Positions 1 through 64,000 of a DNA stretch of 64,000 nt are shown here, in pieces. Position numbers and translations under genes: made by a program. The notes beneath the pieces were generated by a model. The model worked only from the letters and a program-made list of their open reading frames with translations. It did not search any database and was not told where the DNA came from. The stretch is from the IMG/VR virus record IMGVR_UViG_3300010268_000001; one strand, 5' to 3'. Position 1 is the first letter of the stretch. Each line of letters begins with the position of its first letter. Source of the stretch: a virus.

Positions 1-3000
1 TCCGCCTACATTTGAGTTAGGGTAGAATGTCATTCTTATGTGCGCGCCTGTTGGGTTACCGGCAATGATACTGCCTTCTTCGATGGCAAGTGTACCGCCG
101 TCGATAACGGAGTCCGCACTAACGGATACTGTTCCTTTGAAGAACGCGCTACCTGCGTTGATTGTCTTGGTTGGATCACTTGGATCTGGTATTGTCTTGG
201 AACTAATCCAGAAAGTACTTAACGGGTCTCCTACGTATCTTCCATTCCAGATACCTTCGTCGCTTGCGCTAATCCTACCTGGGCCTGTGCCGAATGTACC
301 TATGTCGGCATGGATAGTACCCGTTATGTTGACGTTTGTAGCGGAGATTTCTCCGGCTGAGTTTATTCTAAAGTATGTTGATTCAATGCTTGAATTTGTT
401 ATTGTAAGTCCACCTATGGTTCCGCCGACGGCTTCTATGTTACTTACGATGAGTTTACCTGTGCGTCCGTGGCTGTCGACGAATGTACCATCTATTGATA
501 TATTCTGTCCTATTGTAATCCTGCCTGTACTGTCAAGTGTGATATTCTCTGCTGACAGGGTGCTTTCAGATATTGTCCAGCCTCCTATCGTGCCCTGTCT
601 TGCTGTTATGCCTGAACTGTTAAGTATGGTGTCTCCGGCTTTGATACCGTAATTGGTTCCGTCATAACGCCCTACGATAACCTGGTTGTCGATATTTATA
701 GCCGTTGGAGCCATAATGATATGTGGCTCGTCTTCGTCATCGACTATGCTTCCGTCTTTGATATACCAGTTCCCTATTCTGCCGGACTCAGCGTCTATTA
801 CGCCTTTGATATTAGCTGATGTTGCAGTGAGGTTGCCTTCAAGGTCTACAACAAACTTATCCGTAGCTACTTTAATACCTTCTGCAGAGCTGAGTACCAC
901 CTGACCAAGACTACCTATTGTGATTGTGCCGTCTGAATTTAAGTTTATATTATTACTTGAAAGCTTATCAGGAGACAGCTGCCAGCCGCCTACAGTACCT
1001 GCTATTGCATATATACCGGTATTATTTGCACTAAATACTACTTCGTTTGCCGTATTTTTTAGTACTATTGATGTATCAGAACCGAGCGAGATGCCATTAG
1101 AGCCAATAATGGACTGACCAGCCTTGATTATGCCAGATCCTCTGACTTCAAGCCCGGTTGAATTTATAATAACGCCGTTTGCAGATGTTCCGAAGTAACC
1201 GCTTTGTGACTGGATAGTACCATTAAATATGCCTGATTCCGCTATAATATTACCTTTGAGACTTACAGAACCGTCTGCATTTATGCTGAAGTTGACAGAC
1301 TGTATACCATTGTCATTAATAACTATGGGCGACTGTACATTTACAAGTATACCTGATTCATTAAGGATGACGGCTCCTGCTGCGAGACTGTTTTCTCTTA
1401 TTGTGACACCACCAATAATACCACTTTTGGCAGTGAGCGTGCCGTCGTTAGTCACGATGAAGTTTTTGCCAAGGCTGATTAAGCCTCTTTCCATCGTGAT
1501 CCCGTTGTTTGACAGGCTAAATCCGGTACCTGTTATGCTGCCCTGGCCCGATATTGCAAGACCTGTGGAATCAATCATAACCCCGTCTGCCTGCGAACCG
1601 AACCAGCCGGATGTTGCCCTGACCTGGCCTTGCATGGTTACGTTGCCTTGGCTGTCAATGTTAAAGTTATCTGATACAACACTGCCGTCAGTTTCTATTA
1701 ATAGTTTACCTATCTTAGCAGAGCCTTCTTTTCTTAATACAACATTATCGTTGGCAAGCCTTAGCTGACCAGTCTCGGAATCAAGCACAAAATTACCGGT
1801 GCTATCCTTTATTTCTTTTTCTGTTATGCTCCATCCTGCTATAGAGCCCTTAGTCGCGACAAGACCATTTGCTGTTAATGAGTAACCTGTTCCAGATATC
1901 CCGGTTGAGTTTATAATGGTATCTCCAGCCGTGATATTTCCTGTTACGGTGAGGTTACTGAGTGTTCCGTTTGTAGCATGGATAGTTCCACGTATTGTTA
2001 TGTTGCCGTCTCTTGATATATTAAGAGAATAATTAGTACCGTCAAAGGCCCTAAGCCCATCCTGATCTAACTGGATATATGACGACGCGTCAAGGTCGAC
2101 TCTTAACCCGTATACACTGTCGTCGAGCCTACCAAGGGCGAGATATGTTGTACCGTTGTCCTTGATGACCATTGTGCCTGTATTAATGGTCAAGGACTCG
2201 TCTCCAGTTAAGGATATGGAATCAGGGTTTATGAAGTACTGTTGTATATATGTTGTCTGATTGACCGGGTCTGGTATAAGAGCCTTGATGCCTTCCGGGG
2301 TTATATTAAGACCGCCTATAACACCGTCTTCTGCGTATATACCATACTTTGGATTGTCCGGGTCTGTATTGTCATAAAGGCCAAGAATAGCCTTACCATT
2401 GGCGACGTTAATAGCAGGTATACTGCTATCCATCACAATGGCACCTTTGCTATCGTGTATAGACGTGCTGCTTATGGACCATCCGCCTATTGTACCTGTG
2501 TTGGCTCTGATTTCGCCTGCAATTAATATATTGCCGTCTGCCCCAATTGAGAAATTACCGCTTGTCGTCCTTAACCCATGTTTATCCATTATGATGGAGT
2601 AACCTTGCTCACCATTGTTATCTGTAATTATTTCTATGCCATAGTTTTCCCCATCATAAAGACCCATTTTGACGCGGGCAGCATCGCCGTCTGTTACCTG
2701 GACTGTACCGGTTGTTACGTTTATACCTGCACCGCCCTTTACATTTATCCCGTCGTCTGTTAAGGATACTTTTTCTCCTACAGTAATTTCTCCGCCTGTA
2801 GTGATATTCCCGGCAGTAATCTTACTTGCTTCGAGGCTTACAACTTCAGCACTTGTGACGTGCAGACCCTCGCCAGTAAGCTTAGTAGTCCATGTGCGGC
2901 CACCATCGCTAGAAATAGCAAGCCCGTTCTTTGTAAGCCTTATGACTTTGGCATCTATTGGCCAGTATTCGTCAGTTTCGTTTACCTTTGGCTTGCTCGA

Positions 3001-5355
3001 TACGTAAAGTCCGCCTTTGTCGATTACAAGTAGTTCAGTGTTTCTATCGTTAGGATCAGTACTTGCTGAGGAAGTGATCCTTACATTTGCTGCATTGATT
3101 AGCTGACCAGTAATCACATCGGCTATCATTTGTTTAAAGGCAGCGGTATCACCGACTACATTCCCTACAGCAAGACGGATGGCCTCAATAACACTTGCTT
3201 CTATCTTTTCTGCACTCAGTGTGCCGGTCTTAATCATATCACCGGTTATCTGAGTAACCCTCTCGGCATAGGCATCCATGCGTACAATCGGGGTGGGTGG
3301 CGCTGGGTTACCATTCTCATCTTTTAACGTCTCGGTCTGTCTTGCAAGTGAACTTAACTTAACGCCTATACTTACAGTACATGAAGTTTCTGTGGTGTGG
3401 TCTTGATAGATCTGTATCTTGTTAAGACCAGCTTTAAGCCTCATCGTGAAGCGCTCGGACAGTCCGGCGCCGCATGAAGCGATCTTTTCCCCATTAACGT
3501 AAAGCGTAGCGTAACTGTTAGCACTGAACATTGATGTAATATTATAGTCAGTGCTACAGAATACTGTTGTCTCCCAAAGTACAACATAGTGCTGGAGCGC
3601 GCTTCCTATATAGTCAGAAGCAACAAGGTTCATACCGTCCAGTGCTTCGATTTGACGGTATACGTCAAGCCCGTATATATTAGACGGACCTGGGTCGGGT
3701 ACAGAAACAGGATTATTTTTCATGACTATTGTACCGACCCATTTGTCCTTACCCATGTTGGAAACTATCGACAACTTGTCGGACGTGATTGTATTGGCGC
3801 CGATCAGATCTGTATTGATAATGCCAGATGTTATAATACCGGCATTAAGACCCGCGAATGTACCGGTTTCGCCAATTATTGTTGCAAAATACGCGTTCTG
3901 AGCACTGATCAGCTGAGCCATCAGCTTTCTGAAGTTTACATCAAGCTCGCCGCTCATAAGCTCTGCTTCAAGCTGATCAGCGAGAACGGATATAACTATC
4001 TCCTCTATATGAGCTCCACTCAGTTTATCTATTGCGTCAGCGGAAATCTTTACAGGTCCAGACGCAACCTGATTGATTGCGTTGATTGTCTTTGTTCCGT
4101 CAACATCTACTTTGGATGCGACTATTGTCCCTAATGGGGCATTATTTATTCTGTTGATGATGTCGCTTATGGCAACAGAGCTGGGAAGCGAACCTTTTAA
4201 TTTCCCGGCATCAATAAGAGCATTGTCGCCGTCTATGTCTATTAAAGAAAGAGGTATCTTTATCTGGCTATAGTCATAGGTATGTTCGTAGAAGTTTACA
4301 GATATCCTGCCTGCGCCGCTCATTCTTGTAGCGACGTTGTTCGATATGGTTATGACAGGATTACTGTCGTAATAATCTCCTACGAGCGGTATGGATCTGA
4401 ACAGTGATAATTTATCTGTGGTGGATAGGTCTTCATATGCATAGCACGCATCGAGGCTATATAGTGTTGCGACAGCCTGGGCATAGTTAAATGCCTTGGC
4501 TCTTTCATTTTCGTCGCTGTTCGATATATGAGCCAATACATACATAGAAACGCCAGTAGCCGACCTATAGGCTATCATTTTTTCTGATAGTTCCTGTAGC
4601 TCGGCTGCGTTTTGATAGTACAATCCTCTTACCGCATACCCTGTATATAAATATCCGTCTCCCTTGCCAAGAGAAATAGGCGCGCGTGCAGGATTATACC
4701 CATTTATATTGTCTTCACTGAAAATATGATCTATATTGGTTGCTGATACTATGACGCGAAGACCCTTGTTATGTACAAGTTCTATTAGCTGATTCTGTCT
4801 TTCCCTCGATACAAGCTCGTCATAGCCGAAGTTGTAAAGATATATGCCTTCTGCGCCTATGTCAATCCATTGGTCTATTATATTTGAGATGTCGGCAAGT
4901 GGAAGGTTTGATGTTCTTACGCCGGCATCGACTGCACCGTAGAATGACGTGGGACTTAATTGATGAGTCTTCTCTATTACAATGGCAGCATTGTTCATTA
5001 TAGCAGTATTATAGGGATCTATTCCTGCGAGAATTGTGATTGATAAGTAGCTAAAGTAACGCGCTGCCTCTTCTGCCGTCGTACTATTGTTTACCTTAAT
5101 CGGGTCTCCACTATAGATTGCAATTCTGGGGATTGATAGTGCCCTTATCTGGCCAATGTCTTCAAGGCGCTTTGCTAAGTTTATGTAATCCCCCTGAGGG
5201 TTTATACCGAGTGTTTCCTGTATAGCTACGATGGCGTTCTGGACCTTATTCATGTGTTCGGCCATTATGTAGTCGCCATCGGTTCCGTCAGTAGTGTTAA
5301 CCTTTGGTACGAAGACATCTATCGCCCGGGGGTAAAGGCTGGTTTCGCTACTCAT
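1..5355 (-). CDS. Large tail fibre/receptor-binding protein (>=1785 aa, 3' end beyond window; absent from ORF track)
   Basis: ATG at 5355 with SD AGGAGG at 5363-5368. Hand translation at several points (about 5355-5100, 4400-3300, 2340-2221, 60-1) is open in one frame: MSSETSLYPRAIDVFVPKVNTTDG...HIRMTFYPNSNVGG. The N-terminus resembles the 351-aa fibre gene. It is followed by a TIM-barrel/glycoside hydrolase-like segment, a beta-sandwich (ATLYVNGEKI...MRLKAGLNKIQI) and repeated GTIGGWxI beta-repeats typical of fibres. Confidence 0.85.
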   Translation of the reverse strand, partial: MSSETSLYPRAIDVFVPKVNTTDGTDGDYIMAEHMNKVQNAIVAIQETLGINPQGDYINLAKRLEDIGQIRALSIPRIAIYSGDPIKVNNSTTAEEAARYFSYLSITILAGIDPYNTAIMNNAAIVIEKTHQLSPTSFYGAVDAGVRTSNLPLADISNIIDQWIDIGAEGIYLYNFGYDELVSRERQNQLIELVHNKGLRVIVSATNIDHIFSEDNINGYNPARAPISLGKGDGYLYTGYAVRGLYYQNAAELQELSEKMIAYRSATGVSMYVLAHISNSDENERAKAFNYAQAVATLYSLDACYAYEDLSTTDKLSLFRSIPLVGDYYDSNPVITISNNVATRMSGAGRISVNFYEHTYDYSQIKIPLSLIDIDGDNALIDAGKLKGSLPSSVAISDIINRINNAPLGTIVASKVDVDGTKTINAINQVASGPVKISADAIDKLSGAHIEEIVISVLADQLEAELMSGELDVNFRKLMAQLISAQNAYFATIIGETGTFAGLNAGIITSGIINTDLIGANTITSDKLSIVSNMGKDKWVGTIVMKNNPVSVPDPGPSNIYGLDVYRQIEALDGMNLVASDYIGSALQHYVVLWETTVFCSTDYNITSMFSANSYATLYVNGEKIASCGAGLSERFTMRLKAGLNKIQIYQDHTTETSCTVSIGVKLSSLARQTETLKDENGNPAPPTPIVRMDAYAERVTQITGDMIKTGTLSAEKIEASVIEAIRLAVGNVVGDTAAFKQMIADVITGQLINAANVRITSSASTDPNDRNTELLVIDKGGLYVSSKPKVNETDEYWPIDAKVIRLTKNGLAISSDGGRTWTTKLTGEGLHVTSAEVVSLEASKITAGNITTGGEITVGEKVSLTDDGINVKGGAGINVTTGTVQVTDGDAARVKMGLYDGENYGIEIITDNNGEQGYSIIMDKHGLRTTSGNFSIGADGNILIAGEIRANTGTIGGWSISSTSIHDSKGAIVMDSSIPAINVANGKAILGLYDNTDPDNPKYGIYAEDGVIGGLNITPEGIKALIPDPVNQTTYIQQYFINPDSISLTGDESLTINTGTMVIKDNGTTYLALGRLDDSVYGLRVDLDASSYIQLDQDGLRAFDGTNYSLNISRDGNITIRGTIHATNGTLSNLTVTGNITAGDTIINSTGISGTGYSLTANGLVATKGSIAGWSITEKEIKDSTGNFVLDSETGQLRLANDNVVLRKEGSAKIGKLLIETDGSVVSDNFNIDSQGNVTMQGQVRATSGWFGSQADGVMIDSTGLAISGQGSITGTGFSLSNNGITMERGLISLGKNFIVTNDGTLTAKSGIIGGVTIRENSLAAGAVILNESGILVNVQSPIVINDNGIQSVNFSINADGSVSLKGNIIAESGIFNGTIQSQSGYFGTSANGVIINSTGLEVRGSGIIKAGQSIIGSNGISLGSDTSIVLKNTANEVVFSANNTGIYAIAGTVGGWQLSPDKLSSNNINLNSDGTITIGSLGQVVLSSAEGIKVATDKFVVDLEGNLTATSANIKGVIDAESGRIGNWYIKDGSIVDDEDEPHIIMAPTAINIDNQVIVGRYDGTNYGIKAGDTILNSSGITARQGTIGGWTISESTLSAENITLDSTGRITIGQNISIDGTFVDSHGRTGKLIVSNIEAVGGTIGGLTITNSSIESTYFRINSAGEISATNVNITGTIHADIGTFGTGPGRISASDEGIWNGRYVGDPLSTFWISSKTIPDPSDPTKTINAGSAFFKGTVSVSADSVIDGGTLAIEEGSIIAGNPTGAHIRMTFYPNSNVGG

Positions 5356-5386
5356 CTAAATGCCTCCTTTGGGACTTGGTGGTATT

Positions 5387-5572
5387 CTACTTCTTCTCTA
5401 CGATGCCATAGCGTCCGTCATAAGGGACCCATTTTCTTTTATTCTCGTCCCAATATTCGAGCACGAAGTACTGAATATCTGCGTCCTGGAGGTACGACCA
5501 AGAAACCTCGGTCGTACCCGTGGACGGATTATATATCTGGGTTATTCCCAGCGGAGTATTGTCAAGCGTCAT
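5387..5572 (-). CDS. Small hypothetical virion/baseplate-associated protein (61 aa; start re-called to ATG 5572)
   Basis: SD AAGGAGGAG precedes ATG at 5572 (MTLDNTPLG...). It fills the gap between two structural genes. Confidence 0.75.
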   Translation of the reverse strand: MTLDNTPLGITQIYNPSTGTTEVSWSYLQDADIQYFVLEYWDENKRKWVPYDGRYGIVEKK

Positions 5573-5573
5573 T

Positions 5574-8500
5574 TTACTCCTCCTTAGGTTCATAGTACTT
5601 GATAATAGTCATGACTCCCAAGGCAAGATGCTGTTCGACTATTCTTGCTACTTCATCCTGCGTGAATTTACCTCCATATTCCTTGAGAACTGTGTTCGGC
5701 AGTTTGATAATTGTGATTCCATTAGGGCGATATGGACGTCCGTCAAACGGTGTTATGTCCCACAGATTGAGCGATAGCTCGTCTCTTTTTTCTATCTGTT
5801 CGTTGGTTATGGACTCTGTGAGTCCTCCGCCGCGTCTTCTCGTGTCGAGAGTTATAACGTTGTGCGGTGTGTAGTTATTGATTAATTTAATGCTTCCTAG
5901 TACTATCATTTCTGGATGCACAAGCTGCATTAAAGCAAGTTCCTCAGGAACGAAGGTATGCCGTATGGTGATTTGGTTTTCTGTTATATTGTTGCCTCTT
6001 GTTATTGTATTAGGTAACATATACAGATAAATAGTCTTATTTAAAAGCTTATACGTCGGTACCTCGCGGTATACTACTTTGTCGCCCTCCACTACCGGAT
6101 ACGTGCATTCGTGGCCGCGTGTAGGATTTAAGTCCACATGTATGAACTTTCCGCGGACATTGGTGACCGGGTCTATATAGTCTTCATCGTAGTATCCTTT
6201 ATATTTGTAGTAATCTTCTTGATACTGATATGATACATATATATTATCGTTAAAATGGATGCCACTTGTTAACTGTATAATCCCGTGTTTCGAATCATAG
6301 TCCTTTATACCAAGAGCCTGAATGTTGGCGTACGAATAAGTCATACAAAGCGCACCCGTCTGCACTTCGACAGTGGTGATTATACCGGTTTCATAGTCTA
6401 TTGTGTATGCCTTCTGTGTAAGCATTACTGTCTCGCCGTCAGGATGCCTTATATATAATTTAGGATTCGGAACTCTAAGTATCCTTCTGTTTATTGAATT
6501 AGGAATAATATACATCCTGTCCTGAAGCTTTATAAGCTCTTCCATGTTGGCGCTGGTGTTCGTGTAATTCTTCTTAATGATTTTTATATTGCTATAGGTA
6601 TACGACGCGCGTATTCTTCTTGGAGGAGCTTCGTCGAATATCAGAAGGCCGTTTGCATAGTCAATAGCAAAGCCACTTTGTATATCTTCCCATATGTCGT
6701 CTGCTTCTGTTTCCATCTGGATTACAACTGGTTCAGCCGCAACCCAGTTCTCGTTTTGCGCCTTAAATACGGTAGGTGTTATTGCCTTGAGTTCTTCATT
6801 TGTTGACTGGCCGTACAAAACCCTGAGCGGCGTGTTCTGGACTTTAATAGTTGTGTTGTCTACATACTGGGCGTATTCGTCCCTTACCTTCATGTAGGGA
6901 TATTCTTCCCATGCCTGGTTAAAGTACTCGATAATATTATAATGGTATACTGCCGTTTCTTCTTCTATTAGATCGAATGCTTCTGCAAGAACAGCCATAT
7001 CTTCAACATCCACGATGTCGTTACCATTGAGCCTTGCGATAATATTTGCAACCCTGTCATCTTGAGGGTTCTGTCCGAAATACTCGCGAGCCTTCTCAAG
7101 AATTTCGTCTTTGCTGTATCTAAATCCGATGGTTTTTGAGATTCTATCATAATCATCCTTGTTAAACGAAGTTTTTGTAAAGTTTAGGTATTTGATCTTT
7201 GGAAACCAAGATTCATTGGTGTTAAGGCTTGCCGGGAGTTTTACAATATCGCCGCTTGAGACGTTGTTTACTATAGCGAACGCTCTTTTTGAGGCAACAA
7301 GTTCATAATAGCCGGTTGAAGCCTGTATGATTATATCGTTGTACATTTGCCTAAGGATTGTTCTGCCGTCATATTTTTGCACCTCTCTTAGCTGGTACAG
7401 CATTGTATAGGGAATAATGTTTTCACTGTTTGCTGTGTATATATATTTGCCGGTAAACTTGTCATATATATAGAGGTTTACCCTGTTTTCATACGGGTTA
7501 ATAAAGCGCCCGTCTAATTCTTCTTCGCCACTTACTTCCACCTTGAAGAATATATTCGATTTATCTGCCCATTCGGCGCCGCTTGGTAAGGGCGGAAGCA
7601 GCGTTGACAAAAGTGCAAGGTTTACAAGACCGTCGTCCTTAGTTATCGTAAATGTGGCCTTAGCCATGTTCTGCTCGCCTGGTGTTACCTGTTTTTGCTC
7701 GACTATCTGTACCACATTACCGTTATCATCTACTTTTGTGACAGTCTCCCATCTGTATGTTATAGGCGTTATTACAACTTTAAATGTAACAGGTGCTGAG
7801 TATGGATATATTGTGGATTCGTCATATCCTTCTGCTGTCCTTAGGTCAAAGCTCGTATTGCTGGCGTTAATTGAGAATGCATATAGCGGCATGTTGCCAT
7901 CTATAGGCTCGTCGTCTTGTCGTGATGCTGGCATATATATATTGTTCGGTTTTGCGAAATTACCGTTCGGATCTCTTTCGTAAACCTCAGTATAGTACTT
8001 CCCGGACATTCCATATATGCCTGTATAATATGATACAAAGTCTTGGATCTTGTTTGATATAATCTTCTTAGCAACTATCTGGCTGTTGTCTAGAGGGCTT
8101 ATATCTGCAACATATCTTTGGAACGTATACTCGTGCTTATATAGCTGGCTCTTGTGGTATACACGGTCGTAAATCCATGGGGTAACCTTCCATATATCTT
8201 CGGCAAGTGTTAGAACCACGTTAACGGTGAATTTCTTTGCCTCGGGCTGGTTCCCGATTGCAAACGCCTTTAAAAATCCACAGTTTGATAGAATAATCTT
8301 ACCCTTGCCGTTATATGTCTTTACGGCTATGGACCTTGAGCCAGAGCTATATCTTATAATATCTTTCCAATCCCTTTGTTCGTTCTCGTTTATCAGAGTA
8401 AGTCTTAATGACACCTTTCCGCCGCTGTCTGTATATGGTATATTCTCTATCGAATCCTTTGTAAGGCTATAGTGTCTGTCGATATACCCATCTATCTGAC

Positions 8501-9827
8501 CAAATTCCCTTGAGCCGGTCATAACCGGCGGCTCTATTGTGTATTTTAGTATCGGATCTACATCTCCGAAGCTGACGTTAAGAGCATTTAACTCGTCGTT
8601 TGACAGGTTGTCTATTACAATCTTGCCGCCGACACTTAAGTAGTTCTTTAGTTTTTCGTTAAAGGCCGACATGTCGTGAGTACCGTAGCCTGTTATAAAT
8701 ATTATGTCATAATCATTTATATAGTCCTGTGGAGCCGTGAGGTCTACAGCCCAATATTCAGGATCAAGCTTGTGGTCTTCATTTTGCGAATAGTATGTCT
8801 TGGGCGGATGGGGGTTTACAAATGACACATATTCAGGAAAAGCCCTTCCTACCTCCTGATTGAATGCGACTATAAGCGAAGCCATGTCTTCTGAATAGCC
8901 AGTGTTCAAGAATATAATCCCCGTCTTTATCTCAACTGGATTGTTCTTACTGTAATTGCTTTTAAGGTTTGCAAGAACTCTATACTTAAATTCGAAGGGC
9001 TTTCTTAATTCGTCGGTTATTTTTGATATGCTGGTCGGGGCAAATACCTGGTACGACCTACCCTCCTGCTTGATAGCGTATACGTTGGACGACCAGTAGG
9101 CCGGATCATCCTTATGCTCTACGAATTCTTCATACGGTATACGCGTAAACAGTAGTGTTGATTCTAGAGTTTCCGTTACCTGTGCGCCGGTATAATCGGT
9201 ATATGTAACCTTATATACTTTGTTCTGGTCAAAATTATTGTAGATAATGACGGTGTAATAATTGTCTTCCTGCTGCACCATTCTTATTTTAAAACCAGAA
9301 CGTATTTTTGTGCCGTCATCCGCTGTTATAATGATTGAGTTATTAGTGCCTTCGTATATGTCGGTATATATAAGCGGTGTAACATCTGACCTGTCTGTTA
9401 GATTAGATGCTATCTGACTTTCGGTTTTTATATTATAGCCGTATTGATACGGAACAATCTTATTGGTGCCGCAGAAGCTGTCTAGCTTTACTTTTCTTTT
9501 AAGCGTCGCCCTATAGAATAGCGGCTCTGGGATATCGTCAGCATACTTCTTTATTGAGAACTCATCGGTAACGAGTATATCTTGATTCGGAAGGGTAGTT
9601 ATATACCCAGAGTTGTCCTTTGCAAAATGCAGGTGTTTGTTTTCGCTATAGTCTTCTTTAACATCTATTCCTATGTTCTCACATATAATGCTGACGTTCT
9701 CGCTTGTAATCTCTGGCGATGCTATAAAAGCAAGGTTGGCTGCATTGTTAGGTAGGTTTTTCGACATGCCTATGGAATAGGTTTCATTATTCAGTTTATC
9801 TTCATGCTTCTTGAGCACGCAGCCCAC
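5574..9827 (-). CDS. Large baseplate/fibre-associated structural protein (1417 aa; likely start GTG 9818)
   Basis: Long ORF in the baseplate cluster. It has a central alpha/beta GATase-like/DUF4159-like segment (DYDIIFITGYG...LKNYLSVGGKIVIDN) and two YxIDYxxGxxxF modules. The C-terminal ITLDTRRRGGG...IIKLP...VEQHLALGV segment resembles baseplate wedge proteins. Confidence 0.7.
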   Translation of the reverse strand: MGCVLKKHEDKLNNETYSIGMSKNLPNNAANLAFIASPEITSENVSIICENIGIDVKEDYSENKHLHFAKDNSGYITTLPNQDILVTDEFSIKKYADDIPEPLFYRATLKRKVKLDSFCGTNKIVPYQYGYNIKTESQIASNLTDRSDVTPLIYTDIYEGTNNSIIITADDGTKIRSGFKIRMVQQEDNYYTVIIYNNFDQNKVYKVTYTDYTGAQVTETLESTLLFTRIPYEEFVEHKDDPAYWSSNVYAIKQEGRSYQVFAPTSISKITDELRKPFEFKYRVLANLKSNYSKNNPVEIKTGIIFLNTGYSEDMASLIVAFNQEVGRAFPEYVSFVNPHPPKTYYSQNEDHKLDPEYWAVDLTAPQDYINDYDIIFITGYGTHDMSAFNEKLKNYLSVGGKIVIDNLSNDELNALNVSFGDVDPILKYTIEPPVMTGSREFGQIDGYIDRHYSLTKDSIENIPYTDSGGKVSLRLTLINENEQRDWKDIIRYSSGSRSIAVKTYNGKGKIILSNCGFLKAFAIGNQPEAKKFTVNVVLTLAEDIWKVTPWIYDRVYHKSQLYKHEYTFQRYVADISPLDNSQIVAKKIISNKIQDFVSYYTGIYGMSGKYYTEVYERDPNGNFAKPNNIYMPASRQDDEPIDGNMPLYAFSINASNTSFDLRTAEGYDESTIYPYSAPVTFKVVITPITYRWETVTKVDDNGNVVQIVEQKQVTPGEQNMAKATFTITKDDGLVNLALLSTLLPPLPSGAEWADKSNIFFKVEVSGEEELDGRFINPYENRVNLYIYDKFTGKYIYTANSENIIPYTMLYQLREVQKYDGRTILRQMYNDIIIQASTGYYELVASKRAFAIVNNVSSGDIVKLPASLNTNESWFPKIKYLNFTKTSFNKDDYDRISKTIGFRYSKDEILEKAREYFGQNPQDDRVANIIARLNGNDIVDVEDMAVLAEAFDLIEEETAVYHYNIIEYFNQAWEEYPYMKVRDEYAQYVDNTTIKVQNTPLRVLYGQSTNEELKAITPTVFKAQNENWVAAEPVVIQMETEADDIWEDIQSGFAIDYANGLLIFDEAPPRRIRASYTYSNIKIIKKNYTNTSANMEELIKLQDRMYIIPNSINRRILRVPNPKLYIRHPDGETVMLTQKAYTIDYETGIITTVEVQTGALCMTYSYANIQALGIKDYDSKHGIIQLTSGIHFNDNIYVSYQYQEDYYKYKGYYDEDYIDPVTNVRGKFIHVDLNPTRGHECTYPVVEGDKVVYREVPTYKLLNKTIYLYMLPNTITRGNNITENQITIRHTFVPEELALMQLVHPEMIVLGSIKLINNYTPHNVITLDTRRRGGGLTESITNEQIEKRDELSLNLWDITPFDGRPYRPNGITIIKLPNTVLKEYGGKFTQDEVARIVEQHLALGVMTIIKYYEPKEE

Positions 9828-9830
9828 CTC

Positions 9831-12383
9831 CTAAGACCTGGTTATAATCGTTATGGGAACTTCTGTTCCTATTCCAGACTTCTCGTCGATTACGATTATC
9901 TTCTCTGTTATGATCCCTTCATTTACTATATTGTTTACATGGAATTTATAGATGAACCTACCTGATATATGCTCGTCAGTAACTAATTGGCCGTATTTAT
10001 ATATAGCCGATTCTTCTCCGTTCTTTGCTTTTTCTTCTTCAAACTTGCTAAGCCACTCTTTTTCCTCTTGCGTCATATACTTCTCTATATATCCGTATTT
10101 ATTGCCATGTTCGAGTTCAACGGATATTAGAGCATTGCTCGTCGGTACTCCCTTTTCGCCAAGACAGCTTACTGTTATTGTGGCGACTTGGTGTCCGTCA
10201 GCTATTAGTGCGCTCGGCGTTACAGTGACGTCTATAGACGTAACGGGAATCGGCGTATTGGTGATATATACAAATCCATTATTATTGGATGCTTTAAACG
10301 GATTTGCTTCTACTGTGGCTACAAGTTTCTTCTTTGCGCCATACTCGTTCTCATATGTGATTGTGATGGTTTTGCCGTCAGTGTTGGAGAGAGTAATCTC
10401 AAGTCCTCCGGCCTCGCTGTCGTAGTTTGCACAGAATACATTTCTGGGTGTATATTGGATTGTAATAGTGGGTGCAGTTGTGTACGTATACGATGCATGT
10501 ACTACATGGTCGCTCGGCACTGGTTCTTTAAATACAACAAGTCCATCTTTATATGATATAGTGTATTTACTTGGGCTTACTATTTCAGCATCCTCGATTG
10601 ACGAACCTACCGGCCTTACGCGTATTACTGGTTCTTTATCGGTAATTATCCAGTTCTTATTGACTGCATGATAGGCAACGTTGTCTACTGTAGAGAGTCT
10701 TTCATCGGTAACTTCTTTATCGTCAAGTTCGAGATCGTTAATTGTTATCTTGTTGCCATCAATTGAAATATCGTTATATACCCTTGTATTACTGTACGCT
10801 CTGGCGCTGAGTATGTTATTATAGCTCATTACGAAGGTTTTGTTACCTGTGTAGTTTACTTCTACTGTATCTGTAACAGAATACTTGTCGTTGTTTATAA
10901 AGTATACTCTTTCGTATACAGAGCCATCTTCAGACCGGACTATGATCGGGGTTACTGGCTTTGGCGCAGGAACAATAATTTTATTACCAAGTAGCACAAG
11001 CGTATGCTCAGCAAAGTCAGTGTAGATTATTATCCCGGGCTCCCCTGCGTCGTCAACCGTGTATTGAGCCATCTGTTCGAGTGATACTTCGCCTGAGTGT
11101 ATAATGAGTTTATCTAATATTACGTTGCCGGATACCTCATTGTCGCACCCTATAAGTATGGCGTCTTCGCGCTGTATATTTTGTTGTGACACAGTAAAAA
11201 ATTCAGACACTGCTTCTTCACCGCTAGATATAGAAAGCTCAATCTTGTCTCCTGAAAACCATACAAGAACTATATTGCAGAATAACTTATCATCTATATC
11301 AAATGGTACGTCAAAGGTTTGCTCTCCATATGTAATATAGAAGCTTCCGGCTTCGTAATACATATTGAAGGCCTCATTGTAATAAAACACTGGGAGCCTA
11401 CCAAATGTATATTTGTGCAGCGGCTTGAATATAAGCGACAGACCTCCGGCTTCAAGATTAAGTCTTGCCGCAGGAAATGACAGATAAGCCCGCCCCCGTT
11501 TATTTCTTGTAATAGAGGTGGCAAAGGCTTTATTTTCAATCTGGAGAGGGTATATAACGGTCTCTCCTTGTGTGTCTGTGCCTATTCTTACTTCAATACT
11601 TTCAGATGGTGATACGAATGACAATGTGAGTGTTTTTATTTCCTCTGACGTATCGCGCGTTTCAGCTATTATATTCTCTCCATCAAACACCTGAATATAT
11701 AAACTGCCTTTATACGGTACACTTATCGTATATGGCTGATCTATTTCTGTTTGGACGCTCTGATATATATACGAGTATTTATTGGTGCCATTATTAAAGC
11801 GCACGCTGTAGTTGTCGTTTGTGCACAGACAGCCCTCTATTATATTTTTATTCCATCCTGTCGTATTGTTAGACTTTATTATGAATGATGTACATTTTGC
11901 TCCTGCCGTTCCGTATATACCGAATTTGCCACCGTTAAATGCGTTCTGTTCGAAGTTAAACACAAGATCTCCGTTAAGGTAGCACTTCATGTTGGTTCTG
12001 TATAGAACGGCTTTGAGCGTTACAGATTCGCCTTCTTGCGGTATTTCGAGCAGCTTTTCCGTTGTGTCTTGTGCGTCCTGGGTTATTGGAAGCCTTTCAC
12101 CATTATCCAGGCGCATTAATAGTATTGTGTTGCCTTTATAATGGCGAACGATTGATATGTTGTCTGAGGAGAGAATATATTCGATATATCCAATATTTTC
12201 ATTATACCACAATATTAGCCCAATGTCAATCCCATTGTAGATAAAACTGGCCTCGACCTCTGTATTATTTGACGAGGCCAGATATGTCATGTTATTTATA
12301 AGCATCTCACTATCAGCAAAATGCAGTTGGTTGTCTATAATCTCAGTGGATAAGGTGCCAGTCCATCCGTTTCCGATATTCAT
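9831..12383 (-). CDS. Baseplate/fibre structural protein with beta-sandwich (LamG/ConA-like and Ig-like) domains (850 aa)
   Basis: Beta-rich. Contains a FNGGKFGIYG lectin-like motif, a LamG-like SGNVILDKLIIHSGEVSLEQM segment and an invasin/Big-like VTVTPSALIADGHQVATITV segment. Confidence 0.6.
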   Translation of the reverse strand: MNIGNGWTGTLSTEIIDNQLHFADSEMLINNMTYLASSNNTEVEASFIYNGIDIGLILWYNENIGYIEYILSSDNISIVRHYKGNTILLMRLDNGERLPITQDAQDTTEKLLEIPQEGESVTLKAVLYRTNMKCYLNGDLVFNFEQNAFNGGKFGIYGTAGAKCTSFIIKSNNTTGWNKNIIEGCLCTNDNYSVRFNNGTNKYSYIYQSVQTEIDQPYTISVPYKGSLYIQVFDGENIIAETRDTSEEIKTLTLSFVSPSESIEVRIGTDTQGETVIYPLQIENKAFATSITRNKRGRAYLSFPAARLNLEAGGLSLIFKPLHKYTFGRLPVFYYNEAFNMYYEAGSFYITYGEQTFDVPFDIDDKLFCNIVLVWFSGDKIELSISSGEEAVSEFFTVSQQNIQREDAILIGCDNEVSGNVILDKLIIHSGEVSLEQMAQYTVDDAGEPGIIIYTDFAEHTLVLLGNKIIVPAPKPVTPIIVRSEDGSVYERVYFINNDKYSVTDTVEVNYTGNKTFVMSYNNILSARAYSNTRVYNDISIDGNKITINDLELDDKEVTDERLSTVDNVAYHAVNKNWIITDKEPVIRVRPVGSSIEDAEIVSPSKYTISYKDGLVVFKEPVPSDHVVHASYTYTTAPTITIQYTPRNVFCANYDSEAGGLEITLSNTDGKTITITYENEYGAKKKLVATVEANPFKASNNNGFVYITNTPIPVTSIDVTVTPSALIADGHQVATITVSCLGEKGVPTSNALISVELEHGNKYGYIEKYMTQEEKEWLSKFEEEKAKNGEESAIYKYGQLVTDEHISGRFIYKFHVNNIVNEGIITEKIIVIDEKSGIGTEVPITIITRS

Positions 12384-12387
12384 AGAC

Positions 12388-15300
12388 TTATTCCTCCTCG
12401 GAACGAGCGAATGTTTCTATAAATACATCGCCTATGTCTTGACCCTTTTCAAGGATGTTATTAACAAGTAAATTCTCTGTCTCTTCCTGGATAATTATAT
12501 TGGAATCATCGGTGTATATTATATTTTCAGCTCTTGGTATTACGCTCTCGCCTAAGATATACTTGGCTTCATTTGTGAACATATAGTATTTATCTTTGCC
12601 GATATAGTAGTATCCGCCTTTAATATGCGGATTCCATGACTCTCTTGGGTCTCTCCTGTCCATTGTTCCTACGACTCTATTGTTGTCGATGTATGTCCTT
12701 ACCCTTGGGTTGTCGTCGTATACAACGAATTTCAGCGTCGACTTGTCTACGTCGTCAGGGATTATAAAGTCGTCAAATATAAGAGGCTGTGATACATAAT
12801 CAACCATAGGAGAACACTTGCCCGCAAACTGTAGTACCGGTGACCTGTATATCTGCGCATTAGACCTATATTCGCTATAGTCGCATGTGAATTCAACACG
12901 CAGCGATACAACCTTGTCATATACATAGCTTACATAGTATACGTCGCCTTCTTCAGGTACGTCTCCAATTGCTATACCTGGAGACCAGTCTATTATATTA
13001 CTATATGTTCCGGGCTCTGCGTAATATCTGTAATGACCGCTTGCAAGCTCATTGCCAGTGGTTGGATCTATTTTATTTAGATAATCTGGAGCAGGAAGTG
13101 ACGGATCGCTGTATACACCAAGTACTACTCCGTTGACTACACCGTTTAGTCTTTTAATCATGGCTTTAGGTAGTCTATCGGTAGAGCCGCTTCCCCTGAC
13201 AACAGGAACCATTATCTCGACGGATTCAACAAGGCTTGGTGTTATTTCATTTGCATATAGATATCTGATGCTGCCTTTAATCCTGCTTTCGTCCTGGCGC
13301 TCACCGTGGCTTGTTACGGAGCCTTCAATTACCTCAACCTTATAAGGTATTATTGACGGGTCAGGATTTAGTATTATGCCGGGTTCTATTTCTGGCAGCT
13401 GGCTTGATACGGGGTCATCTGAATATAAAAGTGTTACTACATATGGACGATATTCGTCGTTAAGGTTAACAACTGCATCAAACTTCTTTTCTTCAGACGT
13501 CCAATCGACAAGGCCGTATACATTACCAGAAATAATACTTATACATACCTGATCGTTTAGTGTGTATGTTATATTTCTTCTTTGAACCGGCTCTAGGTGG
13601 TTTTCACTCCTCCACCTTATATCTACATTTGGGTTAGGCTCACTTAGCACAAAACCGTTCATGATATAGAACGCATACTGTCGACCGTCTATTAGCGTAG
13701 GAGTAAATGTATTTGTGAGATTTATAGTTATATACCCAGGCTCGAGAATAGTGACAACACCGGAGCCGTACCTGTAATGCCTTCTTGTTCTCTCATTATT
13801 GTTATCCTTAACTCTTACCATTAAATAGTCATCGGTAAGCCCATTTTCAAGGTATACGCTGTCTTTTCCGTTGGAAGCCCAGTAAATGCTTACATCTTCC
13901 ATATCAGACTCTATTAGATACTCTGGATTCTCTGCGCCTTGTGGGATTGTGAAGTTAAAGCTTGATATTGATGCTAACTTGCTTCGTGTGAGATCGTCTG
14001 TATATACTTTATCTACTCCAGTATTATCTCCATATACCGAGCTTGCATATCCTCTATATTCATTCTGGCCAGTTCCAAATGCTCTGTACTCGCTATAGTA
14101 CGCGTCTGCTATGATTGATACCATTTCCGTTGCAGGGCTTGCAACTGCCGTGGTTCTGTTAAAGTTTATTTTCATCCTTATAGGTTCTCTTATGTTCGAT
14201 ATACTTCTGTATATCTGTTCTGCTGTTGTATATGTGAATGCAGCTATTACATCTGAAGACGACGGGCTTAACGGATTATATGTCGGCTTTACTATTTCTA
14301 CTACTATATCTGCACCAGGAGTTCCTGCCCCTGTTAATGTATCAATTGTATTAATGTAGTGAGTTAGTATAAATCTATTCCAGTTTGTCAGATTCTCGGG
14401 AGAAATAACTGGAGTTATGATGTATCCGTTTTTTGTTGACGGAGAGTTTTTATAGTCTATTATGGCTCTTCTTTCTGCGGAAGAGTATGGTAATGACCAT
14501 GAGCTCCAGTTACCGTCTATATCCGACGTTCTGGTTCTTATTTCAACGCTTGTCCCTTCAGGATGTGAAACTTCAAATGTAACATCGTCTATACTTGTTA
14601 CGTTTCCTCCAAGGTCTACTGTAGTTTTCCAGTATCCGTTACTAGAATAGTCCGACGTATTTGCTGTGTGTATATCTATGCTGATAACTTCCGGGGAATT
14701 TGTGTTATCAGAAGACGCAAGTGCAAGTCTAAACTGATATGCGTCAACGCCAGACCAGTCATCTGTTGCGCCATGATACTTATAGACGTTATTAAAACCT
14801 CTATATGTAACATTCTCTTCGGATGCAGTAAGCGTGATTTGTCCCCACTGACTCCATACTCCGTCTTTTCTTCCTCTCATCTCAAGCCTTATGTCAGTTG
14901 TCATTGCTGTGATTCCGTTAAATTCAAATACACTGCCTGGATCAGATGAGTCATTCATTGTTATGGTAACAATTTGCTCGCCATATGGAAGTGACTCTAT
15001 TGCATATGGACCGGGGCCAATTGTGTCTATTTCATAGGTATTTGACTGTACGAGCTCACCATTGATATATGAGTCGACTTTTACATCTACTATGGCGCCG
15101 TTTATTTTTCTTACATAGTCTATATATATACTCGATGCTATAAGATTTGCCGTGATCCTAAATAAAGGATCTGAGAGAAGCATTGTGTTGCCGCTTCTCT
15201 CGTACTGTCCTTCTATTATGAATATTTCATTAAAAGGATTATATGATACTCTCGGATGAGAGCATATTATGTCTACATAGAGCCTGCCATCCGACGGAGG

Positions 15301-15417
15301 GGTGTTTGTAAGGGGGGTTATGAGATAGGTCTCGTCAGAGATAAACTGCCCGGCAAACACGCCGCTCATACCGTAGTACGACGCGCCGTAATAACTTCTA
15401 ATACCATATTGAGCCAT
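12388..15417 (-). CDS. Baseplate wedge-like structural protein (1009 aa)
   Basis: Long beta-rich ORF in the baseplate cluster with EIRTRTS...WSSWS and YQFRLALAS...SPEV motifs typical of large-myovirus baseplate proteins. Confidence 0.6.
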   Translation of the reverse strand: MAQYGIRSYYGASYYGMSGVFAGQFISDETYLITPLTNTPPSDGRLYVDIICSHPRVSYNPFNEIFIIEGQYERSGNTMLLSDPLFRITANLIASSIYIDYVRKINGAIVDVKVDSYINGELVQSNTYEIDTIGPGPYAIESLPYGEQIVTITMNDSSDPGSVFEFNGITAMTTDIRLEMRGRKDGVWSQWGQITLTASEENVTYRGFNNVYKYHGATDDWSGVDAYQFRLALASSDNTNSPEVISIDIHTANTSDYSSNGYWKTTVDLGGNVTSIDDVTFEVSHPEGTSVEIRTRTSDIDGNWSSWSLPYSSAERRAIIDYKNSPSTKNGYIITPVISPENLTNWNRFILTHYINTIDTLTGAGTPGADIVVEIVKPTYNPLSPSSSDVIAAFTYTTAEQIYRSISNIREPIRMKINFNRTTAVASPATEMVSIIADAYYSEYRAFGTGQNEYRGYASSVYGDNTGVDKVYTDDLTRSKLASISSFNFTIPQGAENPEYLIESDMEDVSIYWASNGKDSVYLENGLTDDYLMVRVKDNNNERTRRHYRYGSGVVTILEPGYITINLTNTFTPTLIDGRQYAFYIMNGFVLSEPNPNVDIRWRSENHLEPVQRRNITYTLNDQVCISIISGNVYGLVDWTSEEKKFDAVVNLNDEYRPYVVTLLYSDDPVSSQLPEIEPGIILNPDPSIIPYKVEVIEGSVTSHGERQDESRIKGSIRYLYANEITPSLVESVEIMVPVVRGSGSTDRLPKAMIKRLNGVVNGVVLGVYSDPSLPAPDYLNKIDPTTGNELASGHYRYYAEPGTYSNIIDWSPGIAIGDVPEEGDVYYVSYVYDKVVSLRVEFTCDYSEYRSNAQIYRSPVLQFAGKCSPMVDYVSQPLIFDDFIIPDDVDKSTLKFVVYDDNPRVRTYIDNNRVVGTMDRRDPRESWNPHIKGGYYYIGKDKYYMFTNEAKYILGESVIPRAENIIYTDDSNIIIQEETENLLVNNILEKGQDIGDVFIETFARSEEE

Positions 15418-15438
15418 TTAACCATTCTCCCCTTTTAA

Positions 15439-16494
15439 TTATTCTAGGTCGTATGTTGTTACATGCAGCGGTGTTATAACGAGACTGTCTATTGTAAGAT
15501 CACATGCTACTACAGGTTGAACGGAAGTTCCGTACCATTCTATATATACGTTTACCGTAGGATTTCCTTTATGTTCAAATGCAACATAGAACATTTCATA
15601 GTCGGTTGTCTGAAACCTTGCCGGTATTATTTCTACCTGTTTCATTACTGTGGAGCCAGAGCATATCTTTACTTTTCCTATTGATTGTAGTGGAGCCCTG
15701 TTAGATACCTTCATTCTTAGACATAGCGAATAGTTTCCGTATCTTAGCTTCGATGAATAATGCATCACATTGCCTTTGGCGTTTGAAGATGTTGCCTTTC
15801 TTGCTGTGCCAGAAAAAGCACCTGTGTCTGCGATATTTGTTCCAACGGCGCCAGACGACGGAACGCATTGGTAGGCTTCGGCTTCCTTATATACATAGCA
15901 ATTAAATGGACCGTTGATAGTAAGGTATGCATTTGTTCCTTGAATTGTGCCGCCTACCTTATCAAGCTTATCGTCAAACTTGGCAGCGACTGTCTGGGTG
16001 GTATTGCGATTCAGTCTTATATCTTCTCCTGTTAGCGCTCCTGAACCACTGAGGTCAAGCCTGTCTTTATCGAGCTTACCTGTTGTATGTAGAGCTAAGT
16101 CTATCTTGGGCGCTCCAGTTGCAGATCCATCATGAACATGTCCCATGATAGTCGGCGCTTTTGGTTTTGACGGGTCGGCCAAATGCGCAAGATATATTGA
16201 GCGCCATGTTGCGCCGCCATATCTTTCATCGAGGTCAGTGTAGTCTTCAAGTGCACTTATGCGGTCATTTACAGTATTAAATGAAGACTGTGGATTTACA
16301 CCGAGCGTTTCTTCTATGGCAAACACTGCCTGCTGTAATGACCTTACGTCATTTGCAAGAACATAGTAAAGTCTTGCATCTGTTTCCGGGGTCCTGTCTT
16401 CGAAGTTTATGATATTCTGTCTTATATTAGGGTTTGATTTGTCCAGCGCATCGGGATAATTAGTGAGAGGCCACTGTTGATACCTAATAGACAT
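15439..16494 (-). CDS. Short tail fibre-like protein with C-terminal carbohydrate-binding-like jelly roll (351 aa)
   Basis: N-terminal fibre anchor (LANDVRSLQQAVFAIEETLGVNPQ), a GHVHDG fibre motif, and a C-terminal LRYGNYSLCLRMKVS...YEMFYVAF...LTIDSLVI CBM-like segment. Confidence 0.6.
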   Translation of the reverse strand: MSIRYQQWPLTNYPDALDKSNPNIRQNIINFEDRTPETDARLYYVLANDVRSLQQAVFAIEETLGVNPQSSFNTVNDRISALEDYTDLDERYGGATWRSIYLAHLADPSKPKAPTIMGHVHDGSATGAPKIDLALHTTGKLDKDRLDLSGSGALTGEDIRLNRNTTQTVAAKFDDKLDKVGGTIQGTNAYLTINGPFNCYVYKEAEAYQCVPSSGAVGTNIADTGAFSGTARKATSSNAKGNVMHYSSKLRYGNYSLCLRMKVSNRAPLQSIGKVKICSGSTVMKQVEIIPARFQTTDYEMFYVAFEHKGNPTVNVYIEWYGTSVQPVVACDLTIDSLVITPLHVTTYDLE

Positions 16495-16506
16495 ACTCTA
16501 TCACTC

Positions 16507-18210
16507 CTAAATACTAAGCTTCAATGTACCGTTTGTTGTAATACGGAGATTAATCATTTCTCCATCATCCCAGTCACCCTCTGATACATAGAGTTTTTGG
16601 TATTCGCCTCTTGCCAAGGTGACATATCCATCCTCTGTAACCACTATATTATAGTTGTCATTGGTATCGTTTCTGATTCTTAAAATGGGATTTTGGTCGT
16701 TCCATGTGTTTGAAGAAAAGCCGGCCGTTACTGTATTGCCGTTTTGCGATATAGATGATTGTGTGTCAATAACTATTGTCTTTGGAACACCGGCTACCTT
16801 ATAATTCAGTGAGATTTTATCTATTACAGGGGTAACTGATTTGTCGTCTGTCTTCAGATTCGCAAGTATTTCAATGTATCTGTTGTCAGGGTTCATTACC
16901 CTGCTTCCGGGAATAATGACCACGTTCTTGGTTATATAGTTATTCTGTTTAAGGTCATTTGATGTTACAGTAGTGTAGTTTACAACAGTACCGTCAAACG
17001 TAAGATTGTAATTATACGTATAATGCTTATGGGCTTTTACCTTGAACTTAAGCGGAATAAGCTCTGATGCAACTACTGTATAGCGATAGTTTTCTGGTTT
17101 ATACTCACTGTCATTGTACTTTTGGCCAGTTGCATATACTCTGTATTTAAAGTGGTGTTCCGGGTATACTCTTTCTCTTGCAACGCGAAGACCCTCTACG
17201 CCGACATAGTATGTAAACTCTTGAATGGCGCTCTCTTGTTCGGGCCCGATAATCTCAAGGTCATCAAGGTCGCCTATACCGTTTTGTATTTCACTGTTGT
17301 TCCATTTATCAAGTGATACATTCCATATTATCGGAAGATAGTGAAGACCTGCTTTGTTCTCCTCTAGTATGTCCCAATACACATTAGAGCTTGATAAGTT
17401 TACTTTATTAGAAAGGATGATGTATTCTTTTAGTTCGTCCTTAATTGTGCCGTCTGGATTAATGAGTGATTTAACAAAGTCCTCGCTTAGCTCGTTAATC
17501 TCTATTTTGTCTTTTTCTATACCGAGAGATCTTGATATATAGTTTAGCAGTCCTTGTCTTGTTGAATTACCTGGATTTTGGAAAACATCGAGTAGCCTTG
17601 CCCTATATCCATGTTCTTTTAGGTTGCTGCTGCCGCATGTGGGGCATATATCTATGGGTTTGCCTTTAAATGTTTCGTGACAGTCCTGACATGTATATTC
17701 ATAGTTTCTTTCGCCGGGAATCCTTGGACAGCCCAGCAGGAGTCCTATTTCATCAAATGCTCCCCATACGTGATGCTCGATTACTTCTGTATAGAGCGCA
17801 CCGTTTACTGAGAGACTGTCTATCTTTGCTTTTGTGTATATGGTATTTGCTTCTGAATCTATATAGTATTTTGACTCATCCGATTTATAAAAGTCATATA
17901 ATGTGGACGCAGGAACAAGTTCATACGGAACGCCGTTGAGATATCCTATTACAGTTGCGTCTCGGGTCAGAGTTTCAGTATATATTTCAATCTTATATAG
18001 GATGTCGACCTGTGTGATATCGAACCCTTCTGGGTAGTACGGCATCTCCAGGTGGTGTGCTGCGAGTATATTACCAATCAGGTTTTCAATGTCATGAAGC
18101 TGAATTCCTATGGCATTTAGTGTTTTTGCCCCGGTTGAATTTTCCGGGTCCTTCCTCATCTTCATCCATGACGGAAGCATGGAAAGCATTTCAAGGGTTA
18201 CACTATCCAT
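16507..18210 (-). CDS. Baseplate protein (P2 gpI-like N-terminus) with inserted Zn ribbon (567 aa)
   Basis: Directly downstream of baseplate J. The DEIGLLLGCPRIPGE...YRARLL motif matches the gpI/gpJ-type repeat and is interrupted by CQDC-x11-CPTC. Confidence 0.6.
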   Translation of the reverse strand: MDSVTLEMLSMLPSWMKMRKDPENSTGAKTLNAIGIQLHDIENLIGNILAAHHLEMPYYPEGFDITQVDILYKIEIYTETLTRDATVIGYLNGVPYELVPASTLYDFYKSDESKYYIDSEANTIYTKAKIDSLSVNGALYTEVIEHHVWGAFDEIGLLLGCPRIPGERNYEYTCQDCHETFKGKPIDICPTCGSSNLKEHGYRARLLDVFQNPGNSTRQGLLNYISRSLGIEKDKIEINELSEDFVKSLINPDGTIKDELKEYIILSNKVNLSSSNVYWDILEENKAGLHYLPIIWNVSLDKWNNSEIQNGIGDLDDLEIIGPEQESAIQEFTYYVGVEGLRVARERVYPEHHFKYRVYATGQKYNDSEYKPENYRYTVVASELIPLKFKVKAHKHYTYNYNLTFDGTVVNYTTVTSNDLKQNNYITKNVVIIPGSRVMNPDNRYIEILANLKTDDKSVTPVIDKISLNYKVAGVPKTIVIDTQSSISQNGNTVTAGFSSNTWNDQNPILRIRNDTNDNYNIVVTEDGYVTLARGEYQKLYVSEGDWDDGEMINLRITTNGTLKLSI

Positions 18211-18222
18211 TTGTGCGCCTCC

Positions 18223-19032
18223 TTATATTACGACGACAACACTGTTGACATATGCTCTTTCATCCCATTCAAGCTGATACTGGGATTCAGCAATTACTGC
18301 CTCATTGTTTATATGTAAGGAACTTAAGTATGCGTATGTTACATTCCTATTAGACTGTGCTATCCTTAATATCTCTGCTATTGATATTGTGCCGCCCATT
18401 GGTATTGTATCTACGTAGTTTCCTATTTCTTCTTTTAGCTGATTACTGATTGTAAATTCACTTGATGTGCTGTTGGTTTTTGTCACAATGTTAAATCTGA
18501 TATCTATCGGAACTGGCGTAGGTTTTGTTACAATGGCCCTGATGCCTTCTGCTTTTGTCTCATTGACAACGGTCTGTACTTGGGTCAATATCTCGTTTGG
18601 AGTATCAATTTCATCTGTTATTACATAGACTGTAAATGAGCCATTGCCACGTGAATAAGGCGCTATGTAAATATCCTTTACACCGGGCACTGCAAGACAT
18701 TTAAGCCTTACTGCCGTCCTGTTTGCTGCAGCAGCTGTAAATACCTGGTTAGTTATCCTGTACCGATAGTTGTCGTCTGTTTCGTCTGCAAGCCTTGTAC
18801 ATCCGAGCATGCGGCCTATCATATCAAGGTACATGCCTTTTGATGTGGAAACAAAAGACATTGCTGTGTAAAGATCTATATCTCTATAGCATGCGCCGAG
18901 CTTCTCATTAATTACCTCAAGCAAGGTTCTTACAAACGAGCCGGGTGGCATTTCTTTTATATCAGTGCTTTTTGCTATTTCATCCATCATTTCCTGGAGA
19001 ATTTCAGCTTTGCTCTTTATTGGGAACAGCAT
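18223..19032 (-). CDS. Baseplate J-like wedge protein (269 aa)
   Basis: GMYLDMIGRMLGCTRLADETDDNYRYRI, AVPGVKDIYI and GSFTVYV...VNETKAEGIRAIV are hallmark Baseplate_J motifs. Confidence 0.85.
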   Translation of the reverse strand: MLFPIKSKAEILQEMMDEIAKSTDIKEMPPGSFVRTLLEVINEKLGACYRDIDLYTAMSFVSTSKGMYLDMIGRMLGCTRLADETDDNYRYRITNQVFTAAAANRTAVRLKCLAVPGVKDIYIAPYSRGNGSFTVYVITDEIDTPNEILTQVQTVVNETKAEGIRAIVTKPTPVPIDIRFNIVTKTNSTSSEFTISNQLKEEIGNYVDTIPMGGTISIAEILRIAQSNRNVTYAYLSSLHINNEAVIAESQYQLEWDERAYVNSVVVVI

Positions 19033-19033
19033 A

Positions 19034-19447
19034 CTACATCCTCCTTATTCCTTCGTCCAGGTTGCATAATAGGTCTGCCTTGTACACAACATAGGTTCCG
19101 TTTCTTACTTCAATATGATAAAGGATATTCCTTTCATCTACTGGAATTGCAGTTACACTTAGGTCTGCAGGATTGATAAGTCCGCCATATGTAAGACAGT
19201 TTATTATTGATAACCTTCCTTCCTCTGCCGTCTGCCTTGTATTTCTTTTACCTATAAGATTTCTTAATGTATTTCCAAGTCTTGGATGTGGCAGATAATC
19301 GCCAAGGTCAGTCTTTAACCTTGCTTCTATTTGCTGTCTTAGACAGTCTATGCCTGTTACGGTATAAAGGTCACCAGTTGGAGTTATTATCATATCGCCA
19401 TCCTCTGTCATCGCCATATCGTTATAATTGTAATTCAAAGATATCAC
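19034..19447 (-). CDS. Baseplate wedge / sheath initiator, gp25/gpW-like (137 aa)
   Basis: GDLYTVTGIDCLRQQIEARLKTDLGDYLPHPRLGNTL matches the gp25/DUF2634 pattern. Position is just before baseplate J. Confidence 0.8.
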   Translation of the reverse strand: MISLNYNYNDMAMTEDGDMIITPTGDLYTVTGIDCLRQQIEARLKTDLGDYLPHPRLGNTLRNLIGKRNTRQTAEEGRLSIINCLTYGGLINPADLSVTAIPVDERNILYHIEVRNGTYVVYKADLLCNLDEGIRRM

Positions 19448-19450
19448 TCC

Positions 19451-19963
19451 TTATGTAGGTATACCGAGCTCTTCCAGTATAGCCCTGTATTCAGATGAAT
19501 CACTTGTTCTGATAAACGGCTTTATAGATATCGACCTTCTTGTCCAACCGACCTCAGGATCGTAGTATTTTATGGTGCAGCTTAACTGCAGGTCGTCATC
19601 GTATAATTGGTATAGCTGTGGGTTTACTATAAAACCGTTCCACACCAAGCCATACGGCCTTGTGAATACGTTAGTATTGTATGTGTTTATATTAAGAGCA
19701 TTTCCATACAAATTGACAGTATCGCATAGATCGCTGACTACAATCCCGGTAGTATCGCCAGCAAATATTTCGATATTTCCATTATCAAATATCTTCATGT
19801 GGCTTTGTGTCTTTGGGTGTCTCATCCCGACTTCTTTTTCGCCATATACGAACTGTGCTTCGAAGTCTTTCTGCGTGTCTATAGTCTGTGTCTTCAAACT
19901 TATGAGCTTTCTTTTCCATTCTGGCACGCTAAACTCGTGTATCGGCTTTGGCACCTGACCCAC
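19451..19963 (-). CDS. Baseplate spike-associated protein (170 aa)
   Basis: Position between the OB-fold spike gene and the gp25-like gene. Short beta-strand repeats (HMKIFDNGNIEIFAG). Confidence 0.5.
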   Translation of the reverse strand: MGQVPKPIHEFSVPEWKRKLISLKTQTIDTQKDFEAQFVYGEKEVGMRHPKTQSHMKIFDNGNIEIFAGDTTGIVVSDLCDTVNLYGNALNINTYNTNVFTRPYGLVWNGFIVNPQLYQLYDDDLQLSCTIKYYDPEVGWTRRSISIKPFIRTSDSSEYRAILEELGIPT

Positions 19964-19966
19964 CTC

Positions 19967-20368
19967 CTAGACCGTGGTCCTGATTACTCTATTAGCGCTC
20001 CTTACAGATACTGATGGCGTTGAAACCATAGTAGTGTCCGGCATCATAAATGTCTTACCTGTTGTATTAATGATTATGTCGTTATTCAGTATTGCAACTA
20101 TATAAGGATACGACATGTCTCCACCGAGAAACGATACAATGACGGGACTACCGACTTTTGGTTCCTCTCCGTGTACATAAGTAATGCCGCGGTCATATGG
20201 CACATTTTCAAATAATCTTTCAGAGGCCTCTCCTATACTTACTGTGGCTGTGCGCGTAGATGTATCAATTGATTCAATTGTACCTATGTATGTTTTTATT
20301 GACGACCTTATTTCTGGTTTAACGATTTCATTTAAAATTAACTCTCTTATCGGATTCATGTGCAACAC
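19967..20368 (-). CDS. Central spike gp5/gpV-type OB-fold protein (133 aa)
   Basis: YIGTIESID...ATVSI...ENVPY...EPKVGSPVIVSFLGGDMSYPYIVAIL is the gpV/gp5 N-terminal OB signature. Confidence 0.75.
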   Translation of the reverse strand: MLHMNPIRELILNEIVKPEIRSSIKTYIGTIESIDTSTRTATVSIGEASERLFENVPYDRGITYVHGEEPKVGSPVIVSFLGGDMSYPYIVAILNNDIIINTTGKTFMMPDTTMVSTPSVSVRSANRVIRTTV

Positions 20369-20373
20369 CTTGC

Positions 20374-21105
20374 TTATTTATAGATTGTGTACTTACTGTC
20401 ATATACTCGCTTCTTGTCAGGGCTTATATATACAGGATTGTTGCCATAGCCCCAGTAACCCTTCACGCTTATATCAAGGTGTACAAAGTCGTCACCTATT
20501 GCTATGCCGCCAAAGCCCATATACCAGGCTTGGTCTGCTATTATATATCGTTCTTCTCCGGTTGCTGCAACGTCTACTGCAATCCCGCCAGTGTGCGGGC
20601 TATATGTCGCTTTTTGGTTCTTGTTTGCGTATATTTGTTCGTTACGTTCTATTGTTCTAAATGAAGAGTATATATATAATTTATCTTTTTTGAGCTTCGG
20701 GGCGACAAGGTCGTGAAGCTCCGCAAGATAAAAAGCAAAGTCGCGGCGCACGCGACCGTCGCCCTTAAACCCATGATATCTTACGTCGAACCTGTCAGGA
20801 TCGAGCGTAGTAAATATTTCGTCATTCATGATGTTTTTCTGGGCAAAGGCCTGAGCTACCTTTTGATACTCCTGTCTTGTTATACCAGACGGGAGTTCTA
20901 TCTTATCAGGCCATACCCTTATAGGAGGGATTATATATGTCGTATCTCCGCTTGATAAATTAGAGTGCACAGATGCAGATATATCCACCTCGCCGCTTGA
21001 GGTGTTATCTATGGGTATCTCTCCGCTACTATCGAGCAGTTGGTCAATTCTTTCTACCTCTCTTATCTTGGCAAGATATTCTTTTCTTGCATCCTCGTAT
21101 AACAC
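20374..21105 (-). CDS. Peptidase M15-family (Zn D,D/L,D-peptidase) tail-associated lysin (243 aa)
   Basis: IYSSFRT...N, SPHTGGIAVDV and GFGGIAIGDDFVHLDI give the H/D/H Zn ligands of M15 (Peptidase_M15_3-like). Confidence 0.8.
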   Translation of the reverse strand: MLYEDARKEYLAKIREVERIDQLLDSSGEIPIDNTSSGEVDISASVHSNLSSGDTTYIIPPIRVWPDKIELPSGITRQEYQKVAQAFAQKNIMNDEIFTTLDPDRFDVRYHGFKGDGRVRRDFAFYLAELHDLVAPKLKKDKLYIYSSFRTIERNEQIYANKNQKATYSPHTGGIAVDVAATGEERYIIADQAWYMGFGGIAIGDDFVHLDISVKGYWGYGNNPVYISPDKKRVYDSKYTIYK

Positions 21106-21117
21106 TATTTACCCTCC

Positions 21118-24100
21118 TTACATTCCGAATGCCCTAAGCTGTGCTGTACTTGAGTCTACGCTGTAATCTGGCGGCGTAATTCCAAATATGGCGTATATAG
21201 CATTTATTGCTGTCTTACCAAAACCAGAGCCCATAAGGAACTTATCCAATGCACTGCAGTCTTCTCCAGCTATAACGCCTTTATGTCCGTTTATTCCTGC
21301 AACGAATGGCTTGCCTCTGTAATTTAGCGGTATAATTGTAAGCGCTTGTCTTGCTTTTAGCCAGCGGGCATGTCTTTCTACCACGCTGTTTATAAGTACG
21401 CTTATAGCAATATCAATGGCTATTTCTATTAGTAGCGATAGACCAGCTGTTCCTGCTGCCGCACCAGCACGCACAACAAGGGCTGAAGTTCCTCTGATTG
21501 CCGCCGCAGTTCCTTCTCCTGCTGTCTTTAGCGTAAACTTGGTAAGTTTTGATGTGCCTCTCCATAATCTGTTTAATGTTTTTGTGTAAAAGCCTGTTTC
21601 GGTAACGATTGCGCTCTTTTTGAATATCTTAAGATCGTCTATATACCGTGCAACGCCGCCTTTTGTTGTGACTGTGTCCTTAATATTACCAAAGATCTTT
21701 GCCATCTTTGTTAATATTGTGTCTTGTACGACGCCGTCTACAGTCTTAGTCTTTAAGAGTATTTTAGATAGGCCCTCTTTTATTTGCTGATAATCTGCTG
21801 CCCTTGCTGCTGCTTTGGCTGCATCGTCGATATTTGGGTTAATCAGTTTGCCTAGGTAAGAGCACAGATCATCACTTAGGTTGGATAGTGTCTTTAGTTC
21901 TGCGTCTGTCGCACCCGCCATCTTGCCAAGTACGTTCACAATTATCTTGTTTGTAGTCCATTTACCTGCTTTTCTGAACAATGCAGCAATAGGACTTCCC
22001 CATATCTTCTTCCACATTGTATTTTTAGTAAGCATACCTATGGTAAACATTACAGCGCCTATTGCTGTTCCTGCAAGCCAGCTATTTAATGAAATACCTT
22101 GCATATCGTCTATAACAGATACGCAGTCAGGTGTTATAGATGTAACAAAACCTGTTTCCATTGAGAAATGATGGACTACGCGCTGGATTTCAGCAAGGCC
22201 GGCCATGTCGGTATAGCTGTCGTTGATATAGAACTTGTCGTACGGCTTTGCCGTTGGGTCTCCTAGAACTATCAGCTCACCCTGGTACATGTCCTTCACA
22301 TAATCGCGGAGAGCTGACGCCGCTGCTGCTTCTGCGTACTTAGCCTGAGTCCAGAAGTTTTTATACCATACATCGGAATCATAGGGTAGGTTAATGATTG
22401 CTGTCTTCTGTTTTTCCGGGGCTATATCTGAGTCGAGCTGAACTACTCTTGTTCTTTTCTTGCCGTCGTCCCATACTCCAATTACGTTAGTATACATGAA
22501 TTCGTCAGTTGCCTTGATATCGTTCTTTATAATATCGAAATGGTCTGTGTATATCTTTAGTTGCGATAAGGCCCTTCTCTCGTATGAATATGGTTCACGG
22601 ACGAACATATCGTACTTGGTGTCGTAGTAATATTTGTACTTATACCTATCAATTACTCCCCACCATGGCTTGCCGTAGAAGACAGTGCTCCTGAATTCAA
22701 ACGGCACGACAGTTACTATATAATCTGGACATGCATGAGCGAACGCCTGCATAACTCCCCACGGAGTCTTGTCGAACAGATTTATGCGAACGTTCGGCTC
22801 GTCGCCTATGCCCTGTCCAGAACCATTTATATCAACCCAATTCCACCTGAATCCAAATTCTTGCCCTTTCTTAGTGCCTTCGGTGTAAACCCACTGGCTT
22901 AGCGTGTTTATTCCAGCAGAGCAGTATATATTCTGACCGCATTCTCCATAATCCTCAAACTTGTTAAACATATCCCAGCGCCTTAGCAGGACTGCGTCTG
23001 GCATGCTTGTAACACCAAAATGGACTATTCCGAGCGGATTGGAATTGTAGAAAACCCCACCAGATACTCTATTAGCGAGGTTCTGTAAAAATGATCCCTT
23101 GGACGTAAGCAGTCCACACATGAAGTCACGTGGTTCTATTGTTTTCTTTGTTATGAACCATCCACTTTCATTGGTGTCACCGGGGCTCACACGAAGCTTA
23201 TTGCACAGTTCTATGCCATCGCCCTGTGCCATAATCGTTACTATTTCTCCTGCGTTCATCTCTGTTATAACGCCATTGAATACTACTGGGAGCCTATATG
23301 CATTAGAGCCGTAACCCATTCTTAAATGTATTCTCGCTCCGGGCTTTAGCATTAGTGTATTAAGCTCGTCTCTTCTTGCTAGTAGGATTTCATCATCGGG
23401 AAGATCCCAGATGGTACGCCATACTTTCTGTTTTGCGTATTTATTGCCCCAGATAAGATCGCCGAGTGTATAATCCCACTCGCCATAGCTTACTTCGTTG
23501 TCATAGGTCGTGAGATTGTGGTATATATTAGCGAGTGTGATAACACATGTATCTGCGGCAATCTTTCTGTCACGACACAAATCTATTGAAACAATGGCAT
23601 TATATCCATAGAAGTTATCCCATAGCTTGTGCCATGCCATCCATCTGCCTTCGTCGATGATGAACATCTGATATGTCGGGAATGCCCTTACAAGTCTTCC
23701 GCGCTGGTCGTACTCAACAATGTCCTTAAATGCGCTTCTGTACAGTATCGCTATATCGTCTGGGGATATAATTGCACCTCTGATAGCATCCTGTGTGTCA
23801 ATTGAGTCTATGACGATTTCTGCAAACTCGGCATTCTCAAAATCTGCTATTTCGTATATCTTTCTTGTGTCGATACTGCTCTTGATGCTATCTATCATGT
23901 GGCTCTTGAAGTACGGCGAAGAATATGGATAGTTATTCTGCTCGAGCTTTGTAATTGCTATAACAGCCGTATCGAAGAAATACTGCGCTGCGCCCTCTTT
24001 GATAATAATATATTGCTTGTCAGCGTCAAACGTACCAGTTGTTTTAAATTCTTTTATAACTTCTTTGACGTAGTCTTCAAGTTTATATCCCTGAAGCTTA

Positions 24101-27100
24101 CTCTTCCTATGTTTCCATAATGATTGCTTTGTGGTGTCAGTGCTACCTGCGTCTTTTACCAGGTTGTCGTACAGACTGAATTGACCTGTTGTATCAGCAA
24201 CTAATACGTCGTTTATTACTCTTGCGTATAAGGAGTATCTTTCGTATTCTGTCAGGTCAAATACTATATCCTGAGGAGAAGTCGCGTTGGCAATATTTTT
24301 ATAGTGTTCTGTGTCTATAACGTCTGTGCCCAGTATACTGTTATATAAAGCTCCTTCATACGCCATGCGTGTTGCTTCTGTTTTCTGATTGAACGATAGT
24401 ATCTTTGCAAGACCGGAGTCATTAACGAATTTAGACAGCTTGATGTATAGCTTGTCTTTCGATAGGTATTCTTTGATGCGCTGCAGCTTCTCAGTTGCCT
24501 GAATCTGCGAATTGGCTACGCTGGCATCGCGTAACGACGTTGGAGTAGCGCCGACGTATACTGGATCTGCTCCGTACTTTGTCTTAAATCTCTTCATGAC
24601 TGCATTATAGTAGTCTACTTGGTTTGGGTCTGAATAGTTTCTAAGACCACTTTCTGGTCCTTTATTGTAGCATACGATTGCCCAGTCGAGCGGGTTTTCT
24701 TTTGCGTCTGCGTTACCAAGTTTGTCAGAGTGTGTAATTGCAAGGTTGTACTGCTGTGCGAAGAATTCTACCCCTCTGTATAGATTGTATTTCCAGTCCC
24801 ATGCTGCTCTTCTTGCCTGATCGAGGTTTTGTAGAATCCCAGACGTATACGCATTAAGCTGGGCGATACCTATGTCGTTTGTCTTGCTCCATATTGGAAT
24901 GCCATTACCATCAAACTGTTTCCATCCTGATTCAAGGTCGTACAGGGCTTTTAGGACGTTGACAACCTTTTCTCTTGTAATTTTCGGAGGTGATATCCTA
25001 TTATCGGAATACTTATACGTATACAGATAATTATTACCAGATGAGATAAGGTCAGCCTCTGACGGCAGATCTCTGAAGAATCCCGTATTATCATCACATA
25101 CAATTTCAGTTAGATATTGCACAAATTCCGCTTCCGTGGGATTTTTAAACCTGTTTGCACGTATACTCGCAATTACATTGTCTGATGCATTGTTAAGGTT
25201 AAACCAGCGCTTTATCTCTTCGTCTGTAGGCGACTTAATGACTGCTTCTTTAGTGATTGTGGCTTTTATTTTTTCAGGGACTTTTGGCCCCATTGAGCCA
25301 ACTGATGCTTTCACAATTTCGTTAGGATTTGTCTTTGCTCCCGGTATGGTCTTGGGATCGTATCTGGTTGTTTGTATGGCGTTGATATCTGTTGTGTACC
25401 CCCATCCGGTTTGTTTATCTGTTCTTTGCCCTACATAAACCTCATTTAAGTTCTGTTCAATCCATTCTAGTGTCTCGTCTGAATATATCGCGCTAGGCTG
25501 TGTCATGCCGCCATTAATCTGCTGTCCTCTTGTCGGAGTAACTTCAAACATTTCAAAACCGAGCTGATCTGTCATATAGATCGGCACTTGTCCGTCTTCG
25601 AGTATTGCATATACATAATCCCTAAATGTGTGCTCACACCTAATATAGAAATCAGGATCTACAAACTTGGCATTATCTGGATTAGGATAGTGCAGAAACG
25701 GCATACCATTAGGGTATGTTATCTTAAGATGTGGTAAAATCTCGTTTACTTCTTCATATGTTGGAAGTTCGAGATCAGGGTAGAGTTCAAGCTCCCTCAG
25801 TGTAAAATCTATAATGGCGTACTCAAAACCTGATTCATTTCTTCTTCTCCTTGAGTACGTATCTATAAAGCTTTGCAAGTCATACTCTAAACCACCATAT
25901 GCGGCCACCATGTCGAGTTCTTCTTTTACCCTCTGTGTCTTATCGAACGCAATAAACGATATATTGATTATAAAAGATTCTTTGTCGTTTTGCGATGTTT
26001 CCACTGAAAGCCTTTCTATCAGTACTGACTTAACTCCGAGCAACGAGGTAAGAGGTGTGTTTATTGTCAGTACACCAGAGGTTATTGCTATTCTATATTC
26101 TCTTGCAAGTCTTTGGGCTGTAGACATTAGCTGTCTAAATCTTTCTACCGCCTCCCTGTTCTTTGTTCTGATAGTAAGATCTATTATCGCATCAGAAGAA
26201 CCAAGGTGCTGGTATGTCGGGGTTTCCGCTGACAATATCTGGAGCGGAGTATATATATTATGCATCCGCGCAGCCATTGATTCTATATAGATGTCGTCTA
26301 TTGGAAACTCTGCAGATGGTATATCGGCTTCCGACAAATGAGCCATATAGTTTAGTTTTTCAAACTCACGTTCATAGTCAATAAAAAACAGGGATGTCGC
26401 TTCTTCTGCGTTTCCTATTATAGATACAAGCGTTTCGTCATACGGATTAATTGCATAGTAGTTCGTATTTCCGAGCTTGGTCTTAACACGTCTTTTATTG
26501 ACAGGAGAGTTTATCTGTATGATATACATTCCGCCACTATACGGCGCTTCATCATCGCCGAGATACTTCTCGTAAAGACTTGCAGGGCTACCTGCTTCAA
26601 GTGTATCCTCAACAACGCTGGCGGAGCGAACACCTGACACACCGGGCGAGCTTACAAATCTATTAGAAACATATTGCACAGTAATTGTAGACTTGGCAGT
26701 GAACGACACGTACAGGTTTGCTATACTACTGTCTTTAACCATAGACCATGCCGGGTCGCTAGAGAAGCGGTATGCCATATTATTGATGATATACAAAATC
26801 TCACGCATTTTATACATAATAAAGTATGCAGTTGCAGACCCGTGCATTGTACTCGTGCCAAAATAGGTGTATGCAACTATATTATAAAGCGCAACCGCAT
26901 ATTTTGCTGCTTTTGATGAATCGTTGCTTCTACCGCTAATAAGTTCCCTAACCTCTTCATATATCTCGGTGACATCAAATAAGCCGCTTGAGTTGTACAT
27001 TTTTGGATACGAAGATGCCGGATATCTTTTTAAAGCCTGCCTAAACCTGTCAAACTGCTCGCGTGCCATACCTATGTGTTCTGCTTCTTTAAGTATCTCA

Positions 27101-29334
27101 CCAACTGTCGTATTATCTTTTATATTGGCTTCTCTGAATAGTCTTGGATGTATCTTATTTACAAGGTCGTAGATCGCTTGCTTGCGTTCGTTTAGCACCG
27201 CCTCATCAGGGATTGAGAACGAGATGGTATCGTCAAGCCTGTTAAGTTTTGCGTAATATGATCTTTCGGGTTTATCAGACGGATTTAACGATCTTTGATA
27301 GAACCATCTGAATAACGGCCAGCAAAACGTAGATGCAAAGTCTTCTTCCTGCGGCATATAGACGGTATGATCAAATTGCAGGAGAGTTAATCTTGCTTGC
27401 AGGCATGACGGAAAACCTGGGACAGTTGCTATCTCCAGGTCTTTTAGTACAACAGCATATATATTAAAACGTTCGTTCAAAAGCTCATTCTCTATAGGCA
27501 GAAAAGGCGCTCTCTTGAACTGGGCTATCAGCGGACGCAGACCATTGCGATAATATGTCATTCCTTTTGGTCCGGGCATCTCATACCCGTTGACAGATTC
27601 AAGATTAGGGAAGAATAAATCTATTGTTATAACTGTATCGGAATATCCACTTTGTATTTGCATTGACGACTTGCTTCTCAGTGTCTGTAATCTTACATTG
27701 GACGCCTGCGTATCCACGTGAATTGATAACGGGGGAACAAGGAACATGCAGTCGCCTATTCTTAATTTAAACTGGTTGTACGGATCAAAACCCATCTGTT
27801 CATCTAGGCGGTTCCTGTCGTCGATCCTCATATTCTCATAGTCTTCGGTTTCACAGTCAGCGGGGACGAGGTTATAGTTATTGAGTTTAAATCCGCCTTC
27901 CCATAGGTCGTCTTCGTTGTCTTCAAAGATTTCATATCTATCAATCGAGATTACGCGCCCAGGATATAAGTCTATGTCGCCAATCTGATTTGTTAATTCA
28001 TTAACAGAAATGCCAAATTCAGCAGCTATACTGCTTAAAGTATCGCCAGGCTGGACGATATAGCTATCCACACCTGTTTTTACCTTATATTGTCTATTAT
28101 ACACTAATTCTACCTTATTGTCAAGCGCGTCAAGAGGCGTCTGAGGCAGCATGCTAAGCCCGTATTTATCAAGAAACGCCTGCATGCCGCTTGAATTTTT
28201 CTTTTCCAGCTCGTATTTCCTTATTTCTTCTACGCGCTTGTCGTAGTCAGGCGCATACAACCACCATGTATGGATGTCGAACTTACTTACTATGGTTCCA
28301 TTGCTATCCATACTATACTCGTATGTGGGCTCACCAAGGGCAAATTCAGGGAATCTCTTTGACTTGTTTGCTATGATTGATGTATTGACGCAAATTGTGA
28401 GCTCCTGATCATTTAAACCCGTATACCCTTGCGTGCTATCGAGATACACGACTCCTACAAGGCGGCCATCCTTGTCAAATTTAGGCTGGTCTCCGGGTAT
28501 GTTGTTGTCGTCGACCTCTGCAATTACGATAACCTTCTTGTTTAATACTAGCCCTTCAACAAACTCTCTTGCTTCTTCAGCAAGCGCACATATTTTGTCC
28601 ATTATGCCATTTTCTTCTGTTGGTGGCTCAAGGCCATGTCTTGCAGCCCACTCCATATTTTTGTTATACCACGATGTGTCGATATCCTTCTTAGTTTCGG
28701 GACACAGTACACCAACGAGACGCACTGTCAGAGGTCTTCCGACAAATTCGCTTCCAACCTTGTTCTGTTCTTCCACACTTATTCTTATGGTGTCACCGTC
28801 TGTTACACCGTATACCGTACCTTTGACCCACATATCTTTTGATGTGAGGACAGGCTTATAGTCATATTTAACAACATAATCGTCAAACGTGGGTCTTGGA
28901 ATATCAATAGGCTGCGTATGCGATCGTATAAGCTTTCTCGACTCTACTGTGATCTCTATCTTTATAATCATTATGCCGTTTTCGTATGCGGGGTTTGGCG
29001 AATATTCTATGTAACCGACAACAGGAAGGGATTCTGGAAAACCCCCTCCGTTGTCTATATTAAGAATAGACATGGCGTTTCTTAGTCTTTCGCCTATATT
29101 TACTGAATGAACAACAGCGTATGTTGTGCTGTATACCGGGTTGTCCTCAGTCTGCTCTGTAAACATTATCTTGAATTTATACATGTTCTTTGTAAGATCC
29201 ACATTATCGAGATAGCTCTCTGGAACATTAAGCGCTGTTGCTACAGAGGTGCGGACTGTCCCAGATTGCGAATTGTCTGCTCCATATGGTGTTACATCTA
29301 ATACTTGTATGTTAGCCCGCTTAATGCTTGCCAT
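21118..29334 (-). CDS. Giant baseplate hub / tail-associated lysin: SNase-like nuclease + LysM + tube/hub folds + SLT lytic transglycosylase (2738 aa)
   Basis: SNase: VYGVTDGDTIRI...VRLVGVLCPE...DKDGRLVGVVY (about 28360-28830). LysM: YIVQPGDTLSSIAAEFGIS (about 27945-28070). SLT: LYDLESGWKQ...DIGIAQLN...WAIVCYNKGP (about 24580-24965). Hub: PGARIHLRMGYG...VFNGVITEM and GELIVLGDPTAKPYDKFYI. Confidence 0.8.
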   Translation of the reverse strand: MASIKRANIQVLDVTPYGADNSQSGTVRTSVATALNVPESYLDNVDLTKNMYKFKIMFTEQTEDNPVYSTTYAVVHSVNIGERLRNAMSILNIDNGGGFPESLPVVGYIEYSPNPAYENGIMIIKIEITVESRKLIRSHTQPIDIPRPTFDDYVVKYDYKPVLTSKDMWVKGTVYGVTDGDTIRISVEEQNKVGSEFVGRPLTVRLVGVLCPETKKDIDTSWYNKNMEWAARHGLEPPTEENGIMDKICALAEEAREFVEGLVLNKKVIVIAEVDDNNIPGDQPKFDKDGRLVGVVYLDSTQGYTGLNDQELTICVNTSIIANKSKRFPEFALGEPTYEYSMDSNGTIVSKFDIHTWWLYAPDYDKRVEEIRKYELEKKNSSGMQAFLDKYGLSMLPQTPLDALDNKVELVYNRQYKVKTGVDSYIVQPGDTLSSIAAEFGISVNELTNQIGDIDLYPGRVISIDRYEIFEDNEDDLWEGGFKLNNYNLVPADCETEDYENMRIDDRNRLDEQMGFDPYNQFKLRIGDCMFLVPPLSIHVDTQASNVRLQTLRSKSSMQIQSGYSDTVITIDLFFPNLESVNGYEMPGPKGMTYYRNGLRPLIAQFKRAPFLPIENELLNERFNIYAVVLKDLEIATVPGFPSCLQARLTLLQFDHTVYMPQEEDFASTFCWPLFRWFYQRSLNPSDKPERSYYAKLNRLDDTISFSIPDEAVLNERKQAIYDLVNKIHPRLFREANIKDNTTVGEILKEAEHIGMAREQFDRFRQALKRYPASSYPKMYNSSGLFDVTEIYEEVRELISGRSNDSSKAAKYAVALYNIVAYTYFGTSTMHGSATAYFIMYKMREILYIINNMAYRFSSDPAWSMVKDSSIANLYVSFTAKSTITVQYVSNRFVSSPGVSGVRSASVVEDTLEAGSPASLYEKYLGDDEAPYSGGMYIIQINSPVNKRRVKTKLGNTNYYAINPYDETLVSIIGNAEEATSLFFIDYEREFEKLNYMAHLSEADIPSAEFPIDDIYIESMAARMHNIYTPLQILSAETPTYQHLGSSDAIIDLTIRTKNREAVERFRQLMSTAQRLAREYRIAITSGVLTINTPLTSLLGVKSVLIERLSVETSQNDKESFIINISFIAFDKTQRVKEELDMVAAYGGLEYDLQSFIDTYSRRRRNESGFEYAIIDFTLRELELYPDLELPTYEEVNEILPHLKITYPNGMPFLHYPNPDNAKFVDPDFYIRCEHTFRDYVYAILEDGQVPIYMTDQLGFEMFEVTPTRGQQINGGMTQPSAIYSDETLEWIEQNLNEVYVGQRTDKQTGWGYTTDINAIQTTRYDPKTIPGAKTNPNEIVKASVGSMGPKVPEKIKATITKEAVIKSPTDEEIKRWFNLNNASDNVIASIRANRFKNPTEAEFVQYLTEIVCDDNTGFFRDLPSEADLISSGNNYLYTYKYSDNRISPPKITREKVVNVLKALYDLESGWKQFDGNGIPIWSKTNDIGIAQLNAYTSGILQNLDQARRAAWDWKYNLYRGVEFFAQQYNLAITHSDKLGNADAKENPLDWAIVCYNKGPESGLRNYSDPNQVDYYNAVMKRFKTKYGADPVYVGATPTSLRDASVANSQIQATEKLQRIKEYLSKDKLYIKLSKFVNDSGLAKILSFNQKTEATRMAYEGALYNSILGTDVIDTEHYKNIANATSPQDIVFDLTEYERYSLYARVINDVLVADTTGQFSLYDNLVKDAGSTDTTKQSLWKHRKSKLQGYKLEDYVKEVIKEFKTTGTFDADKQYIIIKEGAAQYFFDTAVIAITKLEQNNYPYSSPYFKSHMIDSIKSSIDTRKIYEIADFENAEFAEIVIDSIDTQDAIRGAIISPDDIAILYRSAFKDIVEYDQRGRLVRAFPTYQMFIIDEGRWMAWHKLWDNFYGYNAIVSIDLCRDRKIAADTCVITLANIYHNLTTYDNEVSYGEWDYTLGDLIWGNKYAKQKVWRTIWDLPDDEILLARRDELNTLMLKPGARIHLRMGYGSNAYRLPVVFNGVITEMNAGEIVTIMAQGDGIELCNKLRVSPGDTNESGWFITKKTIEPRDFMCGLLTSKGSFLQNLANRVSGGVFYNSNPLGIVHFGVTSMPDAVLLRRWDMFNKFEDYGECGQNIYCSAGINTLSQWVYTEGTKKGQEFGFRWNWVDINGSGQGIGDEPNVRINLFDKTPWGVMQAFAHACPDYIVTVVPFEFRSTVFYGKPWWGVIDRYKYKYYYDTKYDMFVREPYSYERRALSQLKIYTDHFDIIKNDIKATDEFMYTNVIGVWDDGKKRTRVVQLDSDIAPEKQKTAIINLPYDSDVWYKNFWTQAKYAEAAAASALRDYVKDMYQGELIVLGDPTAKPYDKFYINDSYTDMAGLAEIQRVVHHFSMETGFVTSITPDCVSVIDDMQGISLNSWLAGTAIGAVMFTIGMLTKNTMWKKIWGSPIAALFRKAGKWTTNKIIVNVLGKMAGATDAELKTLSNLSDDLCSYLGKLINPNIDDAAKAAARAADYQQIKEGLSKILLKTKTVDGVVQDTILTKMAKIFGNIKDTVTTKGGVARYIDDLKIFKKSAIVTETGFYTKTLNRLWRGTSKLTKFTLKTAGEGTAAAIRGTSALVVRAGAAAGTAGLSLLIEIAIDIAISVLINSVVERHARWLKARQALTIIPLNYRGKPFVAGINGHKGVIAGEDCSALDKFLMGSGFGKTAINAIYAIFGITPPDYSVDSSTAQLRAFGM

Positions 29335-29348
29335 TTGTCTTGCCTCCC

Positions 29349-32300
29349 TTAGTACGCGTATCCCGTCTTTAATACGTTTGTAAACTGCATTTGCAGCCAG
29401 GATCTATCTATGGTTTGTCTGTTGTCCTCGGATACTATCTTAATATTCATGTTGATTCCTGTTTGTCTTATAACCTCGTCGGATATCATCTGGGCAACTT
29501 CTTCATTTGTCATTCCTCTGTTGACATTGCCTCTGATTACGACATTTATCTTTTCATATCCTGTTCCCTTTGGTGTTACATATGCTGTCGGGCCTGCCCC
29601 GGGTGGTGCACCAACAGCGTACTTAATAGGATTGACGTATGTGCCATCAGACGACGGAGCCTGATCTTCATGCGCTTCGACTGGCTCGTGTTCTATGTTC
29701 GGTCCTCTGAACATGCCAGAAATTGCCCATGCGCCCATCGCTATCATAGCGGCGGTTCCGAGTCCTTTTAATGTCGCTCCTTTAAATGCACTTCCTACCG
29801 CCTCAGATACTTCGTCTACCTTGCTTTGACCTATTGTATATAATGACTTGCCAGTAACATTGGATATGTTTTCTGCGTTGAACGCGCCGCCTATATCCCT
29901 TCCTTTGGAGGCAATATAACTCATTGCCTCTGGAACGAGTTTATCGACTTTTTCAATGAGCTTTTCATCACCAACGCCGAAGTGTAAAAACTTATCAAGC
30001 ACGTAGTAACCAAGGGGACTTGTTTTTGACGGATTGGATATGTCATAGCCAAACCGTATAGCATCAACAGCAGAGCCAGGTTCGGCAAGCGCAACGTTTA
30101 AGAAGCTGTCCCATATTACATTCTTTGATGTATGTCTTTGAATAAGGTCAAGCGCAGTCCTGATGTCTGCCTCTGTTAGGTCTCTTCCAAATACTGCACG
30201 TGTTATCTTGGCCTGGTCTTTAACACCACCCTGGAAGATCCATTCGCCGAGTTCGTTTTGCTTGAATACACCAAGTGTCTTTGATTGATCTATAATCTCA
30301 TCTATGTTAAAGTTTGATAAAGCTGCGTACAAGTTCTCGACTGCACCTATGTATTTTTTGAATTGCTCCGCTGTTGTGCCCTCTGTTAGCTGTTCACTTA
30401 ATCTCTTTGCAGAGATCGGCATCTGTTCTACAGCACTCATAAAGTAAGACGTTACAAGCCATGGGTTTGACGCAGCATCTTTAATCGCCTCTTGCGTCAT
30501 ACTGTTTACTGTTATTTCTGCCGCACGCCTATACCTTGTTGCCATGTTTGAGAATATACCAACTCTCTTTTGCAATCTTGCCTCTGTTCCGATTATCTCG
30601 TCATACATGCTTACCTTGGCTTTTAGTGTGTCCGAGCTCATTAACACATCATAAAGGTATTCGTCTGCGGCCAACTCTTCTATCTTTTGGTTTGCAATAA
30701 GTCTTGAATAGCGCTGCTCTGCTTTAAATAGATCTAATAGTTCCTGATTGGCCTGAGTGTCAATCATTGCGCCTTTTGCCTTGCTTCCAGCTATCTGGGG
30801 CAATAACCATGCATGGGTATCGCCGTCCATGTCGGCGTTCTGACTTATCTGTGTGCCCAATGTAACCCATACATTGCCTTTGAGCGAAACCGGAAGGCTG
30901 CTTTCTGCTTCTTCTGAGAGAACTTTGACCATGTTTACCTGCATTGTGCTTACGTCTTTTACGGGCCACCTGATGCTTATCATTGGTATGCCTTCTTTTT
31001 CCGCCATCTCCATGATCTTGTCTGCATCCCTGACGCCACTTAACATATCCATCAGGTCATATCTCGACATAACAGCATAACCTTCATCAAGTGTGTTTGC
31101 GTATTTATATATATATGAGTTAGGATCTATTGTTCTGTACTTAAATATACCTGAATGAGATACTCTATGCGACAAGGCATTCTCGGCGATATATCCTTTT
31201 GAATGCATTATAGCCCTGCCGTATTCCTGGTGCAGGTTTTCAACAGCTCTCTGGAGTGAGTCTTTTGCCTCTGCTAACGCAATATCGTCTGTAGCAGCAT
31301 TATAATCAAAGATAGCGTTAAACAGCTGTCTTTGGGCTTTTTGTATTTCATTTAGATGAACTTCGCCCTGTTCGCCTCTTAATTTAAGCGGAGCTATCAG
31401 GGCCTTGTCAACCGTATATGATCTGCCCTTGGCATCGCTCATGGTAACTGGTGTCGGAAGCTCAAGGAAGAAAGGCTTTCCATCAAACAGGCCAGGATCG
31501 ACGATTGTTCCTCTAAGTTCGCTTCTTAGATACCCTCTTGATTCAGTGGGCATGAGTCTTAACTGTGAGAATAGTATATCTCCTTTTTGCAGTTGTGGCT
31601 GATTCACGACGCGTACCGTCGGTATATCTTCAAGAAAAGGTCTGTGCTGACCGCTGGCTGCGGCAAGCGCTTCTCTTATTATTGCTCCTTCTTTTAAGAA
31701 GCTACTAGACTCCTGAAACGCTGCACCCTCCATTAGTTCTAACAGCCTGTTTGTCTGCACTCCGTGTAGCCTGCTTCTGTTATACATCATTTCAAGCTCA
31801 CGTAGGCCTATCTTTACAAACTCTCCTTCTTCGCCTACGCCACCCATATAGTCTGCAACGTCGGATCTTATAAATCCCATAAGACCTGTTAGAACTTTAT
31901 GGCCAGTCTTTGTTGTTATTATGTTTTTACCGCCAAGCTTTTCTGTTACTGCATTAATATATTCCTGAACGTTAATATCGTATATCATCCTGGTCGGAAA
32001 AACAAGTCTGTACGAATCGTTTATTGCCTCGATCCTTAAACCTCTTTTTCTTAGCTCTTTTACAGGATCCTTGCCCATCGCCCTCTCGAGGACTTCTTCT
32101 ACTGCTGCCTGTATCTGTTCTTTTGTTATCTTACCCACAGTCTGCATTTCGTACATCATCATATTAAGCTGTGAGGCAAGTAAATCTCCGGGCAGCTTCT
32201 TTACTCCGACATTCACTATTGCTTCTATGTCGGCGTATTCTTCGCCAAATAGGCGTATTATTTCTTCTTTTGTAAGAAGTCCTACAGTAAACTTGTTACC

Positions 32301-35300
32301 ACTGTCAAAGCCTTGGAACTTTGTACCTATTGTTGTTGGTATAAATTGGTCAATGATGATATCGTATGTTCCTTTTTCTTCGTTTATACGGACTTCTCTT
32401 ACGATTGCATCGAACTTCTCTTCATAAATGCGCTTTCTTCCTCCTGCTTCTGCAATTACGTCACCTTTTCTTATAACACCTCCGGTGGCTGCCAGTTCGT
32501 CAAGCATTGATACAGGTACTTCATCGGGTTCTAAGTGTATTACTTTTTTCTGGAATACATCAAATGCCTTGGCGACGTCAGCCCTCATTAACATCATGTC
32601 GTCGTGCACAGTTGGTCTTCTTATCTGCGGAAGCTTTTCTACTTCTTCTCTGTTTACTATTGCTGCTATATCCTTATCAGTCATAAATGCAGTTCTAAGA
32701 TTCAGTGCAGTAATAGCCGGCTCTGCCCTGAAAGATTCTTCAGTGCCCATGTATATCGTGGTTAATCTTTTTAATGTAGCGTCGTCCAAGTTTGCGTTCG
32801 GGCTAAGCCTGTAATAGTTTAGCATCTGTCTTGGGTTTTCGCGTCCTGTATCGCTATAGAATCCAAATACGCCAAAAATCCTCGGATCATACTGTTCAAC
32901 ACTTAGATACCCAGATTGCAGCCTTTCACCCTTTAATGCATTGTCACCGTATTTTAGTCCAAGGGTGTCGCGCAGTATCTCTGATATTGCAGAACCCATT
33001 TTGTATTCTAGAGATGTTTCGTCAAGACCTATTCTTTTTACTATGTTGTAGCTACTGCCGCCGTATCTTACGGAGCGTATAAGAAGGTTACTGTCAAGAC
33101 CGTGTTCTTTAAATCTGTTAAGACCGATTGCTTTGCCAAGCTCAGCCCTTGTAGCGCTATATACCAGGCTATTGTAATCAATATAACCAGCTCTTGAAAG
33201 ATTTGCTTTTCTCGTGCCTGCGACAGTATCACTTATTAGCTCTCTCGAGTAGCGCGAGCCTGCAGGAACACCCTGTACTGCATGTCTGATTCTTCTTGCA
33301 GCAAGATCTGCAGCTTCACTATAACGTTTATCTTTAATGAGCTGTGATATTTCATTTATTGTGTCTTTGTACGTCAACGTGTCAAACAGCACATGCTGAG
33401 TTGTATTTAGTCTTGCCTTGCGCGTATTATAGTCAATCACTGTAGGAACAAGCATATTGACACGCGGCAAGTTATCTATATTAATAAATCCTTGGTCGTC
33501 TACTAGCGGGATAAATATACGTACGGCAGAACCGCGCATTGTTGTGTCGACAACCTGTGTTGCGGTGCTAAGGTCGTATAGCGCAAGCTCAAGACCAGGA
33601 CTCTTAGAAGATCTCGAGATCCATGCGTTTAGCCCGATACCCTTGCTTTCATACTCTCTTGCGAGCTTTCTTACCTGCTCCATTAAAGGTGTCGGGCCCA
33701 GGTTTTGCATATCCATCGCGACTTTTTCGGAAAACAGCGATACGTGCTTTGCAAGCTGTCTATCTATGATCGCAAGTTTTTCTTCGAAGTCCGGGTCGAT
33801 AATGGCGAGATTACTCTCTATCTTAAAATACCTGCGTGCATTGGCTACTACACTTGATATCGTGCTGTTATCCTTTAACTCTCTTATCGCTTTGGCACTA
33901 AGCGTTCTTGCGGTAAGTGATTCTTGGTCCTTTATTACGTTGTAGGCCTTCTTTTCGCCGACTTCTTCGATAATGTTTGTTGCGACGTTTAGTGCTATAT
34001 CATGGACGCCTCTTGTAGGATCGTCATGATAAGGAAGTACGTTATACATAGTCCTGATTACCTTTGATGCTTTATTACGCTCTATCGTACCTTCAGATGA
34101 AAGCTGCGCAACAATACCTCTTAGACGATATACGGCATCAGTTAAATTGCCTCCGTCTTCAAGGGCTATACTCATAAGACTATTGGCAAGCGTGGACGAC
34201 GTACGTGCATCTACCGTCCTATATATCTTTGATACAGGGTCCCATATCTGAGCTTGCCTGTAAAGATCAGGCAGAACCACATCTTCAACGTGTTCTCCGA
34301 GCCTATCTTTAAACAACGCCAATGCTACCGCTTTTTGGTCATTACTAAGCGCTTTAAATCTGGCATCTTCTTTTAGAGTCTTTAATATCTCATATTCTGA
34401 TTTTATACGCGGATACATGTATGCGAACTTTTCTGCCTGTGATTGGGTTAGGATGCCTTCATCAACAAGTCTTTGCGTAGCTGCGCTTGAGAGTTTACCT
34501 CCCCTCATCCGAGCTTTTATTGGCGAGCTCTGTATGTATTCATACGCGTGCATGTATCTTTCAAATAGCTTCGGTGAATCCTTTGTGCCTCTGAACATGC
34601 CGGCATATTCACGACGCGCTCTGGTTTGCATGATATATTGTCTTGTTTCTCTGTGTCTTACTGCAGAATCCATCATGACGAAGTTCTGCTGGATTGCGTT
34701 CTGTAGGTCTCTTACGTTTTCGTATGCAAGCACAGAAACTACGTCGTCATCTATGTTATGCAGCACGACACCGTAATACTTTTTTCCAGAGTATTCTGTT
34801 TCGAACTCGTTTACTATACGATGCAAGGCATGTCTGTATGTAGCAAGATTTTGATATGTTCTTGCCTTCCATCCATCTTCGGTCATTTCATATGCCATAT
34901 TAAGTGGCGTTTCAGGAGTTCTTGTTATACTGCCAATAGAAAATAGCTCTTTGACATCCTTGCCAAATACAGTTTTGGATACATCTATATCTTTAAACAC
35001 GTTTCTGCGTCTTAACATGTAGTCAAGCATATTTACTGTGCCATATACGTCTTCTGCACTTACGTGTTCTAAGAACTCGTATCCTGTCAGTGAGCGAGAC
35101 AAGGTTCCAAGGGTCGACGGACCCTGTATTGGGGCTTTTCCTTTCTTGTGCAGCTTATGCAGTGATAACGGATCTTGCACTACAGATCTTAGCCATACAT
35201 ATGTATCAAGATGCTGCGCCTTTCCTTCAAAGCCAAATATTTGAGCAATGTCTTTATTGCCAAACGAGCGCTCGAGAACAGGCACGTCCGCAGCCAAACC

Positions 35301-36164
35301 GTTATGCCAGATAAATAACGGATCTTTTTCGAGCTTGTAGCCTTTTTGCATCATGGCACGATTTATGGCAGCGCCAAGATCGGCCCGATCTATGGCATGT
35401 GATGCAGAGTCGGGTTTTAGGTTATTGAATCCGTCTTCAATTAAGTCTATGTATTTATGTATGTTATATCTCGTAACTATAGGTCTTGCTGTCTTTCTTG
35501 CTACAATACCGGTCGGGTCTATTGTATTCTTTCCTGCATAGTTTATAAGATCTGCAAGTGTTCTTAATTCGTCATCAGTCAGCTTCGGCAGCATGCCGCG
35601 TGGAGTGTCTTTTACTGTGTTTATAAGTCTTGCTATTTCATCTGCTTCGTTCTTCGGAAGCCTTACAGCGAATGATATGACGTTATCTTTGGATAGGTTC
35701 TTTATAAGCCCGTTTTCTATTTCCACGGGCATGATGGCAACTTCAACTGGCGACACAAATGACATTTTACCGCCAGCAAGCCATTCAACGTCAGCAGCCC
35801 AAATCGTTCCCTTTTGCATGCTCCTTATCCTATGGAGTGCTTCTGCCGTATACTGAGCAGGGTTCTTCCATGGGTTTAGGTTTGTTACCGACGTGGCAAT
35901 ATTGTATCTTCCTAGTACTACATTACGTGCATTTAAAATGTCGTTAATGACCTCTGGGGGCAGGATTGACTCACTGCCCCCTGCTATATTGCCACGGTTC
36001 TTGTGCAGATATCTAAGACTGCTTATGCTTGGCTGTGCAGGCTTTATAGCGCCGCCTGTTCTTTCAAAGATATTAAATTCGTCATATATCCTTTTTGCGA
36101 CCTGTGCGCGCCTTTCTGCCTTTTTAAGTTCTCTTTCAATGTAATCGGCCATCTTTTGCTTCAC
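29349..36164 (-). CDS. Single-chain two-barrel (beta/beta'-like) RNA polymerase with N-terminal DEDDh exonuclease; probable virion RNAP (2271 aa; likely start ATG 36152)
   Basis: Motifs occur in canonical order: NLRTAFM...HDDMML, IRKGDVI, IGTKFQGFDSGNKFTVG, KIGLRELEM (beta-like); then SLQRAVENL...SKGYIAENALSHRVSHSG, IRWP, NADMDGD (beta'-like). N-terminal DVE / HNGLAAD / LDT / HVSAED is a DnaQ-like exonuclease. The gene lies inside the tail operon. Confidence 0.85.
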   Translation of the reverse strand: MKQKMADYIERELKKAERRAQVAKRIYDEFNIFERTGGAIKPAQPSISSLRYLHKNRGNIAGGSESILPPEVINDILNARNVVLGRYNIATSVTNLNPWKNPAQYTAEALHRIRSMQKGTIWAADVEWLAGGKMSFVSPVEVAIMPVEIENGLIKNLSKDNVISFAVRLPKNEADEIARLINTVKDTPRGMLPKLTDDELRTLADLINYAGKNTIDPTGIVARKTARPIVTRYNIHKYIDLIEDGFNNLKPDSASHAIDRADLGAAINRAMMQKGYKLEKDPLFIWHNGLAADVPVLERSFGNKDIAQIFGFEGKAQHLDTYVWLRSVVQDPLSLHKLHKKGKAPIQGPSTLGTLSRSLTGYEFLEHVSAEDVYGTVNMLDYMLRRRNVFKDIDVSKTVFGKDVKELFSIGSITRTPETPLNMAYEMTEDGWKARTYQNLATYRHALHRIVNEFETEYSGKKYYGVVLHNIDDDVVSVLAYENVRDLQNAIQQNFVMMDSAVRHRETRQYIMQTRARREYAGMFRGTKDSPKLFERYMHAYEYIQSSPIKARMRGGKLSSAATQRLVDEGILTQSQAEKFAYMYPRIKSEYEILKTLKEDARFKALSNDQKAVALALFKDRLGEHVEDVVLPDLYRQAQIWDPVSKIYRTVDARTSSTLANSLMSIALEDGGNLTDAVYRLRGIVAQLSSEGTIERNKASKVIRTMYNVLPYHDDPTRGVHDIALNVATNIIEEVGEKKAYNVIKDQESLTARTLSAKAIRELKDNSTISSVVANARRYFKIESNLAIIDPDFEEKLAIIDRQLAKHVSLFSEKVAMDMQNLGPTPLMEQVRKLAREYESKGIGLNAWISRSSKSPGLELALYDLSTATQVVDTTMRGSAVRIFIPLVDDQGFINIDNLPRVNMLVPTVIDYNTRKARLNTTQHVLFDTLTYKDTINEISQLIKDKRYSEAADLAARRIRHAVQGVPAGSRYSRELISDTVAGTRKANLSRAGYIDYNSLVYSATRAELGKAIGLNRFKEHGLDSNLLIRSVRYGGSSYNIVKRIGLDETSLEYKMGSAISEILRDTLGLKYGDNALKGERLQSGYLSVEQYDPRIFGVFGFYSDTGRENPRQMLNYYRLSPNANLDDATLKRLTTIYMGTEESFRAEPAITALNLRTAFMTDKDIAAIVNREEVEKLPQIRRPTVHDDMMLMRADVAKAFDVFQKKVIHLEPDEVPVSMLDELAATGGVIRKGDVIAEAGGRKRIYEEKFDAIVREVRINEEKGTYDIIIDQFIPTTIGTKFQGFDSGNKFTVGLLTKEEIIRLFGEEYADIEAIVNVGVKKLPGDLLASQLNMMMYEMQTVGKITKEQIQAAVEEVLERAMGKDPVKELRKRGLRIEAINDSYRLVFPTRMIYDINVQEYINAVTEKLGGKNIITTKTGHKVLTGLMGFIRSDVADYMGGVGEEGEFVKIGLRELEMMYNRSRLHGVQTNRLLELMEGAAFQESSSFLKEGAIIREALAAASGQHRPFLEDIPTVRVVNQPQLQKGDILFSQLRLMPTESRGYLRSELRGTIVDPGLFDGKPFFLELPTPVTMSDAKGRSYTVDKALIAPLKLRGEQGEVHLNEIQKAQRQLFNAIFDYNAATDDIALAEAKDSLQRAVENLHQEYGRAIMHSKGYIAENALSHRVSHSGIFKYRTIDPNSYIYKYANTLDEGYAVMSRYDLMDMLSGVRDADKIMEMAEKEGIPMISIRWPVKDVSTMQVNMVKVLSEEAESSLPVSLKGNVWVTLGTQISQNADMDGDTHAWLLPQIAGSKAKGAMIDTQANQELLDLFKAEQRYSRLIANQKIEELAADEYLYDVLMSSDTLKAKVSMYDEIIGTEARLQKRVGIFSNMATRYRRAAEITVNSMTQEAIKDAASNPWLVTSYFMSAVEQMPISAKRLSEQLTEGTTAEQFKKYIGAVENLYAALSNFNIDEIIDQSKTLGVFKQNELGEWIFQGGVKDQAKITRAVFGRDLTEADIRTALDLIQRHTSKNVIWDSFLNVALAEPGSAVDAIRFGYDISNPSKTSPLGYYVLDKFLHFGVGDEKLIEKVDKLVPEAMSYIASKGRDIGGAFNAENISNVTGKSLYTIGQSKVDEVSEAVGSAFKGATLKGLGTAAMIAMGAWAISGMFRGPNIEHEPVEAHEDQAPSSDGTYVNPIKYAVGAPPGAGPTAYVTPKGTGYEKINVVIRGNVNRGMTNEEVAQMISDEVIRQTGINMNIKIVSEDNRQTIDRSWLQMQFTNVLKTGYAY

Positions 36165-39100
36165 CTACTCGGAAAACAAGAATGCTAAGTTATTGTTGAT
36201 TTCTCTCTTAACATCCTCTCTTCTGTCGTACATCATATTCACGTCGATATTAAGTAGGTCTGAAGGATCATCCGTTTCTTCGGTGAATATCTTTATATCG
36301 ACATCTTCTATTCCTGCGCCTGATAGAACTTTTTTGAGCGCTCCTATATCTATTGCATTGGGCAGTAACTTTCTTATTCTCGGTAGTCTGGGTGCATTCT
36401 TTGCGAATTCGACATCATCGGGCCAGAATCCAAATTCGCCGATGTCGAGCGCAGTATTTTGAACAAACTTAACCTTTATTGCTTCAAGAGAGACCCCAGG
36501 TTTCCATCCTATCCAGTCCGGCGAGGGCAGATAATGGGTAGCGAAGTATTCTTCAAGCGACGGCTTTCTGTCTAGTTTGAGTCCCCACTTAGCCTGATAA
36601 AATCTTCTCTGGTTCTTGGGTATGATCCTCAGTATCTCTTCGCGCTCTTCTGGCGTAGCTGTCATAAAGTACCTGAAGAATGGCCTGTCTTTCTTTGGTA
36701 ACGCTCTATATATAGTACGGAAGTCCCCATGCGGATCTGCTCCATAAAGCGTTGCCTGGTATTCTGTCCTATATTGTAGAGCGCGAATAGTATATGGTCC
36801 TGCGGCAAGCAGTATCCTATCGCTTGCTATATCCCTTAGTCTCGCGTTTATTGCGCTAAGGTTTTCTTTTTTTGATTCTTCGTCGTCAGAGTAGCTGACT
36901 TTAAGCCAGCGCTTAACATTTTCAAGGCGCCTTCTTTCGGAAGCAGTCTTAGCGCCTCTTTGCTCTGACATCTGTGCGATTGATTCTGGATCTATGCCTT
37001 CATATTCTATAGCAAGTTCCCTTGCTTTTTCGTATAATCCTCTATATTTGACGTATTTTAATATATCGAAGTATTCTTCTATTTCTCTTTCGATACGCCT
37101 TCTTCTTGGAATCCATGTGTAGTCAAAGTCTCCGGTTAGCCTTCTTCCGGCTTCATAGAATGCTCTTAAGCTTGCAGGTATACCTCCTATTGCTGCGCCT
37201 ATTATTGCTCCTATTTCTTTTGAATGTTTTGCTGCTCCAAATAGTGCGCCAAGTGCTGCTCCTGCAAGTGTAGAAACTAATGGTCTGCCAGCGGTAAGTT
37301 TATTTATTGTAGGCACAATCCAATCTCTAACAGGATGCGACCACGACTGCCAGTCTTTACCGTAGAGCATTTGTCTCTTATAATGCTCAAGAGGAGACCT
37401 GACTTTCAAGAACTTAGTATGGAATGGCGTATCAAGATGCGCAAATGCCTCCCAGAACTTACCTAAGGTGATTGTGTTTTCTCTGTACAGAGCATTGACT
37501 GTTACTGCGTCAGTGTCATCGAACTTGCCTTTAACGGCTCTTTCCCCGCCTATGCCAAACAGGAATCCGCCATAAGTCTTTCTTGCAAGCTTAGCCTGCA
37601 AAGGATCTCCCCATACGTCATATACGACCGCCGGCATTGTCTGCATCGTATCGTCGTTATAACGCATTAACGGGTCCTCTGCTATACCTATTCTTATCTT
37701 GTTGCCGGGTGTAATATATCTTGATATATTTGCGAGTACTTCACCATAATACTCTGATGTTTTTGCAGGAAGCTTAATACCGGCCATCCTGATAGCGACG
37801 CCGGGATATTCTTTTGTTGTAAATGTAATCGGGTCAATTACCCTTTCGATAGTAACAGTCTTCTTCTCGATTTGGTCTGCATACTTAAACTTATACGGAT
37901 ATAGATCGTATTTTTCCTTCCTCTGGCTGACCATCTCGCGGATTCTCTGAGCATCTTCATAGTCTCTGTCAGAGATCAGTTTATCCTCATGCATCATGGT
38001 TACTACTTTACTGTAATACTTATATTGCTCAGACCATGGTGCAACGTCAGCCAAAATCTTAAATCTGTCGAGTGCTCCGTACCTTCCAAAAATCGGGTCT
38101 GGATGTAGCCTGTTTATCGCTTCGTATCCGGGACCAGGAAGCCTTGCTTCGCCCATCGGTATCTTCACATATGGGTCGCCATGCTTGAAGTCAAGGAAAT
38201 ACTCAAGGCCCGGCATCCAGTCAGGCATCTGGTTGCGGATCGGATTATACTCTCTTATCTGTCTTCTTCTGTGAGGAAGAAATCTACGATATATTTCGGA
38301 AAGCTCCCCGCCTAGACCGCCAAGACCAAGATCCCAGAATGCGCGTTCAAGTGACGTCATTCTTGATGAATCTTGTAGTTGTACATGAGGAGAAGTAGCG
38401 TCTTCTATACCAAAGAAAGTATTGGCAAGGAATCCATATATACCGCCTATTTCTGTTAGCGAGTACGCTGTCTCTCCTAGGCGGTACGCAACAGAGTTAG
38501 GATCCATTGCCTTTTCAAGACTTTCTACATAGAAATGGTCTCTTAATGAAGCTACACTTCTTCCGTCAATAGGTCTTAAGTCTGCATATGATGCGTACGT
38601 CTGGTTAATAGCAGCTATTCCGCCATAACCACTACCGACGGTATATGTGTAGCCTCCGCCTCCATACTCGCCTCCTACGCCGTATCCAATTCCATAGCCC
38701 TCTCCTTCGCCTTCTTCTCGTTCAATGACACCTGGACCTATTCCGTAGCCTATGCCGCCTTCGGCCCCTTCAGGCGATACAGCTGCGCCGCCGGTACCGA
38801 ATGCAACGGGCTGTATACGCCCACCGGGATAAATCATTAGAATAGCACCGCGGTTAGTCTGTTCGGCGAAGGCTTTATACATATCATTTATTTCTTTTAG
38901 ATAGCTTTCATGTGCCCTCTTAAGATCGGGATGCTTTCTTGGAGGTTTAAAGATAAAGCTTAATGGTATATCTATGAGCGGACCTACTATCGGGATTTGT
39001 CTGAATGGAGTTCCTCCGCTCACTGGATATGGCCTTGTTTCTCTATGCTTACGTTCATAATGATACGGATCGAGCAGCGTCCTTATTCCGAAAAGATTCC

Positions 39101-42100
39101 TCGGGTTCGGGAACCAGGTATATCCCCAGTATTCTGCTTCTGAACCATAGAGGACATCTGTATACTTGGGTTCGCCCATTACTCTCCTATACCATGACGG
39201 AGCGAAGTATTCAATTCTGTCTCCGTACCATGGTGTATTAGAACCTATATCCCAGAATCTTCCCTTGCGAATAGGCTCGTAGCCTTTTTCATAGTAGTAC
39301 TTCTTTTCTTCGTAGCCAGACGAATCGCCAATTAATCCGAATGTACCATACTTGAGAGCCAATCCTATTGGGTTTTCAGATAATAGGTTAAGTCCCGGAA
39401 ATGTTCTCCTTAACTCCTGGCTCATCCAGTTAAGACCTGTTATGTCTTTGAAGCGCTGCACATCCAGCGTCATTTGTGCATACGCCCTGGCAAACGTCTG
39501 GTTGGGTTTTTCTCCACTTGGATTAAGATTGCCAAGCTCGAAGTTGATATATCTTAATCCGTAGAAGGTTGCAAGAGGTAGGAGTATACGCCTTGTAAGC
39601 AGGTTCCAAGCTATATCCTGAGCAGAACCCATGTTTTTATTGGAAAGACCAAGACCTATTGATGCTATACCTTCTTGGAGTCTATAGAAATAATGGTAGA
39701 ATCCAAAACTTGTCGTGGTGAGTCTTTCGGGATTGAATCTGCCTGCTCTATATTTCTTCGAGCCAAAACCAATCTCAGCTAGCGTGTCAAGGCCCCAGGA
39801 TTTTAGCTTGCGCCCAACTTCTCCTATCGTTCCAGAGGTAATCTCACGTATTCCGCCGCCAGACTTTATTATCTCGTTTATATCCTCTATAGTTTGTCTG
39901 GTTCTTGATATTACGCTGCCTCTTCGTATCGGTATATAATCTTCAAAGTAGAATCTCGGGCGCTCACCAGGGCCCACACCAAGAACAGGGTTAGCCTTTT
40001 TTATCATCTGTTCAAGGTGCTCTCTTATTATTTTTTGCGATTCGTTCGCTGGTTTAGTAAGAAGTCCTAGAAACTTCTCAGGTTCTGTAAGACGACCAGA
40101 TACGCCGAGATTCATCAAATCGCTTAATGTATAAAGATTAAGTATCTCGTCGGCTTGTTTTTCAGTAAGAACACCAGACTCGAGCAGATCCTTTACCAAA
40201 GAACCAACAGTTACACCTTTATCTATACTCTGCGCACGGTGTAACAGCTCCATATGTAATGTTTTCTGAGCCTGGCTTATATTTGTTATAAGCTCTGTTT
40301 TATTCGATGTGATGGATTCGAGAAAATCAGGAAGTGCAGTGTCACGGCCCCTCTTTGCTGTGCGGGCTATGCTATGTAGTGACTCTGGATCTTGTATGTA
40401 TTGTTCAAGTATTCTCTCGAACTCACGTCGTGTCCCGGGTCTTAAGCTGTCGTCCTGTATGAGCTTATATATAGCGCGGAGAGTACCTTCTTCGGTCGTG
40501 TTCTCCATTAAGATTTGATATATATCTGGATCTATATAATCCTTAAGAGTTTTGATTGTATCCCTTGACAGGCTCGTGGTCATATTGTCCACGGTATTCA
40601 GGAACTTGCTGTATGCTTTGTTTAGAAAATCTAGTACTTCTTCTTCTGTCTTGCCAAAATTGCCCTGCTCTATATTATACCATATATTTCTATCCCAGTC
40701 AAGGTTCCAGAATTTCGTAACGGCAGAGAACTTTCTCTTTAAGGCACTTTCATATTCTTGGTTACCTATATCGTAGATTTCTTTTAGATATTCAATGAGT
40801 GTACTCGGCTCTCTTGCTTCCCTTTTGGTGTATCCAAGTATAGGTGCGAGCTCCCTTTGGAATAGGCCAGTCCTCGGAGAAGCAAGAGTAATATTTTCTG
40901 CTACTACCTGACCTTGTCTATTGATAATGCTACCGCCGGAGTAGTAGTAGTCATCTATTGGTAAGTCTCTGCCTATTAACTTAATAATTGAGCCTATCTT
41001 TTCTCTTTGAAATACATGGAATGGTATGTCCTCGGCGGCCTCTCTTCCAAATACAGTAAGAAGTCTGAACGGCCTGATATTTAACAGTGGTATCTGGAAA
41101 TTTTCAGATAACGTCTTTAATGTTTTAGATGGAACCGTACGCAGGAATCTAAAGTCAAATACTTCTCCTGTTGCTCTGTTAATGAATACTAGCGGGTCAA
41201 CTATCGCATCTTCCATACCAGGTATTGTGCTTAGTGCTCTGGGCCTTACCATCGTTCTTTCAATTTTGCCGCCAGCTTTTGGAATATCTTTTGTGAGGCT
41301 TGTATAATCAAATATGCCCATCTTGACTGCGTCACTAAGAGTAAGAAGGTCGTAGTCAGGAAACATACTTTGTATTATTTTTGTTCCTGCTGTCGTGCTC
41401 TTCTGGAATCTAAGTGCAGCCTGGTCGCTTGCTTCTTTTATGACCTTTACTCTTTGTGCGATAGCTTCCCTGTTTTCTCTGATAAAGGCTTTTCTGTCGC
41501 TATATTTGATGAGAGTTTCTCTTAGATCGCTAAGCCCCGACTTTACTGCAGGGATGTCGTGGAATCTTGATGTTATCTCAAAGTGCTCCATTGCACTCTT
41601 CAAAGCTTTTTCTATTGCTTTTTCCTTGTTATACTGCGCTCCTTTGCCTTGTATGACTTCTCTTTCAAACCCAGTCGTAATGAGTCTCTTGTCTTCTTTT
41701 AACATCTTCTCTATCGCTTTGAAGAGTTCTGGGTTTTCTTTGGCCCATTCTTTTTCAGCAACATCAGACAGTACCTTTTCAAGTCTAAAGTTTAATATCT
41801 CTCTTTCAGCGATCTTCCTGTGTGAATCGGCAAGTTTGCTAAACCACTTTTCTATACGCGTAGGCTCGCCGCTTAGCGTAGGTTTACCAGCCATTTTGCG
41901 TGCCTCTGTAACCGCATGTGTCCTAAAAGACTGACGCATGTTAGCCTCGAGTGTTTCCTGCGCTCCACCCAATAGGGTCTTAAATACACCTTCTTCGCGG
42001 AATGTCTTGTTAAGGCCAGACAGATAGCTGGATGTGCGCGAGAGCGTCTGATTCATCTTGCTTACACCTTCAGACAGGAGCCCTTCTTTGTCAAGGTATT

Positions 42101-42239
42101 TAAGACCTTTATAGGCAGCATAACCACCGGCTGCTATAAGGCCTATCCTACCGACAGTCTTTATGGCATTCGATAAAAAAGAATGACGAGGATACTCGTC
42201 GTCGCCGTTGAGGTACTTGCGGTATTCGTTGTCTGCCAT
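36165..42239 (-). CDS. Tape-measure-like / ejection protein with degenerate SNase-like OB domain (2024 aa)
   Basis: Immediately follows the tail chaperones (canonical TMP position). Mostly helical, with Gly/Ala-rich hydrophobic helices, a Gly-Tyr-rich linker (about 38620-38800) and an OB-like TVTIERVIDPITF...IRMAGIKLP segment (about 37600-37865). Confidence 0.6.
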   Translation of the reverse strand: MADNEYRKYLNGDDEYPRHSFLSNAIKTVGRIGLIAAGGYAAYKGLKYLDKEGLLSEGVSKMNQTLSRTSSYLSGLNKTFREEGVFKTLLGGAQETLEANMRQSFRTHAVTEARKMAGKPTLSGEPTRIEKWFSKLADSHRKIAEREILNFRLEKVLSDVAEKEWAKENPELFKAIEKMLKEDKRLITTGFEREVIQGKGAQYNKEKAIEKALKSAMEHFEITSRFHDIPAVKSGLSDLRETLIKYSDRKAFIRENREAIAQRVKVIKEASDQAALRFQKSTTAGTKIIQSMFPDYDLLTLSDAVKMGIFDYTSLTKDIPKAGGKIERTMVRPRALSTIPGMEDAIVDPLVFINRATGEVFDFRFLRTVPSKTLKTLSENFQIPLLNIRPFRLLTVFGREAAEDIPFHVFQREKIGSIIKLIGRDLPIDDYYYSGGSIINRQGQVVAENITLASPRTGLFQRELAPILGYTKREAREPSTLIEYLKEIYDIGNQEYESALKRKFSAVTKFWNLDWDRNIWYNIEQGNFGKTEEEVLDFLNKAYSKFLNTVDNMTTSLSRDTIKTLKDYIDPDIYQILMENTTEEGTLRAIYKLIQDDSLRPGTRREFERILEQYIQDPESLHSIARTAKRGRDTALPDFLESITSNKTELITNISQAQKTLHMELLHRAQSIDKGVTVGSLVKDLLESGVLTEKQADEILNLYTLSDLMNLGVSGRLTEPEKFLGLLTKPANESQKIIREHLEQMIKKANPVLGVGPGERPRFYFEDYIPIRRGSVISRTRQTIEDINEIIKSGGGIREITSGTIGEVGRKLKSWGLDTLAEIGFGSKKYRAGRFNPERLTTTSFGFYHYFYRLQEGIASIGLGLSNKNMGSAQDIAWNLLTRRILLPLATFYGLRYINFELGNLNPSGEKPNQTFARAYAQMTLDVQRFKDITGLNWMSQELRRTFPGLNLLSENPIGLALKYGTFGLIGDSSGYEEKKYYYEKGYEPIRKGRFWDIGSNTPWYGDRIEYFAPSWYRRVMGEPKYTDVLYGSEAEYWGYTWFPNPRNLFGIRTLLDPYHYERKHRETRPYPVSGGTPFRQIPIVGPLIDIPLSFIFKPPRKHPDLKRAHESYLKEINDMYKAFAEQTNRGAILMIYPGGRIQPVAFGTGGAAVSPEGAEGGIGYGIGPGVIEREEGEGEGYGIGYGVGGEYGGGGYTYTVGSGYGGIAAINQTYASYADLRPIDGRSVASLRDHFYVESLEKAMDPNSVAYRLGETAYSLTEIGGIYGFLANTFFGIEDATSPHVQLQDSSRMTSLERAFWDLGLGGLGGELSEIYRRFLPHRRRQIREYNPIRNQMPDWMPGLEYFLDFKHGDPYVKIPMGEARLPGPGYEAINRLHPDPIFGRYGALDRFKILADVAPWSEQYKYYSKVVTMMHEDKLISDRDYEDAQRIREMVSQRKEKYDLYPYKFKYADQIEKKTVTIERVIDPITFTTKEYPGVAIRMAGIKLPAKTSEYYGEVLANISRYITPGNKIRIGIAEDPLMRYNDDTMQTMPAVVYDVWGDPLQAKLARKTYGGFLFGIGGERAVKGKFDDTDAVTVNALYRENTITLGKFWEAFAHLDTPFHTKFLKVRSPLEHYKRQMLYGKDWQSWSHPVRDWIVPTINKLTAGRPLVSTLAGAALGALFGAAKHSKEIGAIIGAAIGGIPASLRAFYEAGRRLTGDFDYTWIPRRRRIEREIEEYFDILKYVKYRGLYEKARELAIEYEGIDPESIAQMSEQRGAKTASERRRLENVKRWLKVSYSDDEESKKENLSAINARLRDIASDRILLAAGPYTIRALQYRTEYQATLYGADPHGDFRTIYRALPKKDRPFFRYFMTATPEEREEILRIIPKNQRRFYQAKWGLKLDRKPSLEEYFATHYLPSPDWIGWKPGVSLEAIKVKFVQNTALDIGEFGFWPDDVEFAKNAPRLPRIRKLLPNAIDIGALKKVLSGAGIEDVDIKIFTEETDDPSDLLNIDVNMMYDRREDVKREINNNLAFLFSE

Positions 42240-42259
42240 AAAGCTCCCTCCTTACGATC

Positions 42260-42979
42260 TCAGAGTAACTCCTCGTCATATATCGGAATGTCTGGAATTG
42301 GCTTTCCTTTCATAAACGCTTCGATTTGTGCCAATTCAGGGAAATCGAAGATACTACCACCTTCTATCTGGAAGTCGAGTTGCGTAGCCTTATACTTGTC
42401 TTCGGATTTGTCATTATCCGCAGGCTTGTCTACAGGTTTTTCTTTAGGCGCCTGAGTTACTGCAGTGTCTTGCTGGCTGCCATCTCCTTTATAGATGTAT
42501 TCAAGCTCTATGCCACGCAGTGTGCTAAGTATGTACTCGGCTCTGGTAAAGTACCATATTGTCTTTTCCATCGGCCAGCTCTCGATTTCCTCTATACTAA
42601 GTTCAGGAAACGCCTCTTTGATGACGCATGCCATCTGATTATCAAGTGTTTCCATTTCTTTTCTGTACTTTTCAAGATACTCGACGAACTTTCCAGTATC
42701 CTCTGTAAAACCAGATTCATGCAATATTAAGTTTGCCAGCGTTGTTGGAATACCTGCAAGACAGTCACCAAAATCATAGTCCTCAGGCTCAAGCACACAA
42801 AGGTGACAGATATATTCTTCTAGCGCAAGCGGATTGTCCTTATATAATCTTAATCCTTGTCTGTATTCAAGGCGAGAGATCTCGCGGAAGAGAAATTCCT
42901 GATCAGCTATTTCAACATAATATAAATTCCAATATTTATTCTTCCATTCTACAAACTGTTGTATCTCCAATAATATCAC
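42260..42979 (-). CDS. Tail assembly chaperone 2 (239 aa)
   Basis: Position between the tube genes and the TMP-like gene. Paralog of the upstream chaperone. C-terminal PELSIEEIESWPMEK resembles the GT-type extension. Confidence 0.75.
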   Translation of the reverse strand: MILLEIQQFVEWKNKYWNLYYVEIADQEFLFREISRLEYRQGLRLYKDNPLALEEYICHLCVLEPEDYDFGDCLAGIPTTLANLILHESGFTEDTGKFVEYLEKYRKEMETLDNQMACVIKEAFPELSIEEIESWPMEKTIWYFTRAEYILSTLRGIELEYIYKGDGSQQDTAVTQAPKEKPVDKPADNDKSEDKYKATQLDFQIEGGSIFDFPELAQIEAFMKGKPIPDIPIYDEELL

Positions 42980-43008
42980 CCCTTGCGCCGCTTGTATTAT
43001 ACAAGGGG
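42979..43008 (-). promoter_or_regulatory. Alternative RNA structures overlapping the SD of chaperone 2
   Basis: CCCCTTG...CAAGGGG (occludes SD) competes with CTTGTA(TAA)TACAAG; the two share CTTG. Confidence 0.4.
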
Positions 43009-43013
43009 AGCCA

Positions 43014-43430
43014 TTACAGAGCTATAGGTCCTGTCTTAGGTATAAAACCTGATCTCTCCATCACTTGTTCAGCAAGGATAGTCGGGACTCCAGCTTTGCC
43101 ATCACTAATCTTGTCGAATGTATAGCCTTCAGGCCACAGTATGCATTTTTCGCATACCCTTTCCTCTCTGTATAGTGCGTCGGAGTTCTCAAGCCCCATT
43201 ATTTCCTTAAACTCTTTGCGCGTAAGAACTCTCCAGATAAATACCTCCTCGTCGTCAACCTCAGTCATATAGATTTGGCCGTATTTCTCTTTCCAGTCGT
43301 CTATCTGCTTCAATGTAGGCCCGCCAGGAAACAGGTATTCATCCTCTTCCTGTGTTTGTTCAATAACTTGCTCCTGAATCTGTTCTTCAATATTAGCTTG
43401 TTCAAGCTGATTTACTCTCTTGTTTGCCAT
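43014..43430 (-). CDS. Tail assembly chaperone 1 (138 aa)
   Basis: Acidic, with WKEKYGQIY...FIWRVLTRKEF...AGVPTILAEQVMERSGF. Canonical position after the tube genes. Confidence 0.75.
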   Translation of the reverse strand: MANKRVNQLEQANIEEQIQEQVIEQTQEEDEYLFPGGPTLKQIDDWKEKYGQIYMTEVDDEEVFIWRVLTRKEFKEIMGLENSDALYREERVCEKCILWPEGYTFDKISDGKAGVPTILAEQVMERSGFIPKTGPIAL

Positions 43431-43448
43431 CCTCTTCTCCTCCTTGTA

Positions 43449-44225
43449 TTATTTTGTCATAGCATTATAAGGTTTTTTTGGTTTAAGCATACTTGGGTAT
43501 ACTTTCTTTGTATTAGTGTCTTGTGTTGTAGAGCTTGATACTGCCTGTTTGATAGTATTTATAATTGTATTATCAAGGTCGCGTGCTATGAACGTATATT
43601 TCTCGTATATGGGTTCGCCTGTAGGCTGGATAACCTGGCTTACCCCAGTTAAATGTACGCCGTTGATAATTTTAGCTGCGCTAGGAAAATCCTTTACTTC
43701 CTTGCCTATCTCTATTAACTCTGAGCCATAGGATACTATGATATCAAATCCATATGCGGCAAGGTCGCTACTGGCATTTACAAAAAATGTGTCCCGGTAT
43801 TTATTTATTGCAGTACTCTCGTTGTTGCCCCATAATCTTTTACCATATTCATCTGCAATCTCTTCGAGCTTATCCATTGGCATGCCTTTTATCCACGCCG
43901 CTATCTGTTCTGCTGTCATGTCAGAAGTTGGTCTTTTTGGTCTAGCAGAACTCACACCCTGAGCCTGAAGCTGCTCAAGGGCCACTCTTATGTAGAATGT
44001 CTCTCTGAATGGAATGGTAAAAGATCCTGTGACTAATCTTGCGCCATGTGCGACCGCGTCATATGTATATGAGGCATATCCGTATATCGGAATAATGTTT
44101 TCCTGAAGTGCAAATTCAAGTTGTGAAATTTTATCTATAGGAATATTATTAAATGCTATATAGCAATCTATTCCGCTGAAATATTCCTGTGGGAATACTT
44201 GATAGTTATTAACTATTGCATTCAC
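43449..44225 (-). CDS. Tail tube-like protein 3 / tube initiator (258 aa)
   Basis: YFSGIDCYIAF...PIYGY...GARLVTGSFTI and KIINGVHLTGVSQVI...EKYTFIARD align with the other two tube paralogs. Confidence 0.7.
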   Translation of the reverse strand: MNAIVNNYQVFPQEYFSGIDCYIAFNNIPIDKISQLEFALQENIIPIYGYASYTYDAVAHGARLVTGSFTIPFRETFYIRVALEQLQAQGVSSARPKRPTSDMTAEQIAAWIKGMPMDKLEEIADEYGKRLWGNNESTAINKYRDTFFVNASSDLAAYGFDIIVSYGSELIEIGKEVKDFPSAAKIINGVHLTGVSQVIQPTGEPIYEKYTFIARDLDNTIINTIKQAVSSSTTQDTNTKKVYPSMLKPKKPYNAMTK

Positions 44226-44231
44226 TTATTA

Positions 44232-45935
44232 TCACCCTTTTACCACAGCACTTACGGCATCTATGGAACGAATCATTCCATATGGCGTGGAAACATATCC
44301 TGTAAACGTACCAAGTATGCTTACTGAATCTGCCACAGGAATAGATGAGATGATATTAACAGGCCTGATATACACAAGTCGGCTTGGGTTACTTGTTGAA
44401 CCAAAATAGCTGTCTGTTGCTATTACGCCACCCTCGTCGTCGTATGGTTCAATAACCTTACACGTGAAATGTAAGGCCTCTCCGACAGGTATATTTGCAA
44501 ATACTTCTTCGAACGACTGGTGATCTACTACTACTGTGCACTCGTAAGTTTTCTGTGATACTCCGTCAGGAGCGGTCACAGTTATAACGCATACGGCGCC
44601 AGAGCCAGATATAGAGGTTGGCTGTTGGACGTCAACCTGTGCATCTGTTTCTTGAGGTAATGCGTTAAAGGCAGGTGGCACCGTGCTGTTATATGGGATG
44701 ATGTTTTTATATGTGAATATGTTACTGTTGAAGCTAGGATAAATAACCCCATTACTGCTAACCAGATATGATAGCAACGCATTAGAACTTTTAGGAAGCA
44801 CTGAGAAATGAACATAATATTTCTTTTGTGTTCTTCCATCGTCAGCAGTAACGATGATTTCCGTAGTTCCGGGCAACGTGAATGCACGATTAACTGTTAC
44901 TGTTGCGCCGGGATCTTCCGGGATAGCTGAAACTTTTGGTACACCTTTTAGGTCATAAAGATCCACATTATAATTATACACTAAAGGGTTAAAATTGTCA
45001 ATAGCCACACCACTAACCATAATACTGCTTAGGTTAGCATTAGATGTAACAGTCTTATATTTTATATAGTAGTCTGTTGTACTTCCATCATTGCCGGTTA
45101 CACGGACTCTTGATTTTTGTGATATATTATCAGCTAACACAATGTCAACCTGTGCCATTTGGTCGGCCGCCATTGCATGAATCGAAGGAACAGTAGTAGT
45201 GTCAGCAGGAAGCTGTACTGTATAATTAAATATTGTTGGATCAAATGAAGGAACTAAAGTCCCATAAGAAACCGTAAGCGAACTTAGTGATGTATCAGAT
45301 GCTCTTATAAATGTATTTACTGACGTACGTCCCTCACTTTCATCATTGAGTACGATTATATCGCTTGCCATATAGCTCATTGTGTTTTCTGTAATCATGT
45401 CTTCAATACTCATTACCTGGCCTTCGTCTACGATAACAATGCCTTTTATGACGAGCTTCGAGCTGTGCCCATACTCATTCATAAAAGATATTGTTACATC
45501 AAATGGCGGCATTTCGTCCATGATAAAAGCCTGGCTTGCTTCAATTCTCTGTAGGTATGTATATATTGCTGATGGCGTCAGGACACTCACTCCTGGGCCC
45601 ATTATATTGTTTCCATAATTTTGTAGATTTTTTTGGGTAGATAATCCTTCTTTTATAAGTCTTACAATCTTATATACCAGGTTTTTATCGAACACAGTAA
45701 AGATTAGCGATCCCGCTATTGTTCTGGTGCCATATGTAAAACCAACCGGATTTGCTCGTCCTAATGTTCTTACGGGGGACTTTTCTCTGTGTATGCTGTA
45801 TGAAATTGTCTGCAATTCTCCTATAACGAGTGGTTGTGAAGCAAAATTAGGTATAGTAATAGTAGCTACTATATCGCAGCCTGAATACGATGTATATGTT
45901 GCTGCTGCATATATATTGGACGTCTTATTGGCCAT
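44232..45935 (-). CDS. Tail tube-like protein 2 with three cadherin-like beta-sandwich repeats (start re-called to ATG 45935)
   Basis: YTSYSGCDIVAT...IGELQTISYS.HREK...GTRTIAGSLIFTVF tube fold. Three xxxLSxLxV...FxPxxxxY repeats follow (about 44520-45305). SD GGAGG/AAGGAG precedes MANKTS. Confidence 0.75.
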   Translation of the reverse strand: MANKTSNIYAAATYTSYSGCDIVATITIPNFASQPLVIGELQTISYSIHREKSPVRTLGRANPVGFTYGTRTIAGSLIFTVFDKNLVYKIVRLIKEGLSTQKNLQNYGNNIMGPGVSVLTPSAIYTYLQRIEASQAFIMDEMPPFDVTISFMNEYGHSSKLVIKGIVIVDEGQVMSIEDMITENTMSYMASDIIVLNDESEGRTSVNTFIRASDTSLSSLTVSYGTLVPSFDPTIFNYTVQLPADTTTVPSIHAMAADQMAQVDIVLADNISQKSRVRVTGNDGSTTDYYIKYKTVTSNANLSSIMVSGVAIDNFNPLVYNYNVDLYDLKGVPKVSAIPEDPGATVTVNRAFTLPGTTEIIVTADDGRTQKKYYVHFSVLPKSSNALLSYLVSSNGVIYPSFNSNIFTYKNIIPYNSTVPPAFNALPQETDAQVDVQQPTSISGSGAVCVITVTAPDGVSQKTYECTVVVDHQSFEEVFANIPVGEALHFTCKVIEPYDDEGGVIATDSYFGSTSNPSRLVYIRPVNIISSIPVADSVSILGTFTGYVSTPYGMIRSIDAVSAVVKG

Positions 45936-46003
45936 CTCCTTGTCCTCCCGTATTATGTATATAAGGGCGGAAATAAATCCGCCCATCAATTAACATTGCA
46001 TAA

Positions 46004-46654
46004 TTACCTGTCGCTGTTAACGTCTGCGCCGAAGATGGGAACAAGTCTTGAGATACTTCTTGCAACGAATGTACAAGCCTTCTCTGTTGTGATGTCGTCT
46101 ATCGACATTCCCATGCCTTCATTCAGGATTTCGCATCCAAGGATTGAGAATCTAGCCGCGTTACCATATTCGTTGTGTAATGTGATGGTAACGTTAAACG
46201 GCTTGATTTCGTCGACGTAGTAAGCATTGACCCTCTTGAAGTTCTTTACAGGCGAACCTGTATTGGCCTGATCGTTGAATGCTTCTTCCCACTGCTCGGG
46301 CGTCAGGAATTCGTAGTACGGAACTTCACCAGGCTCCTGCGGCGCAGTAGGTCTTGTGTTTGCGTAAGCTGTGTAAATCTTATTCTCTTCGGATGGGTCT
46401 TCTATAAGGAAGCTCAGTGCGTCCTTGTTGAATACTGTGAAGACCATAGAACCCGCAATACCGCGTTTACCTCTGGAGAACGATCTCGGGTCAGGGCTAC
46501 CCATTGTGTAGATCGGAGTTTTCTCTCTTGTTACAGAGTATGATATAGCCTGTAATTCACCAATAACCCTATCATTTATAGTAGCGACTATATCTGCTCC
46601 AGAGAACGAGGTATAGTTGGCATTATACCTACTAACTATAGTATCTTGAGCCAT
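46004..46654 (-). CDS. Major tail tube protein (216 aa)
   Basis: Directly downstream of the sheath. YTSFSGADIVAT...IGELQAISYSVTREK...GKRGIAGSMVFTVF. Confidence 0.85.
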   Translation of the reverse strand: MAQDTIVSRYNANYTSFSGADIVATINDRVIGELQAISYSVTREKTPIYTMGSPDPRSFSRGKRGIAGSMVFTVFNKDALSFLIEDPSEENKIYTAYANTRPTAPQEPGEVPYYEFLTPEQWEEAFNDQANTGSPVKNFKRVNAYYVDEIKPFNVTITLHNEYGNAARFSILGCEILNEGMGMSIDDITTEKACTFVARSISRLVPIFGADVNSDR

Positions 46655-46671
46655 TATACTTTACCCCCTTC

Positions 46672-48096
46672 TTACAGCATCGGTTTCAGAGCAACGGCTA
46701 TCATGATTCTTCTGGTCTCGAATACCGGTACGATATCGAGCAGAATTCTCATTGTGCCGTCTATCTGGTCAGCAATTGAAGCCTGAATGTGGAATCTAAA
46801 GTCGTTCAGAGCGCCCCTTGCAACCATGTTTTGCAGGCCTTCCCTGACGGCTGTATCAAGGGCGTTTCTCCTTGCCATTGTATTCGGCTCACCAATATAA
46901 GGATCGGCGAGTTCACGAACCAACTGGATAACGTCATTAGTGATCCTCAGTGTTGTCAGGCGGACGAAGTCGGATGAGTCAGGAGCTGTTGTTATAGCGT
47001 CTGCTATAATGATTCTTCCATTCTTAAACCTCGGCACAACTATGTGCTTATTAATGAGGCTTGTGATCTGTGTAGGAGATAGGTTATAACTTGCAAACAA
47101 AGCGCCAGGTATAACTTTGTTAGTGGGTGACGAATAAGATGCGAGTACTGAAATGAGCCCTGCATATGCTCCATGCCACATATCCTCGTATACTGCGCTT
47201 CCGAGGTTAAACCACAGAGGAGAACCACCTACAACCTGCAGATGCTTAGAGTATATCTGGTTTTTCTGTTCCTCTACATGCTTCTTAACTGTTGCAAGGT
47301 TTGCACTCAGAGGAGCTTTAATAGCCATAACTCCTATAACTTGCCTGTTGTTTCTGGATACTACATCGCAAAATCCAGCGAGCTGTGCAGCAAAGTCCTT
47401 ATTAAATGTGTAATTATAACTTGCCAACAGTGTCTTTGTTGGATCTGGCTCAAAGTCTTCCTCGAAAGTAATTACACCTGTCTCGAGATTGATGCTGTAC
47501 TTTCCTGTGAGTACTTCGTTGCTGTTCTTATAGTTGAGAGTAAAAGTATCTGCAACTATAGGACTGCGCTGTGCCTTGTAGACGATTTCTCCTTCTATTT
47601 CCTGCGGAGTTATTATTTCGTTAGATACTGTGTGAACGACTCTTATTGCGTAATCTTCTGTTTCTCCGTCCAGTTCTGCACTTGGAGCGGATTCGCCTAC
47701 ATATACTCCACCGAGGACTATAATGTCTGCATTGATGTTGTCTTCCAGAATCGAATAAATCTTGTGGAGATTCTGGTACTTCTCTTCTGGTGTTTTACCT
47801 TTCAGGACGATAGCCCTTATATCACGGCACCCAGCATCGTAAGCCTGCTTCCAAAGTCTTGCAAGCGGATTCGCTGTGCTGTATGCGCCAAGCCTGTTCT
47901 TCTTCTCAACGAAGTCAGATTGTCCTGTTATAATAACAGGATCGAACTCTTCTTCTTCGTAGTCGCCTTCTACGCCTTCCTCTGTTGTAGGTGCTATTAT
48001 CAGTAGGGTTTGCGTAGGGGAGGGCTCGGCGGGGAGTATTAGGTTACCATCTTTGATCTCAAGTTCAATACCCGGTAAGCTATTATATGACAGCAT
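46672..48096 (-). CDS. Tail sheath protein (474 aa)
   Basis: The C-terminal YSSPTNKVI...LTTLRITNDVIQLVR...YIGEPN...ARGALNDF...IVPVFETRRIMI segment is the conserved sheath C-terminal domain. Confidence 0.9.
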   Translation of the reverse strand: MLSYNSLPGIELEIKDGNLILPAEPSPTQTLLIIAPTTEEGVEGDYEEEEFDPVIITGQSDFVEKKNRLGAYSTANPLARLWKQAYDAGCRDIRAIVLKGKTPEEKYQNLHKIYSILEDNINADIIVLGGVYVGESAPSAELDGETEDYAIRVVHTVSNEIITPQEIEGEIVYKAQRSPIVADTFTLNYKNSNEVLTGKYSINLETGVITFEEDFEPDPTKTLLASYNYTFNKDFAAQLAGFCDVVSRNNRQVIGVMAIKAPLSANLATVKKHVEEQKNQIYSKHLQVVGGSPLWFNLGSAVYEDMWHGAYAGLISVLASYSSPTNKVIPGALFASYNLSPTQITSLINKHIVVPRFKNGRIIIADAITTAPDSSDFVRLTTLRITNDVIQLVRELADPYIGEPNTMARRNALDTAVREGLQNMVARGALNDFRFHIQASIADQIDGTMRILLDIVPVFETRRIMIAVALKPML

Positions 48097-48127
48097 CTAT
48101 ATATCCTCCTTCTTTTTAATTTTTTGA

Positions 48128-48829
48128 TCATGTTGATTCGTTTGTTTGGCTATTGTCACTATTTTTTATCGTCACTTGGTCTTCATAAAGACTTATGCGT
48201 CTCGGGTCTTGCTCTAAGAGGACCAAGTTTAGAACCATGTTGTAAGAAGAGTCGTGTAAGAGGGTTGAAATTACGATTTCTTCTGTTATAGGGCACTTGA
48301 TTTGTGTTACTTCTTCAAGGCGGATACGGTATATAATACGTCTTCTTATGAGGTCTGTCTTCCATTTACCACTTGCTTCGTCTCCTGTCATCTCGTCGAA
48401 GAGAATCTCAGTTACGCCTTTTTTCTTCAAGAATCCTGCGTACTGTGCCATAAATAGCTGGAAGCGCTCTACAAGTTCGTCAGCAGAATCACCATCATCT
48501 GCCCATATTTCAAATAATATCCTGTAGTCAAATATCTGGCCATATAGTTCTATCGGAATCTGTTTGCCTTTCTCTTCTACGAATATGGTCTCTCTGTATC
48601 TTGGTTTTAGCTCTGATGCGCTCTTAAATTCTCCAGGAGCCTTTGAAACTACTGAGTATGTTATAAACGGCGTTTTAATGTTCGTCGCATCGGTACTTTT
48701 GGGGTAAGCCGCGACGAACCGTACATTATTCTTACCCCAAGCTGCTTCAAGAAGCTGCTTTATCGTTCTCATTAGATCCCGATAATTCTGTATCTGCGGT
48801 GATTGTATATTTACTATCATGAAACCCAC
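48128..48829 (-). CDS. Tail terminator / completion protein (233 aa; likely start ATG 48820)
   Basis: Position upstream of the sheath. PFITYSVVSKAPG...YRILFEIWAD...DELVERFQLFM resembles the gp15/gpU-type fold. Confidence 0.6.
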   Translation of the reverse strand: MGFMIVNIQSPQIQNYRDLMRTIKQLLEAAWGKNNVRFVAAYPKSTDATNIKTPFITYSVVSKAPGEFKSASELKPRYRETIFVEEKGKQIPIELYGQIFDYRILFEIWADDGDSADELVERFQLFMAQYAGFLKKKGVTEILFDEMTGDEASGKWKTDLIRRRIIYRIRLEEVTQIKCPITEEIVISTLLHDSSYNMVLNLVLLEQDPRRISLYEDQVTIKNSDNSQTNEST

Positions 48830-50290
48830 CTACCGTGTCTGCATAGTTATGACAAGACTACCAACCTCTCCCGCTGGGACCATTTCTATGTTTACGACGT
48901 AGGTTTTTGTATATCCGTGGTATGTTTCTGATATACTAATGTTGTAATTCTTGATGTACTCAGATTCGGACCTCATAATGTCCTCAAGCCTTGCCCTGAG
49001 CGTTGATATTTGCGATAATTCATCAAAGTCTAATACATCATTGAGTCTATGGGCGATGTGTTGAACAAGTTTGACATTGGCAATATCGGTTAATGGGCTT
49101 GGTATGTACCTAACTGGCTCTCTTGGAGTAAGCGGATCTATTACTGCACTTGTGGATTTTGTAAGGTTGACTCCCCTGTAAATCCTGACTTGTTGTTGAC
49201 CATTGTATGTACCTGTTATAGTGACTACATAGCCAAGTTCTGCAAGCTTCGCCCTTTGTTCATCGGTAAACGACAGGACGTCGCTTGTGGCAGTTAACAT
49301 AGCCTTATTAGTTGTGCCTTCATAGTAGGAGGTGCCATCAATAATACCGCAATATGCGGCAACGCCGCTTGATCTGTAACTGGGATGAAATCCGGGAAAT
49401 CTCGGTCCTGAAATTACAATATTGATAAACTCAGATACCGGGCACTCTGTCTGTAAAAGCGAAGCAAACGATACTGCGCGCTCGAATACAAAGACTTCTC
49501 TATCTACGAAATCATCAGTGGTGACTAGATACTCTGCCCCAATTGTAATAATGCACGGGGCACATGCTTTTGCCTTCCTTTGTGCGAATTCCTGCAGCTT
49601 ATCATAGAGATGTCCGTCCTCGCTTTTGGCAAAGAACGGCTCGCAAAGTATGCCAATCTGTGCAATCGGATAATCCTCGAGAGAAGCGAGTATCTCTTCT
49701 ATTTCTCTGATGTAACCCAATTTAGGATATCCGAGTTCTGCACCTTCAGTCTGTGCCTCTGATGGGTATTCGTCGATCAGCATACTTGTTGGACCTTCCA
49801 CAAGAACTGACGCATATACTGGGGACTGCATTGTAACAGCATCTATGTTGATTTCTGAAGCAAGCTGCGAAATTGTCTTGCCGGTAAGATAGTACGACGA
49901 GTAGTAACCTGTTCTGTTGTTGCTTAGTGCAAGATAACGATCGTCTCCAGACGTGAATATTTCGTATTGCAGATCATTTGCTTCCTCTATTGCATCAAGA
50001 GATGTAAGTATGAGCTTATTCTGTATGTTTGTCTGGGCGTGCTCGCCATTTACCCTAATAAGATATATATCTGAAGTTGCGCCGCATGTGACTGCTTCCA
50101 TATATGCGTTTGTAAGCTGGGAGTTAAGACCGAAGATTATTGAGACCTGCTCAAGGTCGGTGGCTTTTATCGGTACTCTTGCCGGACCGGTGAGCGCTGT
50201 CCCTATCAGTACTATCCCAGTTCCTCGAGGAAGGCTTTCAAACGGATATTCTTTGTTGAATATCTCGCTTAGCGTAATATTGTTGAGCAT
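48830..50290 (-). CDS. Second, divergent tail sheath-like protein (486 aa)
   Basis: Sheath N-terminal motif IVLIGTALTGPARVP...IFG...AYMEA...IYLIRV and C-terminal NVKLVQHI...IEMVPAGEVGSLVI. Confidence 0.7.
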   Translation of the reverse strand: MLNNITLSEIFNKEYPFESLPRGTGIVLIGTALTGPARVPIKATDLEQVSIIFGLNSQLTNAYMEAVTCGATSDIYLIRVNGEHAQTNIQNKLILTSLDAIEEANDLQYEIFTSGDDRYLALSNNRTGYYSSYYLTGKTISQLASEINIDAVTMQSPVYASVLVEGPTSMLIDEYPSEAQTEGAELGYPKLGYIREIEEILASLEDYPIAQIGILCEPFFAKSEDGHLYDKLQEFAQRKAKACAPCIITIGAEYLVTTDDFVDREVFVFERAVSFASLLQTECPVSEFINIVISGPRFPGFHPSYRSSGVAAYCGIIDGTSYYEGTTNKAMLTATSDVLSFTDEQRAKLAELGYVVTITGTYNGQQQVRIYRGVNLTKSTSAVIDPLTPREPVRYIPSPLTDIANVKLVQHIAHRLNDVLDFDELSQISTLRARLEDIMRSESEYIKNYNISISETYHGYTKTYVVNIEMVPAGEVGSLVITMQTR

Positions 50291-50294
50291 CTAA

Positions 50295-50819
50295 TCACCT
50301 TGCCGTTATATAATATGTTAGCTTGTCAGCATTCCTTTGAAGATTTACAAATCTTAACTCCATGTTAATTGGATCGCTCTTGGCTACGGCAATGAAGTAT
50401 TCTATTCTTCCTCCATCGCCACGCATGGGTTCTGTATTGGCTATTTCGTATATTTCCGTATATTCATCCAAAATTGGCTTAACCCCGTCCCAATCGCATA
50501 AAATTAGCAGGTCTTGCTTTTTAGGACGGACAGTATAGTCTATATAGAATTGACGCAGTGCAATTCCTATGCTTCCTGCACTAGTAAAGTTAACTACTTT
50601 AGGAAGTGTCTCAGATGAAGACGTAGCTTTGCTCCTCATTCTTATTCTTTCGGCCTTGTTTATATATCCTGTACCAAGACAGATTTGACAAGTATCTTTA
50701 GGAGCCTGGGACAATTCATTGACACATTTGCAGCGAACTTTCTTGTCATTTCTCAGAAGAAGCGCGTAACTTCCGTATTCGTCAAATATTTTATCTATCT
50801 CATATCTCAAGTCTACCAT
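50295..50819 (-). CDS. Neck/head-closure protein with Cys-rich Zn site (174 aa)
   Basis: CKC...CQICLGTGY and PKKQDLLILCDW...YEI...PMRGDGGRIEYF resemble the large-myovirus neck protein pattern. Confidence 0.65.
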   Translation of the reverse strand: MVDLRYEIDKIFDEYGSYALLLRNDKKVRCKCVNELSQAPKDTCQICLGTGYINKAERIRMRSKATSSSETLPKVVNFTSAGSIGIALRQFYIDYTVRPKKQDLLILCDWDGVKPILDEYTEIYEIANTEPMRGDGGRIEYFIAVAKSDPINMELRFVNLQRNADKLTYYITAR

Positions 50820-52714
50820 GACTTATTACCATCCCAATTCTTTAGTGCTCTGCTCTTGTAGTTCGGATCTTCGTCGTAATTTTCGCCTCTTCTGAATACT
50901 TGAGCTCTGACTTTGCCGCTTCTGCTGCCCTTCAACATGTTTTCCCAGTACTCGTACATCGCCTTTAATCTGTCGGCTAGACCTAGGAGACTTTCTATAT
51001 CTGCGTCATATTCTATCTGAAGGTCTCCAAGCGACTTTGATGAAGCTTCCCCAGATATCTGAATGTATTTATCGAATACAATATCGTACCTTGTCTTGGC
51101 CTTGACATATTCGACAACAATCGTTTCAGGAGGATCCCATGTGATATTGTTTGCGTTATTATTATATTCTGCTATCCAGAAAGCACGTTCGCTATTCTCT
51201 CTTATAAGCTCAAGTACGTCAATAGGATCCATACTTCTTATAATTCTCGCCACAGATGAATATCCTACGCATACACTCTCTATAGTTGCGTAAGCTGGCG
51301 AGAACCTGCTGTAAAATGAGAACATTGTCGGCTCAATAGTCTCTATTTCATCTTCTTCTGTTAGGTGCTGTATACCTGACAGTATCACGGTATATTTTTT
51401 GTTGTCTTCAAACGCACTTCTGCGCCTTACCAATGCGACAACTTCTGCGCCTACTTCTGGTTCGTGTCCTTCTGTAAATGTAATTTCTCCGGTCTTAAGG
51501 TCCACAGTATAATCAACGCCTTCATTAACTGCGACCCCGCCGACCGTCAGTCCTACAGAGAGCGCAGAAGTATTGTTGAATCTGAATGTATTTACAAAAT
51601 GAGCAATGTATGCGCCAACACCAACCTCAACGACCAGTTCTTCTTCTGTTTCTTCGGGTTCTAACTTTTCTGGTTCTTCAGATTCTGCATCTTCTTCTGT
51701 CTTGGACTCTGCTTCTTCAGGCCCCTCAGGTTCTATAGGTTCTTCCGACTGTTCTTGTTCGTCGGGTATTTCATCTTCTTGTTCTTCAGGTGTTTCTTCC
51801 TGAGGATCGTCGGGTTCCTCCAAAGCGGGTTCTTCAGGCTCGTTGGGTTCTTCCGGCGCAGGCTCTTCTGATTCTTTGACTACCTTTATAATGGCAGTAA
51901 TAGCAGAGCCTTCAGCTGGTGCATGCTCCTCGTCAAATACTATTTTCCCTGTCTCCAGGTCTACCGTATAGTAGTTTTCGTCTACAGGCTCTTCGTCGAC
52001 AAGTATCACTGCACTACTAACTGGGCAAACCGGAAGATAAAATACATTCTGAAGGGTTTCTGTGACTATTACTGAGCCGAATCCAAGTTGTTCAATTTCT
52101 TCTGTACAGGGTATAAATGTCACAATGTTTTTTGATACTATGTATTCACCGGGGATCTTGTCAAAGTCTATAAAGTCAATATCATCAAGGGTTTCAATTG
52201 CGTCTGCAATTACTTTAAACGTGTCGCTATTAACTGAGTCTGGAACGACATCTTTATTAAATTTAATCTTAATAGCGTCCGGCGTTATGTTGTAGCTTCC
52301 TTGCTTTGGATAGGTGCTTACTACGGCAAATTCCTCAGTGAATATCGGACTGGGTGGTTCTATTACGTCTTCGACAGAATCTGATACCGTCGTAAACCTT
52401 ATCTGGTGCTCTCCCATCATTACTTCGCCATTGGGACTTGCAAGGTTTTTAACAGTAATTCTGTAATCGGTTAAACCAAAAAGAACGTTATCTTTGTAGC
52501 CGTCTTTCGGAATGATTGTTAATTCACAAGTTTCTGGATTATACGAATAGTCCCATTCTACGATGGAGATGGTATTCAGGTTCTCAAATATTATGTTGTC
52601 ACTGGTAATAGTGCTCTCGTCTATTGCGTCGGCGAACGCTATAACTATAGGTTTATCAAGAGCTACATCAGTACTTCCGTTCTCTGGATATACGCCTATA
52701 ATCAGTGGTACCAT
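50813..52714 (-). CDS. Head-tail adaptor/neck protein with two SbsA-type Ig-like domains and acidic linker (633 aa)
   Basis: IGVYPENGSTDVALDKPIVIAF and VVSTYPKQGSYNITPDAIKIKFN are Big_5-like. An E/P-rich linker lies at about 51640-51880. The C-terminal SKSLGDLQIEY...YWENML segment is adaptor-like. Confidence 0.65.
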   Translation of the reverse strand: MVPLIIGVYPENGSTDVALDKPIVIAFADAIDESTITSDNIIFENLNTISIVEWDYSYNPETCELTIIPKDGYKDNVLFGLTDYRITVKNLASPNGEVMMGEHQIRFTTVSDSVEDVIEPPSPIFTEEFAVVSTYPKQGSYNITPDAIKIKFNKDVVPDSVNSDTFKVIADAIETLDDIDFIDFDKIPGEYIVSKNIVTFIPCTEEIEQLGFGSVIVTETLQNVFYLPVCPVSSAVILVDEEPVDENYYTVDLETGKIVFDEEHAPAEGSAITAIIKVVKESEEPAPEEPNEPEEPALEEPDDPQEETPEEQEDEIPDEQEQSEEPIEPEGPEEAESKTEEDAESEEPEKLEPEETEEELVVEVGVGAYIAHFVNTFRFNNTSALSVGLTVGGVAVNEGVDYTVDLKTGEITFTEGHEPEVGAEVVALVRRRSAFEDNKKYTVILSGIQHLTEEDEIETIEPTMFSFYSRFSPAYATIESVCVGYSSVARIIRSMDPIDVLELIRENSERAFWIAEYNNNANNITWDPPETIVVEYVKAKTRYDIVFDKYIQISGEASSKSLGDLQIEYDADIESLLGLADRLKAMYEYWENMLKGSRSGKVRAQVFRRGENYDEDPNYKSRALKNWDGNKSW

Positions 52715-52743
52715 TCTATCACCCAGCCTAATAACTCAGTGCA

Positions 52744-52769
52744 GGGACGGACACTAGCGTATCCGCCCC
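52744..52769 (-). terminator. Stem-loop at end of head gene block (attenuator/terminator-like)
   Basis: GGGGCGGATAC(GCTA)GTGTCCGTCCC is 11 bp with two G-U pairs that form only on the minus strand. The U-tract is weak. Confidence 0.5.
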
Positions 52770-52776
52770 CGGATTG

Positions 52777-53298
52777 TTATTTATTTTCAGGATTTTCCTT
52801 GCAATGTTTAATATGATTATGAAGCCCCTTACCTGAGTATTCTTTGCCGCAGTACGGACAAGCCTGTTTGTCAGACTTTTCTTCTTTAATTTCCTCCTGC
52901 GCACCATCTGGAGTTACTTCCCTGGTTACTTCTTCCGTATTCTGCTCGACAATATCTTCTGCAGTTTCCTCAACAACTGGCTCTGTGTCTTTTTCTTCTT
53001 CTTTGGCGCTTTTAGTCGATGCCGCAAGCTTTGCTTCGTCTTCCGCAAGCAACTGCCTAGGAGTTCTTTTTACAAGATTTTTAACCGGTTCTGGAGCAGG
53101 CTCTGATTTGTTAACCAAACTGGTAACATCTATCAGGTAGTTAAAACGCAGATAACGTATAATGTTTGCTGCGTTTAGCCCATCTTCGAGCTTTATTATT
53201 CCGTCTTCCTTCCTGAACCACTTCCCTGACTTAGGATCCCACCATGCGTCCGGCGCATCAGGCGAGACCTGTACATATCTCGGATAATTCCTAGCCAT
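52777..53298 (-). CDS. Hypothetical head-associated protein with C-terminal C2HC zinc finger (173 aa)
   Basis: CPYCGKEYSGKGLHNHIKHC at 52801-52860. The N-terminus is paralogous to the adjacent 180-aa gene. Confidence 0.65.
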   Translation of the reverse strand: MARNYPRYVQVSPDAPDAWWDPKSGKWFRKEDGIIKLEDGLNAANIIRYLRFNYLIDVTSLVNKSEPAPEPVKNLVKRTPRQLLAEDEAKLAASTKSAKEEEKDTEPVVEETAEDIVEQNTEEVTREVTPDGAQEEIKEEKSDKQACPYCGKEYSGKGLHNHIKHCKENPENK

Positions 53299-53310
53299 CC
53301 TTTACCCTCC

Positions 53311-53853
53311 TTATATTTTAAATGTGTGCGTTGCAGCCTTAACGGTCGCGTCGCCCGCATCTTTAATCTTGTTTGCACCAGTTTGTGTAATTTCTACGCT
53401 TACCACAGAGCCTTTCGCAGGAACGTCGCCAAGATCGAACTTGAGTGTCTTCGTAAAATTGTTCTTTGCTACAGCAGCAATCTGCAGATCGGGTACTTCC
53501 GTGCCGTTTACTTTTACAATAAAATCGGTCCCGCCTGTAAGTTCTGCTGTATACACAGGTTGGTCAAAATACAGCGTAACAAACCCGTCTTCTCCGACAG
53601 AGACAGACTTAAAGCTTGTAACAGCTGCAATCTTTCCTTCTATAACGTCAAAATAACCTGCTTCAAAGAACCTCTGGAGGTTATAGAGGTTAGCCCCATC
53701 GGGGACCTCTATAAACTCTCCAGGTTTAGTCTCTCTAAGGTTCACTCCAGATCTGGGATCATACAGGATGGGGTACATGGGCTTCTTCTTGTGGACAAGA
53801 CACATGAGCTTAACTGCCTGCTCACGGCTTACTGTTATCTTAGCCTGAGCCAT
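53311..53853 (-). CDS. Capsid-associated protein with C-terminal Ig-like domain (180 aa)
   Basis: Follows the major capsid gene. VTLYFDQPV...FIVKVNG...IAAVA...VSVEITQTG...IKDAGDATV resembles an SwmB/Ig-like fold. Confidence 0.55.
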   Translation of the reverse strand: MAQAKITVSREQAVKLMCLVHKKKPMYPILYDPRSGVNLRETKPGEFIEVPDGANLYNLQRFFEAGYFDVIEGKIAAVTSFKSVSVGEDGFVTLYFDQPVYTAELTGGTDFIVKVNGTEVPDLQIAAVAKNNFTKTLKFDLGDVPAKGSVVSVEITQTGANKIKDAGDATVKAATHTFKI

Positions 53854-53873
53854 TTATATGACCCCCCTTTAGG

Positions 53874-55061
53874 TTACACTCTCGGAGTGGGAACCTTGTC
53901 CATTGTTTCGCTATTCATGTCATCAGGCATAGGCATAGCAGCGAACTGACGTTCAGGCAGCGGCCATGTCTTAGCGAATCTGATGTTCTTAGCAACGGCT
54001 ATTCCAAGACCGCCATTCAGAATACCGATGCCATAGCGTTCTTTTACTTTCAGAGCCTGGATGTCTCTTGCAGGATCGTCGAACTGCTCGACTGAGATAG
54101 GATCTTTAACTACGATTACACCGCAGTTGTTCCTGTCAATTACATACAGGTCGAATTTCTTTTCGACTTCATTGAACGGAACATACGGACTGAAGTGTAC
54201 CTGCAGCCCTGCTACTGGCAGAGTGTAATTTCCTGCGGGCGGGATCTGCTGAATCTGCAGCTGGCTCTGAGGTGTTCCACCGCCGAATGCTCCGAGACCT
54301 GCGTTAACTCCTCCTACGAACATACTCATTAGTTCTTGGTTAGCCAGGAACAATGAGTAGCACAGAGGATGCATAATTACGTCGGTAGGGGTAAAGCCTG
54401 CGGCCATAATAGCGGTGCACATATCTATGAAGTCCTGAGCGGTAAGTGTGCCATTGTAGTAGCCTTCGTATCCACGACCTGTAGGAGCAAGACCAGTGTC
54501 ATTAGGAACATACTTGCCGTCTACCCATTCTCCGCCGAGGTCTGCGTCGAATACTACGTGGCCATGTCTTGAGAATTCGAGAAATATATTCTCTTCTTTC
54601 TTTCTAGCAAGAGCACGACCAGCAGCCTGCAGGTGCATTCCGATAACATCCCACTGAGAGTCGTTAATCATTTCGTCTGTAATCTTGATCTTGAGACCGT
54701 ACTTCTTAACGCGAACTTCAGTGGTCAGGCTTCCGCCCATCTTAGCGATATCGAGGCTCTGTTCGGGGTATTCCTGACCTTCGGCTATTTCGAAGGCACG
54801 GATAGCTCCGAAGTTAATAAACTCCATTGATCTGCCTTCATTGAGAGTAATCTGTCTCAGGAATTTTGATGCGAGATATTCCGGCTCAGCAGCCTCGAGC
54901 ATAATTGTTTCGATTGTCTTTGGGAGAATTATATGCATGTCATTGCTGGTAAGAGCCTCTTTAACAGTAATTCTGTGCTTCGGATCAACTTTGCCGCTAT
55001 TCTTAAGGGACTCTACCATTAATTTATACTTTTCAACAAGTTCAACGTTCTGTGTTGCCAT
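53874..55061 (-). CDS. Major capsid protein (HK97 fold, 395 aa)
   Basis: EIAEGQEYPEQSL...KKYGLKIKITDEMINDSQWDVIGMHLQAAGRALARKKEENIF and IQALKVKERYGIGILNGG are HK97-type motifs. Strong SD and biased codon use. Confidence 0.92.
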   Translation of the reverse strand: MATQNVELVEKYKLMVESLKNSGKVDPKHRITVKEALTSNDMHIILPKTIETIMLEAAEPEYLASKFLRQITLNEGRSMEFINFGAIRAFEIAEGQEYPEQSLDIAKMGGSLTTEVRVKKYGLKIKITDEMINDSQWDVIGMHLQAAGRALARKKEENIFLEFSRHGHVVFDADLGGEWVDGKYVPNDTGLAPTGRGYEGYYNGTLTAQDFIDMCTAIMAAGFTPTDVIMHPLCYSLFLANQELMSMFVGGVNAGLGAFGGGTPQSQLQIQQIPPAGNYTLPVAGLQVHFSPYVPFNEVEKKFDLYVIDRNNCGVIVVKDPISVEQFDDPARDIQALKVKERYGIGILNGGLGIAVAKNIRFAKTWPLPERQFAAMPMPDDMNSETMDKVPTPRV

Positions 55062-55095
55062 TATTGATTTCCTCCTTCTAATATAGATAGTTCAG

Positions 55096-55122
55096 ATAGG
55101 GGAAAGGCATCTTTCCCTCTAT
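55096..55122 (-). promoter_or_regulatory. Stem-loop between decoration and major capsid genes
   Basis: ATAG-A-GGGAAAG(ATGC)CTTTCCC-CTAT immediately after the stop codon, with no U-tract. Confidence 0.5.
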
Positions 55123-56393
55123 TACTTCATGAGAAGAATTCTTACTTCGCCGATGTTGTTCTTGTAGTCCCAGCCAGTCGGGATTCCAGGAATCTGGTTT
55201 TCAAGAACAACTGCTGTAATGCTTACGTCTACAGGATTTGTAATTGCCTTTGTGAAGTAGATAACAACCAGGTTATTTTCGTAGTCTACATGCAGATTAG
55301 CAGCAGATACTACTTCTCCGGCAACTTTAACTACGATATTCTGAGGAGGCACATTGCCGTACTCGGGATAGTTAACAACCTCAGGAATTACGCCTCTTGA
55401 TACGTCGAACTTAGGCAGAGCGTCTTTGCAGAGCTTATCCCTCAGTCTTACGAACAGAGCTGCGCCGATATGGTCGTTTACTTTTACCTTCTTGTCCTGT
55501 GTGAGCTCTACATGACCCATAGTCCTTACATCGAGGATACCTGCATCTGCAAGAGTAGCATATGTCTTTTCGGTTCTTGCCTTGAAGTATCCATCTGTCA
55601 GGAACGGTATACCTGCTCTGAAGTTCTTCAGTGCTTCTGCGTAATCACGAGTTGTCTTGAAGTATCCTGTCCCCACAGGGAATGTGTCGATATCGAGAGT
55701 ATTAGCCTTATCCTTTGTACGTCCAGGCGACGGAACAATCTGTGTTGTTTTAACGAACTGTTCCCACTGCTCGTCGCTGAACTCCATGAAGTACTGCAGG
55801 AATCCTGCGGGCGGAATATCTGTTTCGATACCATAGATCTGGCCTACGATCTTGTCGTATCTGTCAGTTGTAGGGTCTGCAATCATGAAGTTACCGTTTT
55901 CGTCAGCTTTAACGTATTTGCCATACAGATCGTTAGGATCGCTGGATGTTGCCCATGCTGCGCCAAACTGGATAGCCTTAGCGGCAGCATTTGCAGCTTC
56001 AGCGTCGTCTCCGCTGAACAGAGGTATACGGATATACTCTCTTGTGATAACTGTTACGGATGAACCTGAGAATCTGTCTCTTCTTCTCTGGTATACATTG
56101 TGATGGTTTACGCCCATCGGTACGTCGGTATTTCCGTTACAAATCTTAACTCTCGGAACATGCTTTTCGCTTTCGACATCGTATTCCACACCTGCGAAAG
56201 CGAGAATCTTACCCTTCGGAATAACAACGGCATTGTTATTCTCGGGTCCGAATTCATAGTAGAATTTAATGTTTTCATTTTCTGCCTCTGATGCGAGGTA
56301 TTTTTCCGCAGGAGCATTACCCTCAGATACTACGAGCTGAGTATTTGTCCTGCCCTTATAGTAAAGACTAGTTGTTTCAGGGAATACTGCCAT
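55122..56393 (-). CDS. Head decoration / capsid fibre-like structural protein (423 aa)
   Basis: Position between protease and major capsid. VVIPKGKILA...PMGVNHHNVY...YGKYVKADENGNF...IVGQI is typical of beta-tulip decoration proteins. Codon bias similar to the capsid gene. Confidence 0.65.
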   Translation of the reverse strand: MAVFPETTSLYYKGRTNTQLVVSEGNAPAEKYLASEAENENIKFYYEFGPENNNAVVIPKGKILAFAGVEYDVESEKHVPRVKICNGNTDVPMGVNHHNVYQRRRDRFSGSSVTVITREYIRIPLFSGDDAEAANAAAKAIQFGAAWATSSDPNDLYGKYVKADENGNFMIADPTTDRYDKIVGQIYGIETDIPPAGFLQYFMEFSDEQWEQFVKTTQIVPSPGRTKDKANTLDIDTFPVGTGYFKTTRDYAEALKNFRAGIPFLTDGYFKARTEKTYATLADAGILDVRTMGHVELTQDKKVKVNDHIGAALFVRLRDKLCKDALPKFDVSRGVIPEVVNYPEYGNVPPQNIVVKVAGEVVSAANLHVDYENNLVVIYFTKAITNPVDVSITAVVLENQIPGIPTGWDYKNNIGEVRILLMK

Positions 56394-56434
56394 TTCTGTT
56401 TTCCTCCTTTAATTGAATAATGATTTGTGCTTCA

Positions 56435-58279
56435 TTATTTTTCTAGGTGACCGGATAATAGGTTTTTCATGATTTGCTCCACACTGAGGCTGTTAATCTT
56501 ATTGTTCTTGTCGTCCTTGCTAACACCCTCTATTGTGGAGTTGGGCTCGTCGTCCAAAGCACTAATTCCCGGTCTTGTAAGCTTTTCAGATATAAACATG
56601 TTGTTACGGCTTGTTAGTTCTGCGAGAAGATCTCTGTACGAATCCATGAGTGATTCGCTAGATCTTGCTGAGTGCTCAGCAATAGCTTCTTCTCTGTTTT
56701 CAACGCCAGGTTTTCCAAGTGCAATCTTAAAGTCAACTACTCTTTCCACCAAATCTTTATGAGCCTTGGCAGCCATTTCTGCATTCTGATTGACTAATGC
56801 CTGTTTTTCTGCTTCAAGCTCACCTACCTTGGTTTCCAAAGTAGCGACTTTCGATGTCAATTCGTTCTTTTCTTCTTCAAGAGTCGCTATCTTTGTGTCT
56901 TTCTCTGCAAGTGCCGCATCTTTCTCTGCAATGGCTCCCTCGAGTTCTTTGATCTTGTTGTCCTTTTCTGTGATTGCATTCTCGAGAGTAGCTACTTTAT
57001 CTTTCACTGCATTGAATTCCTCGACACTCACAGTGTTTTCAACTTTCTTGTCCACTGTGTTCGAACCTCCTTTTGGTCGTTCTTTGCTCTCTACCAAGCC
57101 AAGCGTACTGGCTACGGCTTCTGTAATCTTGGAGGCACCGTTGCCGAGATCATAAAAGTCGTTGTCGACCTCTATATATGCCTCAATAACAGACGCCTCG
57201 CCGGTATCCAACACTCTTGCGTCAGTGTCAGCAGGTACTGCTACCCAGCTGCACTCATCAAACCATATATTGCCTAATATCCAACCGCACACAACGCCGT
57301 CATACTCTTCGCCTTTGGTATGTTCGCAGAAGCCTTCGTTAATGATGTCTTTGCCACATATGTTGCATATTGCTGAGTCTGTACTGCAGCCGACGCTTAC
57401 GGTCAGATATCTTCCATCGAGAATCTTTTCTATCGCGTCCTCAGATGTGATTTCAGGAATAATGACTATTGTGTCTCTTCCTGTGAGGCTATCTCTTACA
57501 AACTGTGCATTTGTGATTCTGCCTGTAACATTGTCTACCTGAGGATCGTGGTCGATAAGCATTGGTTTGGGATATGGCATTGTAAAGCTGTATACACCCG
57601 TAGGCATCAATTTGCCGCTTTGTGGATCCTTATATGTTCTGTCGCCTTTTAGCTTTTCAGAAAGATATATATTGTGGTTTCTTGTTCTGCCGCTGTGGAT
57701 CGCCTCAATCCTTGGCTTCAATACCATTCTCTTGCCTTTTTCTTTTGCTTCTTTGACTACTTTCTTTGTGCTTTCAGGATCAATGTTTGTCCTAACTGTA
57801 CAGCTTTCAACAATGCGTAGCTTGCCATCGGATATTGATTCGGTTACTGTAATGTTGTCTTGTACGTATTCCTTAGGGAAGTCGTCTGTATTAAGCCCAA
57901 GTTCGTTGTAGTGCTTTCTTAGATGTCTGTAGGCTGCTGCGTTGCTTCTTGTGGATCTTTTATTAAGAAATGACAGAGCAGCTTTACATCCGCCTTCATG
58001 AACGACGAGTTTGCCGTCCTTTATAACATGGTGCGGGTAATGAAGCTTCTGGCTCGGAGCATCCTCAAAGCCTTCTTCTACTATAAGGTAGCATTCTTTT
58101 GCTACTGACTTATAGTTCGAGGCCTTCATTACATCACGCATGAGCTTTGACTTGCTGACGCTGCCCCACGAGCCTGATACACTTGCTTCCTTTGAGTTGT
58201 CTATTTCAATCTTGTCACCTGTGCCGACTTCCATTTTTTCTTCAAGGTCGTTATATTCTATACCATCAAATACACTCAT
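56435..58279 (-). CDS. Prohead protease fused to coiled-coil scaffold (614 aa)
   Basis: AIHSGRTRN, PMLIDHD, AIEKILDGRYLTVSVG, CNICG...CEH and FDECSWVAVPAD form the protease. Heptad repeats at about 56800-57010 form the scaffold. Confidence 0.85.
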   Translation of the reverse strand: MSVFDGIEYNDLEEKMEVGTGDKIEIDNSKEASVSGSWGSVSKSKLMRDVMKASNYKSVAKECYLIVEEGFEDAPSQKLHYPHHVIKDGKLVVHEGGCKAALSFLNKRSTRSNAAAYRHLRKHYNELGLNTDDFPKEYVQDNITVTESISDGKLRIVESCTVRTNIDPESTKKVVKEAKEKGKRMVLKPRIEAIHSGRTRNHNIYLSEKLKGDRTYKDPQSGKLMPTGVYSFTMPYPKPMLIDHDPQVDNVTGRITNAQFVRDSLTGRDTIVIIPEITSEDAIEKILDGRYLTVSVGCSTDSAICNICGKDIINEGFCEHTKGEEYDGVVCGWILGNIWFDECSWVAVPADTDARVLDTGEASVIEAYIEVDNDFYDLGNGASKITEAVASTLGLVESKERPKGGSNTVDKKVENTVSVEEFNAVKDKVATLENAITEKDNKIKELEGAIAEKDAALAEKDTKIATLEEEKNELTSKVATLETKVGELEAEKQALVNQNAEMAAKAHKDLVERVVDFKIALGKPGVENREEAIAEHSARSSESLMDSYRDLLAELTSRNNMFISEKLTRPGISALDDEPNSTIEGVSKDDKNNKINSLSVEQIMKNLLSGHLEK

Positions 58280-60447
58280 TCATCATACCCCTTTCTAAGA
58301 GACAACCTGCATGTACAATTTGGGTGGAAGGGAGGGAGATCGCCTGACAAGAGGTTGACTTTTTTATTCTGATAGGACTTGCAAGTTTCGCATCCAAGAT
58401 CTGACACAATGTATGCTTCGTTAAATCCAGAATCTCTGGCTGCTCTTGCAAACCCTGTGTTGTATGCTTTATAGACCTGGTTTGTTGAGATGAACTTCAG
58501 CCTATATTGCAATGCATCGAATATTCCTGAGATTTTAAATAGTATATCACTGTTATCAGATGATTTGATAGTCCTGTTAATCTGCTCTAGTATATCGTCT
58601 GCAACCGAATTAATCCTCGATTTTACTTCTTCGTTTAAGGAATTTATATGGTAGTGGAAATTAATGCTTGACTGGGTAAGGATCGTTTCGTCATCGCCAT
58701 TTATCTTGCTGGCTTGTGTCTTTGCGTCTGACACGCCCTGGACAAATGATGACGTTATGTGCTTGTTAGCAAGGGTTGCCATATAATCTGCGCCGAGCCT
58801 TAGTATCATCTCGACGTTCTTTATATTAAGCGCTGATAAAGGCTCGCCTGTATTTATATGTCGTCTCACTGTCATAATAACATCTGATTTCATTGATTCA
58901 TAATGCTTTGCGAAGGACGCATATAGCGAGCCAATACTGGTTACAGGAACAACTGACTCTACCATGCTTTCAGTCTTTGCAGACGGCCTTGTGCCGTATT
59001 GATTGGTGGGATGGTTCTTGTTTGCGCCCGCGTTATTTGCCGCTTGCTGCATCTTTATAGCTATTGAGTCTTTTGAGGTTTCTAATGCAGTAGGTATTGT
59101 AATCATTCTGAAGTAGAGTCTGTTTTCCTCTTCTTCTGTCACAGGTTCATAACCAAGCCCAAGCCTTAGCTGTTCGTGTGTAATTGCGTTTTGCGTAAAC
59201 AGCTGTACAAGGTGATTTTGTTCTGCCATCTTGGACTGCAAGTCGATTTCTCTGAACCTCAAATAGACTGCGTTTTCTGGCTTTGTTATCGGGTCAAATC
59301 CGCCTTCAAGAAGGAGCTCGTATATAATCTTTGAATTGAAGTAATTTTCGATAACCTTCTGAAAGGCTTTTACTCTATCCTTAAACATCTGGTCGAGGTT
59401 GTCAGATGTCGACTTATTAACAGTGTCGCCCTCGCCCATAATTGTTGATGAAACACCAAGACCTGTAAATACTCTCTTTTTAAAGTACTCAAGGTATGGT
59501 GCTGCATCTATAACTTTATCTCCAACTCCTATGGGTATAATGTTATGACGCTCGGATGTAACTATTCCTCCATCCAATGGAAGCTCTGAAAGTGTCGCTC
59601 TTACTTCATCCACCTCTTCATCTGTGGCATACATTCCTTCTTCTGGTAGACCGACTTTATAATGCAGTAGCGGGAATAAGTTTTTGTAAATCATCCTGTC
59701 TACCAGTTCTTCCATCTGTCTTAATAGTTTTACATCATCGAGCACTTGCCATAGAAACGGAAATCCAAATGCTCTTCCCTGTGGCCTATCTATTGCCATA
59801 TGAATTATGTCTTCTGGGTTAAACTCGACAGGTTCCATTCCGCTTATTTCTTGCTTATATTTCCTTACCGTGCCGTTTATATCTCTTGCTATCCTTACTG
59901 TTGACACGGGAAGAAGAAAGTATCCGGCAACAGGTCTGTTTGAAAGTACCGGCTTTACTGTAATCCCCTTAGGGTATTGATAAGTGTTGGTTGCCCTTGC
60001 TTTTACTATAAAAACATTGTGAAATCTGACAAGGTCTTCTGCAATTTCTATTAGAAATTCGTCAAGTGATTTATCTATAGCAACTGACATAGCGGCGAGT
60101 CTTAGTTTAATATATTCTACTGCTTTTGTGTTTTTGCCTACTATGTCGAATCCTGCTTTAAACATGTAATCTACGTACTTATCGCAAGCCTGACGTATGT
60201 ACGAGTCTGTAAGGTATGCTCGCTCTATCTCTTCAAAACTAAAGCCGGCCGGGCCCTCAAATTCGTATCTTCTTGCCCTTGCGCCGTAAGTTGAGGTGAA
60301 CGCGAGGCCGATCTTCTTTATTGTGCTGCTATTTTTATTTGAAGCGCCTGAGGAGGGGGCTTCATCTACTGTGGCTTGCTTTTTTCTGCGTGAGAAGAGT
60401 CTAGATACTACCTTGGTTACCCCCCAATCTTGCCACATTGTATACAC
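58276..60447 (-). CDS. Portal protein with C-terminal Mu-F/SPP1 gp7-like head morphogenesis domain (723 aa; likely start ATG 60438)
   Basis: EDIIHMAID...AFGFP...LDDVKLLRQME and VFTGLGVS...QNAITHEQLRLGLGYEP are portal motifs. The C-terminus reads CETC...LPPFHPNCTC. Confidence 0.85.
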   Translation of the reverse strand: MYTMWQDWGVTKVVSRLFSRRKKQATVDEAPSSGASNKNSSTIKKIGLAFTSTYGARARRYEFEGPAGFSFEEIERAYLTDSYIRQACDKYVDYMFKAGFDIVGKNTKAVEYIKLRLAAMSVAIDKSLDEFLIEIAEDLVRFHNVFIVKARATNTYQYPKGITVKPVLSNRPVAGYFLLPVSTVRIARDINGTVRKYKQEISGMEPVEFNPEDIIHMAIDRPQGRAFGFPFLWQVLDDVKLLRQMEELVDRMIYKNLFPLLHYKVGLPEEGMYATDEEVDEVRATLSELPLDGGIVTSERHNIIPIGVGDKVIDAAPYLEYFKKRVFTGLGVSSTIMGEGDTVNKSTSDNLDQMFKDRVKAFQKVIENYFNSKIIYELLLEGGFDPITKPENAVYLRFREIDLQSKMAEQNHLVQLFTQNAITHEQLRLGLGYEPVTEEEENRLYFRMITIPTALETSKDSIAIKMQQAANNAGANKNHPTNQYGTRPSAKTESMVESVVPVTSIGSLYASFAKHYESMKSDVIMTVRRHINTGEPLSALNIKNVEMILRLGADYMATLANKHITSSFVQGVSDAKTQASKINGDDETILTQSSINFHYHINSLNEEVKSRINSVADDILEQINRTIKSSDNSDILFKISGIFDALQYRLKFISTNQVYKAYNTGFARAARDSGFNEAYIVSDLGCETCKSYQNKKVNLLSGDLPPFHPNCTCRLSLRKGYDE

Positions 60448-60452
60448 CTCGC

Positions 60453-61343
60453 TTACAAAATAATACGTACATCTTTTATGTCTGGATCAAGCACAAGCAT
60501 CACCGAACCTGTAATTGCCGGGGATAACAGCTTCATCTCTGCATATGTGCCCCAGTACTCTAAGAACGATCCGCATACGACGTAGTGACGTATGCGCGGC
60601 ACTACAGTGCCTGATTGTTCATCCATCTCATGTATAATATCGTTGTCGTACATTCTTCCGTGAACGTGTCCCATTAGGTATATATCGGCATCTGCGATAT
60701 TTACAAGTTTCCTTACAGCAGCAATCTTGCCTTGCGGAGTAGACGCATTACCTGTGCCATGTGTGGCTAATATACGATATGTTTGGTTACCAACTGCAAG
60801 AGATAGATAGCCTTGATAACCCAAGTATGGTATGTCTAGGCTTTCACAAATCATATATGTCGGATTAAGATTAACTGTATATGCAAGGCGCATCTCGTGA
60901 TTTCCTATTAATGCGCCGAGGATCTTGCCTTGCTCTGCAAGAGGCTTTAATATCTTTTTTACAGACGCAAGCTGAACATCTATGTGAAAGTCTTCATCGA
61001 AGATGCCTAGCCCTATACTGGTTTTTGTCGCTGTTTCTGTTAAGTCGCCAAGCAGAATTGTATAACAGTTAGGAGTCTCATTTATCAGCTTGACGATCTG
61101 TTCTAGTTTCTCGAGATTACACCCCTTATTTCCCAAGTGGATATCGGCCAGGGGAATTATTATTATCGGTTCATTGCCAAGATTTCTAACTATGACTCTT
61201 TTACGGATAATAGTATTTTCCGGCCTATTAATTATTCTAAAGGTCTTTGTTGTTGGCGTATCAATAAAACTTGGGTCAATCTTTTCAATAGCGGACTGAA
61301 TATTCTTATTAACCATTTCAAATATTTCGTCTCTTAGACTCAT
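60453..61343 (-). CDS. Calcineurin-like metallophosphoesterase (296 aa)
   Basis: All five motifs are present: ADIHLG, LGD, GNHE, THG, GHVH. Confidence 0.9.
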   Translation of the reverse strand: MSLRDEIFEMVNKNIQSAIEKIDPSFIDTPTTKTFRIINRPENTIIRKRVIVRNLGNEPIIIIPLADIHLGNKGCNLEKLEQIVKLINETPNCYTILLGDLTETATKTSIGLGIFDEDFHIDVQLASVKKILKPLAEQGKILGALIGNHEMRLAYTVNLNPTYMICESLDIPYLGYQGYLSLAVGNQTYRILATHGTGNASTPQGKIAAVRKLVNIADADIYLMGHVHGRMYDNDIIHEMDEQSGTVVPRIRHYVVCGSFLEYWGTYAEMKLLSPAITGSVMLVLDPDIKDVRIIL

Positions 61344-61370
61344 TATCTCTTTGACCCTCCTATTGCCTCT

Positions 61371-62885
61371 CTACGGTATAATATTGTACGTGGTCCTCAC
61401 CCTGTGCTTGTCGTAAATCTGGCCAACCAAGTTGTTCACATTGTTCGCATCGGATTCAAGCATATTCTTAAGCGATAGCATTGAATATCTATATGCTTTT
61501 ACAATCTCTTCAATACCCGCCACTAATGTACTACCAACAGTTCCGAAAGGCAGTTCTTCATCTGTGTAAAACAGCTCTGTCATTGCAGGAACAGCTACGT
61601 CTTTATACAGTCTTGAGTTCGTGGATGCGCTTTTGAATATTGCATCGCGTACCCCATAACTCATTACGTTGTCATAGTTTCTTTTAGTCTCAAGTACGCT
61701 GTTATACTCATTTGTAAAGATAGAATATGTTATGGCACGCATCGACGCATTGTTAATATTCATGTTGCGAATGGCTGCTTCGTATTGTTGTTTAATCGCA
61801 TTGTACTGCGTCGAGTGAAACTTGTCTGATGTTACATCCTGGATACTTTTTACGATATCTGTTAATTTGGTTAGTGCCGACGATATTATTGTGCTTGCAT
61901 TTTTCCTGTACTTGAGCGTATTGTCTATGATGTCGAACTGTTTCTTTGTTACCGTGTATTTGTCTTCATCGCCCTTATCCATGGCGTTTTTAATATCGTC
62001 CTGAAGCCTTAAATGTTGTTCTGCTAAAGCTATCTCTGACTCTCTTAGTTTATCTATATCAGATATATTTTGCGGCTCTTCGTCGTACAGGATGGCATCA
62101 TTAATGAATTGCTCAATTCCGTCAACGAGTTGTTCTGCTACATCTATATAAGGCAACATTTCGGCCTCTATTGAACCATCAATGCCGCAATGATATTCAT
62201 CCCACGCATCTTTTATAATGGCAAAGCTTGGATCGTCTTTAATTTGTTTATATAGCTGGTACGTGATTATACCATCGTTAATGAGCCTTGACGCGTCCTT
62301 CAGTCTTCTTAGTCTATCAATAAGGATATCATCCAGTAAGTTTTTATCGAATTTCGCGGTAACATCCTCAAGTTTTTGCTCGAGGTCCGACTTAACCTGC
62401 TGTATCATATTCTTTAGATCTTGTATCCTCTTGATGTTCTTAGTAATGCTGTTCGAGATTGTGTCTTTTACTACAGATTCAATCTTGTTGTTTATAATAT
62501 TGTTTATAGTGTTAATATCAGCAGGTGTGAACTTTATTTCAGGAACATACTCAAGTATCTTCTCTGATTCTGGATCCTTTATATACCTTGCTGTACTACG
62601 CTTTAGCCTTATTGGGAATGAGGCAAAAATTGAATTGAGGTTTTCATCTTTAAGGTCTACATTTAACTCTATAACCTCTGATGTATATTTGGATATATCT
62701 ATTGTTCCTGTAAGGGCTTTAGGCGTATTAAATACAAACTGCACCTCGTCCCTGATATCATTATCTAATATGTAAACATTCTTGTAGTCCTGCGTCAAAG
62801 GAACGCTTGACTCAAGAAGAACCTCTATTGTATTATCAGATATATATCTGACTGACCGTAGTATTACCTCAGCCTTAGCCGGCAT
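61371..62885 (-). CDS. Hypothetical helical protein (about 504 aa; start re-called from TTG 62954 to ATG 62885)
   Basis: Long ORF. The TTG at 62954 lies in a terminator U-tract with no SD, whereas ATG 62885 (MPAKAE) has AGGAAAG/GGTG upstream. No family recognised. Confidence 0.7.
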   Translation of the reverse strand: MPAKAEVILRSVRYISDNTIEVLLESSVPLTQDYKNVYILDNDIRDEVQFVFNTPKALTGTIDISKYTSEVIELNVDLKDENLNSIFASFPIRLKRSTARYIKDPESEKILEYVPEIKFTPADINTINNIINNKIESVVKDTISNSITKNIKRIQDLKNMIQQVKSDLEQKLEDVTAKFDKNLLDDILIDRLRRLKDASRLINDGIITYQLYKQIKDDPSFAIIKDAWDEYHCGIDGSIEAEMLPYIDVAEQLVDGIEQFINDAILYDEEPQNISDIDKLRESEIALAEQHLRLQDDIKNAMDKGDEDKYTVTKKQFDIIDNTLKYRKNASTIISSALTKLTDIVKSIQDVTSDKFHSTQYNAIKQQYEAAIRNMNINNASMRAITYSIFTNEYNSVLETKRNYDNVMSYGVRDAIFKSASTNSRLYKDVAVPAMTELFYTDEELPFGTVGSTLVAGIEEIVKAYRYSMLSLKNMLESDANNVNNLVGQIYDKHRVRTTYNIIP

Positions 62886-62913
62886 CAACACCACTTTCCT
62901 TTTCGACACAGGC

Positions 62914-63107
62914 TGCACTTGTGACGTGCAACGGATAGACTTGGTATTTTCCAAAAAGAAGGAGCGGGAAGAGGGGTGGCTTCCCGTCCTTTAGAGAGAG
63001 GAGGGAAAGAGATGTCGCCATCTGACCGAAGCGGATGGCAGAAGATGAAGGTAATAGGTTTACAGGAAGGGATCTAACGTGCCGGCCGTCCGCTCGGATC
63101 CGGCACG
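62914..63107. ncRNA. Candidate structured intergenic RNA (four hairpins)
   Basis: GC-rich, purine-skewed non-coding gap with stems at 62914-62930, 62959-62991, 63017-63039 (cUUCGg loop on minus) and 63078-63107. No family recognised. Confidence 0.35.
62953..62991 (-). terminator. Intrinsic terminator-like hairpin downstream of terminase
   Basis: Minus strand AAGGA-CGGGAAG(CCACCCCT)CTTCCCG-C-TCCTT followed by CTTTTT. Confidence 0.65.
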
Positions 63108-63110
63108 GTA

Positions 63111-64000
63111 TTACCAAGTGCTCCGCCTGTGTGCTTTATATAGATTAGTACCCCTAGTAGACCAGCTGTATATATTGAGATTACGGTTAGGCTTTGAACC
63201 AACCGGGACTTTCTTAAGCGGAGGTGAGCCAGGTTCATCCCACTTAAGATAGTCCTTTTCTCTTTCAAGTATCATATCTGAAATGCTCTTGTTAACAACT
63301 TTCTTGAGCGGATTCTCAGCAACAGTTCGTATCGGCAGTATTTTGGTGCTTGGCTTTACCTCTGCAACCGTCGCTATTATACCAGGAAAGTGTTCAACGA
63401 AAGCAAGCACGCACAACATCATGCAGTCGATTGCATGTTCGTCCTCGCTTGTAAATACGGGAACGCCAGACACTGTTCTTTTTACTACTCTGTAGTTTTC
63501 AAGCTGACGAATAATCAGTTCGTCATTGTCGTTTATTATTATGCGATCTCTTTCAAATAGAAGAGCGAGTTGGTTTACCATGAACGGCTTAATTGGTTTC
63601 TTTTCAGATATTTTTGTCCACGGATCTACTACCGACTTACTCTCGCTGAATGATACCCCCACAACTTTCTTATGAAGTCCTGTCTCGGGATGATCCATGC
63701 CATTCTTGTGCAATGTCTCTACCTGGTATTCTCCATAACCTCTATCTACATATATATATTGAGGATTATATATCTCGTTAAGCTCTATAATCTTCTTAAC
63801 TGCATTGTCAAGAGTAAACTTAGTCTTCGGGATTTCAACCCTGTTAATTACCATGAACTTATTATAGTGCTCGTTATATTCCATTGCGACTATCTGGCTG
63901 GCTGCTCCGTATTTGTCCCAGTCGGAACCTATAATTCTTATAGCCGGATAGTCAACTTTATCCATGTAGTTATAAACCATTCTGGCCCTGTCGATATACT
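63111..64000 (-). CDS. Terminase large subunit, C-terminal nuclease domain (5' part outside window)
   Basis: The frame stays open past 63980 to the window edge (YIDRARMVYN). It contains DWDKYG, IYVDRGYG and DEHAIDCMML RNase H-like terminase motifs and lies upstream of the portal. Confidence 0.88.
   Translation of the reverse strand, partial: YIDRARMVYNYMDKVDYPAIRIIGSDWDKYGAASQIVAMEYNEHYNKFMVINRVEIPKTKFTLDNAVKKIIELNEIYNPQYIYVDRGYGEYQVETLHKNGMDHPETGLHKKVVGVSFSESKSVVDPWTKISEKKPIKPFMVNQLALLFERDRIIINDNDELIIRQLENYRVVKRTVSGVPVFTSEDEHAIDCMMLCVLAFVEHFPGIIATVAEVKPSTKILPIRTVAENPLKKVVNKSISDMILEREKDYLKWDEPGSPPLKKVPVGSKPNRNLNIYSWSTRGTNLYKAHRRSTW

Follow-up and report, generated by a model that had tools for sequence, protein, structure and literature searches.

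The 64,000-nucleotide stretch of viral DNA analysed here (the window) encodes, within its tail module, a 2271-aa protein, B, for which there is strong support as a single-chain beta/beta'-type two-barrel RNA polymerase (RNAP) fused to a DEDDh exonuclease. B is the middle member of three consecutive minus-strand ORFs spanning 21118-42239, its neighbours A and C comprising 2024 and 2738 aa, with intergenic gaps of 0-14 nt. The source phage is a jumbo contractile-tailed myovirus related to Bacillus phage 0305phi8-36, and we consider it likely that the trio are internal or distal tail proteins of this jumbo-phage lineage, with B as the carrier of a virion RNAP and C as the hub. The three back-to-back proteins of more than 2000 aa in the original prediction are real ORFs, and each possesses the hydrophobic Gly/Ala-rich segment (A 1655-1694, B 2134-2152, C 2618-2653) and the nucleic-acid-handling fold ascribed to it: a degenerate SNase-like OB domain in A, DEDDh exonuclease and RNAP in B, and SNase in C.

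A conserved three-gene unit in the tail module

The gene series in the window runs sheath, tube paralogues, chaperone pair, A, B, C, peptidase, gpV-like spike, sheath initiator and Baseplate_J, so that the trio has the two tail chaperone genes on one side and the baseplate genes on the other.

43014..43430, minus strand: tail chaperone-like gene 1, 138 aa (phrog_29362)
42260..42979, minus strand: tail chaperone-like gene 2, 239 aa (phrog_29368 and phrog_29362), paralogous to gene 1
36165..42239, minus strand: gene A, 2024 aa, gp145-like conserved tail-internal virion protein (tblastn homology)
29349..36164, minus strand: gene B, 2271 aa, exonuclease, RNAP, hydrophobic helix and C-terminal domain (family and collinearity)
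21118..29334, minus strand: gene C, 2738 aa, gp147-type baseplate hub (phrog_20474, E=1.6e-229)
20374..21105, minus strand: peptidase/endolysin-like gene, 243 aa, weak M15 match (Pfam and PHROG)
18223..20368, minus strand: baseplate gene block as a whole
19967-20368, minus strand: gpV-like OB spike
19451-19963, minus strand: baseplate-region gene, function unassigned
19034-19447, minus strand: sheath initiator
18223-19032, minus strand: Baseplate_J

The C-terminal part of chaperone-like gene 1 is paralogous to the N-terminus of gene 2 (E=1e-20), and the pair matches the G/GT-like organization, with two genes, that 0305phi8-36 shows at gp143/gp144 (PMC2147016). As with gp145-gp146-gp147 of that phage, three giant genes follow the pair (PMC2147016); A and C are homologous to gp145 and gp147, and B to the C-terminal ~80 aa of gp146.

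The A-B-C order recurs in ~85 loci across IMG/VR and GTDB, so that the module is kept as a unit in relatives, as the original prediction requires. An RNAP is present in 50 of the 71 distinct middle genes (28 by HMM, 22 only by the motif [RK]xP...DxD[GA]D); the signature is absent from the other 21, so part of the lineage can do without the polymerase. A divergent group of middle genes, 2.6-3.3k aa in length, is homologous by hhalign in both the RNAP region (probability 90%, E=1.6e-6) and the N-terminal region (probability 99.5%).

B combines an exonuclease with an RNA polymerase

35025..35837, minus strand: DEDDh 3'-5' exonuclease domain, ~aa 110-380 (invariant residues and family profile)
32286..32330, minus strand: beta-type barrel lysine motif IGTKFQGFDSGNKFT, aa 1279-1293 (K1282, K1291; translation and invariance)
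30819..30833, minus strand: catalytic DMDGD, aa 1778-1782, preceded by invariant R1732 and P1734 (R-x-P)
29895..32942, minus strand: two-barrel RNAP core, ~aa 1075-2090 (AF2 model macb1c810e75e)
29709..29765, minus strand: Gly/Ala-rich hydrophobic segment, aa 2134-2152 (sequence reading and family consensus)
29352..29597, minus strand: conserved C-terminal domain, ~aa 2190-2271, ~80 aa (tblastn, BLASTP and HMM)

The B family comprises ~60 representatives at 50% identity, mostly of 2200-2500 aa; B is collinear with KLEB27-3 gp034 and WH1 gp095, and its slot is the one occupied in 0305phi8-36 by gp146, the annotated tape measure. The complete DEDDh set (D125, E127, N288, D293, D320, H367, D372) is invariant in 38/38 relatives, and the family profile matches TREX1-type exonucleases in the PDB (E=2e-7).

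For the AF2 model of the RNAP region (pLDDT 79, pTM 0.77), the best 500 Foldseek PDB matches listed are all RNAP beta/beta' chains, with a best E of 2e-7. The beta-like half reaches a VIA Z of 15.4 to beta subunits, the non-virion RNAPs of phages AR9 and phiKZ being among its best matches (Z 14.8-15.2), and the beta'-like half reaches Z 10-11 to beta' subunits; other scores were 10.4 for QDE-1, 9.6 for P74-26 gp62, 8.1 for P23-45 gp96 and 6.2 for crAss-like gp66. Pfam RNAP models gave no direct match to B, and the family profile matches RNAP beta'/RPB1 chains in the PDB at E ~3e-3. A flap-like insert (model residues 132-203; VIA Z 6.2-6.3 to beta-flap domains) directly precedes the lysine motif, which is of the GTKF...GNK type and whose K1282 is invariant in 41 sequences. 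Indeed, K1282, R1732, P1734, D1778, D1780 and D1782 are all invariant among relatives at 17-41% identity, and almost every full-length family member carries a DxDGD motif 450-550 aa before its C-terminal end. The original reading of B as an exonuclease plus RNAP thus draws strong support from the DEDDh set, the DMDGD, the lysine motif and the RNAP-only fold matches, and we predict that both enzymes are catalytically active. As a separate lead, the ESM Atlas clusters nearest B carry PF00623.

After the polymerase ~180 aa remain, and no long helical tape-measure-like stretch was seen in the model of aa 1072-2271. The hydrophobic segment lies below the Kyte-Doolittle cut-off used, with 'GA..FGG.WA.SA' conserved in the family consensus. 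The C-terminal domain, modelled at low confidence (pLDDT 30-60), is retained in more middle-slot proteins than any other part of B: it has tblastn matches in WH1 and Edson and BLASTP matches in 0305phi8-36 gp146 and MTATph1, and its HMM also matches middle genes that do not carry the RNAP. Conservation of the last ~60 aa alone had been seen by Hardies 2007 (PMC2147016). A claimed similarity between the C-termini of A and B proved not significant (BLASTP E=4.1; family-profile hhalign probability 2% over 15 columns against 0.5% for a reversed control), and the C-terminal HMM of B never matches an A protein. Since the idea of a tape-measure role shared by A and B was based on this resemblance, it is likewise unsupported.

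A and C are conserved tail proteins

37485..37871, minus strand: A, SNase/Tudor-SN-like OB domain, aa 1457-1585 (model ma39a5ef00ddf)
37158..37277, minus strand: A, glycine-zipper hydrophobic segment, aa 1655-1694 (weak Pfam matches and a Kyte-Doolittle peak)
28435..28728, minus strand: C, SNase domain, aa 203-300 (PF00565)
27943..28062, minus strand: C, LysM, aa 425-464 (PF01476, E=5e-9; PDB LysM chains)
24640..24963, minus strand: C, possible SLT lytic transglycosylase, aa 1458-1565 (weak)
21376..21483, minus strand: C, Ala/Gly-rich hydrophobic helices, aa 2618-2653 (Kyte-Doolittle 2.25)

A has tblastn matches in 0305phi8-36 (ORF145), WH1 (gp096), KLEB27-3, MTATph1 and ME3, and more than 298 relatives with a median length of 2024 aa; searches of Pfam, PHROG and NCBIfam found no family. 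Its modelled OB domain matches staphylococcal nuclease by Foldseek (E=3e-3, target-normalised TM 0.60-0.65; VIA Z 8.4-9.3), and at the equivalent position one relative, P0145, scores 26.6 bits, above cut-off, with Pfam SNase PF00565. Compared with the nuclease motif, A has lost the catalytic positions. Glycine-zipper Pfam matches are weak (E=0.003-0.005). The designation of A as the tape-measure protein is unproven, its C-terminal 1200 aa being a compact predicted fold (pTM 0.77) with conservation unusually high for a tape measure.

C has tblastn matches in the 0305phi8-36 ORF147 'baseplate hub protein', the ME3 hub, KLEB27-3 gp035 and WH1 gp094. Its SNase domain, searched with the N-terminal 500 aa, scores 23.7 bits with PF00565 (cut-off 21); in a short phmmer alignment with nuclease the sequence 'TVRLVGVLCPETK' appears, with 'VLCPE' where nuclease has 'VDTPE'. 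An SNase N-terminus was also noted for the BtI1 homologue of gp147 (PMC2147016), and the lysin domains of 0305phi8-36 gp147 differ from those of C. Of the wall-directed functions predicted for C, wall binding is borne out by LysM; wall cutting is suggested by PF01464 at E=0.12 and an ES...GIAQLN...YNKGP pattern, the region having no significant match in the PDB. The M15 peptidase predicted to follow C is a similarly weak assignment (PF05951 E=4e-4 and PF08291 E=3e-3, both below cut-off; phrog_894 endolysin/peptidase E=1e-5).

Virion association and alternative roles for B

That the trio are virion components is supported for the homologues of A and B in 0305phi8-36, where the annotation of gp145 (ORF145) and gp146 records their detection in virions by mass spectrometry (PMC2147016), and for C by homology to the hub. 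The evidence from gp146, which lacks the RNAP, extends to B only through the C-terminal ~80 aa that the two have in common, and we infer B's own location.

It is conceivable, though unlikely, that B is the true tape measure setting tail length, its enzyme domains being passengers and A an accessory ejection protein. Its slot and the historical assignment of gp146 by tail length (PMC2147016) argue for this, as do a C-terminal domain and hydrophobic segment resembling a hub-proximal tape-measure end and the P23-45 precedent of an RNAP forming part of a tape measure (PMC10770324). However, aa 1072-2090 form a compact globular RNAP and ~110-380 a globular exonuclease, leaving no long helical ruler in the parts examined; moreover, it is A that adjoins the chaperone pair, B being one gene away, and middle genes vary from 1245 to 3326 aa among relatives whereas A stays near 2000 aa.

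We regard as improbable the proposal that B is not packaged at all and is a late-expressed non-virion polymerase/nuclease housed in a structural operon, serving for instance late transcription or DNA processing. In its favour, no direct virion evidence for an RNAP-bearing B was found in the literature examined, and in some relatives, such as KLEB27-3 and WH1, searches with PF05183 found no other phage RNAP. Yet the homologues in these very phages (gp034 and gp095), both with DxDGD, are annotated as structural proteins, B has a hydrophobic helix and shares its C-terminal domain with the MS-verified gp146, and it keeps the same place, after the tail chaperones and before the hub, in ~85 loci; by analogy with N4, phiKZ and P23-45, a late-only polymerase would be useful mainly if carried to the next cell. 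Least probable of all is that the polymerase and nuclease folds of A, B and C are relics without activity, which serve only a structural purpose inside the tail. Such a view would fit the loss of the catalytic positions from the SNase-like domain in A and the 'VLCPE' of C; the invariance of every catalytic residue of both B enzymes at 17-41% overall identity points instead to selection for catalysis.

Relation to known phage polymerases

The closest precedent for B is Thermus phage P23-45 gp96, a tape-measure-fused virion RNAP (PMC10770324; PDB 8H2M/8H2N). Both have a DxDGD two-barrel RNAP inside a giant tape-measure-region protein of the tail module, with hydrophobic segments nearer the C-terminus. 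P23-45 is a siphovirus, whereas the phage here has a contractile tail; in gp96 an N-terminal RNAP precedes ~3800 aa of tape measure with a metallopeptidase, whereas the RNAP of B follows the exonuclease in the C-terminal half, has a beta-flap-like insert and is structurally closer to cellular and jumbo-phage beta subunits (Z ~15) than to gp96. As in P23-45, many relatives have a second RNAP: a separate ~1200-aa PF05183-type enzyme occurs in the records of 14 of 22 near-complete relatives, a layout known in phages with virion and non-virion RNAPs (PMC10770324). Unlike the P23-45 paralogue pair, this second enzyme has no detectable relation to B.

B belongs with the non-virion RNAPs of phiKZ and AR9 (PDB 7OGP, 7S00) to the cell-type beta/beta' lineage and, like them, has a flap; they consist of 4-5 polypeptides, whereas B is one chain with an exonuclease, and their virion counterparts are packaged in the head, whereas B is encoded in the tail module. 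The single-chain virion RNAP gp66 of crAss-like phage phi14:2 and the QDE-1/YonO-type RNAPs, like B, are giant single polypeptides with two DPBB barrels for which delivery into the host is known or supposed. Nonetheless, gp66 and QDE-1 score lower against B, their clade has no flap-type insert (PMC7824862) and gp66 comes from a podovirus. Finally, 0305phi8-36 gp146 lacks DxDxD and matches neither exonuclease nor RNAP HMMs, whereas B has both enzymes.

A proposed model for delivery

Building on the gene order, homology, motif conservation and predicted folds observed for the trio, we propose that B probably enters the host cell by ejection through the tail. Folded as in the model, a protein of ~250 kDa such as B cannot pass a tail tube and would need to be stored and ejected in an unfolded or extended state, its hydrophobic helix and small C-terminal domain perhaps docking at the hub or inside the tube. 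A would be a conserved protein of the tail interior whose glycine-zipper helices act on membranes and whose SNase-like domain binds without catalysis; because its gene lies directly after the chaperone pair, A is the more conventional choice for a tape measure or a channel-forming protein. When the sheath contracts, the hub C, carrying wall-binding (LysM) and putative wall-cutting modules, would breach the wall; A and B would then exit the tube lumen and their hydrophobic helices insert in the membrane. This course would parallel the infection model for P23-45 gp96 (PMC10770324). The exonuclease of B may act, at the point of entry, on the ends of DNA or RNA, while its polymerase would transcribe the first phage genes immediately on entry, independently of host RNAP.

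Organization of the structural module

The window holds a myovirus structural module in which every gene lies on the minus strand. It runs from portal and major capsid protein through sheath and tube-like paralogues and two small paralogous genes to three giant genes, A, B and C, whose intergenic gaps measure 0-14 nt; after C come a peptidase-like gene, a gpV-like OB protein, a sheath initiator and a Baseplate_J gene.

Genes of the structural module
58276-60447 (-), portal, 723 aa
53874-55061 (-), major capsid protein
48830-50290 and 46672-48096 (-), two sheath paralogues
46004-46654, 44232-45989 and 43449-44225 (-), three tube-like paralogues
36165-42239 (-), gene A, 2024 aa
29349-36164 (-), gene B, 2271 aa
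21118-29334 (-), gene C, 2738 aa

The C-terminus of the first small gene upstream of A matches the N-terminus of the second (E=1e-20), the same arrangement as in the G/GT-like pair of chaperones, free of a frameshift, known from Bacillus phage 0305phi8-36 (PMC2147016). One of the three tube-like paralogues carries a cadherin-like insert; in 0305phi8-36, too, the tail tube gene is accompanied by a paralogue (gp140, gp141). Residues 555-715 of the portal ORF also match a head-maturation-protease PHROG (E=3e-6) and may be a C-terminal add-on, and a DNA-repair-exonuclease-like gene (60453-61343; phrog_7339, E=4e-41) sits between a terminase-like ORF and the portal. Downstream of the baseplate (1-15417) lie four large ORFs of >1785 (running off the window), 1417, 850 and 1009 aa, none with a Pfam match and only one with a PHROG, of unknown function; these are presumably fibres.

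Gene B encodes a putative exonuclease-RNA polymerase fusion

The original prediction saw in B an exonuclease joined to an RNA polymerase (RNAP), and this reading is upheld by invariant catalytic residues, profile matches and an RNAP fold in the predicted structure. The N-terminal part carries D-x-E (Exo I), N-x4-D (Exo II), an Asp and H-x4-D (Exo III), the pattern of DEDDh exonucleases; the residues concerned (D125, E127, N288, D293, D320, H367 and D372) are conserved in 38 of 38 relatives, the corresponding columns of a 41-sequence alignment being invariant or nearly so, and the family profile retrieves TREX1-type DEDDh exonucleases from the PDB (E=2e-7). Around an Asp triad the same profile retrieves, weakly, many RNAP largest subunits (beta'/RPB1; E=0.003-0.04). 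The triad itself, DMDGD at aa 1778-1782, is preceded by R1732 and P1734, giving the combination of DxDGD and [RK]xP that marks the beta'-type barrel. An exhaustive HMMER search with aa 1072-2271 yielded approximately 60 representatives at 50% identity, mostly 2200-2500 aa long, and nearly every full-length one has (A/G)DxDGD 450-550 residues from its C-terminus. Across a 41-sequence alignment of 17-41% identity, K1282, R1732, P1734, D1778, D1780 and D1782 are invariant in the RNAP half. In RNAPs of this type a second barrel supplies conserved basic residues, in the beta subunit through a GDKxxxRHGNKG-like motif. K1282 lies in IGTKFQGFDSGNKFT, which resembles GDKMAGRHGNKGV of bacterial beta subunits, and at the position of K1291 the relatives compared have either K or R.

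Searched as single sequences, A and B gave nothing useful in Pfam, PHROGs, NCBIfam or PDB sequences, with no curated RNAP family in Pfam, PHROG or NCBIfam matching B; a homologue search by word index retrieved for the RNAP region of B just the protein itself, a close-relative scan of IMG/VR found no close relatives of B, and the ESM Atlas gave sub-threshold leads for B and no match for A.

Predicted fold of the polymerase

Residues 1072-2271 of B, numbered 1-1200 in the model, were modelled with AlphaFold2 (pLDDT 79, pTM 0.77), model residues 21-1019 being confident. The PDB matches listed by Foldseek for this model are RNA polymerase chains only (best E=2e-7). VIA, a structure search independent of Foldseek, divided the model into two halves, which match beta-type and beta'-type chains respectively and so display the two-barrel fold with beta-like and beta'-like modules. 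The best beta match (Z 15.4) superposes at 3.0 Å over 210 aligned residues, and the best beta' match (Z 11.0) aligns 402.

Structural matches of the gene B model (VIA)
Beta-like half, residues 1-410: plastid, Pol I, phage AR9 and phiKZ beta-type chains, Z 14.8-15.4
Beta'-like half, residues 435-991: RNAP largest subunits, Z 10-11
Insert, residues 132-203, directly before the lysine motif: isolated beta-flap domains, Z 6.2-6.3
Model against QDE-1: Z 10.4
Model against P74-26 gp62: Z 9.6
Model against P23-45 gp96: Z 8.1
Model against crAss-like gp66: Z 6.2

From these matches we assign the B polymerase, as a single-chain enzyme, to the cell-type beta/beta' branch and not to the QDE-1/YonO branch, a ranking of Z across targets of different size being only suggestive. 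Downstream of the polymerase, a low-confidence linker leads to a conserved hydrophobic segment rich in Gly and Ala (aa 2134-2152) and then to a C-terminal domain of approximately 80 aa (aa 2190-2271), which is the only part of B common to enzyme-less middle genes, including gp146 of 0305phi8-36.

Conservation of the module

Among deposited phages, tblastn linked A and C to 0305phi8-36 (ORF145 for A, ORF147 for C), WH1, Edson, KLEB27-3, Moorella phage MTATph1 and Acinetobacter phage ME3, all of which share the order chaperones, A, giant middle gene, hub. The B alignment being too diverse, we seeded a locus scan with the A alignment; this recovered 79 loci from IMG/VR and about ten of full length from GTDB, almost all of them in A-B-C order. 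In the 0305phi8-36 record, gp145 and gp146 are identified in virions by mass spectrometry, gp146 is labelled a hypothetical tape measure and gp147 the hub. Hence the proposal that the three genes form a conserved unit of virion proteins stands, given the mass spectrometry record and the near-constant order in the scan, the presence of B in virions being presumed from annotations of relatives.

In MTATph1 (L004, 12513-19869) a transposase gene splits the middle slot; the remaining pieces keep only parts of the family, with the C-terminal domain in CDS0031. An A-B-C module together with a PF05183-type RNAP also occurs on a 206.5-kb replicon deposited as 'plasmid pla' of Paenibacillus sp. EC2-1 (L091), likely a jumbo phage or phage-plasmid. 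In Acidobacteriaceae and Terracidiphilus MAGs (L096-L156), a 100-200-aa piece of A (approximately aa 1285-1490) recurs many times in acidobacterial chromosomes, often as nearby, oppositely oriented pairs on one contig.

Distribution of RNA polymerases

We counted RNAP features over 71 distinct middle genes, each of at least 1200 aa. An RNAP HMM matched 28 of them; a further 22 had only the signature [RK]xPx(20-100)DxD[GA]D, which by our rough estimate would be expected by chance in only a few percent of proteins; 21 had neither. The motif is absent from gp146 of 0305phi8-36 and from the MTATph1 middle slot, and isolates with an RNAP-bearing B include KLEB27-3, WH1 and Edson. A divergent group of 2.6-3.3k aa is homologous to B in profile-profile comparison, both in the RNAP region (probability 90%, E=1.6e-6) and in the N-terminal region (99.5%, E=1.5e-22).

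A separate gene of approximately 1200 aa for a PF05183-type (RdRP/YonO-like) polymerase occurs in 14 of the 22 near-complete records of relatives with an RNAP-bearing B, from which we take two polymerases to be the usual layout; phages with one virion and one non-virion enzyme are known (PMC10770324). The PF05183 genes range from approximately 1150 to 1750 aa (records G003-G023), and one record holds three matches. In 0305phi8-36 this type is represented by gp99, while none was seen in KLEB27-3 or WH1. Five isolates had suggested that a phage has either a middle-gene RNAP or a PF05183 RNAP, a rule now excluded by the many relatives possessing both. Nor do the B and gp99-type polymerases appear to be paralogues, there being no detectable relation between them (probability 0.2%).

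Genes A and C flank the putative fusion

The A family comprises more than 298 relatives with lengths closely grouped around 2000 aa, whose C-terminal 1200 residues share 35-63% identity. The model of aa 829-2024 is compact (pLDDT 79.6, pTM 0.77) and contains, at aa 1457-1585, an SNase/Tudor-SN-type OB domain (Foldseek E=3e-3, target TM 0.60-0.65; VIA Z 8.4-9.3). A itself is without a Pfam match, and at the equivalent place relative P0145 matches Pfam SNase (PF00565) with 26.6 bits, above cut-off; relative P0166 has an additional PD-(D/E)XK nuclease. Compared with the nuclease motif, the acidic positions appear to be lost in the A segment IRMAGIKLPAK and are not kept in the family consensus, so we read the domain as a putative binding module. 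Outside it, no known fold appeared in the Foldseek and VIA lists for the 1196-residue model, whose other parts these searches barely probed. Apart from its orthologues, A matches a single protein in BFVD, labelled 'large polyvalent protein associated domain'. A glycine-zipper segment occupies aa 1655-1694.

Several gp145-family proteins contain intein, LAGLIDADG or Hint domains (PF14528, PF14890, PF13403), and two contain a subtilase domain (PF00082); relatives with intein-type or subtilase domains are P0070, P0074, P0089, P0090, P0122, P0126, P0133, P0173 and P0182. This suggests that gene A is a frequent intein target.

C is homologous to 0305phi8-36 ORF147 and the ME3 hub by tblastn, and gpV-like, sheath-initiator and Baseplate_J genes lie downstream of it. 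Its description as an SNase-LysM-SLT hub holds for the SNase, LysM and hub core, the SLT match being weak; the M15 peptidase placed after it is peptidase-like, with Pfam scores under cut-off. In the C segment RLVGVLCPE one Asp position of the nuclease motif appears to be lost. A gp27-like fold of the hub is presumed, following Hardies 2007 (PMC2147016).

Domains of gene C and the following gene
SNase, aa 203-300: Pfam PF00565, 23.7 bits against a cut-off of 21 on the N-terminal fragment; supported
LysM, aa 425-464: Pfam; supported
Hub core, approximately aa 1866-2600: phrog_20474, E=1.6e-229; supported
C-terminal hydrophobic helices: Kyte-Doolittle; supported
SLT: LESG...GIAQLN...YNKGP pattern and Pfam PF01464, E=0.12, 12.4 bits; weak
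M15, gene after C: PF05951, 20.6 bits against 27; PF08291, 18 against 23.2; weak

Which gene is the tape measure?

The slot of B, with the chaperone pair and A on one side and the hub on the other, is the one labelled tape measure in 0305phi8-36, where Hardies et al. based the assignment of gp146 on tail length and found conservation limited to the last ~60 residues (PMC2147016). The generic tape-measure position, directly downstream of G/GT-type chaperones and upstream of the hub, is that of A, with B one gene removed. A adjoins the chaperones and keeps a constant length; B varies in length and is largely globular. In 0305phi8-36, KLEB27-3, WH1 and ME3, respectively, A measures 1930, 1340+677 (split over two genes), 2025 and 1263 aa, and B 2537, 2434, 2515 and 1603 aa. 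The modelled parts of both are predicted to be compact (A aa 829-2024 and B aa 1072-2090, pTM 0.77 each). A role shared between the two chains had been considered from the apparent likeness of their C-termini; this likeness is not significant by BLASTP (E=4.1), and family hhalign (probability 2%, reversed control 0.5%) and an HMM cross-search also argue against a common segment. B resembles gp96 of Thermus phage P23-45, a virion RNAP fused to a tape measure, in placing an RNAP domain within a giant protein of the tape-measure region. However, the tape-measure part of the gp96 type extends over thousands of residues with a metallopeptidase, whereas only about 180 aa follow the RNAP in B, in which no peptidase domain was found; a shorter ruler segment may lie within aa 400-1071.

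A model for an injected polymerase

A mechanism can be proposed from the place of the genes in the operon, their homology to a relative's virion proteins and invariant catalytic residues, together with the RNAP and exonuclease folds, the hydrophobic segments and the widely conserved C-terminal domain. The C-terminal end of B would hold the protein in or at the tail, and upon contraction B would leave through the tube. By analogy with P23-45 gp96 (PMC10770324), it might then insert via its hydrophobic helix and transcribe the first entering genes, while its exonuclease could trim DNA or RNA ends at that site.

It is tempting to speculate, with a confidence that stops a little short of even, that a large lineage of jumbo phages with contractile tails, most of them uncultivated, stores a ~250-kDa cell-type beta/beta' exonuclease-RNAP fusion, extended, in an unusually long tail tube that serves as a cargo hold, and fires it into the host ahead of or with the DNA for host-independent first transcription, coupled to 3'-5' trimming of nucleic acids at the entry pore. 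The 'tape measure' gene would then encode an injected enzyme, and gp145 (A) would be the real ruler or channel. The literature we found deals with the fusion in P23-45, the module of 0305phi8-36, RNAPs of jumbo phages and polyvalent proteins; in this search, which was not exhaustive, no paper reported that the middle slot of this lineage encodes an RNAP or an exonuclease.

A tail-borne polymerase has been shown once, in a Thermus siphovirus. If the model is correct, the principle would also hold for jumbo phages with contractile tails, there with an added exonuclease and a polymerase of another lineage (single-chain, cell-type and flap-bearing), and 0305phi8-36-like phages would need re-annotation of the gene now called 'tape measure' or 'structural protein'; A and B currently belong to no Pfam, PHROG or NCBIfam family. 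It also raises the question of how a large globular enzyme is stored in, and passes through, a tail tube. Furthermore, B offers a handle for testing host-RNAP-independent early transcription in the 0305phi8-36-like group and, as a compact single-chain beta/beta' polymerase, may provide a minimal model of cellular-type RNAPs.

Follow-up and report, generated by a model that had tools for sequence, protein, structure and literature searches.

A predicted DEDDh 3'-5' exonuclease fused to a single-chain two-barrel RNA polymerase core in the tail-gene region of a large, uncultured, contractile-tailed phage

Two-barrel RNA polymerases backtrack and need rescue; for those of the cell type, correction and rescue are thought to depend solely on the enzyme's active site, with Gre/TFIIS factors assisting. 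Where a DEDDh domain is fused to a polymerase or held tightly against it, its normal role is to edit the 3' end under extension, as in Pol III epsilon, PolC and nidovirus nsp14; the ExoN activity of nsp14 edits the RNA 3' end made by the viral polymerase, the nsp12 RdRp. To our knowledge, no two-barrel polymerase other than archaeal PolD has been described as having a 3'-5' exonuclease partner dedicated to it. In PolD, the DP2 subunit is the two-barrel polymerase and DP1 the proofreading exonuclease (PMC4996933, PMC7281927). Single-chain two-barrel RNA polymerases carried in virions have been described for phages, including Thermus phage P23-45 gp96, which has a D-F-D-G-D motif, is fused to the tape measure and is used for pre-early transcription (Chaban et al. 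2024, PMC10770324), and crAss-like phage phi14:2 gp66, a protein of ~2,200 residues that is flanked by other giant ejected proteins and is probably delivered for early-gene transcription (Drobysheva et al., bioRxiv 10.1101/2020.03.07.982082). The words 'exonuclease' and 'nuclease' are absent from the gp96 paper, and no exonuclease is reported for gp66.

The window analysed here is a stretch of 64,000 nucleotides of viral DNA (IMG/VR virus record IMGVR_UViG_3300010268_000001), on the minus strand of which one reading frame translates without a stop over 2,271 residues (Table 1). The ATG at 36152 is the likely real start, giving a protein of 2,267 residues, and is the start used by gene callers on identical contigs; residue numbers are nevertheless counted from the GTG at 36164, four codons before it. 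An identical protein is predicted on three other contigs. The initial annotation had proposed that this protein joins a DnaQ-like exonuclease to an RNA polymerase, and both the motifs and the fold matches support an exonuclease lying N-terminal to a single-chain two-barrel RNA polymerase core (hereafter Exo-RNAP). Translation of the reading frame places every motif quoted there exactly where it had been put, i.e. WAADVEWL (ExoI) at residues 122-129, FIWHNGLAADVPVL (ExoII, containing N288 and D293) at residues 284-297, HLDTYVWLR (with D320) at residues 318-326 and EHVSAEDV (ExoIII) at residues 366-373. It had also stated that its author knew of no described DnaQ-RNAP fusion, novelty being left to a search; our literature search likewise found no described exonuclease-RNAP fusion, and the predicted pairing of a DnaQ-type exonuclease with a single-chain cell-type RNA polymerase core appears undescribed in the literature found.

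Table 1. Features of the Exo-RNAP gene and its neighbours in the window
Feature	Coordinates	Strand	Remarks
Whole exonuclease-RNA polymerase gene	29349..36164	-	2,271 codons from GTG 36164
DEDDh 3'-5' exonuclease domain (predicted), aa 113-392 including helical insert	34989..35828	-	
ExoI motif D125-x-E127	35784..35792	-	Invariant in 15/15 sequences; first strand of model
Helical insert, family-specific, ~105 aa, aa 170-275, between ExoI and ExoII	35340..35657	-	Helices = model residues 112-214
ExoII motif N288-x4-D293	35286..35303	-	Invariant; PDB profile alignment
D320, conserved 'DT' position of DnaQ-like exonucleases	35205..35207	-	Invariant; matches TREX1-like chains
ExoIII motif H367-x4-D372, 'h' of DEDDh	35049..35066	-	Invariant; matches TREX1-like chains
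Beta-rich domain 3' of exonuclease, aa 404-480	34725..34955	-	Strands = model residues 364-420; G465 and D472 invariant
Two-barrel RNA polymerase core, aa 1060-1940, beta-like then beta'-like lobe	30345..32987	-	
R1732-x-P1734, beta'-type barrel	30963..30971	-	Invariant
Catalytic triad D1778-x-D1780-G-D1782, inside NADMDGD	30819..30833	-	D-x-D-G-D in 14/14 full-length relatives
Gly/Ala-rich hydrophobic helix, aa 2134-2152	29709..29765	-	From translation; position conserved
C-terminal domain, aa 2190-2271	29349..29597	-	Mean pairwise identity 40%
Upstream neighbour, 2,024-aa tape-measure-like protein	36165..42239	-	Follows genes for sheath, tube and chaperones, both here and in WH1
Downstream neighbour, 2,738-aa hub-like protein with SNase-like and LysM domains	21118..29334	-	Synteny

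Exo-RNAP resembles gp96 in being a single-chain two-barrel RNA polymerase that is encoded in the tail module and tied to the tape measure, and gp66 in being a giant single-chain polymerase flanked by giant proteins, virion packaging being known for gp66. Despite these similarities, neither phage enzyme gave a sequence match, including, in the case of gp96, in single-sequence and profile searches of PDB chain sequences; moreover, gp66 resembles QDE-1, whereas the core of Exo-RNAP best matches multisubunit beta/beta'. The virions also differ, P23-45 being a siphovirus and phi14:2 having a podovirus-like virion, whereas the source phage here is a myovirus with a contractile tail. PolD shares the pairing of a two-barrel polymerase with a 3'-5' exonuclease, but its exonuclease, DP1, is a separate subunit that belongs to the calcineurin-like phosphoesterases instead of the DEDDh enzymes; furthermore, DNA is the product of PolD, and just two of the catalytic aspartates remain in it. 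Nidovirus nsp14 provides a functional model for editing, but nsp12 is a palm-type RdRp, the two are separate proteins of an animal RNA virus, and we claim no homology past the DEDDh fold.

Residues 113-392, the N-terminal enzyme module, almost certainly form a DEDDh (DnaQ/RNase T-type) 3'-5' exonuclease, which we predict to be catalytically active. The five catalytic residues, described as intact in the initial annotation, are all present and are invariant in 15 of 15 sequences, and a survey of homologues, as suggested there, revealed that the exonuclease is kept, with these residues unchanged, in all 14 full-length relatives. The predicted model has a DnaQ-type, RNase H-like alpha/beta fold, with ExoI (D125-V-E127) on strand 59-71. 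Profile searches of the PDB aligned N288/D293 with ExoII of TREX1-like and PolC exonucleases and H367/D372 with the H-x4-D of TREX1-like chains, indicating the 'h' rather than the 'y' subtype. At 15-46% identity nine positions never vary, namely the five catalytic residues and four others within the motifs, and together they account for most of the domain's invariant columns. Its structural neighbours include T4-type DexA and oligoribonucleases, and the ESM Atlas led from the exonuclease domain only to small phage DnaQ-like or oligoribonuclease-like clusters. Known DnaQ-like DEDDh enzymes (Pol III epsilon, the PolC exonuclease, TREX1/2, RNase T, Orn, ERI1/3'hExo and T4 DexA) are free enzymes or DNA polymerase subunits, whereas here the domain is part of a 2,271-residue tail-encoded protein; it differs from them further in its 105-residue helical insert between ExoI and ExoII, in which R201, D205 and L206 are near-invariant among relatives, and in that the window protein is below the threshold of Pfam RNase_T (PF00929) and undetected by it, one relative reaching E 0.07.

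The protein's C-terminal portion is a two-barrel RNA polymerase core of the cell type, for which RNA synthesis is predicted. A fold search with the core gave at least 500 matches at E<=0.001, and the 50 listed are all RNA polymerase beta/beta' chains. The R1732-x-P1734 pair, which corresponds to the universal residues R446/P448 of Rpb1 (PMC2919709), precedes the D1778-x-D-G-D1782 triad, which lies in NADMDGD (residues 1776-1782); both elements are invariant in the relatives, and the same chain holds another barrel, of the beta type, in which basic residues are conserved. The full D-x-D-G-D triad is of the RNA polymerase type, whereas PolD retains two of the aspartates only. The exonuclease domain sits ~700 residues upstream of the core, and its conservation matches that of the polymerase lobes (24-26% identity, compared with 24-30%); an ESM Atlas look-up with residues 481-1030 gave nothing usable. 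Prediction of an exonuclease-polymerase complex from three chains (the domain and the two lobes), run without controls, gave no answer (score 0.00) and so speaks neither for nor against docking. The exonuclease is fused in 14 of 14 full-length relatives, a coupling that counts in favour of editing.

With its gene lying between those for the tape measure and the baseplate hub, Exo-RNAP is probably carried in the tail and injected. A protein of ~2,000 residues is encoded upstream of the Exo-RNAP gene in every relative, and across the relatives the genes strictly follow the order sheath, tube, chaperones, tape measure, Exo-RNAP, hub. Conservation within the protein is highest in the C-terminal domain, which is shared with WH1 gp095/Edson and Moorella phage CDS0031 and is probably an anchor in the tail. 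Homologues in isolates are annotated as virion or structural proteins. The hydrophobic helix and the conserved C-terminal domain were also counted toward injection. A read-through fusion with the tape measure was rejected, coordinate arithmetic placing the two genes in frame in only three of six relatives.

Standard annotation misses the Exo-RNAP family: for the window protein, Pfam, PHROGs and single-sequence PDB-chain searches yielded nothing significant. A word-indexed homologue search with residues 90-430 returned only the query protein, a related-loci search of IMG/VR with the whole protein found no relative, and megablast of the gene against phage records gave no match. The gene is carried by the cultured Bacillus phages KLEB27-3 (gp034), WH1 (gp095) and Edson, where its annotation goes no further than "structural" or "hypothetical". 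In Moorella phage MTATph1 the corresponding slot holds a gene (CDS0027/CDS0031), broken by an IS element, for a protein that has an N-terminal part of 840 residues and in which the exonuclease and the C-terminal domain are homologous to those of Exo-RNAP, but no RNA polymerase core was found anywhere in this genome; it may therefore be that the nuclease does not depend on the polymerase for its action. The MTATph1 homologue is linked to the Exo-RNAP family by hhalign (96.9% probability, E 1.7e-10), scores 24.2 bits against PF00929 (cut-off 24) and matches the PHROG 'DNA polymerase exonuclease subunit'. A role for the domain as the sole DnaQ of the phage, serving the DnaE polymerase, was considered and rejected; Pfam RNase_T detects no other copy in the isolates, an absence that says little as the same model misses their own Exo-RNAP domain.

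With respect to function, the initial annotation had envisaged a transcript proofreader or 3' trimmer, a processor of DNA ends or a host-directed nuclease, and among these readings we tentatively prefer rescue or editing of transcript 3' ends over processing of phage DNA ends. By analogy with P23-45 gp96 and crAss gp66, Exo-RNAP would travel in the tail, enter ahead of the DNA and then transcribe the first phage genes, while its exonuclease would act in cis on the nascent RNA 3' end, removing misincorporated or backtracked nucleotides such that the few injected polymerases would not be left arrested, i.e. it would be a built-in substitute for Gre/TFIIS-type rescue. More doubtful is the reading of Exo-RNAP as the first two-barrel RNA polymerase of the cell type to have a 3'-5' exonuclease of its own, one that would replace Gre/TFIIS-assisted cleavage by editing transcripts or rescuing arrested complexes; with the same degree of doubt, a tail-injected enzyme would thereby contain a counterpart of DNA polymerase proofreading and of coronavirus ExoN. 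Several observations argue against editing. The MTATph1 exonuclease occurs without a polymerase, albeit in an IS-interrupted gene; the affinities of the domain lean to DNA exonucleases (TREX1-like, PolC and the PHROG of the Moorella homologue); ~700 residues separate it from the core; and the characterised virion two-barrel enzymes gp66 and gp96 are without a reported exonuclease. Fidelity would also be of little weight for a handful of early transcripts, and two-barrel RNA polymerases already have intrinsic cleavage activity.

That the domain is a catalytically silent relic, with a purely structural, folding or packaging role, is highly improbable, because although the window protein is too divergent for detection by Pfam RNase_T, nothing direct favours such a role and the invariance of the five catalytic residues and the four motif positions at 15-46% identity argues against it. 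We give equally little credence to DNA synthesis by the two-barrel core with the DEDDh domain as its proofreader, i.e. to a phage analogue of PolD with DP1. Replicative DNA polymerases typically have proofreading exonucleases dedicated to them, and PolD shows that a two-barrel enzyme can make DNA (PMC4996933, PMC7281927), but the complete triad in its N-A-D context is of the RNA polymerase type, no PolD chain is present among the 50 structural matches listed, and the genomes of the cultured relatives already include a gene for a DnaE-type DNA polymerase.

The processing of phage DNA on entry, in which the 3'-ended strand would be resected at the leading end of the ejected genome, deserves more weight than these, but is on balance rather unlikely, as are its variants, in which resection would expose single-stranded template or promoter DNA for the polymerase, or would create complementary tails on terminal repeats leading to circularisation or recombination. 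In general, 3'-5' resection of terminally redundant phage DNA gives annealable ends. The position among the tail genes places the protein beside the first DNA to enter, the sequence affinities are with DNA exonucleases, the Moorella homologue retains the exonuclease without an RNA polymerase, and gp66, a related single-chain virion RNA polymerase, works well on single-stranded or denatured DNA templates and poorly on double-stranded ones (bioRxiv 10.1101/2020.03.07.982082). However, the strand left by such resection is the 5'-ended one, on which a polymerase would run outward to the genome end, and unchecked resection would destroy the leading genes of the phage itself. Less probable again is an injected weapon against host nucleic acids, fused to the polymerase merely for joint delivery and directed, at the onset of infection, at host DNA or RNA 3' ends or at linear signalling or priming oligonucleotides. 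Proteins ejected by phages often string together unrelated enzymes as modules, as in P23-45 gp96 with its RNA polymerase, peptidase and tape measure (PMC10770324), the adjoining hub protein has an SNase-like domain, the structural neighbours include T4-type DexA and oligoribonucleases, and the Moorella variant is an exonuclease without an RNA polymerase; but each virion would deliver only a few molecules, free 3' ends are lacking on a circular chromosome, 3'-5' exonucleases do not act on cyclic signalling nucleotides, and the domain matches none of the known anti-defence nuclease families.

The conserved fusion raises the possibility that a separate editing nuclease has evolved for the two-barrel polymerase class or, alternatively, that an injected polymerase depends on a nuclease to make its DNA template ready. 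Whichever is right, the answer would extend our picture of how infection by large Firmicutes phages proceeds in its first minutes. The presence of the gene in three cultured Bacillus phages makes both ideas testable, with the exonuclease-only variant in MTATph1 providing a natural comparison.

The initial annotation described an intact DEDDh exonuclease at the N terminus of the Exo-RNAP protein, the product of a single ORF that also encodes a two-barrel RNAP core, and every motif it quoted is present in the translated ORF at the residues and nucleotides assigned to it. Alignment of 14 distinct full-length Exo-RNAP family proteins with a Moorella phage homologue reveals that the motif residues D125, E127, N288, D293, D320, H367 and D372 are kept among the homologues, being invariant together with Q104 and E141. 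Mean pairwise identity inside the exonuclease domain is only 24-26%, and most invariant columns of the domain are these nine positions which, leaving aside Q104 (N-terminal to the domain), are those that define DnaQ-like exonucleases.

An AlphaFold2 model of residues 60-480, built on the family alignment (mean pLDDT 83, pTM 0.76), gave 41 matches at E<=0.001 in a Foldseek search of the PDB, and all 50 PDB matches listed are DEDDh exonucleases (ExoI, TREX1/2, RNase T, Orn and DexA). In a BFVD search the family's own members ranked at the top, followed by viral DnaQ, DexA and helicase-fused DEDDh domains. The family profile, when compared with PDB sequences, gave weak (E about 1e-3) matches to TREX1-like and PolC exonucleases, in exact register over ExoII, the DT position and ExoIII. 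Compared with textbook DEDDh members, the window domain is very divergent in sequence, falling under the Pfam RNase_T threshold, and contains an extra 105-residue helical insert that is absent from every known DEDDh enzyme among the matches. Motif conservation and the fold matches confirm the observation of an exonuclease; it is real and its DEDDh identity was correctly interpreted, as borne out by the invariant motifs, the DEDDh-type predicted fold and the registered profile matches. Judged by predicted fold and sequence, the domain looks catalytically competent.

The slot equivalent to the Exo-RNAP gene in Moorella phage MTATph1 is occupied by CDS0027 (1,309 aa), in which an 840-residue N-terminal part precedes an exonuclease domain homologous to that of the family (hhalign probability 96.9%, E 1.7e-10, 247 columns). 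This domain passes Pfam RNase_T (24.2 bits) and matches PHROG 192, 'DNA polymerase exonuclease subunit' (E 5e-11); at the level of sequence it is a bridge from the divergent Exo-RNAP family to canonical DnaQ-like exonucleases. An IS21-type transposase/ATPase (IstB) pair interrupts the MTATph1 gene after CDS0027, and the hydrophobic helix and C-terminal domain typical of the family are encoded beyond it, in CDS0031, the next ORF. No D-x-D-G-D motif is present in the genes neighbouring CDS0027, and an RNAP profile found no match in the whole MTATph1 genome. The locus shows that the exonuclease module can occupy a tail protein without the polymerase, although the meaning of this variant is limited because the gene is broken there.

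An exhaustive phmmer search with residues 60-480 against 1.84 billion representative proteins returned 12 proteins only, ten of 2,267-2,475 aa and two shorter entries that are probably fragments; a polymerase-region profile search added two more distant members, and tblastn against phage records a further three from cultured Bacillus phages (KLEB27-3 gp034, WH1 gp095 and Edson), whose annotation is 'structural' or 'hypothetical' only. A DnaE-type (Pol III alpha) polymerase is encoded by each of three cultured relatives, with records OM634661.1, LC597490.1 and OR602862.1 (the last being MTATph1), the WH1 match being in two pieces. Pfam RNase_T detected no epsilon-like exonuclease in these three beyond the MTATph1 tail-protein domain, which is weak evidence as the model also misses the divergent family domain.

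The suspicion that such a DnaQ-RNAP fusion was undescribed is consistent with our literature search, which found no description of the family or of an exonuclease fused to a two-barrel virion RNAP of a phage. To our knowledge, archaeal PolD with its DP1 subunit is the only described two-barrel polymerase having a dedicated exonuclease. The fold of DP1 is unrelated, and the exonuclease there works for a DNA polymerase as a subunit of its own (PMC4996933, PMC7281927). Injected single-chain two-barrel RNAPs, the kind to which the Exo-RNAP protein probably belongs, are known, i.e. P23-45 gp96 (PMC10770324) and crAss-like phage gp66 (bioRxiv 10.1101/2020.03.07.982082); the text of the former paper contains neither 'exonuclease' nor 'nuclease', and 'exonuclease' is absent from the latter. 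What appears to be new is the family and its exonuclease fusion.

The window contains the structural module of a contractile-tailed phage, with all genes on the minus strand, running in transcription order from portal, major head protein, sheath and tube-like proteins through three giant ORFs (2,024, 2,271 and 2,738 aa) to baseplate genes. An identical 2,267-aa protein, called from an ATG four codons downstream of the GTG, occurs on three other metagenomic contigs (<=93 kb). In all relatives with flanking DNA a protein of ~2,000 aa precedes the Exo-RNAP gene and another giant protein follows; in WH1, by annotation, the sheath, the tube and a pair of tail chaperones come ahead of a virion protein of 2,025 aa, the homologue of 2,515 aa and a virion protein of 2,320 aa, in that order. 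The conserved order and the WH1 annotation put the Exo-RNAP gene between the tape measure, which it directly follows, and the hub. The C-terminal ~80 residues, after the hydrophobic helix, are the best-conserved stretch of the whole chain, and the only part matched in WH1 and Edson by tblastn with the window protein; this domain probably fixes the protein in the tail. From the gene position, the helix, the conserved C-terminal domain and the gp96 and gp66 precedents, we infer that the protein is packaged in the tail and injected.

Features of the Exo-RNAP protein, its gene neighbourhood and the MTATph1 locus
Feature	Position (nt)	Residues (aa)	Strand	Remarks
Exo-RNAP gene	29349-36164		minus	single ORF, 2,271 codons
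ExoI	35784-35792	D125-x-E127	minus	translation; invariant
Helical insert	35340-35657	170-275	minus	near-invariant R201/D205/L206, motif R-T-L-x-D-L
ExoII		N288-x4-D293		translation; invariant
D320		320		translation; invariant
ExoIII	35049-35066	H367-x4-D372	minus	translation; invariant
NADMDGD		1776-1782		translation
Hydrophobic helix		2134-2152		Gly/Ala-rich, near C terminus
C-terminal domain	29349-29597	2190-2271	minus	40% mean identity
Hub-like protein	21118-29334		minus	2,738 aa, downstream of Exo-RNAP gene; SNase-like and LysM domains
M15 peptidase-like ORF	20374-21105			small; after hub-like gene
Three consecutive ORFs past sheath gene	43449-46654		minus	216, 585, 258 aa; all match PHROG 9206, 'major head protein'
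ORF adjoining portal gene	60453-61343		minus	296 aa; PHROG 7339 'DNA repair exonuclease', E 4e-41
MTATph1 tail-module locus	L007:9487-16843 = OR602862.1 30512-37868			CDS0027 to CDS0031

An exonuclease that is intact by its motifs and an RNAP core are strictly co-conserved on one chain. A DEDDh domain linked to a polymerase normally acts on the end being extended by that polymerase, and two-barrel RNAPs arrest; few polymerase molecules would be injected per infection. On these grounds we favour action in cis on the 3' end of the nascent RNA, which could serve editing or the rescue of backtracked complexes. Counting against this preferred role are the exonuclease without RNAP in Moorella phage, the leaning of the sequence matches towards DNA exonucleases, the 700 residues between exonuclease and polymerase core, and the lack of a reported exonuclease in the two characterised virion two-barrel RNAPs, gp66 and gp96.

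Processing of the DNA end on entry is the chief competing explanation; it would either expose single-stranded template, of the type that gp66 prefers (bioRxiv 10.1101/2020.03.07.982082), or make terminal repeats annealable. Its polarity is problematic, however, in that the strand left by a 3'-5' exonuclease is the one on which the polymerase would run outward. We regard attack on host nucleic acids, DNA synthesis by the two-barrel core with the exonuclease as proofreader, and a silent exonuclease domain as less likely than either of these two.

Fusion of the tape measure to the Exo-RNAP protein by stop-codon read-through was rejected as a conserved feature, the genes being in frame in three of six pairs (the window at 36150-36170, the family locus L004 and WH1) and out of frame in the others (loci L002 and L003, and KLEB27-3). 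The PHROG 9206 label is probably wrong for the three ORFs past the sheath gene, or these are tube paralogues, since they occupy the usual place of tail tube genes. The hub-like protein has a LysM domain besides its SNase-like domain (aa 203-300), which at 20.7 bits falls slightly short of the Pfam cut-off. The ORF adjoining the portal gene is a second nuclease inside the structural module of the window.
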